Source: Candidatus Oxydemutatoraceae bacterium (GTDB lineage Bacteria; Pseudomonadota; Gammaproteobacteria; Poriferisulfidales; Oxydemutatoraceae). Taken from it: 64,000 bases of DNA. Shown one piece after another: positions 1 through 64,000 of this stretch. The number at the start of each line of letters is the position of its first letter. The stretch's first letter is position 1. The notes under the pieces are model-generated. The model made no database searches, had not been told where the DNA came from, and worked only from the letters and a program-made list of their open reading frames with translations. The translations under genes and the position numbers were made by a program. The stretch is from assembly GCA_965220085.1 (NCBI GenBank), contig CBDCOZ010000003.1:1568001-1632000 (forward strand). Reading direction: 5' to 3'.

Positions 1-2
1 CC

Positions 3-371
3 TCACAGCACCTCTGGCGACAGAGAAATAATTTTCATAAATTGGCTGGTGCGCAACTCCCGCGTCACCGGGCCGAATATGCGGGTGCCGATCATTTGCT
101 TTTGGTTATTCAGCAACACCGCGGCATTTTTATCAAAACGAATCAACGACCCGTCGTTGCGGCGCACCCCTTTGCGCGAGCGCACGATGACCGCATCATA
201 GACTTCGCCTTTCTTCACCCGGCCCCTCGGAATCGCTTCCTTGACGCTGACCTTGATGATGTCGCCGATGTTTGCATAGCGCCGGCGCGACCCGCTCAAT
301 ACCTTTATGCATTGCACTTTGCGCGCGCCGCTGTTATCGGCCGATTCCAACATGGATTGCATCTGAATCAT
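3..371 (-). CDS. rplN: 50S ribosomal protein L14
   Basis: [28 protein letters not shown]...[13 protein letters not shown]; start trimmed to ATG at 371. Confidence 0.97.
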
Positions 372-375
372 CGTA

Positions 376-642
376 TCAGCCTTCCCCCTTGGCAATGATG
401 CCGACCAGATACCACGACTTTGTCTTGGACATCGGGCGACCCGGCGCGATTCTCACTCTGTCTCCGACCTTGCACTCGTTCTTTGCATCGTGGACATGAA
501 ATTTGGATGAGCGAGACACATACTTCCCATACATAGGGTGGCGAAACTGGCGACGCACTTCGACGGTTATCGTCTTGTCGCGCTTGTCGCTCACGACATC
601 GCCCACCGCCGAGTGGCGCGCCTTGTTATCAGCTTGACTCAT
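376..642 (-). CDS. rpsQ: 30S ribosomal protein S17
   Basis: [14 protein letters not shown]...HPMYGK...RPMSKTKSW; S10 operon order. Confidence 0.96.
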
Positions 643-829
643 CGTGTTTCTCCCTAAGTATCGTTCTTACCCGCGCGATGTCGCGCCGTACCTCGCCAAA
701 GCGGTGGTTCTGTTTGTTCTGCGGGCCGCTGCCTTCCATGCCGAGTTTGAGCTTCTTGTCCAACAGACCATCGAGCTCCTGCAACAAACTCTCGGCATCC
801 TTTTCCCTTAATTCCTTGGCTTTCATCAC
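629..829 (-). CDS. rpmC: 50S ribosomal protein L29
   Basis: MKAKELREK...[12 protein letters not shown]; between rplP and rpsQ. Confidence 0.94.
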
Positions 830-1239
830 ATCACTCCCCGTCCGGCAAAGGCGGTTCTGACCGGCAACTTGGCCGACGCCCGCTTAAACGCTTCGCGCGC
901 CACATCCTCGCGCACGCCTTCTATCTCATAGAGTATTCTGCCCGGTTGCACCAGCGCCACCCAATATTCCACGTTGCCTTTGCCTTTGCCTTGGCGGACT
1001 TCCAGCGGCTTTTTGGTAATCGGTTTGTCCGGAAAGATACGTATCCATATCTTGCCGCCGCGCTTGATGTAGCGCGTCATTGCCCGCCGCGCCGCCTCGA
1101 TTTGCCGCGAGGTGATACGGCCGCGAGTGCCCGCTTTGAGACCGTATTCGCCAAAACTCACCCGGTTGCTATTGAACGCAAGCCCGCGGTTGCGGCCTTT
1201 GTGTTGCTTTCTGTATTTTGTCTTATTTGGTTGTAGCAT
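826..1239 (-). CDS. rplP: 50S ribosomal protein L16
   Basis: [19 protein letters not shown]...[24 protein letters not shown]; start trimmed to ATG at 1239. Confidence 0.97.
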
Positions 1240-1939
1240 CTTGCGCCCCCGTATCCTGAGCATTCTGTCGCACCGGCCTCACGCCCGCCGCAAGCCCGGT
1301 TTTTTCTTCCTTCTTGACACAGATCCACACCTTGACCCCTATGATTCCGTAGGTTGTCTTGGCCTCGGCAAGCCCGTAGTCAATGTGTTCGCTCAAAGTG
1401 TGCAACGGCACCCGCCCTTCGCGATACCACTCGGAACGCGCTATCTCGGCGCCGTTCAGCCGTCCGGCGATATTCACTTTAATCCCTTCGGCGCCGAGCC
1501 GCATCGTATTCTGCACCGCTCTTTTCATCACCCGGCGGAACATGATGCGATGCTCCAGTTGGCGGGCAATCCCTTCGGCCACCAGCAAAGCATCCATCTC
1601 CGGCTTGCGAATTTCTTCGGTATTCACTTGAACATCCTTCGCCTCAAGTTTTATCATGCGGGCAATCTCGGTGCGCAACTTCTCGATGTCTTCGCCGCGC
1701 TTGCCGATCACAATGCCGGGACGCGCGGTGTGAATGACAATCCGCACCGAAGAAGCGGAAGGCCGCGATATCTGTATCCGGCTCACCGACGCATGGGTCA
1801 ATTTCTTATGCAAAAAGTTGCGCACCGTAATATCGCTGTACAGCCTTTCCCGATACTCGGTGCCTTCGCTCAGCCACTTCGACGTCCACTCGGTGGTAAT
1901 CCCCAACCTGAATCCGATAGGATGTACTTTCTGTCCCAT
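1223..1939 (-). CDS. rpsC: 30S ribosomal protein S3
   Basis: [14 protein letters not shown]...[24 protein letters not shown]. Confidence 0.98.
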
Positions 1940-2283
1940 CAGCCCGCTTCCTTGCCGTCGCTCAACGTCAACACGATATGGCTCGTACGCTTGAGGATGC
2001 GCGCGCCGCGCCCGCGAGCGCGAGCGCGAAAGCGCTTATAGACCGGCCCCTGATCGACATACGCGGTCACTACCTTCAACTCATCCATATCCGCGCCATA
2101 ATTGTTTTCGGCGTTCGCAATCGCCGACCGCAACAGTTTGTACAATATTTTTGCGGCGGCGGTGTTGCCAAAGCGGAGACGCTCAAGCGCGTCCCCGACC
2201 GCGCGACCGCGAATCAGGTTTATCGCCAAACGGCATTTCTGCGGCGAGGCGCGAACCATCTTAAGTTTTGCCGACACTTCCAT
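1939..2283 (-). CDS. rplV: 50S ribosomal protein L22
   Basis: SPQKCRL...SAIANAENN...[16 protein letters not shown]. Confidence 0.97.
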
Positions 2284-2284
2284 A

Positions 2285-2557
2285 TTATTTAGCCTTTCTG
2301 TCCCCGGAATGTTGGCGGAATGTCCTCGTTAGCGCAAACTCACCGAGCTTATGCCCTACCATATGTTCGTTGATAAAAATCGGCAAATGATCCTTGCCGT
2401 TGTGCACCGCAATGGTCAGCCCCACCATGTCGGGCACCACCATGGAGCGACGCGACCAGGTTTTGATCGGGCGCTTATCTTTTGTTTCAATCGCTTTCAC
2501 AACTTTTTTCATCAAGTGATTATCCACAAAAGGACCTTTTCTAAGTGAGCGCGGCAT
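2285..2557 (-). CDS. rpsS: 30S ribosomal protein S19
   Basis: [12 protein letters not shown]...KTWSRRS...[13 protein letters not shown]. Confidence 0.98.
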
Positions 2558-2559
2558 AA

Positions 2560-3396
2560 TTATGACTTCCCTTTCGATCTGCGACGAACAATAAACCTGC
2601 TGGTTTGAAGGTTCTTCTTACGTGTTTTGTAACCCTTAGTTGGCATTCCCCAAGGTGAAACCGGATGGCGGCCTCCCGAGGTCTTCCCCTCACCACCGCC
2701 ATGGGGGTGGTCAACCGGATTCATTGCAACACCGCGAACAGTCGGACGAATACCCCGCCACCTTTTTGCTCCGGCTTTGCCGAGCTTAATCAGATTATGC
2801 TCGCTATTGCAGACCGTGCCGATTGTCGCACGACATCTGAGTAGAATTTTACGCACTTCGCCGGAGCGTAATCGTAAAGAAGCATACCCGCCTTCTTTAG
2901 CGATGTATTGTGCGCTACCGCCAGCAGAGCGGGCGATCTGCGCGCCTTTGCCGGGCTTCATCTCAATGCAATGGACGACCGTACCCACCGGAATATCGGA
3001 CAGTGGCATCGTATTACCTACTTTAATCGGTGCGCCCGGACCGGATATCAAGCGCGCGCCGAGCGCCAATTGATCCGGTGCAATAATGTAACGATATTCT
3101 CCGTCCGTATATAACACTAAAGCAATATTGGCACTACGGTTGGGATCATATTCAATACGTTTGACACGACATTCAATACCATCTTTGTTACGCAAGAAAT
3201 CAATATGCCGATATTTTCTCTTGTGGCCGGCGCCGATATGTCTGGTGGTGATACGACCTTTGTTATTGCGCCCGCCGGTTTTGCTCTTGCCTTCTGTCAG
3301 CGGCGCAAAAGGCTTGCCTTTATGCAAGCCGGCATGCTTGACGCTGACTTTGAAGCGCTGACCGGGTGATTGGGGTTTGCTCTTTACAACCGCCAT
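2560..3396 (-). CDS. rplB: 50S ribosomal protein L2
   Basis: [13 protein letters not shown]...[17 protein letters not shown]. Confidence 0.98.
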
Positions 3397-3400
3397 GGCT

Positions 3401-3706
3401 CTAGTTTGATCCTGTCATCGTAATCGTGTTGCCTTCCTGCAATGTGACATAGGCTTTCTTCCAATCCTTGCGCCGTCCGACCGCGCGCCCCATCCCTTTG
3501 ACCTTGCCGCGCACACTGACGACATTGACCGCGCGCACCTTCACGTCGTAATACCTTTCTACCGCGATGCGGATCTGCTTCTTGCCGGCATTGCCGGCAA
3601 CCCGAAACACATACTGATTATCCTGCATCGCAGTGGTCGCCTTCTCGGATATATGCGGCGCGCGTAACACCGTGCGCAGGGTTTCTCCGGGCATAGGGAT
3701 TTTCAT
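3401..3706 (-). CDS. rplW: 50S ribosomal protein L23
   Basis: APHISEKA...[13 protein letters not shown]. Confidence 0.96.
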
Positions 3707-4302
3707 GACAAACGCTCCTGAAGCTTTTCAACCGCCGCGCGTGTCATCAGCGCTTTTTCAAATAACAACAAACTCAGCGGATCAAGCAAGTCGGCTCTGG
3801 CGACCCCCACCGCAGGGAGGTTTCTGGCCGCCAAATAAATATTCAGATCGTCTTCTTCGATCACGATCAGGGCGGAACGCAATGACAACTCTTTGAGTTT
3901 TGCGGCCAGCAAGCGGGTCTTGGGCTGATCGATCCCGAGCGTGTCGATGACGCGCAGACCGCCGCGACGATTGAGCTCCGATATCAAGGAACAAAATGCC
4001 TGGCGGTACATCTTTTTGTTCAATCTGATTTCGCGCTTCGCCGGTGTCGCCGCAAAAGCGCGACCGCCGCCTCGCCACAACGGATTCCTGTTTGAGCCGA
4101 CCCGCGCATTGCCGGTGCCCTTCTGCCGCCAAGGCTTGCGCCCGCCGCCCGATACCATGCCGCGCTTCTTCTGGGCTTTGCTGCCGGTATGGGATTTGGC
4201 AAACGAATGATTCAACACTTGATGCACCAACGGCTCCTTATACGCCCGGTCAAACACCGCGGCGGATACTTCCATCGGCCCGGCGCTGGTCTCAATTTGC
4301 AT
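3703..4302 (-). CDS. rplD: 50S ribosomal protein L4
   Basis: GGGRKPWRQKGTGNARVGS...WRGGG; start trimmed to ATG at 4302. Confidence 0.96.
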   Translation of the reverse strand: MQIETSAGPMEVSAAVFDRAYKEPLVHQVLNHSFAKSHTGSKAQKKRGMVSGGGRKPWRQKGTGNARVGSNRNPLWRGGGRAFAATPAKREIRLNKKMYRQAFCSLISELNRRGGLRVIDTLGIDQPKTRLLAAKLKELSLRSALIVIEEDDLNIYLAARNLPAVGVARADLLDPLSLLLFEKALMTRAAVEKLQERLS

Positions 4303-5044
4303 CGCCCTGCCCCTCCTCAGCCGGCTTATCGCCCTGTTGCTCCGGCACAGCGTCGCCCCGCTCCTTGTTGTCCGCCGGCGGCGCAACTTGTTGCGCAAGG
4401 GCGCTCAGGTCAATATGTTGCATATGCTCTACCGCCACCCCCGACTGCGGAGCGCCGGGAACCGAACCTTTGATCATCAGCAAGGACTTTTCCTTATCCA
4501 CCGCCGCCACTTCCAAATTGATCAGCGTCGTCCGCTTGCCGCCCATGCGACCGGCCATCTTTTTGCCTTTGAAAACCTTGCCCGGCGTCTGACACTGGCC
4601 GGTAGAACCGGCGACGCGGTGAGAAAGCGAGTTGCCGTGAGAATTATCCTGCCCCCTGAAGTTATGGCGTTTAATCGTTCCGGCAAACCCTTTGCCTTTG
4701 TTGATGCCAATCACTTTTACTTTTTGCCCGGGCTCAAAAATCCCGACATCCAAAGTATCGCCGACCGCCTTCGCCTCGGCATCATCGACCCGAAACTCCC
4801 GCAGATGCGAGTAGCCTTTGTCCGTATCCATTTTCTTCAAGTGGCCGGCGGCGGCTTTGTTCAGACGCTTGGGATCGCATTCGCCCGCCGCTACTTGCAA
4901 CGCGGCATAGCCGTCGCTCGCAACCGTCTTGACCTGCGCGACGCGATTGACCGACGCTTGAATCACAGTAATCGGTATGGAGCGCCCGTCCTCCGTGAAG
5001 ATGCGACTCATACCGACTTTTTTTCCGAGTATTCCTATTGACAT
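4292..5044 (-). CDS. rplC: 50S ribosomal protein L3 with acidic C-terminal extension
   Basis: GKKVGMSRIFTEDG...KGKGFAGTIKRHNF...PGKVFKGKKMAG. Confidence 0.97.
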   Translation of the reverse strand: MSIGILGKKVGMSRIFTEDGRSIPITVIQASVNRVAQVKTVASDGYAALQVAAGECDPKRLNKAAAGHLKKMDTDKGYSHLREFRVDDAEAKAVGDTLDVGIFEPGQKVKVIGINKGKGFAGTIKRHNFRGQDNSHGNSLSHRVAGSTGQCQTPGKVFKGKKMAGRMGGKRTTLINLEVAAVDKEKSLLMIKGSVPGAPQSGVAVEHMQHIDLSALAQQVAPPADNKERGDAVPEQQGDKPAEEGQGDAN

Positions 5045-5049
5045 CTTAC

Positions 5050-5358
5050 TTACTTCAGTTGCACATCTACCTCGGCGGGGAGATCCAATTTCATCAGCGC
5101 ATCGACCGTTTTCTCGGTCGGGTTCAGGATATCCATAATCCGCTTGTGCGTGCGAATCTCGTATTGATCGCGCGCGTCTTTGTCGACATGCGGCGATATC
5201 AAAACGGTAAAACGCTCTATCTTCGTCGGCAACGGGATAGGCCCGCGGATAGCCGCGCCCGAACGCTTTACCGTGGTTACGATCTCGCTTGCCGATTTAT
5301 CAAGGAGGCGATAATCAAAAGCTTTCAGTCGTATCCTTATCCTATCGCCCACATCCAC
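5050..5358 (-). CDS. rpsJ: 30S ribosomal protein S10
   Basis: [14 protein letters not shown]...[19 protein letters not shown]. Confidence 0.98.
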
Positions 5359-5381
5359 TTCTCTCTCCTCCGATTGCCCGC

Positions 5382-6572
<1,191 letters not shown>

Positions 6573-6586
6573 GATTATTTCCTCCT

Positions 6587-8689
6587 CTATGCGGCTGCTT
6601 TGTTCTTGATGACTTCATCGACGATATTCGCCGGCACCTCGTCATACTTTTTGAATTGCATCGTATACGTCGCCCGCCCTTGGGTGGCGGAGCGCAAATC
6701 CGTCGCATAACCGAACATCTGCTTGAGCGGCACCAGAGACGCAATCCGCTTGCCCGAAACGCCATCCTCCATAGACTCAATGATGCCGCGGCGGCGATTC
6801 AGATCGCCGACCACATCGCCCATGTATTGCTCCGGCGTGACGACCTCAACCTGCATGATCGGCTCCAGCAATACCGGCGCGGCCTTCGTCACCCCTTCCT
6901 TGACGCCCTGCGATGCGGCGACCTTGAACGCCATCTCGGAAGAATCGACATCGTGATAGGAACCGTCATACAAAGTGACCTTCACATCCACCAAGGGATA
7001 ACCGGCGAGAACGCCGTTCTGCAGCTGCTCGCGCGCGCCCTTATCCACCGCCGGAATATATTCTTTCGGCACCGACCCGCCGACGATCTCATTGGAGAAC
7101 TCATACTCGCTGCCGGGCTCAAGCGGTTCAATCCGCAGCCAGACATGGCCGTATTGCCCGCGCCCGCCGGTCTGGCGGACAAACTTGGATTCCTGCTCCA
7201 CCATCTTGCGAATCGTCTCCCGGTAAGCGACTTGCGGCGCGCCGACATTCGCCTCCACGCCGAATTCGCGCTTCATCCTGTCCACGATAATTTCCAGATG
7301 CAACTCGCCCATGCCGGAGATAATCGTCTGCCCGCTCTCCTCATCCACACTCATACGGAAAGACGGATCCTCTTGCGCCAACTTTTGCAAGGCCAAACTC
7401 ATCTTCTCCTGATCCGCCTTGGTCTTCGGCTCGACCGCGACCGAGATGACAGGCTCCGGAAAGACCATGCTCTCCAGTTTGACCGGGTTATCGGCGCTGC
7501 ACAAGGTGTCGCCGGTCACCACATTCTTGAGGCCCACCGCAGCGGCGATATCACCCGCGCACACCTCTTTTATTTCCTGACGGGAATTGGAATGCATCTG
7601 CAAAATCCGACCGATGCGCTCCTTCTTGCGGCGCACCGCATTCAGTATGCTGTCGCCCGATTTCAGCACGCCCGAATACACGCGGAAGAAGGTCAAGTTG
7701 CCGACAAAAGGATCGCTGGCGATCTTAAACGCCAGCGCCGCAAACGGCTCGTCATCGTCGGGCTTTCTCAGCGGCGCCTCTTCGCCTTCGTCGGCGACCC
7801 CCTCGACGGCGGGTATGTCGGCCGGCGACGGCAGGTACCGCACCACCGCATCCAGCAAGGCTTGCACCCCTTTGTTCTTGAACGCCGACCCGCACAGCAC
7901 CGGCACGATCTCATTGGCCAGCGTCCGTTGCCGGATACCTTGATAAATCTCTTCCTCGGTCAGCGCATCATCCTCCAGATATTTGTTCATCAATTCTTCG
8001 TTTGCTTCGGCGGCGGCCTCCAACAACTCGGCGCGATACTTCGCGCATTCCTGTTTCATATCGTCGGGAATCTCTTTCGCCTCATAGGTCGCCCCCATAT
8101 CGTTCTCATTCCAGATAATCGCTTGCTCTTTGACCAAGTCCACCACGCCTTCAAAGTTCTCTTCGGCGCCGATCGGGAGTTGCAACGGACACGCCACCGA
8201 ACCCAAGCGTTCGCGAATCTGCCCGACCACATGAAGAAAATCGGCGCCGGCGCGATCCATCTTATTGACGAACGCGATTCTCGGCACCCGATAGGTCTCG
8301 GCCTGACGCCACACCGTCTCCGACTGCGGCTCCACGCCGCCGACCGCGCAAAACACGCCGACCGCGCCGTCCAACACCCGCAACGAGCGTTCCACCTCAA
8401 TCGTGAAGTCAACATGCCCGGGCGTGTCGATGATATTGATCCGATATTCCGGAAACTGCTGGTCCATCCCCTTCCAGAAACAGGTCGTCGCCGCCGAGGT
8501 GATGGTAATCCCCCGCTCCTGCTCCTGTTCCATCCAATCCATCACCGCGGCGCCGTCGTGCACCTCGCCGATCTTATGGGAGATACCGGTGTAGAAAAGC
8601 ACCCGTTCGGTCGTCGTCGTCTTGCCCGCATCGATGTGCGCCATGATGCCGATGTTGCGATATTTATCCAGCGAAACAGAGCGTGCCAT
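6587..8689 (-). CDS. fusA: Elongation factor G
   Basis: [37 protein letters not shown]; start taken at MARSVSL. Confidence 0.99.
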
Positions 8690-8694
8690 TTTAA

Positions 8695-9168
<474 letters not shown>

Positions 9169-9173
9169 TTACC

Positions 9174-9548
9174 TCAGCCCTTGGCCCGTTTGGCGCCGTA
9201 CTTTGAACGGCCTTGGGTGCGATTCTCAACCCCTTGCGTATCCAGGCTGCCGCGCACGATGTGATAGCGCACACCCGGCAAATCCTTGACCCGTCCGCCG
9301 CGGATCAAAACCACCGAGTGTTCTTGCAGGTTGTGGCCTTCGCCGCCGATATACGTCGTGACTTCGTAGTCGTTGGTCAGGCGGACGCGCGCGACTTTGC
9401 GCAACGCCGAGTTGGGTTTCTTCGGGGTGGTTGTGTACACACGAGTGCACACGCCTCTTTTTTGAGGACATCGTTCAAGCGCGGTAACATTGCTTTTTGC
9501 AATCTTGCGCTTACGCGATTTGCGTACCAATTGATTGATAGTAGACAT
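9174..9548 (-). CDS. rpsL: 30S ribosomal protein S12
   Basis: [25 protein letters not shown]...[11 protein letters not shown]. Confidence 0.99.
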
Positions 9549-9627
9549 AAATTTTTAATATCTTGCTGCAAAATATCAGCCCGCCATTCGTAATACCTGC
9601 GAACAGGAAACTTTGGCCTAGCCGCGC

Positions 9628-9656
9628 ATTATAATTGGGAATCGAAACTAAGTAAA
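9628..9656 (-). promoter_or_regulatory. sigma70-type promoter of the str operon
   Basis: Minus strand TTTACT-N17-TATAAT followed by GC-rich discriminator GCGCGGC, about 80 bp upstream of rpsL. Confidence 0.6.
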
Positions 9657-9968
9657 GCGGAAAAAAGAGAATTCTTGCCGGATTCCGCCGGCAACGGAAA
9701 TTGTTGTGAAAATGGCGCGGTTCAATCGCAATTTTCCCGCATCGTCATAGAGATAGGGGCAACAATACCGCCCTTTGCGGGCGGCGACACTATATATATG
9801 GCGGCCATGACCCCCCCTATCACGCCACTTTCCCGCCCGCGCCAAGATTTCCGAAGGACAAGATTATGGGGGGCCTTCCGCAAAAGAACGCTATCGTGCG
9901 GTCTCGCAATCTTACAAGGTGATGTTTGAGAACCTTCTCTCCCGCGAGGAGCGCCGGTCAGCGGATGT

Positions 9969-10455
9969 TATCGTAGCGGGCCTGCGAGAAGGAGTGTCGT
10001 GCGAGTGCTGCGGCTTGCTCGCGCTATCGCAGCGGGCCTGCGAGAAGGGGCGTGTCGTGCGAGTGCTGCGGCTTGCTTGCGCTATCGCAGTCGGCATTCA
10101 AGAAGGGGTGTGTCGTGCGAGCGCCGAGGATGGCTCGCGCTATCGCAGTCGGCATTCAAGGAGGGCGTGTCGTGCAAGCCACCGAGGCTTGCTTGCGTTA
10201 TCGCAGTCGGCCTTCAAGAGGGAGTGTGTCGTGCGAGTGCTGCGGCTTGCTTGCGTTATCGCAGTCGGCCTTCAAGAGGGAGTGTGTCGTGCGAGTGCTG
10301 CGGCTTGCTTGCGCTATCGCAGTCGGCATTCAAGAAGGGGTGTGTCGTGCGAGTGCTGCAGCTTGCTTGCGCTATCGCAGTCGGCATTCAAGAAGGGGTG
10401 TGTCGTGCGAGTGCTGCGGCTTGCTCGCGCTATCGCAGCGGGCCTTCCAAGAAGA
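9969..10455. repeat. Tandem array of eight ~58-bp units continuous with the 3' end of the FLEGPLR-tail gene
   Basis: Anchor TATCG recurs at 9969, 10025, 10083, 10141, 10199, 10257, 10315, 10373 and 10431 (spacing 56, then 58); typical unit TATCGCAGTCGGCATTCAAGAAGGGGTGTGTCGTGCGAGTGCTGCGGCTTGCTTGCGC; the last anchor overlaps the gene's stop codon. Confidence 0.93.
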
Positions 10456-12006
10456 GGCGCAGGCGCAAGCGTATATCAACCCCCAGGTTGATGGTCATCG
10501 TATAGGTGTCTGCGCTGTCTGCGACGCCATCGTGCACTGTGAAGGTGAAACTGGCGAAGTCGGAGGCGGCGCGAGCGCCCATCGGGGGATACCAGGTGAA
10601 AGTGCCATTGTCCAGATTGGCAACGGTCACCGAGGCGTCGTCGGTCACTGCGGTACCGCCGATGCGCAACGTGCCCGTGCCGACTGCTATGGTCTCAACG
10701 ATGGTGATGGCGACCAGGGCGGCGTTGTTATCCTCATCCATGAACGGGAAGTCGGAGACCTTGAAGACGAAGGGCGCGGCTAAGGTTGTGGTTGTGGGCA
10801 CCTTCACCGAATTGTCGGCGCTGGTAGGGGCATCGTTGACATTGCGGATGATGTTGCCTGTGGTGCAGCGTCGCTCGCTGTTGGGCGGCGTGAAGTTGTC
10901 CTCAAAGGATACGCACACCCGCACAAACTTGTCGACATGCGCCTGCAACGGCGTGAAAGTGGCGGCGGTGGCCCCGTCAATATCGGCGTAGTTGGCGTCT
11001 GTCAGGGGCGCGTCATTGCCCGGAGGATCAGCCTGTTGCCATTGCCAGGCGATGGTGGAGCGGTTAATACCGCTATTGGCATCTGCGATAGTGCCGGTGG
11101 TGGCGGTCAGGGTCACATCCTCGTTCCAGGGCGGCGCTGTCACATCGGGCAGACCGATGGCCTCCACCTGCGCCGTCGGCAACACCAGGTTTATGGTGAT
11201 GGTGGCCATGTTGCTCCGGGAGAGGGTGGGTGAAAATACGCTGAAAGTAAAGCTGGCATAGCCCTCAGCAGGTGCCGTTGCATCTTCGGGCAACCTGTAC
11301 ACTGGGCCGTTAATTCCTCCGAAGTCAGGGAGTAGTGCATTATTACCCTCCCCCCAGATAAGCCCAGCGGCACTATGAATAGAACCAGCGCAGTAGCAGG
11401 TTGGGTTTCTATTACTACACCTCCAATGTCATCGTCATCTTCGTCAAAGAAGGTGAAGTCATCTGACGAGAAGGCATAGCTCGCGGTACCCAGTGGAATC
11501 TCAATAGTGTTGTCCTGGGCAACAGGCAAATCATCCACATTCACCACGGCGGCGACGGAGGACCAGCATCGGGTCTCGCTGTTGCTGGCGTCATCCTCAA
11601 AGGTCGCACAGGCGCGGATGAACTTGCCGACATGGACCTGCAATGGGGTGAACATGGCCTCGGTCGACGTGGTGTTGGTTATATCAATGTAGGCGCTTTC
11701 CGTCGGTGTGCCGCTTACCGGGGCATCGGCTTGTGACCACTGCCAAGTCGGCGTGAACACGGTGAGGCCATCGGCGGTATCGCCTATCGTGCCTTGGGCT
11801 GCGGTCAGTGCGTTGTCCTCGTTGGGTCCCGTCGTAGTCAGATTGGTGCCGTCGGCTGCCGTCACCGCCGGTTCGCCGGTGGCGTTCTGCGCCTGCGCTT
11901 GAGCGCAAACAACAAACAGCGCCGGCAACAGAAGCGAGCAGAGGCTGCGCCGTATCATCGTTGCTCCCCGCCGCGCGGGGGCGGTATCGTAAGTTTTGCA
12001 GTTCAT
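10430..12006 (-). pseudogene. Exported Ig/cadherin-like repeat protein with LRLRLFLEGPLR tail, copy 1, split by an internal frameshift
   Basis: ORF 11191..12105 gives the signal peptide (MNCKTYD...SLLLPALFVVCAQAQAQ) and the first repeats; ORF 10430..11302 continues the same repeats in another frame and ends DIRLRLRLFLEGPLR*. Joined, they are colinear with the paralog at 50712. Confidence 0.8.
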
Positions 12007-12341
12007 GCTCTTGCTTTGATCAGGGCGAGCAACATCAGCGACCACAGACTCCCGCGGATTCGTGTTGCCTGCCGTTGCGCGGGAGTCATATCGAAAATTT
12101 GACAAATCATATCTACGGTTTTAATAACGACATGTTTCATGCATGCACGATTAGTGCCCTACTATACCATAAAACGCGCGTCACCCGCCAATGCCGTTGT
12201 ATCTTGCCGCATCCCTGTGCGCCCTGACATTCCCTTCTCCCCGCCGGATATTTGCAATCGCCGTTTTACAACAATTTCCGCTGTCGGGCGGGCGGAGTCG
12301 CGTACGCAAGCCCCCTATGCCGATTACGCTTGATGCCTGTT

Positions 12342-12664
12342 TGATGCCATGCCATATCGACACCTGCGGCAAATATTGTGCCCTGTCCTGAGTACTTGAA
12401 GCCTCGGCCCGCAATATACTTCCGGCAACCCGGAACATTTCCGGCATGACTCACCTTTGATACCAAGACACATCGGACGCCGGCGCCACACATTGTGCGT
12501 CGTGGGTGTGTGATGCTTCGGCCCGCAACAAACCCTCTTCAAATCCCAAACTCTTCCCGAAGCGTACGGCGAAAGCGCTCATTGAATGCGCATGATGCCA
12601 TGCCATATCGACACCTGCGGCAAATATTGTGCCCTGTCCTGAGTACTTGAAGCCTCGGCCCGCA
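12342..12664. repeat. 72-bp direct repeat pair (12342-12413 and 12593-12664)
   Basis: TGATGCCATGCCATATCGACACCTGCGGCAAATATTGTGCCCTGTCCTGAGTACTTGAAGCCTCGGCCCGCA occurs twice, 251 bp apart. Confidence 0.9.
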
Positions 12665-13001
12665 GCGCGCTCCCTTTTATAGCGTGTTGCTCCCATCATC
12701 TCAGAGCTTCAAGGTTTGGCGACATCCGCCCTCGTCCGGAATCTTCCACATTGGCCAGTTCATCGTCTCAGGGCTTCAAGTTGGCGACCATCGTTGCCTC
12801 CTGTACGCCGGAAGCGGCTATTCTACAGGCTTTTGCGGCCGTAGAATGTGTCGATATTGCGGCAACCCGTGTCAAAGCGGCAATCCGCAATGCTTCCGGC
12901 GCCAGCGCTTGGGAGCCCGCAGCGCCGCAAACAAATGCGCTGGTTGCGGGGCGAATATCTCGCACAGCGGCAGGCGCGGGCTTCGTGCGCGCCGCCATCG
13001 T

Positions 13002-13090
13002 TCCAATATCTGGTATACTGCGCTATCGGGGTGAGCAACTTGCTCCTTTAGCTCGCCCCGTCCGCCGCCGCTCCAATATCTGGTATACTG
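13002..13090 (+). promoter_or_regulatory. 19-bp direct repeat containing an extended -10-like motif, upstream of the Cys-rich gene
   Basis: TCCAATATCTGGTATACTG at 13002 and 13072; TG-N-TATACT resembles an extended -10 box. Confidence 0.5.
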
Positions 13091-13174
13091 GCATCATTCC
13101 GATTAGCCCGATGAAAGAGTCGCCCGCACACAACGCCGATGCCGTCACATCTCAGTTTGCATAAGTATTTCCGC

Positions 13175-15565
13175 ATGCCTCCTTCCTTCCCCTGCATTTT
13201 TGCCAGGGTTTGCGCAACACTGTTCGCCGGTGTCTTCGCCGCGAACACCGCACACGCACAAGCCGGCCAATCCAACTGCACCCTCAACGAGGCGCTCACC
13301 CAAGTTCCCTCCGCCCAGCGCGCGCAGGTCTCCATGCAATTTGAGGCCTGCGCGGACAAGGACTGGGCGGCGCAAAAGCATTTCCTCTTCGGCGAAGGGT
13401 TCGGCTTTGACTTCTGCTACTGCAATGTCCGAGTGCTGGATGCGTCCTCGTCGAGCGAATGCGACCACCCTGCGACGACCTCCGCACTCAGCGCCACCGT
13501 GGACAACAACTTCAACCTCCACTATTACTTCGGCGCGACCCTGCAGTATCTTCCGGAGCGGACGGAGGAAAACAAGGACGCCTGCTTTGTGGCGCATTGT
13601 TTGGACGGGAAGGAGCCGTCGGGGTTTAATATGAACGGCGAAACCGAATGCGCAACGCCCTCAACGGCGGTGACGGTTCGCGCCATAGCGATGCCGGCAG
13701 AGGGCGGGAGCGCTGCCATTATGGGCGCGACCACCGCCTCGGTGATTCTCAACACCACCGCAACCATCGTCGCCACTCCGGCGGAGGGATGGTATGTCGA
13801 TCGGTGGGAAGGCGACGGCGGCGCTTGCGACGGTCAAACCGGCAGGCTCGAAGGTTTCAGGGGCGTGGACACAGACGAGAAATCTTGTTCGCTGCCCGCC
13901 AGCGCCGGACTGACTGTGACGGCGCATTTTGCGTTGGCGCGGGTGACGGTTCGCGCCATAGCGATGCCGGCGGAAGGCGGGAGCGCTGCCATTATGGGCG
14001 CGACCACCGCCTCGGTGATTTCAAACACCACCGCAACCATCGTCGCCACTCCGGCGGAGGGGTGGTATGTTGACCGATGGGAGGGGGACGGCGGGGCCTG
14101 CGCCGGACAAGTTGGCGGGTTTGGAAGTTCCGGAGCGGCGGACACGGATGAAAAATCCTGTTCGCTGGCCGCGAGCGCCGGACTGCGGGTGACGGTTCGT
14201 TTCGCGTCGGCGCTGTGCGTTTTCAGCGAACTTCCGTCGGGGCTGCAAACCGAGTTGGTCTCCCTGCAGATTGACGCGTGCAACGCGAAAGGATGGGGGG
14301 CGCAAAAGCATATTTTCGGCGGGGCGGAAGTGTGCCACTGCAACATCAATGCGTGGGACGGGAGGAGCGGCGACCCGGCCCGGCAGTCGTGTTTGGACGG
14401 CTCCCTCCCGCCGCATCGAACCTCCGGGTTTTCCTCGCTTGGAGAGACAAACTCCAACACGGTCGCCCCATTTTACTTCGGCGCGACCCTGCAGTATCTT
14501 CCGGAGCGGACGGAGGAAAACAAGGACGATTGTTTTGTGGCGCGATGTTCGGGGTTGACGGAGCCGTCGGGTTTCAACACAAACGGGGAGACGGAATGCC
14601 TCGCGGCAAGCGGGGCGATTTGCGGGGGTTTGACTCCGGCGAAAAATTTTGACGGCGTCGCCTGCGTGGAAGGTTGCGCGACGGGAGCGACATTGAATTC
14701 GGCTACGAACACTTGCGAATGCGGCACGGGCAATCCTAACGACTGCCTGACGCCGAGCGAGGCGGTTTGCGCGGAGCTGACTCCGCCGAAGTTTTTTGAC
14801 GGGTCGGATTGCGTTGATTTTGCGACTTGCGCGGGGCTGTTGACTTTGAATCGGCAGCATAACGGGTGCGAGTGCCGCGCGCCGAATGTTGGGACGGCTT
14901 CGGATTGTCGGGCGCCGAATCCGATTGTTTGCGCCGCGCCGGCGGTTCGGCATCCGACGGCGAATGTTTGCCAATGCAATGCGCCGAATGTTGGGACGGG
15001 GGCGGACTGCAAAGCGCCAAGCGCGGAGGTTTGCGCGGCGCTGAGTCCGGGGAGGTTTTTTGACGGGTCGGGCTGCGTTGATTTTGCGGAGTGCGCGGGG
15101 CTGTTGGTTTTGAATCCGGCGCGCAACGGCTGCGAGTGCCGCGCGCCGAATGTTGGGACGGCTTCGGATTGTCGGGCGCCGAATCCGATTGTTTGCGCCG
15201 CGCCGGCGGTTCGGCATCCGACGGCGAATGTTTGCCAATGCAATGCGCCGAATGTTGGGACGGGGGCGGACTGCAAAGCGCCAAGCGCGGAGGTTTGCGG
15301 GGGGCTGAGTCCGGGGAGGTTTTTTGACGGGTCGGGCTGCGTTGATTTTGCGGAGTGCGCGATGGCGGCGACATTGAATGCGGCGGCGAATACGTGCGAA
15401 TGCAACTCGCCCAACGAAGGGACGGCGCAGGATTGCAAGGCGCCGAGCGCGGAAGTGTGCGGGGATTTGACGCCGGCGAAGCGCTTTGACGGAACTGCCT
15501 GCGTCGATGCGCCCGAAGACATCAACCTGCGTCTGCGTATCTTCCTTGAGGGCCCGTTGCGATAG
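13175..15565 (+). CDS. Exported cysteine-rich repeat protein with LRLRIFLEGPLR tail
   Basis: Signal peptide MPPSFPCIFARVCATLFAGVFAANTAHA|Q; two ~140-aa Cys modules (YFGATLQYLPERTEENKD), two ~91-aa beta-rich repeats (ATPAEGWYVDRWEGD, resembling divergent InlB B repeats), 88-aa Cys-rich tandem repeats; ends INLRLRIFLEGPLR*. Alternative start 13139. Confidence 0.88.
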   Translation: MPPSFPCIFARVCATLFAGVFAANTAHAQAGQSNCTLNEALTQVPSAQRAQVSMQFEACADKDWAAQKHFLFGEGFGFDFCYCNVRVLDASSSSECDHPATTSALSATVDNNFNLHYYFGATLQYLPERTEENKDACFVAHCLDGKEPSGFNMNGETECATPSTAVTVRAIAMPAEGGSAAIMGATTASVILNTTATIVATPAEGWYVDRWEGDGGACDGQTGRLEGFRGVDTDEKSCSLPASAGLTVTAHFALARVTVRAIAMPAEGGSAAIMGATTASVISNTTATIVATPAEGWYVDRWEGDGGACAGQVGGFGSSGAADTDEKSCSLAASAGLRVTVRFASALCVFSELPSGLQTELVSLQIDACNAKGWGAQKHIFGGAEVCHCNINAWDGRSGDPARQSCLDGSLPPHRTSGFSSLGETNSNTVAPFYFGATLQYLPERTEENKDDCFVARCSGLTEPSGFNTNGETECLAASGAICGGLTPAKNFDGVACVEGCATGATLNSATNTCECGTGNPNDCLTPSEAVCAELTPPKFFDGSDCVDFATCAGLLTLNRQHNGCECRAPNVGTASDCRAPNPIVCAAPAVRHPTANVCQCNAPNVGTGADCKAPSAEVCAALSPGRFFDGSGCVDFAECAGLLVLNPARNGCECRAPNVGTASDCRAPNPIVCAAPAVRHPTANVCQCNAPNVGTGADCKAPSAEVCGGLSPGRFFDGSGCVDFAECAMAATLNAAANTCECNSPNEGTAQDCKAPSAEVCGDLTPAKRFDGTACVDAPEDINLRLRIFLEGPLR
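14790..15360 (+). repeat. Intragenic 264-bp near-perfect tandem repeat (88 aa)
   Basis: GACGGGTCGG anchor at 14798, 15062 and 15326. Confidence 0.9.
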
Positions 15566-15790
15566 CCGGCATCACTCCGCTCAAGCCGCCGGCGCGTCCC
15601 GTTTGCTTCCTTCGTCGCATGGGTTTCTTGAACAGCGGTCTGCGGGTGCGGCCGACTGCGGCGCGGCAAGGGAGGGCTACCCGCCGCTCACCGTGTAAAA
15701 ACGGCAAGATGCCGTTTTACAACGGCTGCTCATCATCGGCTAGGCGGCGCGTATACGCCGCGGGGGCTTTATCGCCCGAGCGGAGGGCCC

Positions 15791-19987
<4,197 letters not shown>

Positions 19988-20024
19988 TTGTAATCAACTC
20001 CTTAAGTAATCGGGCGCGGCGGCA

Positions 20025-23000
20025 TTAAGTGTCTTCGCTGCTTCGCATATCAATATTGAGTCCGAGCGAACGGATCTCTTTCATCAAAACATTGAACGAC
20101 TCCGGCAGGCCAAACTCGGTGCTCTGCTCCCCGTTAACGATGCCTTTATACATCTTATTGCGGCCCCTCGTGTCGTCAGACTTCACAGTCAGCATCTCTT
20201 GCAACACATGCGCCGCGCCGTAGGCTTTCAGCGCCCACACTTCCATCTCGCCAAAACGCTGGCCGCCAAACTGGGCTTTGCCGCCGAGCGGTTGCTGCGT
20301 GATCATGCTGTAGGGGCCGGTCGAGCGGGCGTGCATCTTGTCGTCCACCAGGTGGTTGAGCTTCATGATGTACATATAGCCGACCGTCACCGGATGATCA
20401 AACGGATCGCCCGATCGTCCGTCGTATAGTACCGCTTGTCCGGACTCCGGCAGGCCGGCGAGTTTGAGCAGCCCTTTGATTTCCTTTTCGCTGGCGCCGT
20501 CAAATACCGGCGTTGCAATCGGCAGGCCGGCGCGCAAATTATTCGCCAAGGTGATGACCTCATCGTCGTCCAGCTTTTTCAGGTCTTCTTTTCTCACACC
20601 GTCGCCGTAGTCATATATCTCTTGCACAAAACTGCGGAGCTCGCCGACTTCCGCCTGTCGATCAAGCATCTCTCCGATCTTCAAACCCAAGCCGCGGGCG
20701 GCCCAACCCAGATGGGTTTCGAGTACCTGTCCGACATTCATACGCGAAGGCACGCCCAAGGGGTTGAGAACAATATCCACCGGCGTGCCGTCTTCCATAT
20801 ACGGCATGTCCTCAACCGGCGCGACCCTTGACACAACGCCCTTGTTGCCGTGCCGGCCCGCGAGTTTGTCGCCGGCTTGCAAACGGCGCTTGACCGCCAG
20901 ATATACCTTGACGATCTTTAAGATATCGGGAGCCATTTCGTCTCCGGCCTGCAAACGCTTGCGCTTGCTTGCAAAATCTTTCTCCGAGCGGCGGGTCTGT
21001 TCCTCCAACTGCCTGGCGAACTTTTCCAGTTGCTTGCTCACCGCATCATTGCGCATGCGGATATCAAACCATTTCTCGCGCTTGATACTATTCAGATACG
21101 CTTCGTTGATCTGCGTGGCGGAAGTCAGGCCGTTCGGCCCTTTGTCCGCAATCTTATTAGTGAGGAGTTTAGCGACGCGGGCATAGACATCGTCCTCATA
21201 GATACGCAACTCGTCTTTCATGTCCTTGCGCAGTCTTTTGATCTCATCTGTCTCAATCCACTTGGCGCGCTCGTCCTTGTCCATGCCGGTGCGAGTCAGC
21301 ACTCTGACATCGATGACCGTGCCTTCCATGCCGGAAGAAACCCGCAACGAATTGTCTTTTACATCGGCCGCCTTCTGACCGAAGATGGCCCGCAACAGGC
21401 TCTCTTCCGGGGTGACATGCGCCTCGCCTTTCGGCGTCACTTTGCCGACCAAGATGTCTCCCGATTTCACCACCGCGCCGACGCGGATAATCCCGCACTC
21501 ATCCAAGTTTGCAAGCAGGCTTTCGCTGATGTTCGGAATGTCCGCGGTGACTTCCTCGTTGCCCATCTTTGTCACGCGGGCGGTGCACGTCAGCTCTTCT
21601 ATATGAATCGTGGTAAAGCAATCTTCTTCGACCGCTTTCTCGGAAATGAGAATGGAGTCTTCAAAGTTGTATCCGTTCCACGGCATAAAAGCGATCAGCA
21701 TGTTTTGTCCCAGCGCCAACTCGCCGCGGTCGGTGGAAGAACCGTCGGCCAGCACATCGCCTTTCTCAATCATATCGCCGGGCGAAACCAGCGGCGACTG
21801 ATTGACACAGGTGTTCTGGTTGGAGCGGGTGTATTTGATCAGTTTGTAAATATCAACCCCCGCTTCGTCGTGCTGTGTTTCTTCGTCATTGACCCGCACG
21901 ACGATGCGCGACGCGTCCACGCTATCGACTACTCCGCCGCGTTGCGCCACCAGAGTCGCGCCGGAGTTAGACGCGACAAACTTTTCCATGCCGGTACCAA
22001 TCAGGGGTTTCTCGCTGATTAGAGTGGGCACCGCCTGGCGTTGCATATTGGAGCCCATCAACGCGCGGTTGGCATCGTCGTGCTCTAGGAACGGAATCAG
22101 GGCGGTCGCGATTGAAACGATTTGCCGCGGCGAGATATCCATGTACTCAACCTTATCGGGCGCGGACAACATGGACTCGTTTTGCTTGCGACAGGAGACT
22201 ATCTCGTCTATCAGATTGCCTTTGGTATCCACTTTTGTGTTGGCTTGCGCGATGGTATATTGGCCTTCTTCGATCGCCGACAAGTACTCGACTTTATTGG
22301 TCAGGCGCCCCTTGTTTACTTTCAGGTACGGCGTCTCCAAAAAGCCGTGATGGTTCGGTTGCGCATAGGTCGCCAACGAGTTTATCAGGCCGATGTTCGG
22401 GCCTTCCGGAGTCTCAATCGGGCATAGTCTTCCATAGTGTGTCGGGTGCACATCGCGCACTTCAAAGCTGGCCCGCTCGCGCGTCAGACCGCCCGGCCCC
22501 AGCGCCGATATCCTGCGCTTGTGGGTAATCTCGGACAGCGGGTTGTTCTGGTCCATAAATTGGGACAGTTGGCTGGAGCCGAAGAATTCCTTCACCGATG
22601 CCGTAACCGGCTTGGCGTTGATCAACTCCTGCGGCATCAAGTTTTCCGCCTCGGCCGAGGTCAGGCGCTCCCGCACGACCCGCTCTATTCTCAACAAACC
22701 CGTGTGTACGGCATTCTCAACCATCTCGCCGACACAGCGCACACGGCGGTTGCCGAGATGATCGATGTCATCGACCGTGTCCTTGCCATTGCGGATGGCG
22801 ATCAATACTTTGAGCACATCGACAATATCCTGCTTGTCGAGCGTGCCTCTGATCTCCTCTTTTGTCTCGCGTCCGATCCGGCTGTTGAACTTCATGCGTC
22901 CGATTTCGGACAGGTTGTAACGTTCCGGACTCATGAAGATGCTGTTGAAAAGCGCTTCGGCCGCATCTTTGGACGGCGGTTCTCCCGGCCGCATCATTTT

Positions 23001-24143
23001 GTAAATATCCACTTTTGCGTTGGCTTCTTTTTCCTCGTACTTTTGGGTCGAATGGGTGTTTGACTCCAATCGCAGGGTCAGGGAGATAAAGGGGCCGTAA
23101 TCGATCTCGTTGGTATATATGGTCTTGAAGGTTTTCACTTTCGCCTGCGCCATACGTTCCAGAATCTCGGCGGTGATTTCATCGTTAGCCGATACGACTA
23201 CCTCGCCGGTCTTCTTGTCCACGATGTCGTGCGCCAGCGTCTTGCCGACGATGTAATCCGCCGGCACTTGTATCACCGATATCTTCGCTTCCTTGAGCTT
23301 CTTTACGTGGGCGGCTGTGACCCTGCGCCCGGCCTCCACCAAAACTTTTCTGCCGACGACGATGTTAAATTGCAGTATCTCTCCTCGCAGACGCTCCGGT
23401 ATGATGCGCAACTTGTAGATCCCGGCGCTGTAAGCGATGCGATCGGTATCAAAAAAGGTATCCAAGATTTCCTCGTCGCTCATCCCCATCGCATGGAGCA
23501 AAACCGATGCCGGCAACTTGCGGCGGCGGTCTATGCGTACGAACAGGCAATCCTTGGGATCAAATTCAAAATCCAACCAGGAACCGAAGTAAGGAATGAT
23601 GCGAGCGGAGTATAAGACCTTGCCGGAAGAGTGCGTCTTGCCTTTATCGTGCTCAAAAAACACGCCCGGCGAACGGTGTAATTGCGATACCACGACGCGC
23701 TCTGTGCCGTTGATAATAAAGGAACCGGTATCTGTCATCAGCGGTAATTCGCCGAGGTAGACTTCTTGTTCCTTCATTTCGCCGGTGGGGCGGGGACGGT
23801 CTTTGTCGCGCTTCTTATCCATCAGCACCAAGCGTAATTGCACTTTCAGCGATGCGGCATAACTGCGTCCGCGCATCTTGCATTCCCGTACGGTGAGCTC
23901 CGAATCGCTCAATTCATAACCCAAGTATTGAAGCTCGGCGTTGCCGGAACTGCTGACGATCGGGAAAACAGAATCCAGCGCTCCGTGCAAGCCCTTTTTC
24001 TTGCGCTTTTCATGCGCTATCCCTTTCTGCAGAAAGTTCTTGTACGCATCGAGTTGCATCTGTAGCATGTCGGGCACCTCAAGCCTTTCGACTTGTCTGC
24101 CAAACTTTTTGCGAATCCGCTTTCTCTCGGTGAAGTTATACAC
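20025..24143 (-). CDS. rpoB: RNA polymerase beta subunit
   Basis: [50 protein letters not shown]. Confidence 0.99.
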
Positions 24144-24241
24144 TTTTATGCCACTCCTTTAACACGTATGAACGATGCTCTCAGGCAAATAGAAACCCGC
24201 GCCGGCGCCGCGTAGGCCCGGATTAATTGCTATGTGCCCGC

Positions 24242-24616
24242 TCACTTGAGCTCAACAGATGCGCCCGCTTCTTCAAGCTGCTTCTTGATTGCTTCCGCTT
24301 CTTCTTTGGTCGCGCCCTCTTTGACAACGGACGGAGCGCCTTCGACCATCTCCTTGGCTTCCTTGAGGCCAAGACCGGTAATGCTGCGAACAACCTTGAT
24401 AACGCCGACCTTGCTGTCTCCAAAACCGCTGAGGGTGACGTCAAAGCTGTCTTTTTCTTCCGCTTCCGCCGCCGCGGCCGCGGCCGCCGCCGGCGCCGCC
24501 GCAACCGCCGCCGCCGTCACACCAAACTTTTCTTCCATTGCGGAAACAAGATCGACGACATCCATCACCGACATTTCGGAAATGGCATCAATTATATTTT
24601 CCTTTGATAAAGACAT
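24242..24616 (-). CDS. rplL: 50S ribosomal protein L7/L12
   Basis: [10 protein letters not shown] hinge, [12 protein letters not shown]. Confidence 0.98.
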
Positions 24617-24641
24617 AATATTTCTCCTGTTAAGTTAATTC

Positions 24642-25178
24642 TTATGATTTCTCATGATCCCGCTTTTGCATACGCACCGCATCTATGGTACGTGCCAACT
24701 TCGCAGTCGGAGCGGCTAAAATTCTGGCCAATTGCGCGATGGGTTCTTTCATGACCGCCAATAATATGGCCAAGGCTTGTTCGCGGTTCGGCAGGCTCGC
24801 CAAGCGACCGATCTCCGATAGGTCGCGCAATTCTCCGTTAAACGAGATGACCTTGGCTTCAATCCCTTCGTTGGCTTTGGCAAACGTGTGAATCACCCGC
24901 GCCGCGGCGGCGGGTTCCTCGTTTGAGAAAAACAGCGCCAGAGGACCCTTCAATTCGTCCGTCATGCACTCGTAAGGCGTGTCCGACAGGGCCTTTCTGG
25001 CCAGAGTGTTCTTGACGATACACACCGAGACGCCGTCTTCGCGCGCCTGCTTGCGCAATTGATTCATTTGATTGGCGGTCATGCTTTGGTAATCCGCCGC
25101 CAGAGCAAGCGAGGCATGCTTTGCCATAGTCGAAACCTTGTCAACTATCATTTGCTTTTTTTCCAGATTCGTCGTCAT
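24642..25178 (-). CDS. rplJ: 50S ribosomal protein L10
   Basis: LRKQARE...VKNTLARKA...LASLPNREQAL; between rplA and rplL. Confidence 0.95.
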   Translation of the reverse strand: MTTNLEKKQMIVDKVSTMAKHASLALAADYQSMTANQMNQLRKQAREDGVSVCIVKNTLARKALSDTPYECMTDELKGPLALFFSNEEPAAAARVIHTFAKANEGIEAKVISFNGELRDLSEIGRLASLPNREQALAILLAVMKEPIAQLARILAAPTAKLARTIDAVRMQKRDHEKS

Positions 25179-25182
25179 TTCC

Positions 25183-25878
25183 TTAGCTCCGAAGCACAGA
25201 CTGATCGATCTTTAAGCCGGGGCCCATGGTTGAAGACACGACGAGCTTTTTCATGTATGTCCCTTTTGCCGAAGCCGGCTTTGAGTCCCATATGTGAGAA
25301 ATCAATGCGCCGAGGTTCTCTTCCAATTTGTCATTGTCAAAATCCAAGCGGCCGATACTGCAATGAATAATCCCCGCTTTGTCCGTGCGATACCTCGCCT
25401 GCCCGGTTTTTGCGGAGCGCACCGCGTTGGCAATATCTTGGGTTACCGTTCCGTCTTTCGGGTTGGGCATCAGTCCGCGCGGGCCGAGAACCTGTCCGAC
25501 TTTTCCGATCGACGGCATCGCATCCGGCGATGCGATGACGACATCCCAATCAAAATTTCCCGCCTCAACTTTTTTAACCAACTCCTCAAGACCGACGTCA
25601 TCCGCGCCCGCCTGCTGTGCCGCATCGACCAACTCCCCTTGCGCAAACACCGCCACTTTGATCGCCTTGCCCAAGCCGTGCGGCAAATCGCCGGAGCCGC
25701 GCACGACCTGATCGCTTTTGCGGGAATCCACGCCGAGCTTGATGCTGACATCCACCGATTCGGAAAATTTGGCCTTCGGACATTGCTTCAACAAAGAAAA
25801 AGCTTCGTCGGGCGCATATTGCTTGTCCTCCCGGCATAGTTCTAAGATCGCTTTGCGTCGCTTGGATAGTTTTGCCAT
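25183..25878 (-). CDS. rplA: 50S ribosomal protein L1
   Basis: LGVDSRKSDQVVRG...LGPRGLMPNPKDGTVT...SSTMGPG. Confidence 0.98.
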   Translation of the reverse strand: MAKLSKRRKAILELCREDKQYAPDEAFSLLKQCPKAKFSESVDVSIKLGVDSRKSDQVVRGSGDLPHGLGKAIKVAVFAQGELVDAAQQAGADDVGLEELVKKVEAGNFDWDVVIASPDAMPSIGKVGQVLGPRGLMPNPKDGTVTQDIANAVRSAKTGQARYRTDKAGIIHCSIGRLDFDNDKLEENLGALISHIWDSKPASAKGTYMKKLVVSSTMGPGLKIDQSVLRS

Positions 25879-26318
25879 TACCGTACCCCCTCCGTTTCAA
25901 TACCCATGCTGCGCGCGCTGCCGGCAATCGTTCTCACGGCATTATCCATATCAACCGCCGTCAAATCGGCGCTTTTCAATTTCACGATCTCTTCCAATTG
26001 CGCGCGGGTTACTTTGCCGACTTTTTCAATGTTCGGCGTACCGCTCGCTTTTGTGACCCCGGCCGCCTTCTTCAGCAACGCCGATGCGGGCGGAGATTTT
26101 ATTACAAACGAGAAGCTCCTGTCATCATATGCGCTGATGACTACCGGCACCGGCATCCCCTTCTCAAGATCTTTGCTCCGCTCGTTGAACGACTTGCAGA
26201 ATTCCTGAATATTCAGGCCGTGCTGTCCCAACGCCGGGCCTATCGGCGGGGCCGGGTCGGCGGCGCCCGCGGGCACTTGCAACTTAATCACTACTTCCGC
26301 TTGTTTCGGCGCGGCCAT
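25878..26318 (-). CDS. rplK: 50S ribosomal protein L11
   Basis: [23 protein letters not shown]...IAGSARSMG. Confidence 0.98.
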
Positions 26319-26857
26319 CAGCTTTTCTCCACTTGAGTAAAATCCAATTCGACAGGTGTCGAACGACCAAAAATCTGCACCAATACCAGCAACTTGCTCT
26401 TTTCATAATTGACTTCTTCCACCATGCCGCTGAAGTCATTAAACGGGCCGTCGGTGACACGCACCTCCTCGCCCGCTTCAAACAGTATTTCCGGCCCGAC
26501 TTTGCTGCTGCCTTCGCTCATCCGCTTCTGAATGTTGGCGATTTCCGCATCGCTGAGCGGACGCGGGCGCAGATTATTCTCCATAGAGGCGCCGACAAAA
26601 CCGACTACGCGCGGCACATTCTTAATCAAATGCCAGGTGTCGTCATCCATTTCCATCCTCACCAAAACATAGCCCGGAAAAAACTTGCGTTCCGCTTTGC
26701 GCTTCTTCCCTGCCTTCATTTCGACTATTTGTTCCTGCGGTATCATGACTTCTGTAATCTTGTCCTGGACATTGTTTTGCGCCACGCGGTCTTCAAGAGA
26801 ACGCTTGACTTGCTTTTCATATCCGGAATATGTCGATACGGCATACCAAGCTAACAT
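26318..26857 (-). CDS. nusG: Transcription termination/antitermination factor NusG
   Basis: [11 protein letters not shown]...FFPGYVLV...KOW motif [11 protein letters not shown]...[10 protein letters not shown]; start trimmed to ATG 26857. Confidence 0.97.
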
Positions 26858-26865
26858 CGCGCCAA

Positions 26866-27237
26866 TTACCGGATCACCATCTGCATGAACCATGCAAGAA
26901 GCAGATCCAGCATCCACAAAAAAATGGCAATTACAAAAATGGCGGCGAATACTATCAGTACCGAATGCAAGGTTTCGGTCTTGGTCGGCCATACCATTTT
27001 CTGCAACTCAACACGCGAACCGCGCAGAAATTCGGCGGTCTCTCTTCCTTTCATAGTCATGAAGAAAAGTACCGCGGCAATGATGACCGCGCCAAAAACG
27101 GACATCACGCGATAAAAAAGATCGTTCTCGTCAAGCGTATAAAAAAGCGCGATGCCGGCCGCCAGCGACAAGCCGGCCGCCGCCATCTTTAGCGTATCTT
27201 GCAACGAGTTGTTCGGTGTTGTCTTCTCGGCAGCCAT
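26866..27237 (-). CDS. secE: Preprotein translocase subunit SecE
   Basis: Three hydrophobic segments, ELQKMVWPT motif, located between tRNA-Trp and nusG. Confidence 0.95.
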   Translation of the reverse strand: MAAEKTTPNNSLQDTLKMAAAGLSLAAGIALFYTLDENDLFYRVMSVFGAVIIAAVLFFMTMKGRETAEFLRGSRVELQKMVWPTKTETLHSVLIVFAAIFVIAIFLWMLDLLLAWFMQMVIR

Positions 27238-27260
27238 CACATTCCGTCCCGACTCAAGTG

Positions 27261-27337
<77 letters not shown>

Positions 27338-27395
27338 AATCAGGCACACAATATATGAGTACGGATACATAAACCTTTAACGAATAGAAAATAAC

Positions 27396-28586
<1,191 letters not shown>

Positions 28587-28626
28587 GATTATTTCCTGTT
28601 AATATTAAGTTCAAAATTTCAGGCGG

Positions 28627-28698
28627 AGCCCATAACCGGGATTGAACCGGTGACCTCTTCCTTACCAAGGAAGCGCTCTACCGCTGAGCTATATGGGC
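28627..28698 (-). tRNA. tRNA-Thr (GGT)
   Basis: GCCCATATAGCTCAG...CTTGGTAAG...GTTCAATCC; CCA not encoded. Confidence 0.94.
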
Positions 28699-28741
28699 AC
28701 ATGCCATCTCCGCAAAGTATCGCACTTATCCTGTTAGCCAG

Positions 28742-28812
28742 AGCGGGTGAGCGGGATCGAACCGCCATCATCAGCTTGGAAGGCTGAGGTTCTGCCATTG
28801 AACTACACCCGC
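28742..28812 (-). tRNA. tRNA-Gly (TCC)
   Basis: GCGGGTGTAGTTCAATGG...CTTCCAAG...GTTCGATCC. Confidence 0.94.
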
Positions 28813-28886
28813 TAATGAGTTACGCTTCAAAATACCAATGCTCACTGCCATTCTCGCTATTTTATCCGCTGCTTGCCTCCTCACAA

Positions 28887-28968
28887 TGGAGGGGGTAGGA
28901 TTCGAACCTACGAAGGCAAAGCCAGCAGATTTACAGTCTGCCCCCGTTGACCGCTTGGGTACCCCTCC
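28887..28968 (-). tRNA. tRNA-Tyr (GTA)
   Basis: GGAGGGGTACCCAAGCGG...CTGTAAA, long variable arm, GTTCGAATCC. Confidence 0.94.
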
Positions 28969-28983
28969 GCCAGTCAATCCGAT

Positions 28984-29012
28984 ATTATCGCATTATCGGA
29001 TATAGTCGTCAA
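28984..29012 (-). promoter_or_regulatory. sigma70-type promoter of the tRNA-tuf operon
   Basis: Minus strand TTGACG-N17-GATAAT just upstream of tRNA-Tyr. Confidence 0.6.
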
Positions 29013-29155
29013 ATGATTTTTCATCTATCGCAGGTTTGGGAGGCGACACCGCGCAATATAGCCCTCGCCGGCGGGAAAAGTTCCGCAATATTCAAGGCGT
29101 TACAAGGGCCATCGGGCCGCTTGTCCTCGCTGCGGCATGGCCGACGCCATAGCGC

Positions 29156-29653
29156 TCAGGCGGCAATGCTTCCGGCCTCGTGCCTGAGCAACCACGCTTT
29201 GACCCTGCCGGCGCGCGCGCCGTCGCTGCCGCAATAATGTCCCGGCCAGCGATTCGCAGCAGAAGGAATAACCCGGTGACACGGGATGATAATTGGCGCC
29301 GGGTTGGCGCGACACGCTCCGCCGACCGCTCGCGGATGATTTTTAATGCGGTCGGCCAATTGCCGATAGGTCAGAACATCTCCCGCGGATGTTTTTCTCA
29401 GTTGACTCCAAACGCGAGAGCGAAATGGCGTCGCGCAATCGATATCTAATTGCACCGCAAACTTCCATTGCGGATTTTTAAAGTAGCTATTCAGTTGCGC
29501 GGATAACAACTCCTCGGTTTCGCTTGCAACGCTCAGACGCTCCTTGCCGGTCATTCTCTCGACAAAACGCAATCCGGTCACTTTGGATGACCGGATACTT
29601 ACGGCGAGGAGCCCGAGCGGAGATTCCACATGAAAGACGCCGGCGACTGCCAT
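29156..29653 (-). CDS. ogt: Methylated-DNA--protein-cysteine methyltransferase
   Basis: RAVGGACRANP...IPCHRV active site; start uncertain because the longer ORF overlaps tRNA-Pro. Confidence 0.9.
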   Translation of the reverse strand: MAVAGVFHVESPLGLLAVSIRSSKVTGLRFVERMTGKERLSVASETEELLSAQLNSYFKNPQWKFAVQLDIDCATPFRSRVWSQLRKTSAGDVLTYRQLADRIKNHPRAVGGACRANPAPIIIPCHRVIPSAANRWPGHYCGSDGARAGRVKAWLLRHEAGSIAA

Positions 29654-29686
29654 CACGCGATGCGCCGGCGCGCGCTGTTCAAGCAT

Positions 29687-29763
29687 TGGTCGGGGTGAGA
29701 GGATTTGAACCTCTGACCACCGCAACCCCATTGCGGTGCGCTACCAGACTGCGCCACACCCCG
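29687..29763 (-). tRNA. tRNA-Pro (GGG)
   Basis: CGGGGTGTGGCGCAG...ATGGGGT loop...GTTCAAATCC...ACCA. Confidence 0.93.
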
Positions 29764-29768
29764 ATATC

Positions 29769-30119
29769 TCATTTGAGTATTTCCAGAATATCTTCAAGTT
29801 CTTCTCTAATGCCGCTGATCAATACGCGATTGCCGGAGGGCTCTTCGTCCCTTGCTCTCTGTTGCATTTTCTTTTGGGCGCCGTCTATTGTGTATTTCTT
29901 CTCCCGCAACAACATGTAAATGGTGCGTATCGTATTGAGGTCTTCCGACTGGTAAAACCGGCGCCCGCCTCTGCGTACGGGTTTTAGCTGCGTGAAAATA
30001 CTTTCCCAGTAACGCAGGACATGCGGCTCAATATCGCACCACTTGCTGACTTCCCCGATAGTCAAATAACGCTTATCAGGGATCCGTGGAAAACTGCTCT
30101 TGCTCCTCTCCTCCGCCAT
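29769..30119 (-). CDS. MerR-family HTH regulator
   Basis: [13 protein letters not shown]...HVLRYWE...RRFY; usual position after ihfA. Confidence 0.92.
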
Positions 30120-30399
30120 GGAAAGCTACCCTCCCCTTCAATTTTTGTCCCGGCCTGAATACGACAACTCTGCGGGGCTCAATGGAAACCGGCTCGCCGG
30201 TCCTCGGATTGCGCCCGGGACGGGCCCCCTTGTCGCGTAACATAAAGTTACCGAAACCGGAAAGCTTCACACATTTGCCGCTTTCCAGTATTTCTACAAT
30301 TTCACTGAGGAAGATTTCAACAAACTCGTGGGACTCGCGATTACTAAGCCCTAATCTTTCATTCAGGTTCTTCGCCAAAGTTGCTTTAGTAACTGCCAT
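30076..30399 (-). CDS. ihfA: Integration host factor alpha subunit
   Basis: VKLSGFGNF...[10 protein letters not shown]...FRPGQKLK; follows pheT. Confidence 0.96.
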
Positions 30400-30424
30400 C
30401 CTTCTGTCCTCTAAAATAGACTTT

Positions 30425-32788
30425 CTATTTTTCTCCTCTCAGAGTTCCTCCAAATTCATGTATTGCGCCGGTAATCTTTTCAATCAGCATATCGCTGTCT
30501 TTGCTTTCCATAGTGCGGTCCATATCTTGAAAAATTAATCCGATACCGACACTCTTATGCCCAGGCTCGACAGCTTCACCGCTAAATATATCAAATATTA
30601 TTATTTTTTGAAGCGCGGAGGAAGCCGCCGCTCGTATACATTTTACCAAATCATCAACCGAATGCTTAGCCGGTATGGAAACCGCAAGGTCCCGGCGGAT
30701 TGAAGGATAACTCGAAAGCGGCTTGTATTGCCGCGTTGCGAGCGCCGGTAACAGCGACGCGTCCAACTCAAACATAAATACCGGCATACTCATTTTGCGC
30801 GTCCGCTCCAACTGCGGAGCCAGTTGCCCTACGCAACCGAGTTTGACCGCGCCCAGCATAATGTCGGCACACTGTCCCGGATGAAATGCTTTGTGCGAGC
30901 CCGGCACAAAATTCGCTTCGTCAAACGGCGATAACAGACGTTCCACGTCGCCTTTGATACGGTAAAAGTCATAGGCTGCTTTGTCGACATGCCATTGCTC
31001 CGGCGCCACCGTACCGCATGCGACGCCGGCCAGAGAAAGGCGCTCATGCGCTTTCTCGCCTTCCTGCTCGAAGACATTGCCTATCTGAAACAATCGCACT
31101 CGTTCAAACTGGCGCCGCAGGTTGTGCGCAAGCGACTGCAATAAGCCCGGCAAAAGTGTCGCACACAACTCGTCCATATCGCCCGATATCGGGTTTTCCA
31201 ACGCCACCGCCCGGCGGTCGGAAAACAGCTTTTGTACGGCCCCATCGACCAGACTATAAGTCACCGCTTCGTGATATCCGGCGCCCATCAGATGCTGGCG
31301 CAGCTTTACAAAACCTTGCCGCCTGTGATGCTGCCGCGGCAGCCCTTCGAGCGACATGTGAAAATCTTCCGGAATCCGGTCGTAGCCGTACAGACGCCCG
31401 ATCTCTTCGACCAAATCTTCTTCAATGTTCAGATCAAAACGCCAACTCGGCGCTTCGCATTCCCATGCCCCGCTCGCCGATTCCAACTTGCAACCGATAG
31501 CGCTCAGGCTGCGTTCGATAAAATCCTCCTTGATGGCAATTCCAAGACGGCGTTTTACCGTATCGGCGGCAAGCGAAATTTTGGGGCGTTGCGGCAAGCT
31601 CTGATTATCTTTCGCACATACAACAGGACCGGGCGCGCCGCCGACCCACTCGCAGATTAAGCTCGTAGCTCGTTCGATGGCGCGTTGCGGCAAGCAAAAA
31701 TCAACTCCGCGCTCAAAGCGGTGCGCCGATTCGGTCTGGATGTTATGCGCCCGCATACGGCCGCCGATTACCCGCGGGGCGAAAAATGCGCATTCAAGAA
31801 TCGCCTCTGTCGTCCGCTCATCTACCGCGCTTGTCTCGGCGCCGACGACGCCCGCCAACGCCTGCGCGCCCTGATCGTCCCTGATAACCAGATCTTTTTC
31901 GCTCAGTTGCAATGGTTCTCCGCCGATAGCCGTCATCTTCTCGCCGGGTTGCGCATAGCAGACCCTCAGCGCGCCTTTGATTTTATTGCGGTCAAAAGCG
32001 TGCATCGGCTGCCCCTGTTCGAGCATGACGTAGTTCAAAATATCCACGACCGGATGGACGCTGCGAATACCGCAACGGCGCATCCTCTCGCGGATCGGAA
32101 ACGGTATCGGCGTCTTGCAATCCAATCCGGTCACGACACGCGAGACATAGAGCGGACAAGCCGCCGCTTCGACCACCGCGACATCGGCGCTTTGCTTGTG
32201 CCGCGCCTCCACCGCGGCGATATCCGATGCCCGCAGATCGCATTGATACAAGGCCGCCGCCTCGCGCGCGATACCGGCAATGCTGAAACAGTCCGATCGA
32301 TTGGGCGTCAAATCGAGTTTATAAATCATATCATCAAGCGATAGGTACTCTGCCAGCGCCATTCCCGCTCGCACCTCGCCGAGATCAAGCAGACCGGCCG
32401 AGTCTTCCGACAGTCCCAGTTCTTTTCCCGAACACAGCATGCCCTTGGACTCAACCCCTCTGATCTTTGCGCAACCGATCTTCTTATCGCCGAGTGTCGC
32501 GCCTTCCGGCGCAAACGGCGCGCACATTCCCACATAGATATTCGGCGCGCCGCATACGACCCTATGCATGCCTGCGCTGCCGGCATCGACCGTACACAGC
32601 CGCAAGCGGTCCGCATTCGGGTGCCGATCAATCTCTTCTATGCGAGCGGTAACCGCTTTTGATAGCGGCGGCGCGACAGCGTTTGCCGCATCCACTTCCA
32701 AGCCCGCCATCGTCAAACGCGCGCTCAAATCATGCGGATCGGGCTTTTGCCCCAACCATTCCGACAGCCATTCCAAGTTGAAATACAT
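30425..32788 (-). CDS. pheT: Phenylalanine--tRNA ligase beta subunit
   Basis: [37 protein letters not shown]. Confidence 0.97.
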
Positions 32789-32794
32789 CGCCTT

Positions 32795-33796
32795 CTAACT
32801 CCGAAATTGCGAAAGAAACGCCAGGTGGTTATCAAAAAGCAATCGCATGTCGTCAATGCCATATTTCAACATTGCGAGACGCTCGACCCCCATGCCGAAG
32901 GCATAGCCCGCATACCGCTCCGCATCCGTGTCGACCGCTTTGAACACATTCGGATGTACCATGCCGCAACCCATGACTTCAAGCCACCCGGCTTGCCCGC
33001 CTTCGCGACGAATGTCAATTTCAGCCGACGGCTCGGTAAAGGGAAAGTAAGACGGACGAAAACGTATCCGTATCTCCTCGCCCTCAAAAAACTCGCGCAA
33101 GAAGGCGTTCACGACGCCCTTGAGTCGGGCAAACGATACTTCCCGCGCCTCGTCCACCGCCAGCCCTTCAATCTGGTGAAACATCGGGCTATGCGTCGGA
33201 TCCAAATCACGACGGTATACGCGCCCGGGCACGATAATCCGAATCGGGGGTTGCGCGCTCCGCATCACCCTGATTTGAACCGGCGATGTGTGCGTCCGCA
33301 GCAACAGGTCGTTAGCCAAGTAGAATGTGTCGTGCATCGCCCGAGCCGGATGGTGCGGCGGTATATTGAGCGCTTCAAAATTATGGAAGCTGTCCTCCGC
33401 TTCGGGCCCTTCTTTGACTTCAAAGCCGATACGCGAGAATAATTCTTCGACCTCTTCTATCACCTGCGTAACAGGATGCGCGCAACCGACATCCTGCTCT
33501 TCTCCGGGCGCCGTCACATCGACCCGCTCGCTATCCAAGCGGTCGCGCAACTCAATCTCGCGAAGCGCTTGCCGCCGGCGCCGGATTGCATCGGCAATGG
33601 TGTCTTTCAGTCGGTTTGCGGCTTGACCGATCGCCGCTCTCTGATCTGCGGGCAATTGGCTTAAGGATTTCAGGCGTTCGGTAACGATACCTTTCTTGCC
33701 GAGATATTCAACCCGCAGGTTTTCCAAGTCTTGCGCATCGGCACACCGCTCTATCCGCGCGCATGCTTCCGACACAAGCCGTTCAAACTCAGTCAT
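32795..33796 (-). CDS. pheS: Phenylalanine--tRNA ligase alpha subunit
   Basis: HPARAMHDTFY, LRTHTSPVQ, RPSYFPFTEPS. Confidence 0.98.
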   Translation of the reverse strand: MTEFERLVSEACARIERCADAQDLENLRVEYLGKKGIVTERLKSLSQLPADQRAAIGQAANRLKDTIADAIRRRRQALREIELRDRLDSERVDVTAPGEEQDVGCAHPVTQVIEEVEELFSRIGFEVKEGPEAEDSFHNFEALNIPPHHPARAMHDTFYLANDLLLRTHTSPVQIRVMRSAQPPIRIIVPGRVYRRDLDPTHSPMFHQIEGLAVDEAREVSFARLKGVVNAFLREFFEGEEIRIRFRPSYFPFTEPSAEIDIRREGGQAGWLEVMGCGMVHPNVFKAVDTDAERYAGYAFGMGVERLAMLKYGIDDMRLLFDNHLAFLSQFRS

Positions 33797-33814
33797 GGCA
33801 TGTCACATGCGCGT

Positions 33815-34174
33815 CTAGCGCGCAAGCGCTTGCTTTGCTTTCTCGGCAATCTTGCCGAAAGTCTCCGAATCGGTAACCGCCAAGTCAGAAAGCATTTTTC
33901 GGTCTATCTCAATCCCGGCCTTGGCAATACCGTTCATCATGCGGCTATAAGATAATCCGTTCAAGCGAGCGGCCGCATTAATCCTGATAATCCATAAACT
34001 GCGGAAATTACGTTTGCGCTGACGGCGATCGCGGTATGCATACTGTCCGGCACGGATAACCGCCTGCTTGGCAACGCGAAAGGTGCGGCTGCGAGCGCCA
34101 TAATAGCCGCGGGCTTTTTTCAACACCCCTTTGTGCCGGGCGCGGGTAGTAACTCCTCTTTTAACTCGGGACAT
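33815..34174 (-). CDS. rplT: 50S ribosomal protein L20
   Basis: MSRVKRGV...[18 protein letters not shown]. Confidence 0.98.
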
Positions 34175-34186
34175 CGGCGAACCCTC

Positions 34187-34384
34187 CTATGCGTACGGCA
34201 ACATGCGGCGCACAGCGCGCGCATCATGAGAATGAACAGTCGTCGGCGAACGCAAATTGCGCTTGCGCTTGGAATTCTTTTTGGTCAGGATATGACGCAT
34301 ATGCGATTGCTTCCTGCGAAACGCGCCGCCGGCTGTTTTGCGAAAGCGCTTGGCCGCGCCGCGATTTGTTTTCATCTTAGGCAT
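34187..34384 (-). CDS. rpmI: 50S ribosomal protein L35
   Basis: [14 protein letters not shown]...HILTKK. Confidence 0.97.
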
Positions 34385-34908
34385 TATCCTGTCGCTCTCC
34401 TCGGCGCCAAAACCATGACCATCTGCCGCCCTTCGGCGCGCGGCGGCTGCTCCACGACGGCTTTTTCGGACAAGTCATTGCGTACCCGCTCGAGAACGCC
34501 CAGCCCGATATCGCGGTGCGCCATCTCCCGCCCGCGGAAACGTAACACGACTTTGGTCTTGTCCCCATCGGCCAGAAACCGGGTCAAGCTGCGTAATTTG
34601 GTTTGATAATCCATCTCTTCTGTCACGGGTCTAAATTTAATTTCTTTTACTTGGGTGCGCTTCTGCCTCTTCTTCGCTTGCTGCACTTTCTTGCGCAGTT
34701 CAAACCGGAATTTGCCATAGTTCATTAAACGACAAACGGGCGGCTCCGTATTGGGCGCCAATTCAACCAAGTCGAGATCCTGCTTGGCAGCGGAAGCGCG
34801 CGCGGCCTCAATATTAACAATCCCCAAGTTATTGCCCGAAGCATCTATCAGACGCACTTTGGGGCAATCGATTTCGCCGTTCAGACGATTCTTCTTTATT
34901 GCTGTAAT
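34384..34908 (-). CDS. infC: Translation initiation factor IF-3 (ATT start)
   Basis: [27 protein letters not shown]; in-frame ATT at 34908 after GAGG, matching the known AUU start of infC. Confidence 0.95.
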
Positions 34909-34912
34909 CTGA

Positions 34913-36817
34913 CTAACCTCTTGTCATTATGACTTTCTGCATTCTCTTAATAAGCTCCTCGCCGGGCATAACCCCCAAATCTTTTCCATCGAGTAATCTC
35001 ACCGCAACGGTTCCGGAGGCGACTTCCGCATCGCCCGCAACTAACATATACGGAACACGCTGCAAAGTGTGGCTACGGATTTTATATCCTATTTTCTCAT
35101 TTCTCAAGTCATAATTTGCCCGGATTCCTTCTCGCCGCAAGTTTTCCGTCAGTTGGGCGGCATATTGCGCCTGCTTGTCGGTAATATTCATCACGACCGC
35201 CTGTATCGGCGCCAGCCACAAAGGCAGTTTCCCGCCATAGTGTTCAATCAATATGCCGATAAACCGCTCCAATGAGCCGAGAATAGCGCGGTGTATCATC
35301 ACCGGCGGTTTCTTGCCGCCGTCCTCATCGACATATTCCGCGCCGAGCCGCTCGGGCATGGAGAAGTCCAGTTGAATGGTGCCGCACTGCCATTTGCGCT
35401 TTAAGCTGTCTTCCAATGTGAATTCAATCTTCGGGCCATAAAAAGCCCCCTCTCCGGGTTGCGTTATGAATTCCAACCGATGATCTTTTAACACGCTCTC
35501 CAAAATATTTTCGGCGGCATTCCACAGCCGGTCGGAACCGACATGTTCTTGCGGCTTGGTCGAGAAGGCGACTATCACGTCATGAAAACCGAAATCGCGG
35601 TAGGCGTTAAAAGTCATATCGATCAACTTGCTCAACTCATCGCGCAGTTGGGCTTCGGCACAGAAAATATGCGCATCATCCTGGGTGAAACGACGCGCTC
35701 TCATCAGACCGTGTAACGTGCCCGACGGTTCGTTGCGGTGCACGATGCCAAACTCGGAAATTCTATACGGCAAATCGCGGTAACTCTTTAGGCTCTGCTT
35801 GAAAATCTCAACATGCCCGGGGCAATTCATCGGTTTGATCGCATAGTCGCGCTTTTCGGACTCGGTTACAAATATCATCTCGCCGAACTTCTGCCAGTGC
35901 CCCGAACGCTCCCATAACGAACGGTCCAGCATCTGCGGCGTATGCACCTCGTAATAATCTCCCGCTAGCAACTGACGAATATAGTCTTCCACCGTGCGAT
36001 ACAGTGTCCAACCTTTCTCGTGCCAAAAAACCATCCCCGGCGCTTCCTGCTGGAAGTGAAATAACTCCAACTGTCTGCCGAGCTTTCTGTGGTCGCGCTT
36101 CTCCGCTTCGGCCAACAACTCAAGATACTCGTTCAGATTCTTCTGCGAATCCCAGGCGGCGCCGTAAATACGTTGCAACATCTCGCGGTTGTGGTCGCCG
36201 CGCCAATAGGCGCCGGCCAGACCGGTCAATGCAAACGCCCGCAGATGGCGCGTATTCGGCACATGGGGGCCGCGGCACATATCGATATATTCTTGATGAT
36301 GGTACAAGGCAACCGCTTCATCGTCGCCTATGCCTTGGGCGATCTCCACTTTATACGGCTCGTTGCGCCGCCGAAACACCTCTATCGCTTGCTCGCGCGA
36401 TACCGCCTCGCGCACCACCTCATAGTCTTTTGCCGCAAGCTCGCGCATACGCTCTTCGATAGCGCGCATGTCGTCTTCGCCAAAGTGTTTCTCACAGGCA
36501 ATGTCGTAGTAAAAGCCGTTCTCTGTCACCGGGCCTATCGACATTTGCGCATCCGGGTAGAGCTGCTTCACCGCGTGTCCCATCAAGTGGGCGAAGGAAT
36601 GGCGGATGATCTCAAGACCTTCGCGATCACGCGGGGTAATAATCCGCACCGCGGCATCGTGATTCACTTCGACGCACGCATCCACGAGTTTGCCGTCAAC
36701 ATCGCCGGCAAGCGCAACCTCGGCCAGACCGGGGCCAATCGACTCGGCGATTTGCATGACTGTCAACGGGCGGTCAAAGGCTTTGACCGAGCCGTCGGGA
36801 AGTTTGATTTGGGGCAT
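34913..36817 (-). CDS. thrS: Threonine--tRNA ligase
   Basis: TGS domain, DMCRGPHV, KPMNCPGH, HRAILGSLERF. Confidence 0.98.
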   Translation of the reverse strand: MPQIKLPDGSVKAFDRPLTVMQIAESIGPGLAEVALAGDVDGKLVDACVEVNHDAAVRIITPRDREGLEIIRHSFAHLMGHAVKQLYPDAQMSIGPVTENGFYYDIACEKHFGEDDMRAIEERMRELAAKDYEVVREAVSREQAIEVFRRRNEPYKVEIAQGIGDDEAVALYHHQEYIDMCRGPHVPNTRHLRAFALTGLAGAYWRGDHNREMLQRIYGAAWDSQKNLNEYLELLAEAEKRDHRKLGRQLELFHFQQEAPGMVFWHEKGWTLYRTVEDYIRQLLAGDYYEVHTPQMLDRSLWERSGHWQKFGEMIFVTESEKRDYAIKPMNCPGHVEIFKQSLKSYRDLPYRISEFGIVHRNEPSGTLHGLMRARRFTQDDAHIFCAEAQLRDELSKLIDMTFNAYRDFGFHDVIVAFSTKPQEHVGSDRLWNAAENILESVLKDHRLEFITQPGEGAFYGPKIEFTLEDSLKRKWQCGTIQLDFSMPERLGAEYVDEDGGKKPPVMIHRAILGSLERFIGILIEHYGGKLPLWLAPIQAVVMNITDKQAQYAAQLTENLRREGIRANYDLRNEKIGYKIRSHTLQRVPYMLVAGDAEVASGTVAVRLLDGKDLGVMPGEELIKRMQKVIMTRG

Positions 36818-36840
36818 CGGAACTTTATCTCATATAAATA

Positions 36841-36917
36841 AATGCACACGAACAACTCAGTTGTTCGCGAATAGTTTAATGCACACGAACAACACTCGGT
36901 TGTTTGCGGGTTGCTTA
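36841..36917. repeat. Two tandem ~37-bp hairpin units between tRNA-Val and thrS
   Basis: AATGCACACGAACAAC-TCA-GTTGTTCG and AATGCACACGAACAAC-ACTCG-GTTGTTTG. Confidence 0.8.
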
Positions 36918-36918
36918 A

Positions 36919-36995
36919 TGGTAGGCGCGATTGGATTCGAACCAACGACCCCCACCATGTCAAGGTGGTGCTCTAACCAACTGAGCTACGCGCCT
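36919..36995 (-). tRNA. tRNA-Val (GAC)
   Basis: AGGCGCGTAGCTCAG...TTGACAT...GTTCGAATCC...ACCA. Confidence 0.95.
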
Positions 36996-37077
36996 GTCAA
37001 ATAATCGGATTAATCAGCCGCTATTATAAGGCAAATATACCGGTCTTTGCGCAAAGAGTGCGGACACAATCGGCGCA

Positions 37078-39141
37078 TCACTTGAAAGCCCGTTCTTTGA
37101 TTGCTTTAATCTGATCGCGCAAGCGCGCCGCTTCTTCAAATTCAAGGTTTCGCGCATGACGGAACATGACATCTTCCATTTGTTTGATTTCTTCCGTCGC
37201 TTGCTGCGGTGTTAAATCGCAATAATCGGCGAGTTTCGCCTCGGCCACACGCCGGCGCTTTTTGCTTTTGGTCGCTTGCTTTGAATAAGCCCCCTCCATG
37301 ATATCGGCTACTTTCTTTTGCACCCCCTGCGGGCGGATGCCATGTTCGGCATTGAACAGGACCTGCTTGTCGCGGCGCCGGTTTGTCTCCTTCACCGCGG
37401 CGGCGATCGAACCCGTCTCTTTATCGGCGTACAACACCGCCTTGCCGTTGATATGACGCGCCGCTCTTCCGATGGTTTGAACCAATGACGTCTCGGAACG
37501 CAAAAAGCCTTCTTTGTCGGCATCCAATACCGCAACCAAAGACACTTCCGGAATATCCAGCCCTTCGCGCAATAAATTAATCCCGACCAGCACATCAAAC
37601 ACTCCCATCCTCAAGTCGCGGATGATCTCGACGCGTTCGACGGTATCTATATCGGAATGGAGATAACGCACCCTCACACCGTGCTCAAACAGATATTCGG
37701 TCAAGTCTTCCGCCATCCGCTTGGTCAAAGTCGTCACCAACACCCTTTCGTCGCAATCGGCGCGCCGATTGATCTCCTCCAGCACATCATCCACTTGCGT
37801 CGTCGCCGGTCTGATTTCAACTTCCGGGTCAATCAGCCCGGTCGGCCGCACCACCTGTTCGGCCACCTTGGCGCTGTGCTTGCGTTCGTAAGGCCCCGGG
37901 GTTGCCGAAATAAATACAATCTGCGGGGACAGGGCGATAAACTCCTCAAATTGAAGCGGACGATTATCCAGCGCCGACGGGAGACGGAAACCGTATTCCA
38001 CCAGTGTTCTCTTGCGCGCATGGTCGCCGCGGTACATGCCCATAAACTGCGGCACCGACACGTGACTTTCATCCATCACCATCATCGCATCCGGCGGCAG
38101 ATAATCGATCAGACACGGCGGCGGTTCGCCGGCCTCGCGCCCGGACAAATAACGCGAGTAGTTCTCAATCCCGCTGCAATAACCCAACTCGCTCATCATC
38201 TCCAAATCAAAGTTAGTCCGCTGCTCCAGACGCTGTGCTTCGACCAGTTTGTTCGCGCGAGTCAATGCGCCAAGGCGCTCGCTCAATTCTTTCTTCGCCT
38301 CTTCAATCGTATGCAGAATCGTTTCCCGCGGCGTCACATAATGTGTCTTCGGGTAGATTGTCAGCCGCGGCGCTTCGCGCAATGTCTCGCCGGTCAGCGG
38401 GTCAAAGTAGCCGAGTTTTTCTATCTCGTCATCAAACAGCTCAACGCGCACCGCTTCGCGATCCGACTCCGCGGGGTGCACATCGATGACATCGCCGCGG
38501 ACGCGAAAGCATCCGCGACGCAACTCCGTATCGTTGCGGGCATATTGCAGTTCGGCCAAGCGGCGCAGAATCTGCCGCTGGGTCGTGTGATCTCCGCGGT
38601 CAAGGTGCAAAACCATGCTCAGATATTTGCGCGGATCGCCCAGACCATAGATGGCCGATACGGTGCCGACAATAATCGCATCGCGCCGCTCAAACAGCGC
38701 TTTGGTCGCCGACAAACGCATCTGCTCAATGTGATCATTGACCGATGCATCTTTCTCTATATAGGTATCGCTGCTCGGCACATAGGCCTCGGGCTGGTAA
38801 TAATCGTAGTAGGATACGAAATATTCCACCGCGGCCGCGGGAAAAAAGCTTTTCATTTCGCCATATAATTGCGCCGCCAATGTCTTGTTGGGAGCGAGTA
38901 CGATCGTCGGTCGTTGGACCCTCTCAATGACATTGGCGACGGTAAAGGTCTTGCCGGAACCGGTCACGCCAAGCAGGGTCTGGTAGGCACAGCCTTGTTC
39001 AAGCCCTTCGACGAGCGCCGTTATTGCCTCCGGCTGGTCGCCCGCGGGCCGATAATTGCTCTCTAACAGGAAATGGGAACTATCCGCCGAACGCATCGGC
39101 GGCGGCTTATTATTTTTTTCTTTGCTTTCAATCATCAGCAT
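37078..39141 (-). CDS. uvrB: Excinuclease ABC subunit B
   Basis: [27 protein letters not shown]-terminal UVR domain; exact start uncertain. Confidence 0.98.
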
Positions 39142-39212
39142 AGTATGATACCGCCAGTTCGGATATTTTCCGCCCGATATAACATTCTATTTGCATATAT
39201 TTTTGACTGCCA

Positions 39213-40394
39213 GTGCCAATTTCTCTCTCTTCGCGTAGCCAAGAAGTCAGCCCGTCGCAGACGCTTAGCATCTCCGCGCTTTGTAACCGGCTTATCGCAC
39301 AAAAAAAAGATGTCATCAATTTGTCGGTCGGGCAATCGGATTTCCCGATGCCCGATCACGCCAAGCAAGCCGCAATTGAGGCGGTGCGCAAAAACATGAC
39401 ACGCTATACCGCGGTAGACGGCACCGCCGAACTCAAGCGCGCCATCGCAAATAAATTCAAACGCGAAAACAATCTGCGCTACGCCGATGCGCAAATTATC
39501 GCTTCAAACGGCGCCAAACACAGCTTGTCCCTGTTATGCCAAGCGTTGCTGAACGCAGGCGACGAAGTCATCATTCCGGCGCCGTTCTGGACGACCTATC
39601 CGGAAATCGTGAAGTTGGCGGATGGCAATCCGGTCGCCATCACAGCCGGCCTCGCACAAAATTTTAAGATCACCGCCGAACAACTGGAGGCGCATATCAA
39701 TGAGCGCACCAAAATGTTGCTGCTCAATAGCCCGAATAATCCCGCGGGGACTTGTTACACGGCGGACGAATTCGCCGCCATCGGCGCGGTGCTGGAGAAG
39801 CACCCCCGGGTCCTGATATGCAGCGATGATATCTACGAACACTTTGTTTTTGACAATCAGCCTTTCGTCAATATCTTAAATGTTTGCCCCGACCTTTGCC
39901 CGAGAACCATCGTCGTCAACGGGGTTTCCAAAGCGTATTCGATGACCGGCTTGCGTATCGGGTATGCCGCCGGCCCCGCGGAAATTATCGCCGCTATGAA
40001 AAAAATACAATCGCAGAGCGCCTCCAATCCCTGCTCCATATCCCAAGCAGCCGCGCGCGCCGCGCTGGAAGGAGACAACGACTTCCTGGCGGAAATACGA
40101 CAAGAATTCATCAAACGGCGGGACTTCTTGGTTGCGCAACTCAGGCAATTTAAGGGTGTTGATCTGGTCGTCCCCGCGGGAAGTTTTTATATTTTCCCGG
40201 ATTTTTCGTCTGCGCTGGATACTTTTGACCAAGCCTCCGACGATTTGACGCTGGCCGAATACCTGCTCAAAGAACTCTATGTTGCGACAGTCCCCGGCAT
40301 CGCATTCGGCATGCCGAATCACCTGCGCATATCGTTCTCGGTCGCATTTGATGCGCTGGAACGCGGCTGCGAACGACTCGCCAAAGTGTTCTGA
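39213..40394 (+). CDS. Class I PLP-dependent aminotransferase (aspartate aminotransferase-like)
   Basis: NSPNNPAG, SDDIY, NGVSKAYSMTGLRIGY. Confidence 0.93.
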   Translation: MPISLSSRSQEVSPSQTLSISALCNRLIAQKKDVINLSVGQSDFPMPDHAKQAAIEAVRKNMTRYTAVDGTAELKRAIANKFKRENNLRYADAQIIASNGAKHSLSLLCQALLNAGDEVIIPAPFWTTYPEIVKLADGNPVAITAGLAQNFKITAEQLEAHINERTKMLLLNSPNNPAGTCYTADEFAAIGAVLEKHPRVLICSDDIYEHFVFDNQPFVNILNVCPDLCPRTIVVNGVSKAYSMTGLRIGYAAGPAEIIAAMKKIQSQSASNPCSISQAAARAALEGDNDFLAEIRQEFIKRRDFLVAQLRQFKGVDLVVPAGSFYIFPDFSSALDTFDQASDDLTLAEYLLKELYVATVPGIAFGMPNHLRISFSVAFDALERGCERLAKVF

Positions 40395-41525
40395 TTATTT
40401 GCTCCGTAATTTGAATTTGGAGCGGTACCCTTCCATCAGATACGCCACACGCTGTTCGCGCTCGGGGCTGTCCGATGATCGCTTGGCCCGCCCTTCCGGG
40501 GCGGCGCCGACCTTTATCGTCTCAATAGCCTGATGCGCGCCGCCCCGCACTTCGCATTCAATCATAAATAATTTGTAGTTATCCGGCGGCGACACATCGG
40601 TGCAAGCGCGCAAATGCGGAAAATCAAAGTATTGATACACACGATAGTGTTCCCGTAACAGATCAAAATAGCGCGGCTCCCTCTCGTCGGTCATGATATA
40701 GAGCGTCGCGCCTTGTGGCAAAAAAGTTTGAAGGCGATCGAGGATTGCTTGCGGCGATGTGGCCTTGTCTATGGCGGGAATGCCTTCGGCGAACTCGCCT
40801 CGCCGAATGTGCAGGGCGTAGTATTTTTCCCCCAGAACGGCAATCACATCCTGTGCGGCTGTCTTTATATCTTGCGCCACCGGCAAATGAACGATGCAAA
40901 CCGGCCAATAGCGATAATGCAGCGATCTCGGCAGCGACATCAGCAGGCGCCTGACCCACGGACGGTTCAGGTTTATATTCCTATGTCTCGGGTAACGCAC
41001 TTTATTCCACCAATAATCGGGCCACCTGCACCGCCAGTTAGTCCACTCTGCGTTGAACGCATCGGCGCGGGCGATCAATTTATAGCGGCGGTTTTTCCTC
41101 AGGCTTATTCTGCGGTGCGCGGCGATTTGCGCGAACTCGCCTCGCGCAAAATTCAATCGTTGCGATTCATCGTATTCGATATATTTGAAGTCCCCGCCGG
41201 AGATGACCCGGTTCTTGAAAAAGCGCGCCGCCAACCCATCGTATCGCACGTGTATGCTGATCTTATCCAGATCGTAATAACACTTCCACGAAGACTCAAT
41301 CCTGTAATCGAGATTATGCGACGGTCGTAATATCGGCGGCAACAGAATCGGAATGCGGTCCAACATGACCGCCTCCTCTATGAACGCCTCCAGATTACGC
41401 GTGCAATGCGTCAAACCGCGCCCGATATCATCGTCTATGCGCGCATCTTTTTGCAGCACAAATGCGCCGTCATCGCCCGCTCCCGCCGAGTACGGCGTTG
41501 CCAAATATAAAAGGTATCTATCCAT
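40395..41525 (-). CDS. Putative GDP-fucose-dependent fucosyltransferase-like protein, paralog 1
   Basis: YYALHIRRGE and LYIMTDE resemble motifs I and II of the alpha2/alpha6/O-fucosyltransferase superfamily; clear paralog of 58883..60019. Confidence 0.6.
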   Translation of the reverse strand: MDRYLLYLATPYSAGAGDDGAFVLQKDARIDDDIGRGLTHCTRNLEAFIEEAVMLDRIPILLPPILRPSHNLDYRIESSWKCYYDLDKISIHVRYDGLAARFFKNRVISGGDFKYIEYDESQRLNFARGEFAQIAAHRRISLRKNRRYKLIARADAFNAEWTNWRCRWPDYWWNKVRYPRHRNINLNRPWVRRLLMSLPRSLHYRYWPVCIVHLPVAQDIKTAAQDVIAVLGEKYYALHIRRGEFAEGIPAIDKATSPQAILDRLQTFLPQGATLYIMTDEREPRYFDLLREHYRVYQYFDFPHLRACTDVSPPDNYKLFMIECEVRGGAHQAIETIKVGAAPEGRAKRSSDSPEREQRVAYLMEGYRSKFKLRSK

Positions 41526-41661
41526 GCCCGAAGGCTTTAACCGTAACTGTCATACAAACATCCGTATTCGCATACCGAATACGGCGCCAAAAGATAATAG
41601 TAGAAATGCTATGGCCGCTCAGTATAATGGGGTTTGGTTTCGATGAGAAGCCCTCTCCTGT

Positions 41662-41737
41662 TCCCCGGTAGCTCAGTTGGCAGAGCGGGTGGCTGTTAAC
41701 CACTAGGTCGGCGGTTCGAGCCCGTCCCGGGGAGCCA
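41662..41737 (+). tRNA. tRNA-Asn (GTT)
   Basis: TCCCCGGTAGCTCAG...CTGTTAA...GTTCGAG...GCCA. Confidence 0.95.
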
Positions 41738-41749
41738 CACAGAAAGCCA

Positions 41750-42880
41750 TCACAGATGCGAAGCGATGAGGTCATTAATCGGACCGAGCTCGGCGGCGAC
41801 CGGCTCGATACCGTCGGCTGTCTGTGAGATTGCGGTATCCGGATCTTTAAGACCGTGCCCGGTCAACGTGCAGACAACAATGCTGCCGGGCGGCAACTCG
41901 CCGCGCCCCGCATCTTCCAGCAGGCCGGCAAGCGATGCGGCCGATGCCGGTTCGCAAAATATGCCTTCGCACTCGGCGAGCATCCGCTGCGCGCTGAGAA
42001 TCTTATCGTCCGAACAAGCCGCAATCTTGCCCTGTGACTCGCGCTGCGCTGCGCGCGCCATCTCCCAACTCTGCGGATTGCCGATGCGGATAGCGGTTGC
42101 GACCGTCTCCGGGCGCGCGACTTTATGGCCGAGCACGATCGGCGCGGCGCCTTCGGCCTGATAACCCATCATCCTCGGCCGCCGGGTCGCGGTGATGCGA
42201 TTGCCGACTTTATACGCGTCGCCAAGCGCGGCACGGGCTTGGTCTATGCAGAAACTGTCCGCGCCGGACGCTTCGGAATAACCCATCCAATAAGCCGATA
42301 TATTGCCGGCATTGCCGACCGGCAAGTAGTGATAATCGGGCGCATCTCCCAAGCGCTCGATAATCTCAAAGGCGGCGGTTTTCTGCCCTTGCAAGCGATA
42401 CGGATTGACCGAATTAACCAGCACGATGTCCGAACCGGCGGAAATTTCTTTCACCAGCTCCATACCCTGATCAAAATTGCCCTCGATGCGGACGACGACA
42501 GCGCCTTCTATCATCGCCTGAGCGAGCTTGCCGAGCGCGATCTTGCCGTCCGGTATCAGCACGAAGGCCTTGATACCCGCTCGGGCGGCATACGCCGCCG
42601 CCGATGCCGATGTGTTGCCGGTAGACGCACAAACAATGGCTTTGTTACCGCGTTCTATCGCATCCGTGACAGCGACTGTCATCCCGCGGTCTTTGAAAGA
42701 ACCGGTCGGATTTAACCCTTCGTATTTGACATATGCCTCAATATCGGCGTCCGCCAAACGCGGCATATTGCGCAACCGAATCAACGGCGTGTTGCCTTCA
42801 AACAAAGATACCGCATGTGCGATATCTCGCACCGGCAAATAGTCGTGGTATGCGGCAATCAGCCCTTGATAACCCATCAC
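41750..42880 (-). CDS. thrC: Threonine synthase
   Basis: KYEGLNPTGSFKDRG, CASTGNTSAS, PVGNAGNI. Confidence 0.96.
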   Translation of the reverse strand: MMGYQGLIAAYHDYLPVRDIAHAVSLFEGNTPLIRLRNMPRLADADIEAYVKYEGLNPTGSFKDRGMTVAVTDAIERGNKAIVCASTGNTSASAAAYAARAGIKAFVLIPDGKIALGKLAQAMIEGAVVVRIEGNFDQGMELVKEISAGSDIVLVNSVNPYRLQGQKTAAFEIIERLGDAPDYHYLPVGNAGNISAYWMGYSEASGADSFCIDQARAALGDAYKVGNRITATRRPRMMGYQAEGAAPIVLGHKVARPETVATAIRIGNPQSWEMARAAQRESQGKIAACSDDKILSAQRMLAECEGIFCEPASAASLAGLLEDAGRGELPPGSIVVCTLTGHGLKDPDTAISQTADGIEPVAAELGPINDLIASHL

Positions 42881-44193
42881 AAGGACTCCAAGTGATAGCG
42901 CGCGACCTTCCCGACTACCGTATCAAATTGTTCTGCCCGCTCGATCGCGGCACAGATGTCCTTGGCCTTTGCCGGGTGAGTGATCAATATCAGCGGTACC
43001 GGCGTCTTGTCGTTTGTCGTTTCCTTCTGCAACACCGCCTCTATGCTAATGTTCAGACCGCCAAAGACTTCGGTAATAGCGGCCAATACGCCGGGGCAGT
43101 CTCGCACTTGCAAACGCAAATAATACGCGCTGCTTACCTCGGCGCTGTCCGACACCGGCACATCGGCCAATGCGCCCGGGCGGAAACCGAGATCGGGCAC
43201 CCGGTTTTGTGCCGGCGCCGACATCTCGCGCACCACATCGATCAAATCGGCGACCACTGCGGAAGCGGTTTCTTTTGAGCCGGCTCCGGCGCCGTAGTAC
43301 AGCGTCGGCCCGACCGCATTAGCGTCAACCAGCACCGCGTTCATCACGCCGCCGACATCCGCTAACAAAGAGCCCAGCGGAATCAAAGTCGGATGGACGC
43401 GCAACTCGATACGGCCGCCGACACGCTTGGCAATGGCGAGGTGTTTGATGCAATAACCGAGCTCCTTGGCATAAGCGACATCTTGTATGTCCGCGCCGGT
43501 CGCGCTTTCCACATATACCGAATCATATTGCAGCGGGATACCGAACGCAATCGAGGCCATGATCGTCAATTTGTGCGCCGCATCGATTCCATCCACATCA
43601 AATGTCGGGTCCGCTTCCGCATAACCGAGTCGTTGCGCTTCGGCCAGCGCCTCGCCGAAACCGCGTCCCTTTTCGCTGACCTCGGTCAGAATAAAATTGG
43701 TCGTGCCATTGACGATGCCGACCACGCGGTCGATGCGGTTGCCCGCCAGACCTTCGCGCAGAACTTTGACAATCGGGATACCGCCTGCGACCGCGCCTTC
43801 GTAAGCGAGCATGACCCGATTTTCTGCGGCGGCGGCAAAGAGCCGATTGCCCGATAGGGCGATCAACGCCTTGTTTGCGGTAACGATGTGTTTGCCGTTT
43901 TGCATCGCCCGCATAATCAGATCCAGCGCCGGCAGATGGCCGCCGATTAACTCAACTACGATATCAATCGACGGGTCGTCGACAACATCCGTCGGATCGG
44001 TCGAAAACCGCGCATCGCCGAGCGCTACGTCCCTGTGCTTGTTCGCATCGCGCGCACAGACATGGGTCACGCGGATGGCGCGCCCGGTGCGGCGCTCTAT
44101 CTCATCGGCATTGTCCGCTAGCACATTGAACACACCGCTGCCGACCGTCCCCAATCCCAGCAGACCAATTGCAACAGATTTATCTTGATTCAT
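42877..44193 (-). CDS. hom: Homoserine dehydrogenase
   Basis: GLGTVGSG, VTANKAL, GIVNGTTNFIL, C-terminal ACT domain. Confidence 0.97.
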   Translation of the reverse strand: MNQDKSVAIGLLGLGTVGSGVFNVLADNADEIERRTGRAIRVTHVCARDANKHRDVALGDARFSTDPTDVVDDPSIDIVVELIGGHLPALDLIMRAMQNGKHIVTANKALIALSGNRLFAAAAENRVMLAYEGAVAGGIPIVKVLREGLAGNRIDRVVGIVNGTTNFILTEVSEKGRGFGEALAEAQRLGYAEADPTFDVDGIDAAHKLTIMASIAFGIPLQYDSVYVESATGADIQDVAYAKELGYCIKHLAIAKRVGGRIELRVHPTLIPLGSLLADVGGVMNAVLVDANAVGPTLYYGAGAGSKETASAVVADLIDVVREMSAPAQNRVPDLGFRPGALADVPVSDSAEVSSAYYLRLQVRDCPGVLAAITEVFGGLNISIEAVLQKETTNDKTPVPLILITHPAKAKDICAAIERAEQFDTVVGKVARYHLESL

Positions 44194-45350
44194 AATATTT
44201 TTTTAATATTGCGCGCCGCCTGACGTATTCTCTGTTCGTTTTCAATCAGGCTGAAACGAACATGCCCGTCGCCATAATCGCCAAAAGCAATCCCCGGCGA
44301 CACCGCCACATTTGCATTCTTTAGCAAATGCTTGGAAAACTCCAACGAACCCGAACGCCGATCCGGCAGCGGCGCCCAGACAAACATTGTCGCGTTCGGC
44401 TTCTCAAAATGCCAACCGATCTTATTGAGATTGTCGCACAAAACATCGCGCCGGCGCATATATAACTTGCGGTTGTTCTCAACACAATCTTGCGGCCCTT
44501 CCAAGGCGGCAATGGCGGCTATCTGTATCGGCGTAAACACGCCATAATCCATATACGACTTCATTCGCGACAATGCAAACACCAAATCGGAATTGCCGCA
44601 CATGAAGCCGACTCGCCAGCCCGGCATATTATATGTCTTGGATAGCGAATAAAACTCCGCCGCCACTTTTCTGGCATCGGGCGCTTCCAAAATAGACGGC
44701 GCGCGGCCGCCGTCAAACACGATTTCCCCGTACGCCAGATCGTTGATGACCCAGATATCGTGCTCCAGAGCCAGCGCGATGACCTGTTCAAAAAATTTGA
44801 GATCAACGCAGACGCCGGTCGGATTATTGGGGAAGTTCAGAATCAACAACTTGGGTTTCGGCCAACTGTCGCGGATAGCCCGCAGCAAGGCTTCAAAAAA
44901 ATCTTCGCCTTGGGTCAAGCGCAAATACCGGATATCGGCGCCGGCGATGACGCACCCGTACGGATGAATCGGATACGCCGGATTCGGCACCAATACCCGA
45001 TCGCCGGGGTTGAGCATAGACAATGCCAGATGCGCCAGTCCCTCTTTTGACCCGATCGTGACAATCGCCTCGCTCTCATAATCCAAAGACACATTGAATT
45101 TGCGCCGGTACCAATCACAGATCGCGGCGCGTAACCGCGGAATACCGCGCGACGTGGAATACCGATGGGTATCCTTGCGCTGAGCGGCCTCGACCAACTT
45201 GCTGATCACATGGCCGGGGGCCGGCTGGTCCGGATTGCCCATGCCAAAATCCACCACATCCCCGCCTCGTTCTCTGGTTTTTTGTTTTAATTCGTTGACG
45301 ATGTTGAACACATAGGGCGGCAAACGTTCAATTCTTTCAAATTCTTTCAT
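44190..45350 (-). CDS. alaC: Class I aminotransferase, AlaC-like
   Basis: RLPPYVFNIV, DFGMGNPD, SKTYNMPGWRVG; upstream of hom-thrC. Confidence 0.85.
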   Translation of the reverse strand: MKEFERIERLPPYVFNIVNELKQKTRERGGDVVDFGMGNPDQPAPGHVISKLVEAAQRKDTHRYSTSRGIPRLRAAICDWYRRKFNVSLDYESEAIVTIGSKEGLAHLALSMLNPGDRVLVPNPAYPIHPYGCVIAGADIRYLRLTQGEDFFEALLRAIRDSWPKPKLLILNFPNNPTGVCVDLKFFEQVIALALEHDIWVINDLAYGEIVFDGGRAPSILEAPDARKVAAEFYSLSKTYNMPGWRVGFMCGNSDLVFALSRMKSYMDYGVFTPIQIAAIAALEGPQDCVENNRKLYMRRRDVLCDNLNKIGWHFEKPNATMFVWAPLPDRRSGSLEFSKHLLKNANVAVSPGIAFGDYGDGHVRFSLIENEQRIRQAARNIKKIL

Positions 45351-45353
45351 TTT

Positions 45354-46037
45354 CTAGTTCCGCGCGGGGAGGTATTTTAACGGATCGAGGCGGCGACCGC
45401 GATGACGGATATCAAAATAAAGTCTCGCTTCGTTTTGCGGCGACAGATAGGCGATCGGCTGCTTGCGTTTCACTTTATCGGATACCGTAACCGTGATTCT
45501 GTTGACAAACCCGTAAGCGCTGAAGAAGTCGCCCGAGTGTCTGACGATGACTAACCCGCCGTAGCGCTTGAGTCCGAAACCGCTGTAAACAACCGTGCCG
45601 TCCTCTGCCGCCAACACCGCTTGATTAGGCCGCCCGTCTATGCCGATACCGCGCAGATGGGCGGCAAAACCGGACAGCTGCGCAAGCGGCCACGACCAGC
45701 GCAACTGTGGTCGCGGCAGCGTATCTCGCTTTGTCGGGCGAGTCGCCGCGACCGTTTTCGCTTGCGGCGCGCGCCGCGCCTGCGGCGGCGGAGTCAAGCG
45801 CAAACTCTGGCCCGGGTAAATCACATACGGCTCCGCAATATCATTCCACTTTGCGATGGCAAGATAATCCAGATTATGTAACCACGCAATGGCATACAGC
45901 GTATCGTTCTTGCGCACGGTATATTCCGTATCCGATAATCGAACCGATTCAAAGTCGCTATCCGCCCAACGCTCAAAACTTACCGAGCAGGCGCTCGCGA
46001 AAACCGCCGATAGCAAGACAATATATGTTCGGCGCAT
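45354..46037 (-). CDS. nlpD: LysM + M23 lipoprotein, NlpD-like
   Basis: Lipobox-like ASAC, LysM YTVRKNDTLYAIAW, degenerate M23 domain; follows surE-pcm-yqaA. Confidence 0.8.
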   Translation of the reverse strand: MRRTYIVLLSAVFASACSVSFERWADSDFESVRLSDTEYTVRKNDTLYAIAWLHNLDYLAIAKWNDIAEPYVIYPGQSLRLTPPPQARRAPQAKTVAATRPTKRDTLPRPQLRWSWPLAQLSGFAAHLRGIGIDGRPNQAVLAAEDGTVVYSGFGLKRYGGLVIVRHSGDFFSAYGFVNRITVTVSDKVKRKQPIAYLSPQNEARLYFDIRHRGRRLDPLKYLPARN

Positions 46038-46040
46038 AAA

Positions 46041-46628
46041 CTACTCCCCGCTAAAAAAAGAAACCGCCAGCGCAAGCGCCAGAATCGCGACAGTCGCCCA
46101 ACCAATTTCATTCGCCCAACGTTTGACATGCGGCAAGGCTTGCGGACCTATCCGGCGCAGCAGCAAAGCGACCAGCATAAACCGCGTGCCGCGTCCGAGC
46201 AACGAAGCGAAGACAAAAACCGACAAGTTTTGTGATAGCGCGCCCGCGCTCAAAGTAAACAGCTTATATGGAATCGGGCTAAACGCCGAAACAAATACGC
46301 TCCATCCGCCCCAGCGCTCAAACCACGCGACCGCCTGTTGATAGTCGGCCCAATGCCCGGTTGCCGCCAACCACGGGCGTATCCAGTCGAAGAGGAAGAA
46401 ACCGGCCAGATAGCCGATGACTCCGCCGCCGACCGAGAACACCGTCGTCCATAACGCAAAACGCAGCGCCCTGTGCGGTTGCACCGCACACATCGGCGCC
46501 AGCATCACATCCGGCGGTATCGGAAAGAAAGTCGATTCGCAGACGCTCAAAGCGTAGAGGTAACGCTCGGCCCGCGGCCCGGCGGAACCGCGTACGGTCA
46601 TATCGTATAGCCCGGCAAAGATGCCCAT
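46041..46628 (-). CDS. YqaA/DedA-family membrane protein
   Basis: ESTFFPIPPDVML, FSPIPYKLFT. Confidence 0.9.
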   Translation of the reverse strand: MGIFAGLYDMTVRGSAGPRAERYLYALSVCESTFFPIPPDVMLAPMCAVQPHRALRFALWTTVFSVGGGVIGYLAGFFLFDWIRPWLAATGHWADYQQAVAWFERWGGWSVFVSAFSPIPYKLFTLSAGALSQNLSVFVFASLLGRGTRFMLVALLLRRIGPQALPHVKRWANEIGWATVAILALALAVSFFSGE

Positions 46629-46631
46629 CGC

Positions 46632-47330
46632 TCAGCCTCCGACCAAAGGAACAAACCGCACCATACCGAGCGACCGCTCGATGTAATCATCCCCGCGGCG
46701 GGTAATCAAGATCAACTTCTGGTCGGCGCCATCGGCTCCGACAGGAATCACCAAGCGACCGCCGTCGGCGAGTTGTCGCAACAATAGCGGCGGCACTTGG
46801 GGCGCGGCAGCGGTCACGATGATGCTGTCATAAGGCGCGAACTGCGGCCACCCTTTGCGGCCATCGGCACAACGAAAATGGATATTGTCGCAAGCCAACT
46901 CCTTCAGTATCCGCTTTGCTTTGCGTTGCAAAGAGGCGATGCGCTCTACCGTGAAGACCCGCGCCACGAGTTGCGACAATATCGCCGCCTGATAACCGGA
47001 ACCGGTGCCGATCTCAAGAACATTATCCAAGGCTTTGTTATGCAACAGCATCTCGGTCATGTACGCAACGACATAGGGCTGCGAGATGGTCTGTTCGCAA
47101 CCGATCGGAAGCGCTTGATCCTTGTAAGCCAGATGGACAAACTCTTCTTCGGTAAAGCGGTCGCGCGGAATTTTCAGCAGCGCATCGAGCACCCGCTGAT
47201 TTTTAATGCCCTTGGCCCTCAGGTTGCGAATCAAGTTTTTCTTGACCGGCAAAAGCGCCTCTCGGCGAGAGCCGCTGTTTGCCTTCGTTGCCGCGCCTTC
47301 AGTCTTCAAAGCAACCGGCGACCTTCGCAA
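46632..47330 (-). CDS. pcm: Protein-L-isoaspartate O-methyltransferase
   Basis: QTISQPYVVA, VLEIGTGSGYQAA, VRFVPL; start uncertain. Confidence 0.95.
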   Translation of the reverse strand: MRRSPVALKTEGAATKANSGSRREALLPVKKNLIRNLRAKGIKNQRVLDALLKIPRDRFTEEEFVHLAYKDQALPIGCEQTISQPYVVAYMTEMLLHNKALDNVLEIGTGSGYQAAILSQLVARVFTVERIASLQRKAKRILKELACDNIHFRCADGRKGWPQFAPYDSIIVTAAAPQVPPLLLRQLADGGRLVIPVGADGADQKLILITRRGDDYIERSLGMVRFVPLVGG

Positions 47331-48048
47331 TGGAATCGTGATGCGTCAAATCCACATGCAAAGGCGTGATGGAAACAACATGATCATTGACCGCGTGGAA
47401 ATCGGTGCCCGGCCCCGCATCCTGCTCGGGCCCGGCCGCGCCGACCCAGTAAATGGGCTTGCCTTGCGGATCCTGATCCTTGATCACCGGTTCGGAACGG
47501 TGGCGGCTGCCCAAGCGCGTGGCTTGCATTCCTCGTATGGCCCGCATCGGCACATCGGGGATATTCACATTGAGGATGATCTCCGAGGACAGCGGCTGTG
47601 TGATGGACTTTTCTATAATGGATTTGGCAATACTGCCGGCGCAATCCCATTCCTTCGCTTCGCCCGCGGTCACCAGAGAAAAAGCAATTGCCGGAAATCC
47701 CAGAAACCGTCCTTCGGTCGCCGCCGCAACGGTGCCGGAATAAATGACATCATCGCCGAGATTCTGGCCGAGATTGATTCCGGAAACCACCATGTCGGGA
47801 GGGTCGGAATCCAGCAAGCCTGTGATTGCAAGGTGCACGCAATCGGTCGGGGTGCCATCGACCGCATAAATATTTTGCGCCATTTTCTGCGCGCGCAAAG
47901 GACGATCAAGCGTGAGCGAATTGCTTGCGGCGGAGCGATTCACCGTCGGCGCGACTACCGTAATTCTGGCAACGGATGCCAGTTGGCCGCACAGCACCGC
48001 GATGCCCGGACTGTCGTAGCCATCGTCATTGCTGATCAAAATATGCAT
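47299..48048 (-). CDS. surE: 5'/3'-nucleotidase SurE
   Basis: ILISNDDG, GTPTDCV, SGINLGQNLGDDVIYSGTV. Confidence 0.97.
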   Translation of the reverse strand: MHILISNDDGYDSPGIAVLCGQLASVARITVVAPTVNRSAASNSLTLDRPLRAQKMAQNIYAVDGTPTDCVHLAITGLLDSDPPDMVVSGINLGQNLGDDVIYSGTVAAATEGRFLGFPAIAFSLVTAGEAKEWDCAGSIAKSIIEKSITQPLSSEIILNVNIPDVPMRAIRGMQATRLGSRHRSEPVIKDQDPQGKPIYWVGAAGPEQDAGPGTDFHAVNDHVVSITPLHVDLTHHDSIAKVAGCFED

Positions 48049-48076
48049 AATATTCGGATACTGTTATTAGGATAGA

Positions 48077-48574
48077 ATGCGTCTGTTGAATAAGTCAAAA
48101 CAAGAAGAAAGCTTCTCTGAGCTATTTGAGCGGCATAAGCCCCCTGCGCCCGCCGTTAAAAAAGCCCGGCCCGTTGCGCCATCGTCAGTAAGAGATTATA
48201 ACGATAAGACGGCAAAATCGCACACCCATTCCGCTCCCCAAGAGACCCGGTTTCGCAGCGGAATACAAAAAAGTATCCGCCTGCGACTCAGAAAGGGCAA
48301 AATAAGATACGAAGATACTCTGGATTTGCATGGCTTCAAACGCGCCGAAGCGCTCATACTGATGGCGAATTTTTTGCAGGCCGCGCATGCCGACGGCAAG
48401 CGTTGCGTGCGAATCATCTTCGGCAGCGGTCGCCGTTCGCCGACCGGAGCGGTGCTGAAACCCGCCGTTCAATCATACCTGTGCGATTGCGAATACATCA
48501 ACGGATATGCGCCGACCACCCTCCGTGACGGAGGCGACGGCGCTGCTTACGTCTTGCTCAAAAGCCCGCGTTAA
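48077..48574 (+). CDS. Smr/MutS2 domain protein
   Basis: LDLHG...IIFGSGRRS...GGDGAAYVLL. Confidence 0.9.
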   Translation: MRLLNKSKQEESFSELFERHKPPAPAVKKARPVAPSSVRDYNDKTAKSHTHSAPQETRFRSGIQKSIRLRLRKGKIRYEDTLDLHGFKRAEALILMANFLQAAHADGKRCVRIIFGSGRRSPTGAVLKPAVQSYLCDCEYINGYAPTTLRDGGDGAAYVLLKSPR

Positions 48575-49848
48575 TGGACAAAGACCCGACACCAAAGCAT
48601 CAACCGAATTGCGCCGACGGTTCGGATATCCTGTCGCTATCGCCGGACCTTGCGCGCGCAAAGATTCTCGATGCGGTAACACCGATCACCGAATCGGCAC
48701 GGCTGGACATACGGCAAGCGCTCGGGAGGACGCTTGCCCATCCGGTGCGCTCGCAGATCAACGTTCCCGCACACCCCAATTCGGCAATGGATGGTTACGC
48801 GGTGCGCTTTGATGATTTGGATAAGCGGGCAACCGTCACCCTCACGCTTGCCGGCCATGCCTTTGCGGGTCGCCCGTTTGCGGGAACGCTGCTGCCGGGA
48901 CAGTGCGCGCGCATAATGACCGGCGGCGTCATGCCAAACGGCAGCGACACCGTTGTCATACAAGAGCAGGTCGAACGCGAAGGCGATGAGGTTCGCATCG
49001 AGGGCGCGCGCCACCGATACGGGCAGAATGTGCGGCAAGCCGGCGAAGACATTGCGGCGGGTACGATTGCGATTGCCGGCGGAACTCGGCTCATGCCCGC
49101 GCACATCGGACTGCTGGCATCGCTTGGCATAGCCCAAGCGGAAGTATTGCGACAGATCAAAGCGTGTATCTTTTCGACCGGAGACGAATTGCGACCGATC
49201 GGCGCGCCGCTTGACACAGGCGAAATTTATGACAGCAACCGCTATACGCTGGTTGCGATGTTACAACGGCTCGGCGCGCAGACAACCGACTTGGGAGTCA
49301 TCAAAGACGATGAGGAATCCCTCGGCGCGGCCTTTGCAAAAGCGTCCGCCGATTACGATGTGGTTATCACATCGGGAGGCATGTCGGTCGGCGAAACCGA
49401 CTTTACCAAAAAAGTCTTTGCCCGCGCCGGCAACATCGACTTTTGGAAACTCGCGCTCAAGCCGGGGCGACCGGTCGCTTTTGGCAAACTGTCAAACGCG
49501 CTCTACTTCGGCTTGCCCGGTAACCCGGTCTCCGTCGTCGTCACGTTCTATGCGCTGGTGCAACCCGCCCTCAATAAAATGCTGGGGCTGTCGGATATCC
49601 GCCCGCTCAAACTGCGCGCGCGTTGCGCTTCGCCGTTACGCAAGCGACGCGGCAGAGTTGAGTTGCAGCGCGGGATACTGGCAGCCGATGCCGGCGGGGA
49701 ACTCCGTGTCACGTCAACCGGCACACAGGGCTCCGGAATACTCAGTTCGGTAACCAGAGCAAACTGCTTCATTGAATTGCCCGCCGAATGCGAAGGGATT
49801 GAAGCCGGCGACGACGTAGCGGTTATTCCGTTTGCGGGGCTGGCATAG
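48574..49848 (+). CDS. moeA: Molybdopterin molybdotransferase
   Basis: SAMDGYAV, STGDEL, TSGGMSVG, GLPGNPVS. Confidence 0.96.
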   Translation: MDKDPTPKHQPNCADGSDILSLSPDLARAKILDAVTPITESARLDIRQALGRTLAHPVRSQINVPAHPNSAMDGYAVRFDDLDKRATVTLTLAGHAFAGRPFAGTLLPGQCARIMTGGVMPNGSDTVVIQEQVEREGDEVRIEGARHRYGQNVRQAGEDIAAGTIAIAGGTRLMPAHIGLLASLGIAQAEVLRQIKACIFSTGDELRPIGAPLDTGEIYDSNRYTLVAMLQRLGAQTTDLGVIKDDEESLGAAFAKASADYDVVITSGGMSVGETDFTKKVFARAGNIDFWKLALKPGRPVAFGKLSNALYFGLPGNPVSVVVTFYALVQPALNKMLGLSDIRPLKLRARCASPLRKRRGRVELQRGILAADAGGELRVTSTGTQGSGILSSVTRANCFIELPAECEGIEAGDDVAVIPFAGLA

Positions 49849-49899
49849 AAACCCCGAGCGGACATCGTTTGTTTCTGCGGTCTGTATTCCGGCATGCGT

Positions 49900-50349
49900 T
49901 CATGCGACCTCGCCCTCGGCCTTGACCCACCGCTTGGAATCCGGCAATGATTCCTTTTTCCAAAATGGCGCCTTTGATTTCAACTCCTCAACCAAAGCGC
50001 GATTGACCGCGTACGCATCGCGACGGTGCGCCGCCCACACCGCGACCATAACGATCGGATCCCCGGGACGCACCCTGCCGATGCGATGTATGACAAGCGT
50101 ACCCTCAAGGTCCCGGCGGTCGGCTGCCGTTGCGACCGCATCGGCGATGTATTTCTCGGTCATGCCTTCATAGTGCTCAATGCGCATAGAAGCGACCGCA
50201 TCGCCCCGATTAAAATCCCGCATCGTACCGACAAACAAGGACAATGCGCCATAGCGACCCTCCTTGAGGTTTTTTTTCTGATACTCTTGCGCCTCGCGCC
50301 AAGGATCAAATTGCTTATCCAAAATTTGTATGCATGTGTTCATAGACAT
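49900..50349 (-). CDS. moaE: Molybdopterin synthase catalytic subunit
   Basis: FVGTMRD, HRIG, AHRRDA, LKSKAPFWKKE. Confidence 0.95.
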   Translation of the reverse strand: MSMNTCIQILDKQFDPWREAQEYQKKNLKEGRYGALSLFVGTMRDFNRGDAVASMRIEHYEGMTEKYIADAVATAADRRDLEGTLVIHRIGRVRPGDPIVMVAVWAAHRRDAYAVNRALVEELKSKAPFWKKESLPDSKRWVKAEGEVA

Positions 50350-50427
50350 GACTTTCTCTCCATCGCAGCCAGTGTATCACACACAGTCATCATGCATCTC
50401 GGCTTGCGAATCGGGAACCCTCCGCTT

Positions 50428-50487
50428 GACTCCGCCCGGCCGACAACGGAAGCGGTTGCAAAGGCCATGTTCCGGCGCTATTTCACA
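50428..50487 (-). repeat. Left copy of an imperfect inverted repeat bounding the 50.4-55.6 kb island
   Basis: Reverse complement TGTGAAATAGCGCCGGAACATGGCCTTTGCAACCGCTTCCGTTGTCGGCCGGGCGGAGTC matches 55517-55577. Confidence 0.75.
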
Positions 50488-50711
50488 CAGGGGCATAGCG
50501 GCGGGCAGATGCCGTTGTCTTTATGCTGCGAAGGAGACATCGCCAATGTCTCGTTCAGCCCGCAAGCGCACCCATAACGCCGACAGCGCCGATCGCCGAA
50601 GCTGTGACAGACCGTCATAGCCGCGCCGACACCGCACAAATTCAATGCGGTGTGCCGTAGCGCTTCCGAATTAGCAATGTGCGCACTCAATTCCGCGCAC
50701 GGGTACTTGCG

Positions 50712-52354
50712 CTACCGCAACGGCCCTTCCAGGAAGACGCGCAACCGCAAGCGCAAGCGCTCCGCCAGATGTATGGTCATCATATGGGTTGCGCTGGATA
50801 AGGCGCCATCGCTCACGGTGAAGGTGAAACTGGCGTAATTGGGCTGTGCGAGCTGGTCCGATGCCGGATAGTAGGTGATGGCGCCGATGTTGTCAGCCAT
50901 CACAATGTGATCCACGGAAGCGGGGGAACCGCCCACTCGCAAAGTGCCGACGGATGGCAGAGTCTTTATGGTGATGGCGGTCAGGCTGTCGCCTTCCTCG
51001 TCCATGTACGGGAAGTCGGAGACCTTGAAAGCGTAGGGCGCGTTTTCGGTTGCCCTGATAGATACCGTCACCGAATCGTCGCTACTGACGGGGGCATCGT
51101 TGATGCTGGATATGCGGGCGGCGTCGGAGCAGAGGGCAGGGGATGCTACGGTGCCGCCTTCGGATGCCGGGGCGGCGTGTTTGTCCATGAAGAATGCGCA
51201 GGCTCTTATGTGCATTCCCCCCTGGGCCTGCAATGGGGTGAAAGTGGCCCCGGTGGCCCCGGCTATGGGACCGTAGTCGGCATCCGCCGGGGCGCCGCTG
51301 GCAGGGGCCGGGGCCTGGTACCATTGCCATTGCAGGGTGTCAGTGTCTATGCCGTTGGGTTCGGTTATGCCTCTGACGCTGGCGGTAAGCATCACATCCT
51401 CGTTGCTAACAGCGCCGATGGGGGTTAATGCGGCGAGGAGCGGAATGGGTCTGTATACCGTGGGTTTGCCGGCGGCGGCCTGCCCCCGGCTGTTTATTAT
51501 GTCTATGGTGAGGGTGGCGGCTTCGGCGGCTTCATCGGCACGGGTGGCGCGACCGCCATTATCCCGCACTCTGTATGTGAATGTGGCATAGCCCGCGCCA
51601 ACGGCGGGGTTGGCATCCGGATAGTATGCCAGATAATCCACTTCGGTGACATCCAGAAAATTGTTGGCACGGATACATCTGGGGTTGGCAGTGCAATGAG
51701 TGCTAAGAGATGAGCCATCCAAAAACGCATCCGCCAGAATACCCCGCGTGGGCACGGACACTATGTAGATGCCATCGAGGGTGTTGCCATCCTCATCGGA
51801 AAAGGGGAAGTCCGCCCGCGCAAAGAGGTACGGGGCGGCGGAACTGGCGTTGTCCGGCACCATTATGGCGCTGTCGCCGCCAACAGGCCGGTCGGCCACA
51901 TTGGCCACTGCGGCGACCGAGGTCCAGCATCGGGTCTCGTTGTTGCCGCCGTCATCGGCAAAGGCGGCGCAGACGCGGATGAACTTGCCGACATGCTCCT
52001 GCAACGGGGTGAATGTGGCGGCGGTCGCCGTGGTGATGTTGGCGTAGGCGCCGCCGCCAGTGTCGGCCACGCTCCATTGCCAAGTCGGCGTGAAGGTGGT
52101 GATGCCATCGGCATCGCCTATCATGCCTTGGACTGCGGTCAGTGCGCTGTCCTCATTGGGCCCCGTCGTGGTCAGGTTGGTGTTGTCCGCCGCCGTCACC
52201 GTCGGGGTACCGGTGGCGTTCTGCGCTTGCGCTTGGGTGCAGACGGCAAACAGAGCCGGCAGAATAAGCGTCCAGAGGCTAAGCCGAGCTAGTGTCGCCC
52301 ACCGATGCGGGGGGGGGGGGGGGGGGTATAGGTATTATTAATTTTTAAGCTCAT
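50712..52354 (-). CDS. Exported Ig/cadherin-like repeat protein with LRLRVFLEGPLR tail, copy 2; out of frame at a C18 tract
   Basis: ATG 52354 MSLKINNTY, C18, then HRWATLARLSLWTLILPALFAVCTQAQAQ|NATG continuing into ORF 50712..52199; total 1643 nt, so 16 or 19 C would restore the frame. Confidence 0.85.
52309..52326 (-). repeat. Homopolymer G18 (C18 on the coding strand)
   Basis: Counted directly; starts 28 nt after the first base of the ATG. Confidence 0.95.
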
Positions 52355-52610
52355 GCTATTTTTTAGGATCATGGTCTTTCTCCTGACAGATGTAGCCGTA
52401 CGGTAGTATGTACACAAACGCTTAATGAGGCACAGTAATAAGAGGCACAAACAACACTCGGTTGTTTGTGTGTGTTTAATCTAATTGTCTGTGGTTTCTT
52501 CAAATTATTTGTATTCCATAAACTGTTTGCGGATTGCTTAATGTCGCACCATACCATAAATTCAGTTATTTACAAGTTCAACTGTTGCTTTCCCCTGATG
52601 GATTCCGTGC

Positions 52611-52638
52611 ACTATACCACAAAGTGAGTCCTTTGCAA
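52611..52638 (-). promoter_or_regulatory. Putative sigma70 promoter of copy 2
   Basis: TTGCAA-N16-TATAGT with TG extension and upstream A tract. Confidence 0.55.
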
Positions 52639-52913
52639 GCGCTTTTTTTTCAAATCGCAATGACTGCCTCTGGCGACCGCTTGCGTCGGCGTTGCCGAGG
52701 CGTTGCTATTGCCTGTCAGCCTTTGCCGAAGCCAGCAATCCGGCATGTTTCAGTCATTTGCAAGCGTATCCGCCCCCTTGTGCGCCCATAATACTCCCCT
52801 TCCCGCCGCTTAAACATGCTTTAAGCAGTGTTCACATATCGCTTGCGCACCCAACACTCCCGCCGGTGCGCCTGCGGGGATGGTGCGATAGCAACGTGTC
52901 GGAGCACTCGCGC

Positions 52914-54888
52914 TTACCGCAACGGGCCTTCAAGGAAAACGCGCAAGCGCAAGCGCAAGGCGGTTGCCACCACACGAGCGTCGGCGGAGCACAGCGGCCC
53001 CTCGGCGGTGCCTATGCTATCGGTGAAGCTGGCGCAGGCGCGGATGTATCGACCGGCATGTGCTTGCCGGGGAGTAAAAATAACATCGGTAGCGCCGGTG
53101 ATGGCGGCGTAGGCGTTGTCCATCGGGGCGCCACTGTCCGGGGCCGGGGCAGATTGCCATTGCCAGCGGATGCTACCCCGGTTGATGCCGTTGGGTTCGA
53201 TGATGCCATCTGCGGATGCAGCCAGCGGTATGTCCTGCAGGTAAGCGGTGTCGGTGGCAAGGGCGGCAGTCACCGTGGGTGCGCCGGTGGCATCCGTCGG
53301 GTCGGAGGTAATCAAGTTTATCGTGAGGGTGGCGATGCGGACGCTGGCGTTGTTGGTGCCCGCCGGGTCATCGCCGTTGTCGGTCACATTGAATCTGAAG
53401 GTAGCGTAGCTACTCTGGGCACTCTGCCCGCTGGCAGGGTAGTACGTAAGGTCCGCGATGTCGGCAACGGCTATGGTGTCGTCCGCCATGGCGGCGGCGG
53501 AGCCGTTGCGCAGGGCGCCGGATGCCGGCAACGATTCCAGAGTGACGCTGGCCAAGTCATCGCCATCCTCGTCGGCGAACGGGAAGTCGCTCGCCTTGAA
53601 AGCGTAGGGGCTGGCCATCGTCGCACCCATAGGCACATTGATGAAGCCGTCTTGCGCCACCGGCGCATCGTTGACATTGGTTGTCCGGACTGCGGCGGAA
53701 CAGAGCGGGCCCTCCTCTGCCGGGGTGGCGTGGCGATCCATAAAGGTTGCGCAGACTCTTATGTATTGGTCTGTACGGGCCTGCGTAATGACGAATGCTT
53801 CGGCGGTGGCGCCGGCTATGGCGGTGTATGCGCCGACGGCCGGGGTGCCGCTGGCCGGGGTCGGGGCAGATTGCCATTCCCACCTCAGAGTTCTCCAGTC
53901 TATGCTGTTGAGATCGGCAATGCCAAAGTAGTTGGCGGTCACCCGGGCGCCCTCGGCGGCGCTGGCGGACGGTGATGTTGTGGGCGCGCCGGTGGCCGCC
54001 ATCTGGTCCGGCGATGTCAGATCTATGAGCATGAAATTAACTCCGGTGTGATTGATGCCATCATCGTTGTCGGCCACCGGCCGGTAGACAAAGGTGGCAT
54101 AGAATCCGGTGGGTTGCTGACCGGGTATCGGGTACCAGGCCAGAGCGCCGGCGGTCAATTGGGCCACGGTTACGGTTACGGGGTTTCCGGTGCCAGTAGA
54201 GACGGGGTTGCCATTCAGGGTCAGGGTGCCCCCCGGTATCAGGCTATCAAAGGTGATGGCGGCCAGCATATCGCCATCGGGGTCTATGAACAGAAAGTCT
54301 GACGCCTTAAACCGGTATGGATTGTCGGCGGTGGCGGATGCCGGCACCGCACCGCTGTGGCGCAGGGAGGTTTGGGGCAGGTCGTTGACATCGGTCACTC
54401 TGACGGGGGCAGAGCAGATGCTGGCGGTGCGTATGCGGCTGTCCTCGGTGGCGGGGTCGCCGCCCTCGGCGGTACCCCGGCCATCGGTGTAAAAGACGCA
54501 CAGGCGCAGGTTCTTGTTCACATGGTCTTGCGAGAGCGGGGCGTATGTGTTGACGTCCCAAGCCGCCTCTTCCCATCCCAGGCCGACGGTAGTACTGAGT
54601 TGCCAACTGAAGTCAAATTGTCCTGCCGCGGGCAGGCCATCCTCATCGCTCAGGCCGGTCACGCTGGCATTGACTGTCTGCATTTGGGCCACGGTGGTGA
54701 TGAGGTCGGCGCTCCCGTCCAACACCATGCCGATGGCGCCCTGCGGCGCAGTGTTGGTCTGCGCTTGCGCTTGGGTGCAGACGGCAAACAGGGCCGACAG
54801 AATAAGCGCCCAGAGACTAAGCCGAGTTAGTGTCGCCCACCGATGCGGGGGGGGGGGGGGTATGAGTATTATTAATTTGTAAGTTCAT
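52914..54888 (-). CDS. Exported Ig/cadherin-like repeat protein with LRLRVFLEGPLR tail, copy 3; out of frame at a C14 tract
   Basis: ATG 54888 MNLQINNTH, C14, then signal peptide ending CTQAQAQ continuing into ORF 52914..54728; total 1975 nt, so 13 or 16 C would restore the frame. Confidence 0.85.
54847..54860 (-). repeat. Homopolymer G14 (C14 on the coding strand)
   Basis: Counted directly; same position relative to the ATG as the C18 tract. Confidence 0.95.
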
Positions 54889-55162
54889 GCTATTTTTTAG
54901 GTTCATTGTTCTACTCCTGATGAATGCAGTTGTACGGTGTATGTACACAAACAACATTTAATGAGACACAGTAATGAGAGGCACAAACAACTTTGTTGTT
55001 TGTGTGTGTTTAATCTAATTGTCTGTGGTTTCTTCAAATTGTTTGTATTCCATAAACTGTTTGCGGATTGTTTAATGTCGCACTGTATCATAAATTCGGT
55101 CATTATTATAAATTCAGTTATTTACAAGTTCAACTGTTGCTTTCCCCTGATGGATTCCGTGC

Positions 55163-55190
55163 ACTATACCACAAAGTGAGTCCTTTGCAA
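55163..55190 (-). promoter_or_regulatory. Putative sigma70 promoter of copy 3
   Basis: Same TTGCAA-N16-TATAGT sequence as at 52611-52638. Confidence 0.55.
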
Positions 55191-55516
55191 GCGCTTTTTT
55201 TTCAAATATCAGCGACCGCCTCCGGCGGGCGGTTGCGTCGGCGTTGCCGAGGCGTTGCCATTGCCTGTCGGCCTTTGTCAAAGCCGGCAATCCGGCATGT
55301 TTCCGGCATGTTTCAGTCATTTACGAGTGTATCCGCCACCCCCTTGTGCGCACTCCATAATACCACCTTCCCCGCCGCTTAAACGTACTTTAAGCAGTGT
55401 TCACATATCGCTTGCGCGCCTCATAACTCCCTTCTCCGCCGCCGATTACTCGCGCTATTATGCGGGTCAGGGGTATGGTGGCACGGCGGTATTGCTACCG
55501 CGCCGCTGTTGCCAGA

Positions 55517-55577
55517 TGTGAAAATAGCGATTGAACATCGCCTTTGCAACGGCTTCCGTTGTCGCAAAGGCGGAGTC
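55517..55577 (+). repeat. Right copy of the inverted repeat; strong hairpin overlapping the putative moaB promoter
   Basis: CGCCTTTGC-AACGG-CTT-CCGTT-GTC-GCAAAGGCG, followed by TATAAT at 55583. Confidence 0.75.
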
Positions 55578-55603
55578 GGGTATATAATCCCTTACGGATT
55601 GAT

Positions 55604-56116
55604 ATGCAAGAACGAACTTTTATAGCCCTGAACATCGCGGTACTGACCGTATCCGATTCGCGCACCGAGGATACCGACAAATCGGGCGCGCTCTTGGCCG
55701 ACCTGATTACGGCCGACAAACACCGTTGCCACGAAAAGGTTATCGTGGCGGATGACATCTATCAAATTCGCGCGCAAGTCTCGCGCTGGATTGCCGACCC
55801 CGAAGTCCGGGCGATTATCACAACCGGCGGCACGGGCGTGACCGGTCGCGATGGCACGCCGGAAGCGGTCGCGCCGCTGTTTGACAAAACGCTCGACGGT
55901 TTTGGCGAAACATTCCGCATGCTGTCCTACCAAACCATCGGCGCGTCAACCCTGCAATCACGCGCGGTCGCCGGCGTTGCGAACGGCGCCTACATCTTTT
56001 GCCTGCCCGGTTCGCCGAACGCATGCAGGGACGGCTGGGAGAAAATCATCAGCGCGCAACTGGATCACAGAACGCGCCCGTGTAATTTGGTTGAGCTGAT
56101 GCCGCGCTTGAAGTAG
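55604..56116 (+). CDS. moaB: Molybdenum cofactor biosynthesis protein B
   Basis: [33 protein letters not shown]. Confidence 0.95.
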
Positions 56117-56165
56117 CCGGATAGAGCGATGAACGACGGGCCGGCGGATGGCCGCGGCGAAATAT

Positions 56166-56957
56166 TTAATGACGCAGACGGCGGTCGGCATCGGACAGCG
56201 CCGCCGAGCGCTTGAACAGCTTTCTCAGATATATCGCGGGGCCCGACAATAAGTAGATAAGCGAAAAGAGAAACAGGAACTTTGCCATATCCGCCGTCGC
56301 CACGATTAAAACGCCGATTAACAACGGCAATACGACAAAAGAGATGCGCCCCTTCCATCGAATGCCTTTGGGACTGAAGTAGCTTAGGTTGCTAAGCATC
56401 GCAGCGCTCGCAAGAACCATCAGCATCGCCGCCAACCACACGAGGCGCTCGCCGGCATAACCCAAATCCTCGCACAGCCAGACTAGGCTCATCATCAATG
56501 CCGCCGCCGCGGGACACGGCAAGCCGCGGAAAAAACTCTTGCCGGACGATGTGGTTTGGACATTGAAACGGGCAAGGCGCAATACCACCGCGGCCGCATA
56601 GGCAAAGGCGATTAACCAGCCAATCTTATCCCACGCGCCGCCGGATTCCGCCAGCGCATACAAAGACCACTGGTATATGATGAGCGCCGGGATACAGCCG
56701 AATACGATGGCATCGGTGAGGCTGTCCAACTCGGCGCCAAAGCGGCTGGCGGTATTGGTCCAGCGGGCGATATTGCCGTCCAAGCCATCGAGTATCATGC
56801 ACACGATAACCGCGATGGCGGCGGCTTCAAAATGCCCGCTCAGGGCGCCGGCCATCGCATAGAATCCGCACAGCAGCGAGGAGATCGTGATGAGGTTCGG
56901 CAACATATAAATACCGCGGCGAAACTTGCCGGAGCCGTTTGTCTTATCGCGCATCAA
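56166..56957 (-). CDS. pssA: CDP-diacylglycerol--serine O-phosphatidyltransferase
   Basis: [15 protein letters not shown]...[13 protein letters not shown]-alcohol motif, RLARFN. Confidence 0.93.
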
Positions 56958-57970
56958 TTCTTTTCTTTATCAACCAGTTGGTTTTCGGCAATCCAGGACA
57001 TCATCCCGCGCAGTCTCTCGCCGACTTGCTCGATCGGATGTTTGTCGAGGCGGCGACGCATCATCTCCATGACCGGCGCTCCGGTTTTGTTCTCGGTCAC
57101 AAACTCGCGCGCGAACTCGCCGTTTTGAATTTGCTCGAGCAGTTTCTTCATCGCTTCCTTGCTCCTCTCATCAACGATCCGTTGCCCGCGTGTCAGAGCG
57201 CCATACTCGGCGGTATTTGAAATGGAATAATGCATGTTTGCGATACCGCCCTCGTAGATCAAATCGACGATCAGCTTCATCTCGTGCAGGCATTCAAAAT
57301 AGGCCATCTCGGGAGCATAGCCCGCTTCGGTCAGCACTTCAAAGCCGTTGCGTATCAGCGCCACGACGCCGCCGCATAACACGGCCTGCTCGCCGAATAA
57401 GTCGGTTTCGGTTTCCTCTTCAAAAGTCGTCTCGATGACGCCCGCCCGACCGCCGCCGTTGGCCGATGCATACGACAGCGCGATATCGCGCGCCTTGCCG
57501 GAAGCATCCTGATACACCGCGATCAAAGTCGGCACGCCTTGTCCGTTGCAATACGTGGAGCGCACCAAGTGCCCGGGGCCTTTGGGGGCGACCATGAACA
57601 CATCCAAGTCCGCCCGCGGCCTGATTTGTCCGAAGTGGATATTAAAGCCGTGCGCAAACCCCAGCGCGGCGCCCCGCTTCAGCGCGGGCCCCACGCTGTT
57701 CGCATACAACTGTGCCTGATGTTCGTCCGGAGCCAGCATCATCACGACATCGCCTTGGGCCGCCGCCTCCTCAATCGGGGCATGCGCAATCCCGGCCGCT
57801 TCGGCCTTGCTCGCCGAAGCCGAACCTTTGCGCAAGCCGACTATGACATCCGCCCCGGAATCTTTGAGGTTATTGGCATGGGCGTGCCCCTGCGAACCAT
57901 AACCGATGATCGCCACCTTCTTCTTTTGAATCAAACTCTGATCCGCATCTTTATCATAAAAAATCTTCAT
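56954..57970 (-). CDS. ilvC: Ketol-acid reductoisomerase
   Basis: [31 protein letters not shown]; start trimmed to [10 protein letters not shown]. Confidence 0.98.
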
Positions 57971-57999
57971 TGTTTTCTCCGTTTGTTGCAGGCGGGCAA

Positions 58000-58509
58000 T
58001 CAAATCGCCAAAATCAAATTGCCCTTGCCAAGACTGATAATGCCCGATCGGACAATTTCTTTAATTTCCCACGACCTTCCCAGATTGAGAATAAACGCGT
58101 CAATTTTCTCTCCCGCCGCCGTCATCTCAATCACGCATTGGGAGCCGTGGGATTCGACCGCGCGGGCATCGTATTGTTTGACAAACGCATCCAGCTCTTC
58201 GCGGCGCTCATCGGCGCATGCCACTTTCATTAAAACCACTTCCGTTTCAATATGCTGATCCTTGCCCATATCAACTACGTCAACCACATCGATCAACTTG
58301 CGCAGTTGCTTGACGATTTGCTCCGCCTGCTCGTCTTCCCCTCTGGTCACAATGGTAATCCGTGACAGCGACGAGTCGGCGGTCGGCGCGACCGTCAATG
58401 ATGCGATATTATACCCGCGCGCGGAAAATAATCCCGCGACCCGCGATAAAACCCCCGCTTCGTTTGCAAGCAATATTGAAATAATATGCTTTTGAGTGTC
58501 CGCCGTCAT
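58000..58509 (-). CDS. ilvH: Acetolactate synthase small subunit
   Basis: [23 protein letters not shown] domain. Confidence 0.93.
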
Positions 58510-58563
58510 TGTGTTGCCACTTTCCTGACCGAAAATTTTGAAAAGCGATAGTACGGGCGGCGC

Positions 58564-58794
58564 TCAAGATTTTTTCAAATGGAAATGAAATTTGCCGTCC
58601 CGCTCGGTTGACTCAAGCAACTCATTTCCGGTCTGCTTTGAAAATGCCTCAAAGTCTTTCACCGATCCGGAATCGGTGGATATGATATGCAGCACCTCGC
58701 CGCTCTCCATGCCCGCCAGCGCTTTTTTGGCGCGCAGAATAGGCAACGGGCAATTCAGACCGCTGGTGTCAATCTCTTGATCAAATTGCGACAT
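58564..58794 (-). CDS. TusA-family sulfur carrier
   Basis: DTSGLNCPLPIL CPxP motif, 76 aa. Confidence 0.92.
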   Translation of the reverse strand: MSQFDQEIDTSGLNCPLPILRAKKALAGMESGEVLHIISTDSGSVKDFEAFSKQTGNELLESTERDGKFHFHLKKS

Positions 58795-58882
58795 AACTCC
58801 TCCTCTTGTTTAAATCATGTTTATACATCGTCGCCGCCGAATCACAAGCGTGCCGCGCGGCTCCGGCAATCATATTATCACG

Positions 58883-60019
58883 TCACGCGCCTCTTCTCGG
58901 CAGCAAATCACGCGTGTCATCCATCAAATATGCCACCTTGCGCCGATACGCAAGCTCTTTTGCGGCGGCGGCGGTTTTCTTGAGGCGCGGCGGCGGCAGG
59001 TTATTGCGCACCGTTTCGACTATCTTATGCGCCCCGTCTCTGATCTCCGATTCAATCATAAACAGCTTGTGGTTATCCGGCGGTATCGCATTGATATAAG
59101 CGGCTAATTCGGGGAAATCAGAGTATTGCCACACCTTGTAATGCGCCTTCAGCGGGTCAAAATAATGCGGCTGCCTCTCATCCGTCATGATGTAGATCGT
59201 GACACCGTCCGGCAACAAGCGCTTGAGTCTTGCAATAATTGCTTCCGGAGTCGTCGCTTTGTCCATGTCGGGAAATTTGATGGCGCAATCCCCGCGCCTG
59301 ATATGCAGCGCATAATATTCGTCTCCCAATACGGCGCGCACACGCCGCGCCGTCTCCCTTATATCCGGCGCTCGCGGTAACGAAACAGCCGCCGTCGGCC
59401 AGTAACGATAGTGAAAGAGTTTGGCCAGCGACACCGTAAAATATTTGATCCATTGCTTGTTAAGAGCGTAGCCAAAATATTTTTTGCGCCGCACCTTGAC
59501 CCAGCGGTAGCGAGGCCATTTGACATTCCACGAGTGCCATTCGCGATGAGCGGTGTCGTGACGAATAATCAGGCGGCAATCGCGATTCTTTTTCAGGCTG
59601 ATCCTGCGCTGTGACGGAACCGTCGCCGACTCATCCGGCGACAAAGACAATCGATTGAAATCGTCACGCTCCAGGTACTCAAAATCCGCTCCGCTGATCA
59701 CCCGGTTCTTGAAAAAATACGATGCCAGGCCCGTATACTCAATCTCTATCCGGATGTTATCCAAGTCAATATAATCGCGCCACGACGGTTCGATGCGGCA
59801 GCCCAGATTGTGGGTCTCGGTCAATATCGGCGGCAGCAGAAGCGGGATGCGCCCCAGCATCGCCGCTTCGCCAATCAATGCGCTCAGGTTTCCGACAGTA
59901 TGGGTGATGCCGTGCCCGAGACCCTCTCTGATATGCGCATCCTCGCGCACAGACAAGCGGCCTTGCGCATCGGCGCATATTGAGTATGGCGTTGCCAAAT
60001 ATGCGAGGTATTTCTTCAT
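58883..60019 (-). CDS. Putative fucosyltransferase-like protein, paralog 2
   Basis: YYALHIRRGD, IYIMTDE, PPDNHKLFMIE; colinear with 40395..41525. Confidence 0.6.
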   Translation of the reverse strand: MKKYLAYLATPYSICADAQGRLSVREDAHIREGLGHGITHTVGNLSALIGEAAMLGRIPLLLPPILTETHNLGCRIEPSWRDYIDLDNIRIEIEYTGLASYFFKNRVISGADFEYLERDDFNRLSLSPDESATVPSQRRISLKKNRDCRLIIRHDTAHREWHSWNVKWPRYRWVKVRRKKYFGYALNKQWIKYFTVSLAKLFHYRYWPTAAVSLPRAPDIRETARRVRAVLGDEYYALHIRRGDCAIKFPDMDKATTPEAIIARLKRLLPDGVTIYIMTDERQPHYFDPLKAHYKVWQYSDFPELAAYINAIPPDNHKLFMIESEIRDGAHKIVETVRNNLPPPRLKKTAAAAKELAYRRKVAYLMDDTRDLLPRRGA

Positions 60020-60121
60020 ATATGCTTATATGGTTGCAGACAAAGGCTTTGCGCTCAAAGCGGTTGCAAAGCGGGCAAACAATGACCGAACTTCCGCCGA
60101 TAGCATATTATACTCGGTATT

Positions 60122-61546
60122 ATGAACGCAGACCGGTCACCCAAAACGCGATGTCGCATACCAATCGTACTGCTATTGATGGCGGCGGCGCACCCTGTCC
60201 ATGCCAATCATCATCTGTCGCTCCCGCAAATAGGCGACCCGTCTTACTCGGCGATGAGCCATGCCGAAGAAAAAAAGCTCGGGCGGGTGATACTCGCGCA
60301 ACTGCGCTCGAGCTTAACCCAAATAGAAGACATAGAACTACAGAGTTACCTGCAGTCGCTGTCGCAAAGACTGCTGGCACAAACCGGCACCCAAGGTCTG
60401 AACTTCCACTTCCTGATAGCCAAGGATGACTCCGTCAATGCCTTTGCGACGCCGGGCGGCGTGATCGCGGTGAATTCCGGAATGATCCTGTTTGCCGATA
60501 ACGAGGACGAACTCGCCAGTGTCATCGCGCACGAATTAGCGCATGTGACGCATCGTCATATCGCGCGGCTCTACGATCTGTCAAGCCAAACCCAGTGGAC
60601 CGGCGCGCTGCAATTGATTGCCGGTCTGATTGCCGGAACTTATAACTCCGAGTTCGCCCAGCTGGGCGTTGCATCCGCCATATCCGGCGTAGTCGAGCGA
60701 CAGCTTTTCTACTCCAGGGCCTTTGAGCGCGAAGCCGACTATTCCGGCATGCGTTTGCTCAGCGAGGCCGGCTTTGACCCCGCCGGAATGGTAAACTTCT
60801 TTGCCAAGTTACAAGCCAAAGGGAGCAGCAGCCGCGCGATACCGGAATTTCTTCGCACGCACCCGCTGAGTAAAAACCGCTTGAAGGATATGCAAGAACG
60901 CGCGCGACAGTACCCCGCGGTCACGCCCCGGGACGATACGGCATTTCAGTATGCCAAAGCGCGGTTACATGCCATAAACGGCGCCGAGGATGGCACACAC
61001 AAATGGCCGCAACACATAGGCTTATATCGCAAGGGAATCGATTTGATGCGGAAGAATTTCCCCTATGAAGCGGTTCGGGCGTTGCGGCAAATGCCCCCCG
61101 CGCATCAAGATGATATCGCGGCAAGGCTGGCATTAGCGCAAGCTTTTGCTCTGCAAAACGATCATAAAAAGGCGCGGGAAATACTAAAGACCCTGACCTA
61201 TCTGTACCCGAACAACCCCGCCGCCAATTATTATCTGGCCAAACTGTACTTGAGCGCCAAACAGCCGCAACAGGCATTGGCGCAATTACAAAGCGTTGCC
61301 TCGTTGCGTAGCTACTATCCGATTCTGATTAAAATGGCCGCACAAGCCTCGGCGATGCTTAAAAAACAAGGCGCCAGTCATGAGTATCTGGCCGAGTATT
61401 ACGCGCTTATCGGAAACTTTGGCCTGGCGCTCAAGCATCTGGAGTTGGCCGATAGATCGCCGAACTTAGACAAGGTGAGCAAAGCCAGAATCACGCAAAA
61501 GCGCAAATCCATATTGCGCTTGCAAACAGAAATGAAAGGGGGATAA
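60122..61546 (+). CDS. M48 metalloprotease with TPR repeats, BepA/YfgC-like
   Basis: Signal peptide, LPQIGD, NAFATPGG, HELAH, EREAD, PEFLRTHP. Confidence 0.9.
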   Translation: MNADRSPKTRCRIPIVLLLMAAAHPVHANHHLSLPQIGDPSYSAMSHAEEKKLGRVILAQLRSSLTQIEDIELQSYLQSLSQRLLAQTGTQGLNFHFLIAKDDSVNAFATPGGVIAVNSGMILFADNEDELASVIAHELAHVTHRHIARLYDLSSQTQWTGALQLIAGLIAGTYNSEFAQLGVASAISGVVERQLFYSRAFEREADYSGMRLLSEAGFDPAGMVNFFAKLQAKGSSSRAIPEFLRTHPLSKNRLKDMQERARQYPAVTPRDDTAFQYAKARLHAINGAEDGTHKWPQHIGLYRKGIDLMRKNFPYEAVRALRQMPPAHQDDIAARLALAQAFALQNDHKKAREILKTLTYLYPNNPAANYYLAKLYLSAKQPQQALAQLQSVASLRSYYPILIKMAAQASAMLKKQGASHEYLAEYYALIGNFGLALKHLELADRSPNLDKVSKARITQKRKSILRLQTEMKGG

Positions 61547-61556
61547 TTTGCCGCGC

Positions 61557-62201
61557 CTAGGTTAATTTGCCGCAGCAGTTCTTGTATTTCTTGCCGCTGC
61601 CGCACGGGCACAACTGGTTGCGCCGCACCATCGTGGTCGCGCCGATCTTCTCCCGCCGGTTGGCGGCAAGTCTCTCGGCGTAATCCACGCCGCCCATCGG
61701 CGGCGCGCGAAAAGAAAAAAGGGTCTTGCTGTCCTTGTGAGAAATGCTGATATCGCCCTGCCGTATGACATCCATGCCGACCACACAATCGGCCCGGCCA
61801 TTGACCAGAGAAGTATCCATCACACCGGCATCTCGCACCGTAACACGCATCTTATTGGGGAAATACATATCCACCGAATACAATTCCTCGCCGTTGCCCG
61901 ATGCGGGTTTCGGTTCCAAGCCCAACTCGTCTATCACTCTGCCGGAAATCTGCGAACGATTCGCCGCGGTACTCCACACCGATTGGTAACGCCGGACAAG
62001 CTCTCTCGCCAACTTACGGCCCGGCAACTGTGCCGGCGCGACGCCAATTTCAAATATGATGACCGGCATCGGAGCGCTTGCATGTATCGTGAATGCGCTT
62101 GAAAAAGGGCTCTCTTCCGGTTTGTCTTGCCGCTTTTTATTGGCTTTGCTTTTGCTGTCCGATTTTTTCATAGTCGCTGAGAAATTTCTCAAGGCCGGCA
62201 T
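61557..62201 (-). CDS. Retropepsin-like fold protein with C-terminal SEC-C motif
   Basis: RNQLCPCGSGKKYKNCCG; DCVVGMDVI psi-loop-like motif; true start probably further downstream. Confidence 0.7.
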   Translation of the reverse strand: MPALRNFSATMKKSDSKSKANKKRQDKPEESPFSSAFTIHASAPMPVIIFEIGVAPAQLPGRKLARELVRRYQSVWSTAANRSQISGRVIDELGLEPKPASGNGEELYSVDMYFPNKMRVTVRDAGVMDTSLVNGRADCVVGMDVIRQGDISISHKDSKTLFSFRAPPMGGVDYAERLAANRREKIGATTMVRRNQLCPCGSGKKYKNCCGKLT

Positions 62202-62814
62202 CGGTCAGCGGATGTTTAAACATGGCATCCAGCACCGCCGGCGGACAACTCGCCACATCGGCCCCGGCGAGCGCACACTCGGTGACATGTTGCGCGCTGC
62301 GAATCGATGCCGCCAGAACTTGCGCCCGCAGATCATAATTGGCAAATGCCAAAGTGATATCATCGACCAAACCCACCCCGGATTCTTCGTTGTCATCCAA
62401 GCGTCCGACAAAAGGCGACACATATGTCGCGCCCGCTTTCGCCGCCAGCAAAGCTTGGGACACAGAAAAAATCAAAGTGCAGTTGGTCCTGATGCCTTCT
62501 TTTGTCAACGCGCAGATCGCGCGCACTCCTTGCGGCAACATCGGTATCTTGACCACAATCCGGGGATGGATGGCGGCCAATTCGCGCCCCTCATCGAGCA
62601 TCGCCCGATACTCGGTGCCGATCACTTCGGCGGATACGTCTCCGCCGTCAAGCTCTTCGCATATCGCCAGATAGCGGCCCCGAATATCCCGCTGCGTGCG
62701 CAATGCGCTCTCTTTTGCCAGAAGGCTCGGATTCGTTGTCACACCGTCGAGTATTCCGGTCCGATTGATACGCGCGATCTCCGCAAGGCTGGCGCTGTCG
62801 ATAAATAATTTCAT
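62137..62814 (-). CDS. Transaldolase / fructose-6-phosphate aldolase family protein
   Basis: LFIDSA, GVTTNPSL, VVKIP, YVSPFVGRLDD. Confidence 0.93.
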   Translation of the reverse strand: MKLFIDSASLAEIARINRTGILDGVTTNPSLLAKESALRTQRDIRGRYLAICEELDGGDVSAEVIGTEYRAMLDEGRELAAIHPRIVVKIPMLPQGVRAICALTKEGIRTNCTLIFSVSQALLAAKAGATYVSPFVGRLDDNEESGVGLVDDITLAFANYDLRAQVLAASIRSAQHVTECALAGADVASCPPAVLDAMFKHPLTDAGLEKFLSDYEKIGQQKQSQ

Positions 62815-63995
62815 CGGCTCTTGTTCTCGATGGCGGTCAATTTAACCGGGCACGACGACAGGCCGCTCTGGCGGCGCAGGATCGAGCGCCCCAGTTGGGG
62901 ATTGCTGAAATGGGAAGGCAGTATCGCATAGCCATTGTCCTGCCATTCCTCGAGTGTCGGACCGTTAAATGTGCAATGCGAATTCTCGGTCTCGTAGATA
63001 TTAATTTCCGTCAACGACGGGATGTAGTCAAGCAAGCGTTGCCACGCATAGACACTCAGCAATTCGGTACTCGAGCGCCAACTCAACGACGGGTCTGCCA
63101 GATTCAAGTGCGCGTGATCAAGCGAATTGACAACCCGCTTTTTAAGCGTCGCTTTGAGATAGGCATAGTCGGTTACAAACCCGGTATAAGGATCAATACG
63201 ATCGGTTACCGTAACGATCAGGTTGTAACGCCCGCCGTGCATATTGGAACAAGCTCCCGGGTGATCGGTTATGAAATGCGCCGAGTCAAAACTCACCTCT
63301 TTGGTAACCGATGCCATCGGCGTATCTTCATAGAGGTGTTCGTGAGCGTGCGGAATCTCATTGACATACGAGCGTATGAAACTCAGGAAACAGTTTGCAT
63401 CATCGATCGTCTCGGTGCGGAAAAATGCCTGATTATCAATAGCTTCCAGCTCCACAAAGGACACCTTGAATTCCTTTTCTGCGGCCATTTTCCATTGTTG
63501 TCCTTGCTCGCGATTCGCAAAAGGCACAAAGATATAACCAGCGCTTAAAAAAGAGCCGACAGCCGCTATGACCGATGTGAAATGCAGCAAATCGACCGAA
63601 GAAAAACGTGTCGGATCGGCCGGGCCATGGTCGATGTTAGCGGCGCGCGCCCTTAAACAGTTCCGCGCGACCACACGGTGGCTGGCAGCGGTAAACAGAT
63701 ACTCTTGACGGAAGACAAAACCATGCGCTTTGACCTGCCGCAACAGCCACAGCAACTGATCAAGCCGCCTCACCTCGCCGGGAATTTCAACAAAGTCGCC
63801 CTTGACTCGCAACATGCCGGCCGCGTCTATCGCGCTCAAAACCAAACGCGCGCGGGGCGACGGAGCAAGCGCAATCTCCGGGTAGTCGGCAATATCCGCG
63901 ACCGGGTTCAACAAGCGCTCGGGAATAATAATATCGAGCGGCAAGCGATGCCGCAACGCGTACTCCTGCAACGTCAGTCCGCAACAATCGATCAA
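62811..63995 (-). CDS. Protein with C-terminal QueD/PTPS (6-carboxytetrahydropterin synthase) domain; 5' end probably outside the window
   Basis: FDSAHF...CSNMHGGRY...LDHAHLN...STE...ETEN in the last ~170 aa; N-terminal part not recognised. Confidence 0.75.
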   Translation of the reverse strand: MIDCCGLTLQEYALRHRLPLDIIIPERLLNPVADIADYPEIALAPSPRARLVLSAIDAAGMLRVKGDFVEIPGEVRRLDQLLWLLRQVKAHGFVFRQEYLFTAASHRVVARNCLRARAANIDHGPADPTRFSSVDLLHFTSVIAAVGSFLSAGYIFVPFANREQGQQWKMAAEKEFKVSFVELEAIDNQAFFRTETIDDANCFLSFIRSYVNEIPHAHEHLYEDTPMASVTKEVSFDSAHFITDHPGACSNMHGGRYNLIVTVTDRIDPYTGFVTDYAYLKATLKKRVVNSLDHAHLNLADPSLSWRSSTELLSVYAWQRLLDYIPSLTEINIYETENSHCTFNGPTLEEWQDNGYAILPSHFSNPQLGRSILRRQSGLSSCPVKLTAIENKSR

Positions 63996-64000
63996 GTGTT

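Follow-up and report, generated by a model that had tools for sequence, protein, structure and literature searches.

The closest described systems are cohesin-dockerin pairs, donor-strand pili and C-terminal sorting tags. The X-module-dockerin (XDoc) of cellulosomes anchors scaffoldin to cell-surface proteins. The donor-strand complexes of chaperone-usher pili are usually very stable, and type V pili use a C-terminal donor strand. SpyTag/SpyCatcher and split GFP are engineered; SpyTag links covalently through an isopeptide bond. Surface sorting by GlyGly-CTERM, rhombosortase and type II secretion is represented by VesB of Vibrio cholerae (PMC6219818). At the locus described below, a short tail shared by about 200 exported proteins is probably the detached first beta-strand of an XDoc-like C-terminal anchoring module, which is split in this bacterium and completed in trans. 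No published description of such a split anchoring domain was found, nor any model of it in Pfam or NCBIfam.

The window (the whole stretch of 64,000 nucleotides analysed) contains four tagged genes, whose tails lie where the sequence-only reading had placed them and differ synonymously in their DNA, as it had said. Gene A (10430..12006, minus strand) encodes a cadherin/Ig-like protein with weak Cadherin_3 and ZirU matches and is disrupted: its C-terminal part (ORF 10430-11428) is in a different frame from its N-terminal part (ORF 11191-12120), which includes the signal peptide MIRRSLCSLLLPALFVVCAQAQAQ. Its translation ends in ...DIRLRLRLFLEGPLR and a TAG stop at 10430 (minus strand); the tag IRLRLRLFLEGPLR with this stop occupies 10430..10474 (minus strand). 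A 58-bp tandem array of 7.9 copies (9994..10454, minus strand) covers the 3' end of the gene, each unit repeating its final ~24 nt (degenerate LEGRLR-stop) together with 34 nt from the 3' flank. Gene B (13139..15565, plus strand) encodes an 808-aa Cys-rich protein that starts with a signal peptide (…AANTAHA|QAGQ), contains two Flg_new_2 repeats and ends in the tag INLRLRIFLEGPLR before a TAG stop. Gene C (50712..52372, minus strand; P0002 is its 495-aa ORF 50712-52199) is Big_9/cadherin-like and ends in ...ERLRLRLRVFLEGPLR-TAG, with the stop at 50712. Gene D (52914..54906, minus strand; P0003 is its 604-aa ORF 52914-54728) is Ig/cadherin-like and ends in ...ALRLRLRVFLEGPLR-TAA, with the stop at 52914. 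The claim of signal peptides for all four genes needs correction: that of gene A lies in a gene split across frames, and those of genes C and D are, in this assembly, out of frame with the start codon. In gene C, signal peptide and passenger are out of frame with ATG 52372 across an 18-nt poly-C (52309..52326, minus strand; 17 nt in one short-read contig) that separates the leader MILKNSMSLKINNTYT from the signal peptide. In gene D, signal peptide and passenger are out of frame with ATG 54906 across a 14-nt poly-C (54847..54860, minus strand) within the 5' coding leader.

The motif is spread far beyond these four genes. A six-frame scan of the whole genome (2.49 Mb) revealed 219 FLEG[PA] sites, 214 of which are FLEG[PA]LR with a stop immediately after, and 214 ORFs terminate in [LIV]RLRLR[LIV]FLEGPLR-stop; the corresponding 30-nt degenerate pattern gave 214 matches, versus 0 for a reversed control. 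Runs of short ORFs in the scan correspond to 156- and 168-bp tail repeats. The 180 tagged ORFs of at least 150 aa jointly make up 19% of the genome. Their passengers are varied, as had been claimed: Big_9/cadherin-like, Cys-rich with Flg_new_2, PPC, He_PIG, fn3, cadherin, and Peptidase_S8 with Calx-beta. Signal peptides were assessed by eye and with a crude script, which 126/180 of these ORFs passed and 54/180 failed; the AQA|Q sites observed agree with the prediction that cleavage probably leaves an N-terminal Gln.

All 180 ORFs share the last seven residues FLEGPLR, as well as L at position -10 and R at position -9, while position -8 holds one of L, I and V. Across all 214 tails, the information content is ~2.0 bits at codon positions 1 and 2 and 0.56-1.5 bits at position 3, reflecting synonymous variation. 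All three stop codons are used (TAG 135, TAA 51, TGA 28), and DNA conservation is lost by ~12 nt past the stop. Because the first two codon positions are fixed while the third varies, three stops are in use and conservation ends so soon, this pattern points to selection on the peptide and not on a DNA repeat. CGCGAG, directly 3' of the stop codon, is weakly conserved. It is highly improbable that the shared 3' end is merely a DNA-level recombination or duplication site, or the vestige of a lost module, encoding a peptide with no present function. The tandem 3'-end duplications (the array in gene A and the two longer tail repeats) and the conserved hexamer would fit such an origin, and conserved 5' leaders together with the 3' ends might drive cassette exchange, but the amino acids are invariant in 180/180 ORFs despite third-position variation, the stops differ, nothing is conserved beyond +12, and other genera keep the tag with other codons and end residues. 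The tag was also considered as a signal requiring a free C-terminus; this was rejected, since it is N-terminal in three proteins and so needs no free end.

The sequence-only reading had likened the tail to the first strand, KVFLEGPY, of a domain in secreted proteins of Bacteroidota. That domain exists, and 51 of the 80 KVFLEGPY metagenome loci examined carry it. KVFLEGPY opens a ~220-aa C-terminal module that is widespread in other bacteria. Its strand [LV]x[KR][VA]FL[EQ]G[PA][YF] is followed by a beta-sandwich bearing the motifs VDWVLVELR and HRNH and by two dockerin-like DxNxDG loops, and the module ends in ...QVP. The AF2 model of the intact module (pLDDT 97.5) has XDoc chains of type II cohesin-dockerin complexes as its top PDB matches in Foldseek (4u3s_B, E 2.3e-5), and the module's sequence profile also matches dockerins (2b59_B, E 2.7e-4). 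In the sister genus G001 of the same family, the intact module occurs in cis, strand included (e.g. VRAGVFLQGAY), as the C-terminus of giants whose repeats are homologous to those of the tag-bearing giants here (E down to 2e-35). The invariant FLEGPL of the tag is a motif of the module itself. From 104 in-cis modules a strand profile was derived; because these were retrieved using a strandless protein (the acceptor described below) as the query, the profile is not biased for the motif. Over the 33,995 six-frame ORFs it ranked the tags on top, with only five non-tags in the first 202 ranks (median tag score 13.3 bits, versus 8.5 bits at the 99.9th percentile of non-tags).

The sequence-only reading had suggested that a partner without that strand was worth seeking. 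The only significant module homologue among the same 33,995 ORFs (hmmsearch, E 4.4e-20) is a secreted 320-aa protein, here called the acceptor (G000:C3:469175-470134), in which the signal peptide (MKIQ...AHANA|QRSMNTGL) leads directly into the module, minus just this strand. The alignment begins at profile position 15, and a stop codon lies 6 codons upstream of the ATG. The first dockerin loop is degenerate, with an insertion. The gene is ~1.1 Mb from the window on the same contig, and the remark that no cognate machinery is visible in the window was thus correct. There, gspH-M is followed in turn by two rhodanese genes, an unknown 203-aa ORF, the acceptor gene and the genes for a 1369-aa protein and a rhombosortase (TIGR03902, 96 bits versus a cut-off of 84), with a secretin ~15 kb upstream. 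In the relative G007, GspE and rhodanese precede the acceptor, after which come a 1484-aa protein whose tail is TM + RRRR and a rhombosortase (144 bits). The 1369-aa neighbour ends in GGGGGGGG, a TM segment and RRQRR, so that a run of glycines precedes a hydrophobic helix and clustered basic residues. The GlyGly_CTERM model (TIGR03501) does not recognise this tail, homologue searches detected none for the N-terminal part, and a single-sequence model (pLDDT 35) was unusable. No cohesin reaching the PF00963 cut-off was detected anywhere in the genome.

A dedicated exporter may read the tail, which the sequence-only reading had offered as its alternative to strand complementation. We also considered, as unlikely, that the tag is a type II secretion targeting signal and the strandless protein a periplasmic adaptor or chaperone that passes cargo on to the secretion system and is then recycled; such a scheme includes the same strand-complementation step as our preferred explanation and differs from it in place and purpose alone. 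In two genera the gsp cluster ends with the acceptor gene, a single gene for ~200 cargo genes is easier to reconcile with a recycled factor than with an anchor used one-to-one, and giant Sec-dependent proteins require some outer-membrane route, a secretin being present. However, the intact module is common in records of Ignavibacteriota, Chlorobiaceae and Melioribacteraceae, C-terminally on their large proteins, and is therefore not tied to this gsp cluster; its fold and calcium-loop repeats are of the anchoring XDoc type, and donor-strand complexes are usually very stable and not transient.

Tags and acceptors co-occur in the family, with an imperfect match across genomes. FLEGxxx-stop occurs 217 times in this genome and 45, 28, 27, 20, 20, 17, 16, 8, 6 and 5 times in 10 of 18 other family genomes (controls in those ten, 0-2). 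No enrichment was seen in 8 genomes from other families searched with that pattern, and the strict tag was found 0 times in 22 genomes from other families of the order; judged by these searches, the tag is confined to this family. Strandless free-standing acceptors form a family of their own (42 of the best 150 representatives, with the motif upstream in 0/42), and all nine full-length acceptor ORFs from loci of 7 relatives begin with a signal peptide and continue as the strandless domain. G012 and G018 (the latter 85% complete) have tags, and no acceptor was found in them with this query; G004, G006, G009 and G010 have strandless acceptors without FLEGxxx-stop enrichment. Five LEGAYP-stop ends were seen in G009.

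The idea that the tail is one amphipathic beta-strand acting by strand complementation gained in silico support from co-folding acceptor residues 29-320 with P0002 363-495. The ipSAE was 0.80, 0.80 and 0.79, versus 0.00 for the best of 3 controls; the mark used is reached by 58/80 solved complexes and 2/110 mismatched pairs, counts that apply here only approximately because our own alignments were used. The runs share at least 57% of contacts, with a partner pLDDT of at least 83 and an acceptor pLDDT within the complex of only 60, and the interface on P0002 is residues 479-491 (AERLRLRLRVFLE), placed within the acceptor sheet. It should be noted that the two halves of a split domain are prone to pass such a trial because they resemble intact folds; the model therefore shows that the tag can complete the acceptor fold and does not speak to binding in the cell. 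The tag also lies close to the N-terminus of a secreted protein with weak similarity to trypsin (Trypsin_2, E 0.019). That protein is a candidate protease if the tag acts without an acceptor, as a cleavage or recognition site; the alternating L-R-L-R-L-R pattern would likewise suit a cationic amphipathic strand that sticks to LPS or lets cargo tails self-assemble into a sheet. We regard an acceptor-free tag as very unlikely, as it leaves unexplained the co-fold result, the in-cis state in G001 and why the only module homologue of the genome is without exactly this strand, and FLEGPL is a module motif, more than a charge pattern.

On the preferred reading, a split module, ~200 exported proteins would retain only the strand LRLR[LIV]FLEGPLR, the remainder being made once as the acceptor. 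Cargo and acceptor would both be exported by Sec, and the cargo tail would then enter the open sheet of the acceptor, donor-strand complementation restoring the module. Passage of the outer membrane would be via the adjacent type II secretion system. We infer that the dockerin-like half would keep the complex on the cell surface, where the conserved ~1400-aa neighbour with its C-terminal membrane anchor, encoded beside the rhombosortase, is most likely the surface anchor. One acceptor gene for ~200 cargo genes would require high expression.

Among known systems, the XDoc/type II cohesin pairs of clostridial cellulosomes (PDB 2b59, 4u3s, 5g5d) are the best Foldseek and profile match: XDoc has the same Ig-like sandwich followed by a two-calcium-loop dockerin, and both it and the intact module are C-terminal on large secreted proteins, at 11-15% sequence identity. 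Unlike in XDoc, the cargo here contributes the first sandwich strand and a separate gene encodes the remainder, and this organism has an outer membrane, a type II secretion system and a rhombosortase, with no cohesin detected. Chaperone-usher and type V (FimA/Mfa1) pili likewise have an incomplete Ig-like fold completed by an alternating-hydrophobic strand of another polypeptide, but this acceptor is not a polymerising pilin, a single type would serve ~200 unrelated cargoes, the completed domain is of dockerin type, and the surroundings of the acceptor gene showed neither chaperone nor usher. The T9SS CTDs of Bacteroidota are also a common C-terminal element on Sec-exported, often giant surface proteins, whose signal peptides, like those of the tagged proteins, probably leave an N-terminal Gln; a CTD is a folded 70-100 aa in cis and cleaved by a sortase, whereas the tag is 12-14 aa, and the tag proteins matched no T9SS family in NCBIfam. 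The GlyGly-CTERM system resembles the acceptor locus in its flanking rhombosortase and type II secretion genes and in the tail of the 1369-aa neighbour, which TIGR03501 nevertheless misses; the tag itself has no transmembrane helix, and the many-to-one relation would pass through a protein adaptor and not a protease. Finally, in SpyTag/SpyCatcher and split GFP, a short peptide likewise completes a truncated beta-sandwich partner. Since the tail resembles a detached module strand and the rest is encoded once, a single adaptor may serve ~200 surface proteins, each of which lends it a strand; this, if true, would be a natural, genome-wide use of this engineered split-domain tag principle.

The sequence-only reading had described a shared C-terminal tail, encoded with differing synonymous codons, on four genes of the window. 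All four were located, and their synonymous sites do differ: gene A (minus strand, stop at 10430, ...DIRLRLRLFLEGPLR-TAG), gene B (plus strand, ending at 15565, ...INLRLRIFLEGPLR-TAG), gene C (minus strand, ending at 50712, ...ERLRLRLRVFLEGPLR-TAG), and gene D (minus strand, ending at 52914, ...ALRLRLRVFLEGPLR-TAA). We refer to this tail as the tag. A six-frame scan of the genome containing the window (G000; 2,492,841 bases in 3 contigs) revealed 219 FLEG[PA] sites, 214 of which read FLEG[PA]LR directly before a stop codon. A 30-nt degenerate pattern of the tag likewise gave 214 matches, compared with 0 for its reversed control. Counted by regular expression, as that reading had proposed, the tail therefore ends 214 ORFs of this genome. 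Most of these (180/214) are at least 150 aa long, and together the 180 sum to 157,812 aa, or 19% of the genome; six span 4,985 to 15,193 aa. Their tail reads [LIV]-R-L-R-L-R-[LIV]-F-L-E-G-P-L-R, with the last seven residues as well as the L and R at positions -10 and -9 invariant in 180/180.

Across the 214 tails, codon positions 1 and 2 are essentially invariant while position 3 varies, all three stop codons are used (TAG 135, TAA 51, TGA 28), and DNA conservation is absent from about 12 nt beyond the stop. These features indicate that the peptide is under selection, and on the codon analysis a DNA repeat was rejected as the explanation of the tail. A tandem array of 58 bp (7.9 copies, 88% matches) lies directly after gene A (window 9994-10454). 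Its unit consists of the last ~24 nt of gene A, with a degenerate ...LEGRLR-stop, plus 34 nt of flank, so that a short ORF in a shifted frame closes in every unit. Similar runs of duplicated gene ends were seen at C3:513743-514211 (period 156) and C3:908957-909461 (period 168) of G000.

The tag genes of the window are interspersed with housekeeping genes: ribosomal protein S12 was recognized by eye from its translation (9174-9554, minus strand), and the minus-strand ORFs at 15791-19987 (1398 aa) and 20025-24143 (1372 aa) are probably rpoC and rpoB, judging from their size and position. The tag genes are scattered across the core genome and form no single island.

Within the window, the tag follows Big_9/cadherin-like passengers and a Cys-rich one with Flg_new_2 repeats. 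Single-linkage clustering placed 177 of the 180 tag ORFs in one cluster (154/180 at 60% coverage); since it lumped nearly everything, 14 mutually dissimilar proteins were picked greedily. Domain scans of 13 of these and of three proteins with an N-terminal tag identified PPC repeats, He_PIG, fn3, true cadherin repeats, a furin-like Cys-rich region, and two subtilases with Calx-beta. The passenger diversity first noticed on the four genes thus extends to these 16 scanned proteins.

A crude script found a signal-peptide-like N-terminus in 126/180 tag ORFs, and some of the 54 failures are fragments or frame-shifted genes. Sec signal peptides had been assigned to all four window genes, which calls for correction: gene A is disrupted, with its signal-peptide and tag parts in different frames, and in genes C and D the signal peptide is out of frame in the assembly, where an error in homopolymer length is possible. 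Gene C (minus strand, ATG at 52372) carries a poly-C tract of 18 nt at 52309-52326, and gene D (minus strand, ATG at 54906) one of 14 nt at 54847-54860. One short-read contig has 17 rather than 18 C in gene C, reflecting either real heterogeneity or a sequencing error. In the tag genes, such tracts measure 14-28 nt and separate the signal peptide from a short conserved leader (M.LKNSM.L.INNT.T) that precedes it. Coding-strand poly-C of 8 nt or more occurs at the start of 78/180 tag ORFs. The whole genome has 100 C/G homopolymers of this length, and 78 of them fall at tag-ORF 5' ends, which makes the tag proteins its main candidate phase-variable genes. As in phase-variable contingency genes, a coding homopolymer tract at the 5' end sets the reading frame.

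The sequence-only reading had likened the tail to the KVFLEGPY strand that opens a domain of Bacteroidota secreted proteins. In a metagenome scan for this motif that yielded 80 readable loci, it opened a conserved domain in 51, with the consensus lKVFLEGPY..M.t.L....P...PY......VDWVLVELR......aFL..DG..VD.DG......YY.VVRHRNHL.IMS. This module runs about 210-250 aa to the stop and ends in two DxNxDG loops and ...QVP (47 complete cases). No model of it was found in Pfam (3 examples scanned) or NCBIfam (45 examples), and the NCBIfam dockerin model touched only 2 of the 45. The AF2 model of one intact module (pLDDT 97.5, pTM 0.93) has a predicted Ig-like X-module packed on a dockerin fold. Its top 10 Foldseek matches were all XDoc or scaffoldin chains (E 2.3e-5 to 1.4e-2, TMt 0.35-0.67), the best in the PDB being X-module-dockerin chains of type II cohesin-dockerin complexes: 4u3s_B (E 2.3e-5), 2b59_B, and 5g5d_B. 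The sequence profile of the module also matches dockerins (2b59_B, E 2.7e-4, profile positions 149-214), and both calcium repeats of the type DxNxDGxVxxxD are recognizable in the consensus of 44 sequences (alignment A2) as GDxxxDGxIxxxD and DxNLDGxVxxxD. On these structure and profile matches, we consider the module an X-dockerin-like C-terminal unit.

A search of all 33,995 six-frame ORFs of G000 with the module profile gave exactly one significant match, G000:C3:469157-470134 (E 4.4e-20), and no further copy, in cis or free-standing. This protein, hereafter the acceptor, has 320 aa from the ATG at 469175 and begins MKIQLKQLVFYFATTMAFVVLLSAHANA|QRSMNTGLSDFIPADDPY...: a signal peptide is followed by the module minus its first strand, aligned from profile position 15 to the C-terminal ...VQPN. 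No hidden strand is encoded, because a stop codon lies 6 codons upstream of the ATG. A candidate for the partner lacking that strand, which had been thought worth seeking, is found in this single homologue. Its second calcium loop, DINMDQTAAPSD, keeps D, N, D, and D, and the first loop is degenerate with an insertion.

The same two forms recur elsewhere. When the strandless acceptor was used as a phmmer query against 1.84 billion representatives, 1,053 proteins were returned at E <= 0.001. Among the best 150, 104 combine module and strand in cis, with a median distance of 223 residues to the C-terminus. A further 42 are short proteins in which the domain begins near the N-terminus, at profile position 13 or beyond; the motif is missing upstream in all 42, and the N-terminus of 37 includes a hydrophobic stretch. 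The other 4 take other forms. In three proteins of 464-657 aa (P0052, P0054, and P0068), a strandless module with a DPYC motif lies in the C-terminal half, after ...VEINVLLGGGVRG..., and may be a fused or degenerate-strand form. A search for loci with the single acceptor returned only 3 distant in-cis loci.

The 104 in-cis strands, collected without using the motif, have the logo [LVA]-[ND]-[LVI]-[K>R,T]-[V>A]-[F>I,Y,L]-L-[E>Q]-G-[P>A]-[Y,F]. When a PSSM built from them was run over all G000 ORFs, the tags ranked highest, and only 5 non-tags were among the first 202 ORFs; the tags scored 13.3 bits at the median, against 8.5 bits at the 99.9th percentile of non-tags. We then co-folded the acceptor (residues 29-320) with the last domain of gene C including its tag (P0002, a 495-aa ORF, residues 363-495). 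Three runs gave ipSAE values of 0.80, 0.80, and 0.79, compared with 0.00 for the best of 3 controls, and shared at least 57% of contacts, with pLDDT of at least 83 for the partner and 60 for the acceptor. The ipSAE mark is reached by 58/80 solved complexes and 2/110 mismatched pairs, counts that are only rough here since our own alignments were used. The partner interface consists of residues 479-491 (AERLRLRLRVFLE) and residue 380, and the closest acceptor contacts (137-139, GRV; 170-171, AV; 213-217, GAFDF) lie in the sandwich strands. Insertion of the tail by strand complementation, as the sequence-only reading had suggested, thus finds in silico support: the acceptor appears to lack one strand, which another chain would supply. 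It should be noted that the pair represents two halves of a split domain, so the co-fold may have passed on likeness to the intact fold. On this model, the tag can complete the fold; binding in the cell is outside what it shows.

The tag also occurs near the N-terminus of three secreted proteins (G000:C1:23868-25292, C1:36358-38001, and C3:1171425-1173515), and a free C-terminus is therefore not needed: the tag behaves as a portable strand. In these proteins, the signal peptide is followed by NPMTVPQDVLT.AQA, L[KR]LRLRVFLEGPLR, and a Gly/Ser linker, and the segment of 20 residues before the tag is common to all three. PPC repeats are present in two of them, and the third is weakly trypsin-like (TAYHC...GGSSGG; Trypsin_2, E 0.019). 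Two of the genes lie in a variable island (L007, G000:C1:20001-40000) with two Fic/DOC genes, a HicB-like domain, and a truncated gidA/mnmG fragment; one tag-bearing protein there has a subtilase-like Ser motif by eye and no Pfam match. No machinery was found among the genes of the island.

The family comprises 19 species genomes. Acceptor homologues were found in 13 of the 18 other family genomes and in 0/22 genomes from other families of the order, and 9/9 full-length ORFs in the loci of 7 relatives consist of a signal peptide and the strandless domain, often in tandem. Sequences of the form FLEGxxx-stop (forward plus reverse; control in brackets) number 217 (2) in G000, 45 (0) in G007, 28 (2) in G015, 27 (2) in G016, 20 (1) in both G002 and G017, 17 (0) in G011, 16 (2) in G018, 8 (2) in G003, 6 (1) in G012, and 5 (2) in G013; the other eight genomes have 0-2, with controls up to 12. 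The end residues vary by genus: FLEGPLR, FLEGPLQ, FLEGALE, or FLEGALQ. Tags and acceptors do not coincide perfectly: G012 and G018 (the latter 85% complete) have tags and no acceptor match with the query used; G004, G006, G009, and G010 have acceptors and no FLEGxxx-stop tags. A relaxed pattern showed no enrichment over control in these four genomes or in G012, except for small sets. Five G009 ORFs end in ...LEGAYP-stop (C1:294374, 304970, 317621, 340850, and 374206), which may be another tag dialect.

G001, from a sister genus, has 19 module matches, inside giant ORFs. In the four ORFs read, the module is intact in cis, with the strands VKARAWLQGAY, VRAGVFLQGAY, VGARVYLQGAY, and IRARVFLQGAY; it is C-terminal in three and near the N-terminus in the fourth (687 aa), with 454 residues after it. 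The passenger repeats of G001 are homologous to those of the tag-bearing G000 giants (E down to 2e-35). Within a single adhesin family, then, the whole module is present in one genus and the strand alone in another.

All of the evidence for a split domain is computational. On this evidence, we regard complementation of a split domain as likely. With rather less assurance, we favor the fuller reading in which the tail serves as donor strand to a split X-dockerin-like module, the single secreted acceptor completes this module in trans, and the completed module would dock the cargo, most likely at the cell surface. The tag on the cargo would act as the strand donor, the acceptor would complete the fold in trans, and the completed module would then hold the cargo at the surface. 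[quoted passage not shown] The genomic context of the acceptor bears on both. Upstream in G000 are gspH-I-J-K-L-M, two rhodanese genes, and an uncharacterized 203-aa ORF, with a secretin about 15 kb upstream. Downstream is a 1369-aa secreted protein (the neighbour) with a near-threshold choice-of-anchor U match (30.3 bits, cut-off 32); read by eye, it ends in GGGGGGGG, a 19-residue hydrophobic stretch (AIALNEVIGLLALLGLVAYGI), and RRQRRYE. It is followed by a rhombosortase (TIGR03902, 96 bits, cut-off 84). G007 shows the order GspE (663.6 bits), rhodanese, acceptor, a 1484-aa protein with a TM segment and an RRRR tail, and rhombosortase (144 bits), and G011 the order rhodanese, acceptor, and a 1511-aa protein. 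The large proteins of these two genomes share 30% identity over about 1,300 residues; BLASTP of the neighbour against its syntenic G007 counterpart was not significant, the G000 protein having diverged beyond its reach. In three genera, the gene directly upstream of the acceptor encodes a small rhodanese-domain protein (two copies in G000, L140:6549-6944 and 7916-8434; L153:7169-7576; L155:5696-6106).

The GlyGly_CTERM model (TIGR03501) has no match at E <= 1 anywhere in G000; since it misses the neighbour's tail, this protein is a probable, not a demonstrated, rhombosortase substrate. In Vibrio cholerae, rhombosortase substrates are reported to be lipid-modified and carried to the cell surface by the T2SS (PMC6219818). 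The neighbour was also considered as a cohesin, which the searches did not bear out: it has no PDB sequence match, no PF00963 match at cut-off occurs in G000, and only a weak Atlas lead at its N-terminus remains (score 0.86, Cohesin on 18% of cluster members). Its residues 40-260 had no homologues of near or shorter length and one weak match among 20 relatives, and its single-sequence AF2 model was unusable (pLDDT 35). The specific anchor, namely the rhombosortase-linked neighbour, together with a T2SS route, is proposed as a tentative and somewhat doubtful part of the scheme. Taken as a whole, we give slightly less than an even chance to a natural split-domain 'tag and catcher' system, in which the first strand of an X-dockerin-like anchoring module, severed in one bacterial family, became a 12-residue tag on up to ~200 candidate phase-variable surface proteins, giants of 15,000 aa included, and one secreted strandless adaptor, encoded beside the T2SS and rhombosortase, restores the fold in trans and docks all cargo to one lipid-anchored surface protein.

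The strict form of the tag was not recovered outside G000. Neither Pfam nor NCBIfam has a model for the tail in the four window proteins scanned. The strict pattern is absent from 40/40 relatives, and its 33-nt form gave 0 matches in JGI metagenome contigs and 0 in genome_contigs (185,579 species, with G000 itself possibly left out). A word-index protein search with the tail region of P0002 returned only 8 proteins, all from G000, and ESM Atlas gave no usable match. In the literature, FLEGPLR, FLEGPL, and VFLEGP were not found, the sole LFLEGP match being a duck proteomics paper, and 'rhombosortase' and 'dockerin' were not found together in one paper.

Of the known export and sorting signals from which the sequence-only reading had set the tail apart, three classes of C-terminal signal were compared with it, and these distinctions held. 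PEP-CTERM, GlyGly-CTERM, LPXTG, and MYXO-CTERM signals consist of a signature motif, a hydrophobic transmembrane helix, and a basic cluster; the tag ends in ...FLEGPLR-stop, has three Arg in 14 residues and no hydrophobic helix, and no NCBIfam sorting-signal model matched the four window proteins. The BAM beta-signal is a barrel strand with an aromatic last residue, whereas Arg is terminal in 180/180 tag ORFs, and instead of barrels the passengers contain Ig-like, cadherin, protease, and similar domains. The T9SS CTD is a folded domain of 70-100 aa, compared with 12-14 aa for the conserved part of the tail, and its models (TIGR04183 and TIGR04131) matched neither the 4 window proteins nor 45 module sequences.

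If docking at the surface is correct, it would represent a new surface-sorting principle, in which the signal is the piece missing from another protein's domain, as distinct from a cleaved sorting peptide or a folded domain. It would account for a 2.5 Mb genome in which 19% of the length encodes variable surface proteins that need no 220-aa anchor of their own, and would make the whole surface repertoire of these organisms readable in sequence from the tag alone. It would also assign a function to a widespread C-terminal module without a Pfam or NCBIfam model (the 1,053 representatives), tie T2SS and rhombosortase loci to cargo display, and provide a naturally occurring pair of peptide and acceptor for trial in protein display. 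In cellulosomes, X-module-dockerin units fasten scaffoldins to cell-surface proteins; the 'tag and catcher' system, if real, would be a Gram-negative counterpart of this anchor, built on donor-strand complementation.

Follow-up and report, generated by a model that had tools for sequence, protein, structure and literature searches.

Long poly-C tracts suggest phase variation of tandem tagged repeat proteins in a gammaproteobacterium

Candidate translational switches in a tagged surface protein family

Two tandem minus-strand paralogues (genes 2 and 3) in the window, meaning the whole 64,000-nt stretch of gammaproteobacterial DNA analyzed here, each carry a long poly-C tract between the start codon and the signal peptide, and we consider slipped-strand phase variation, acting as a translational ON/OFF switch at many loci, the best reading of this arrangement (probability of about 0.75). 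Judged from their sequences, the products of both genes are secreted, contain Ig/cadherin-like repeats and terminate in a 14-residue tag. Slipped-strand mispairing at the long tracts would alter tract length at high frequency during replication, and each gene would then toggle reversibly, and independently of the other, between an ON state that yields an exported pre-protein containing polyproline and an OFF state that yields a short peptide. Because a comparable device occupies the homologous leader position in many paralogues, a population would display shifting combinations of surface proteins.

Homopolymer switches are textbook knowledge for a few host-adapted pathogens. Here, the candidate device has unusually long tracts and is found in about a third of a surface protein family of at least 41 members in a small-genome gammaproteobacterium. 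If switching is real, the tagged proteins would mark out the portion of the surface on which diversifying pressure acts, and comparison of ON and OFF cells would offer a handle on the function of the tag. There is also a warning for annotation, as public protein sets list both genes, and probably eight others, as N-terminally truncated proteins lacking a signal peptide.

Architecture of the two genes

Genes 2 and 3 share one order of parts: a promoter-like site, a 5′ UTR of ~230 nt, a Shine-Dalgarno sequence, a start codon, a 15-residue leader, the poly-C tract and a Sec signal peptide. Conservation between the two covers the promoter-like site, the Shine-Dalgarno sequence, the start codon and also the signal peptide. 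All coordinates given for them below are on the minus strand. The promoter-like sites, recognized by consensus match only, lie at 52611..52638 in gene 2 (TTGCAA, a 16 nt spacer and TG-TATAGT) and at 55163..55190 in gene 3, with identical hexamers. The leader before the tract reads MILKNSMSLKINNTYT in gene 2 (52327..52372, ATG at 52372-52370 and a second in-frame ATG at 52354-52352) and MNLKNSMNLQINNTHT in gene 3 (54861..54906, ATG at 54906-54904 and a second in-frame ATG at 54888-54886). The initial annotation had counted 28 nt from the first base of the ATG up to the tract, which holds for the ATGs at 52354 and 54888; the in-frame ATGs 18 nt further upstream (52372 and 54906, 46 nt before the tract) are nevertheless the likelier starts, given the AGGAG read 7 nt before each (52380..52384 and 54914..54918), and the frame arithmetic is the same for either choice.

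Behind the tract, the ON frame encodes the signal peptides PHRWATLARLSLWTLILPALFAVCTQAQA (gene 2, 52224..52310) and PHRWATLTRLSLWALILSALFAVCTQAQA (gene 3, 54762..54848). The tract had been assigned to the signal peptide coding region; it is indeed nearby, but sits in an N-terminal extension ahead of the basic n-region and not in the hydrophobic core. Open frames of 532 codons plus stop in gene 2 (50712..52310) and 644 codons plus stop in gene 3 (52914..54848) encode repeats of the same family and end in the tag LRLRLRVFLEGPLR (50715-50756 and 52917-52958, respectively). The products belong to the bacterial Ig-like/cadherin-like repeat surface proteins, gene 2 by a Pfam match to Big_9 above threshold (38.3 bits, cut-off 23.6) and gene 3, with a sub-threshold Cadherin_4 match only, by homology to gene 2 (38% identity, E 3e-86). 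In the protein database they correspond to P0001 and P0155, both annotated without a signal peptide. A structured leader RNA found no support, as the gene 2 UTR folded no better than shuffled sequences (z = -0.56) and an Rfam scan of the window returned only 7 tRNAs, none of them in the 5′ UTRs of genes 2 and 3.

Length, rarity and divergence of the poly-C tracts

The runs reported in the initial annotation were borne out in the coding sense of these minus-strand genes, with C18 at 52309..52326 in gene 2 and C14 at 54847..54860 in gene 3 (the plus strand accordingly reads G18 and G14). Both are uninterrupted, each located between a Shine-Dalgarno-bearing start codon and a Sec signal peptide. 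No other G/C run in the window exceeds 7 nt, the next longest being a single C7, and the longest such run was 10 nt among 80 unrelated loci (1,211,206 nt) drawn as a control from a contig scan with IlvC. Tract length differs by 4 nt between the two genes, whose 5′ modules are otherwise 90-94% identical: 90.5% upstream of the tract (352/389 aligned positions) and 94.3% from the tract to the cleavage site (83/88). There were 0 substitutions in the 14 aligned tract positions, which is not significant given the 6-10% divergence of the flanks.

One class of tract lengths yields a full-length product

We assessed the reading frame from the ATG for 18 run lengths (8-25). A full-length product resulted from six of these, 10, 13, 16, 19, 22 and 25, all equal to 1 mod 3, giving 551-556 codons to the stop in gene 2 or 663-668 in gene 3; the other 12 lengths met a stop at codon 25-33, that is, after 24-32 residues. 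This agrees with the frame rule proposed in the initial annotation, as does the finding that each gene is one base from ON (19 and 13) in the assembly, in two different wrong frames. At 18 (0 mod 3) and 14 (2 mod 3), translation from the ATG stops after 27 residues in gene 2 and 29 in gene 3, so both genes are OFF as assembled, and their long frames begin inside the C runs. The OFF calls derive from homopolymer lengths in a single assembly and may be wrong, since lengths of 14-18 nt are unreliable in assemblies.

Translation from a start downstream of the tract had been named as an outcome that would count against switching. Neither signal peptide contains an in-frame ATG, GTG or TTG, and the first such codon lies at codon 38 in gene 2 and codon 41 in gene 3, both past the cleavage site; as the stretch behind the tract offers no start ahead of the signal peptide, internal initiation cannot restore export. 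The two genes show three features expected of a homopolymer-based, translationally phase-variable gene: a long uninterrupted run, in frame after the sole usable start, with a single length class permitting the full-length product. Tract placement, the intact frames, the lack of an alternative start, the difference in tract length and the proline runs of paralogues (below) together support the core of the slipped-strand claim. That the two genes would switch independently is a fair inference, because promoter-like site, ribosome-binding site and tract are separate for each of them. Host or phage pressure as the force behind switching, as suggested in the initial annotation, is conjecture.

Proline runs recur in the leaders of paralogues

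At least 41 relatives of genes 2 and 3 (295-1127 aa long in the family search) are encoded on their own 2,046,636-bp (2.05-Mb) contig, and 40 of them end in the tag LRLRLxFLEGPLR, the exception being P0192. The initial annotation had suggested looking for a run at the homologous position in other tagged genes. On manual reading of the leader listing, in-frame runs of 4-7 prolines occur there in 10 of the at least 41 relatives, a correspondence at the protein level, such that non-pure C may encode them. By the same reading, the annotated start falls inside the signal peptide in four relatives, and six, genes 2 and 3 included, are annotated without any signal peptide; besides genes 2 and 3, eight paralogues therefore lack a complete signal peptide in the annotation. 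Length at this position may vary between related copies, to judge from C18 versus C14 in the two assembled modules and from the runs of 4-7 prolines in the 10 paralogues. In some paralogues (e.g., P0042 and P0007) a Met directly precedes the signal peptide, and there a tract might fail to silence the gene. Leaders of tract-free paralogues read MNRQIFNTAP....

Tagged proteins also occur in a second genome, on contigs of 230,214 and 215,991 bp. With an E-value cut-off of 0.001, the family profile matched 20,453 representatives, with giant repeat proteins at the top. A contig scan of species representatives with the family alignment (tag motif, IRVC motif) gave no match, and a PDB sequence search with the profile gave 0 matches at E up to 0.01. 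In the literature, 'FLEGPL' occurred in no paper and none was found on the tagged family, although these searches omitted the organism name and are weak evidence of absence. In a contig scan with IlvC, the best matches were various Gammaproteobacteria MAGs at 72-73% identity, and no usable synteny emerged.

Alternative explanations for the tracts

It is unlikely that the tracts are real but of stable, in-frame length (e.g., 19 and 13), serving as a polyproline spacer between the N-terminal extension and the signal peptide. Such a spacer would suit the facts that no sites of an assembly are more prone to error than long homopolymers, that both genes are a single base from ON, and that proline runs stay in frame in the 10 paralogues. 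A spacer selected as peptide should, however, be built from CCG, which supplies 254/339 proline codons in a set of 12 housekeeping genes from the window, against 71/339 for CCC; codon preference would not produce pure C. The near-identical modules moreover differ precisely at the tract, eight further paralogues are annotated without a complete signal peptide, and the window's housekeeping genes span their models in full, which indicates that indel noise is not general there. Even pure C19 or C13 would still be hypermutable, as is established for long pure C tracts through slipped-strand mispairing. We also regard as quite improbable a rheostat in which RNA polymerase slipping along the 14-18 nt tract, or a ribosome shifting frame at CCC-C, restores the frame in a fraction of transcripts or translation events, so that "OFF" alleles would mean low constitutive expression and polyproline would make output EF-P-dependent. 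Transcriptional slippage is known at homopolymers and +1 ribosomal frameshifting has been described for proline codons; the run lengths here are well above those of known transcriptional slippage at other homopolymers, gene 3 requires only a +1 shift, and the ON-frame leader contains at least 4 consecutive prolines. Slippage of this kind would nonetheless modify a DNA-level switch and not replace it.

Gene decay, with the frameshifts marking early pseudogenization in a redundant family of >40 members and no selected switching, seems very unlikely as an account of genes 2 and 3, even though the family does offer examples of damage. Copy 1 (10430..12006, minus strand), which has the same family repeats and tag, starts at an ATG at 12006 directly before its signal peptide, and its leader holds only a C5 run (11977-11981) within GCC CCC GCG, just as the initial annotation had described. 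A frameshift near 11380-11400 that does not coincide with a homopolymer disrupts this copy, and a break at a non-repeat site means that family members do decay; P0192 has no tag, and several members are N-terminally truncated in the annotation. An OFF tract could thus be a first step towards gene loss. Against decay, the 532- and 644-codon frames are still open behind the tracts in 56% G+C sequence, the parts from promoter-like site to signal peptide are conserved between the two genes, and the sole lesion in each is the one site that reverts easily. Phase variation by slipped-strand mispairing remains our preferred reading.

Comparison with known phase-variable systems

Genes 2 and 3 would represent a known kind of switch, as in NalP and MspA, in a new place. 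In Neisseria meningitidis, polyC tracts of 6-15 nt are reported in these two autotransporter genes, with NalP ON at 7, 10 or 13 (PMC3723659). As there, a poly-C run is located in the coding region of a protein that is secreted or displayed on the surface, NalP obeys the 1-mod-3 rule found here, and the passenger repeats of genes 2 and 3 have autotransporter relatives. In contrast to those systems, genes 2 and 3 have longer tracts (14 and 18 nt), their products have no beta-barrel and end in a 14-residue tag, the candidate device involves at least 12 members of one family and not single genes, and the case is made from DNA sequence.

The nanH3 sialidase gene of Gardnerella has a cytosine homopolymer of 8-14 nt adjoining the signal peptide region, and annotation assigns no signal peptide to its out-of-frame alleles (10.1101/2020.09.16.300947), nor to the out-of-frame P0001 and P0155. 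That tract follows the signal peptide of a single gene in a Gram-positive host, whereas in genes 2 and 3 it precedes the signal peptide and recurs in a family. The poly-G/C "phasomes" of Campylobacter and Neisseria comprise numerous loci in each genome, most of them concerned with surface structures (PMC6321876, PMC5320596), and 5′ homopolymers have been discussed as general switches in a source that also reports poly(C)/poly(G) runs as generally under-represented in prokaryotic genes (PMC2831843). The present case resembles phasomes in the many loci, the predominance of surface structures and the placement of simple repeats close to the 5′ ends of the genes, but those phasomes belong to host-restricted pathogens or commensals of known biology, while the candidate switched loci here are paralogues with one shared leader in a gammaproteobacterium. 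A Neisseria-like host was ruled out, as the known DNA-uptake sequences of Neisseriaceae gave 0 matches for all eight DUS dialects; counts of the Pasteurellaceae USS were uninformative.

Autotransporter kinship and the C-terminal tag

The passenger of gene 2 is homologous to that of P0019 (44% identity over 459 residues, E 4e-90), which bears the C-terminal beta-barrel translocator PF03797. This domain is absent from gene 2, gene 3 and copy 1, arguing against a classical (type Va) autotransporter despite the homologous passenger, and precomputed domain columns place it in 0 of the at least 41 same-contig relatives versus 10 relatives on other contigs. Two autotransporter relatives from other genomes, P0009 and P0028, carry five prolines at the corresponding point of the leader. 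The extended signal peptide region of autotransporters consists of an N-terminal extension starting MN(K/R) followed by a normal Sec signal peptide. The leaders of the tract-free paralogues recall it, in resemblance only, and a Pfam scan for this region matched none of 8 leaders at E up to 10.

The tag itself was compared with known elements. A barrel remnant was rejected, since no FLEG-type motif occurs in any non-tagged match, as were known sorting tags such as PEP-CTERM, GlyGly-CTERM and LPXTG, in which a motif is followed by a hydrophobic helix and a basic tail, given that its 14 residues include no hydrophobic span and that NCBIfam models of such tags gave no match at E up to 0.1. A further, tentative possibility is genome-wide combinatorial surface variation, in which >40 barrel-less descendants of autotransporter passengers, sharing a lineage-restricted 14-residue tag, would have exchanged mature-part cassettes, with at least 12 of them switched singly by poly-C tracts in the leader.

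Homology between the genes is lost sharply, exactly at the cleavage site. Perfect inverted repeats of 13-14 nt link the signal peptide DNA, (GCGCAA)n, with the tag DNA, (TTGCGC)n. Taken together, these two observations suggest exchange of mature-part cassettes on top of ON/OFF switching. A fourth tagged gene in the window (13139..15565, plus strand) encodes an 808 aa protein of Cys-rich repeats that has an ordinary signal peptide and no tract and ends in NLRLRIFLEGPLR. The tag is therefore not tied to one passenger type and, borne by such an unrelated protein, could serve as a novel signal for sorting or anchoring.

Poly-C tracts and reading frame in genes 2 and 3

The tandem minus-strand paralogues gene 2 and gene 3, which encode tagged secreted Ig/cadherin-like repeat proteins, each carry a poly-C tract, read as G18 on the plus strand (C18 in the coding sense) at 52309-52326 in gene 2 and as G14 (C14) at 54847-54860 in gene 3; both lengths come from one assembly, and runs of 14 and 18 nt are difficult on any sequencing platform. 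A scan of the whole window (64,000 nt, 56% G+C) returned no other G/C run above 7 nt, and in 80 unrelated control loci (1,211,206 nt) such runs did not exceed 10. Both tracts far exceed chance expectation in length.

When run length alone was varied by script from 8 to 25, the long open frame was reached from the start codon at 10, 13, 16, 19, 22 and 25 and at none of the other lengths, in agreement with the initial annotation, which had held that the frame is kept only at lengths of 1 mod 3. Its view that both genes are OFF as assembled (start codon not joined in frame to the long open frame), each one base from an ON length (19 and 13), was likewise borne out: translation from the ATG ends early, giving MILKNSMSLKINNTYTPPPPPRIGGRH and then a stop in gene 2, and MNLKNSMNLQINNTHTPPPPASVGDTNSA and then a stop in gene 3. 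The first ATG/GTG/TTG past the tract in the ON frame is codon 38 (gene 2) or codon 41 (gene 3), both beyond the cleavage site, and downstream initiation could therefore not yield an exported protein; translation starting downstream of the tract had been raised as an argument against switching, and no start codon for it was found before the cleavage site. RNA polymerase is also prone to slip on long homopolymers, and ribosomes to make +1 shifts at CCC-C, so the OFF state may be leaky. Consecutive prolines require EF-P.

A duplicated 5' module

Translation would start at ATG 52372 (gene 2) and ATG 54906 (gene 3), both on the minus strand with AGGAG 7 nt ahead and a second in-frame ATG 18 nt downstream (52354 and 54888), the latter being the start chosen in the initial annotation. 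Further upstream, promoter-like sites on the same strand (52638-52611 and 55190-55163; TTGCAA, a 16-nt spacer and TG-TATAGT in both) are consensus matches only, and are followed in each gene by a roughly 230-nt leader RNA that had no Rfam match and a fold that was not unusual. On the 3' side of the tract, PHRWATL(A/T)RLSLW..LFAVCTQAQA is a predicted Sec signal peptide of normal make-up (basic n-region, hydrophobic core, AQA site), behind which the open frame continues for 532 codons in gene 2 (stop at 50712, minus strand) and 644 codons in gene 3 (stop at 52914, minus strand).

Approximately 400 nt upstream of the start codons (52372-52914 and 54906-55300), comprising the promoter-like site and a long AT-rich UTR, form a duplication with 90% identity and a single 18-nt indel, and within the window the full 5' module is confined to genes 2 and 3, which lie inserted between moaE and moaB. 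Because this module is duplicated, the two tracts occupy homologous positions. Identity is 90.5% upstream of the tract and 94.3% from tract to cleavage site, directly past which it drops from 94% to 48%.

Perfect inverted repeats of 13-14 nt (50748-50760/52222-52235 in gene 2, 52944-52957/54760-54773 in gene 3) flank the mature coding region of both genes, with the homology drop exactly at the cleavage-site arm. Their arms are (GCGCAA)n, coding AQAQ at the cleavage site, and (TTGCGC)n, coding LRLRL in the C-terminal tag; they could be two coinciding simple repeats or cassette boundaries. The 5' UTRs also contain a hairpin element, CACAAACAAC...GTTGTTTGTG (52446-52470 and 54982-55006), and a similar piece lies at 36884-36919, close to a tRNA gene that precedes thrS; the hairpin may represent a dispersed palindromic repeat of small size.

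Recurrence across the protein family

Two protein searches recovered at least 41 distinct relatives on the 2,046,636-bp contig holding the window's own proteins, which makes up the entire genome in the protein database, and 40 of the 41 listed end in the tag. We sorted their annotated N-termini by reading. Ten have a leader with an uninterrupted stretch of 4-7 prolines that keeps the frame of the signal peptide (database proteins P0007, P0010, P0027, P0031, P0042, P0192, P0193, P0194, P0197 and P0203), 21 have both leader and signal peptide but no stretch of this kind, four have an annotated start inside the signal peptide (P0011, P0013, P0115, P0191), and six have no signal peptide (P0155 and P0001, which are the window's two tract genes, plus P0005, P0163, P0195 and P0199). 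Run-free leaders read MN(R/K)Q(I/V)FNT(A/T)P..., and the proline runs sit exactly at the conserved T-(A/T)-P, indicating that the tract has grown from a proline codon at a single homologous position. The question of whether other tagged genes have a run at the same position can thus be answered affirmatively at the protein level. About one third of the 41-member family would share the device, the paralogue runs being known as prolines alone. In some paralogues a Met stands immediately ahead of the signal peptide and could bypass a tract.

The autotransporter beta-domain PF03797 was present in at least 10 relatives on other contigs and in none of the 41 same-contig relatives listed. The passenger of one such autotransporter shares 44% identity with gene 2 across 459 residues. 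Two of these autotransporters (P0009, P0028) carry five prolines at the corresponding place in the leader, and P0082, a 2015-residue relative, has four there.

Switch or polyproline spacer

Slipped-strand switching is the standard mechanism of contingency loci. We weighed it here against the alternative that the tract is a polyproline spacer. Of 339 proline codons in 12 of the window's housekeeping genes, 254 are CCG and only 71 CCC, so selection for prolines would not be expected to produce a run of pure C. The 4-nt difference in tract length between otherwise similar 5' modules also speaks against a spacer. The window's housekeeping genes match family models end to end, so indel noise is not general in this assembly. 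Poly(C) and poly(G) runs are, moreover, described in the available text of PMC2831843 as generally under-represented in prokaryotic genes. Judged from sequence, genes 2 and 3 have every structural feature of a poly-C contingency locus, and a slipped-strand ON/OFF switch, resting on this anatomy and on family-wide recurrence, is well supported rather than demonstrated.

The closest documented cases, going by the available text of PMC3723659, are the meningococcal autotransporters NalP and MspA, with polyC tracts of 6-15 nt and NalP ON at 7, 10 or 13. Unlike these, the window's genes lack a beta-barrel and are therefore not autotransporters. Gardnerella nanH3 is a further comparable case, in which, according to the accessible part of 10.1101/2020.09.16.300947, a C homopolymer adjoins the signal-peptide region and the annotated products of out-of-frame alleles lack a signal peptide. 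The locus merits follow-up for what goes beyond textbook cases: unusually long tracts, a device apparently shared by about a third of the family, and an undescribed tag.

Encoded proteins and the C-terminal tag

Gene 2 scored above threshold for Pfam Big_9 and below it for several cadherin-like models; gene 3 gave weak matches only, yet is a clear homologue of gene 2. NCBIfam matches were of ZirU type and all sub-threshold. The family profile matched 20,453 representative proteins at E <=0.001, headed by giant repeat adhesins, and no solved structure was related to it by sequence.

Each of the window's three family copies terminates in the tag LRLRL(R)xFLEGPLR. So does a fourth gene (13139-15565, plus strand), whose Cys-rich 808-aa product has a predicted ordinary signal peptide and ends NLRLRIFLEGPLR; this makes the tag an independent feature, common to different passenger types. 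This gene contains 264-273 bp tandem repeats, shows a weak InlB B-repeat match and is unrelated to the Ig/cadherin family. None of the NCBIfam sorting-signal models matched the tag, which lacks a hydrophobic span; the string FLEGPL was not found in a literature search, and the motif was absent from 185,579 species-representative genomes scanned. Outside this genome, among the matches listed, all proteins bearing it came from contigs of 230,214 and 215,991 bp. The tag is undescribed, and the proteins of genes 2 and 3 fall outside any known C-terminal sorting-tag family.

Genomic setting and copy 1

The window belongs to the core chromosome, with genes for ribosomal proteins, tuf, fusA, rpoBC, pheST, thrS, uvrB, ilvCH and molybdenum-cofactor genes, and contains no Neisseriaceae uptake sequence. 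IlvC reaches at most 72-73% identity to species representatives, all assorted Gammaproteobacteria MAGs. Among named proteins, those closest to UvrB (78%) come from 'Chromatiales bacterium' and 'Gammaproteobacteria bacterium' MAGs, and two metagenomic proteins are 90% and 82% identical to it. The bacterium is therefore a gammaproteobacterium without closer placement, and no sign of phage pressure or of life in association with a host was seen. The lineage appears barely sampled, its nearest species representative lying at about 73% in IlvC. Two minus-strand ORFs (58883-60019, 378 aa; 40395-41525, 376 aa) are paralogues with long conserved stretches in common, including YALHIRRG(D/E), and had no Pfam or NCBIfam match.

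Copy 1, the third family member (12006 to 10430, minus strand), lies between rpsL and rpoC within an otherwise conserved gene block. It consists of two overlapping frames split by a frameshift near 11380-11400, at a site that is not a homopolymer or repeat, and is probably a pseudogene; breakage at a non-repeat site indicates that loss of members does occur in the family. Adjoining the 3' end of copy 1, at 9994-10454, is a 58-bp tandem repeat (7.9 copies) whose unit combines the last ~25 nt of tag-coding DNA with ~33 nt of downstream sequence.
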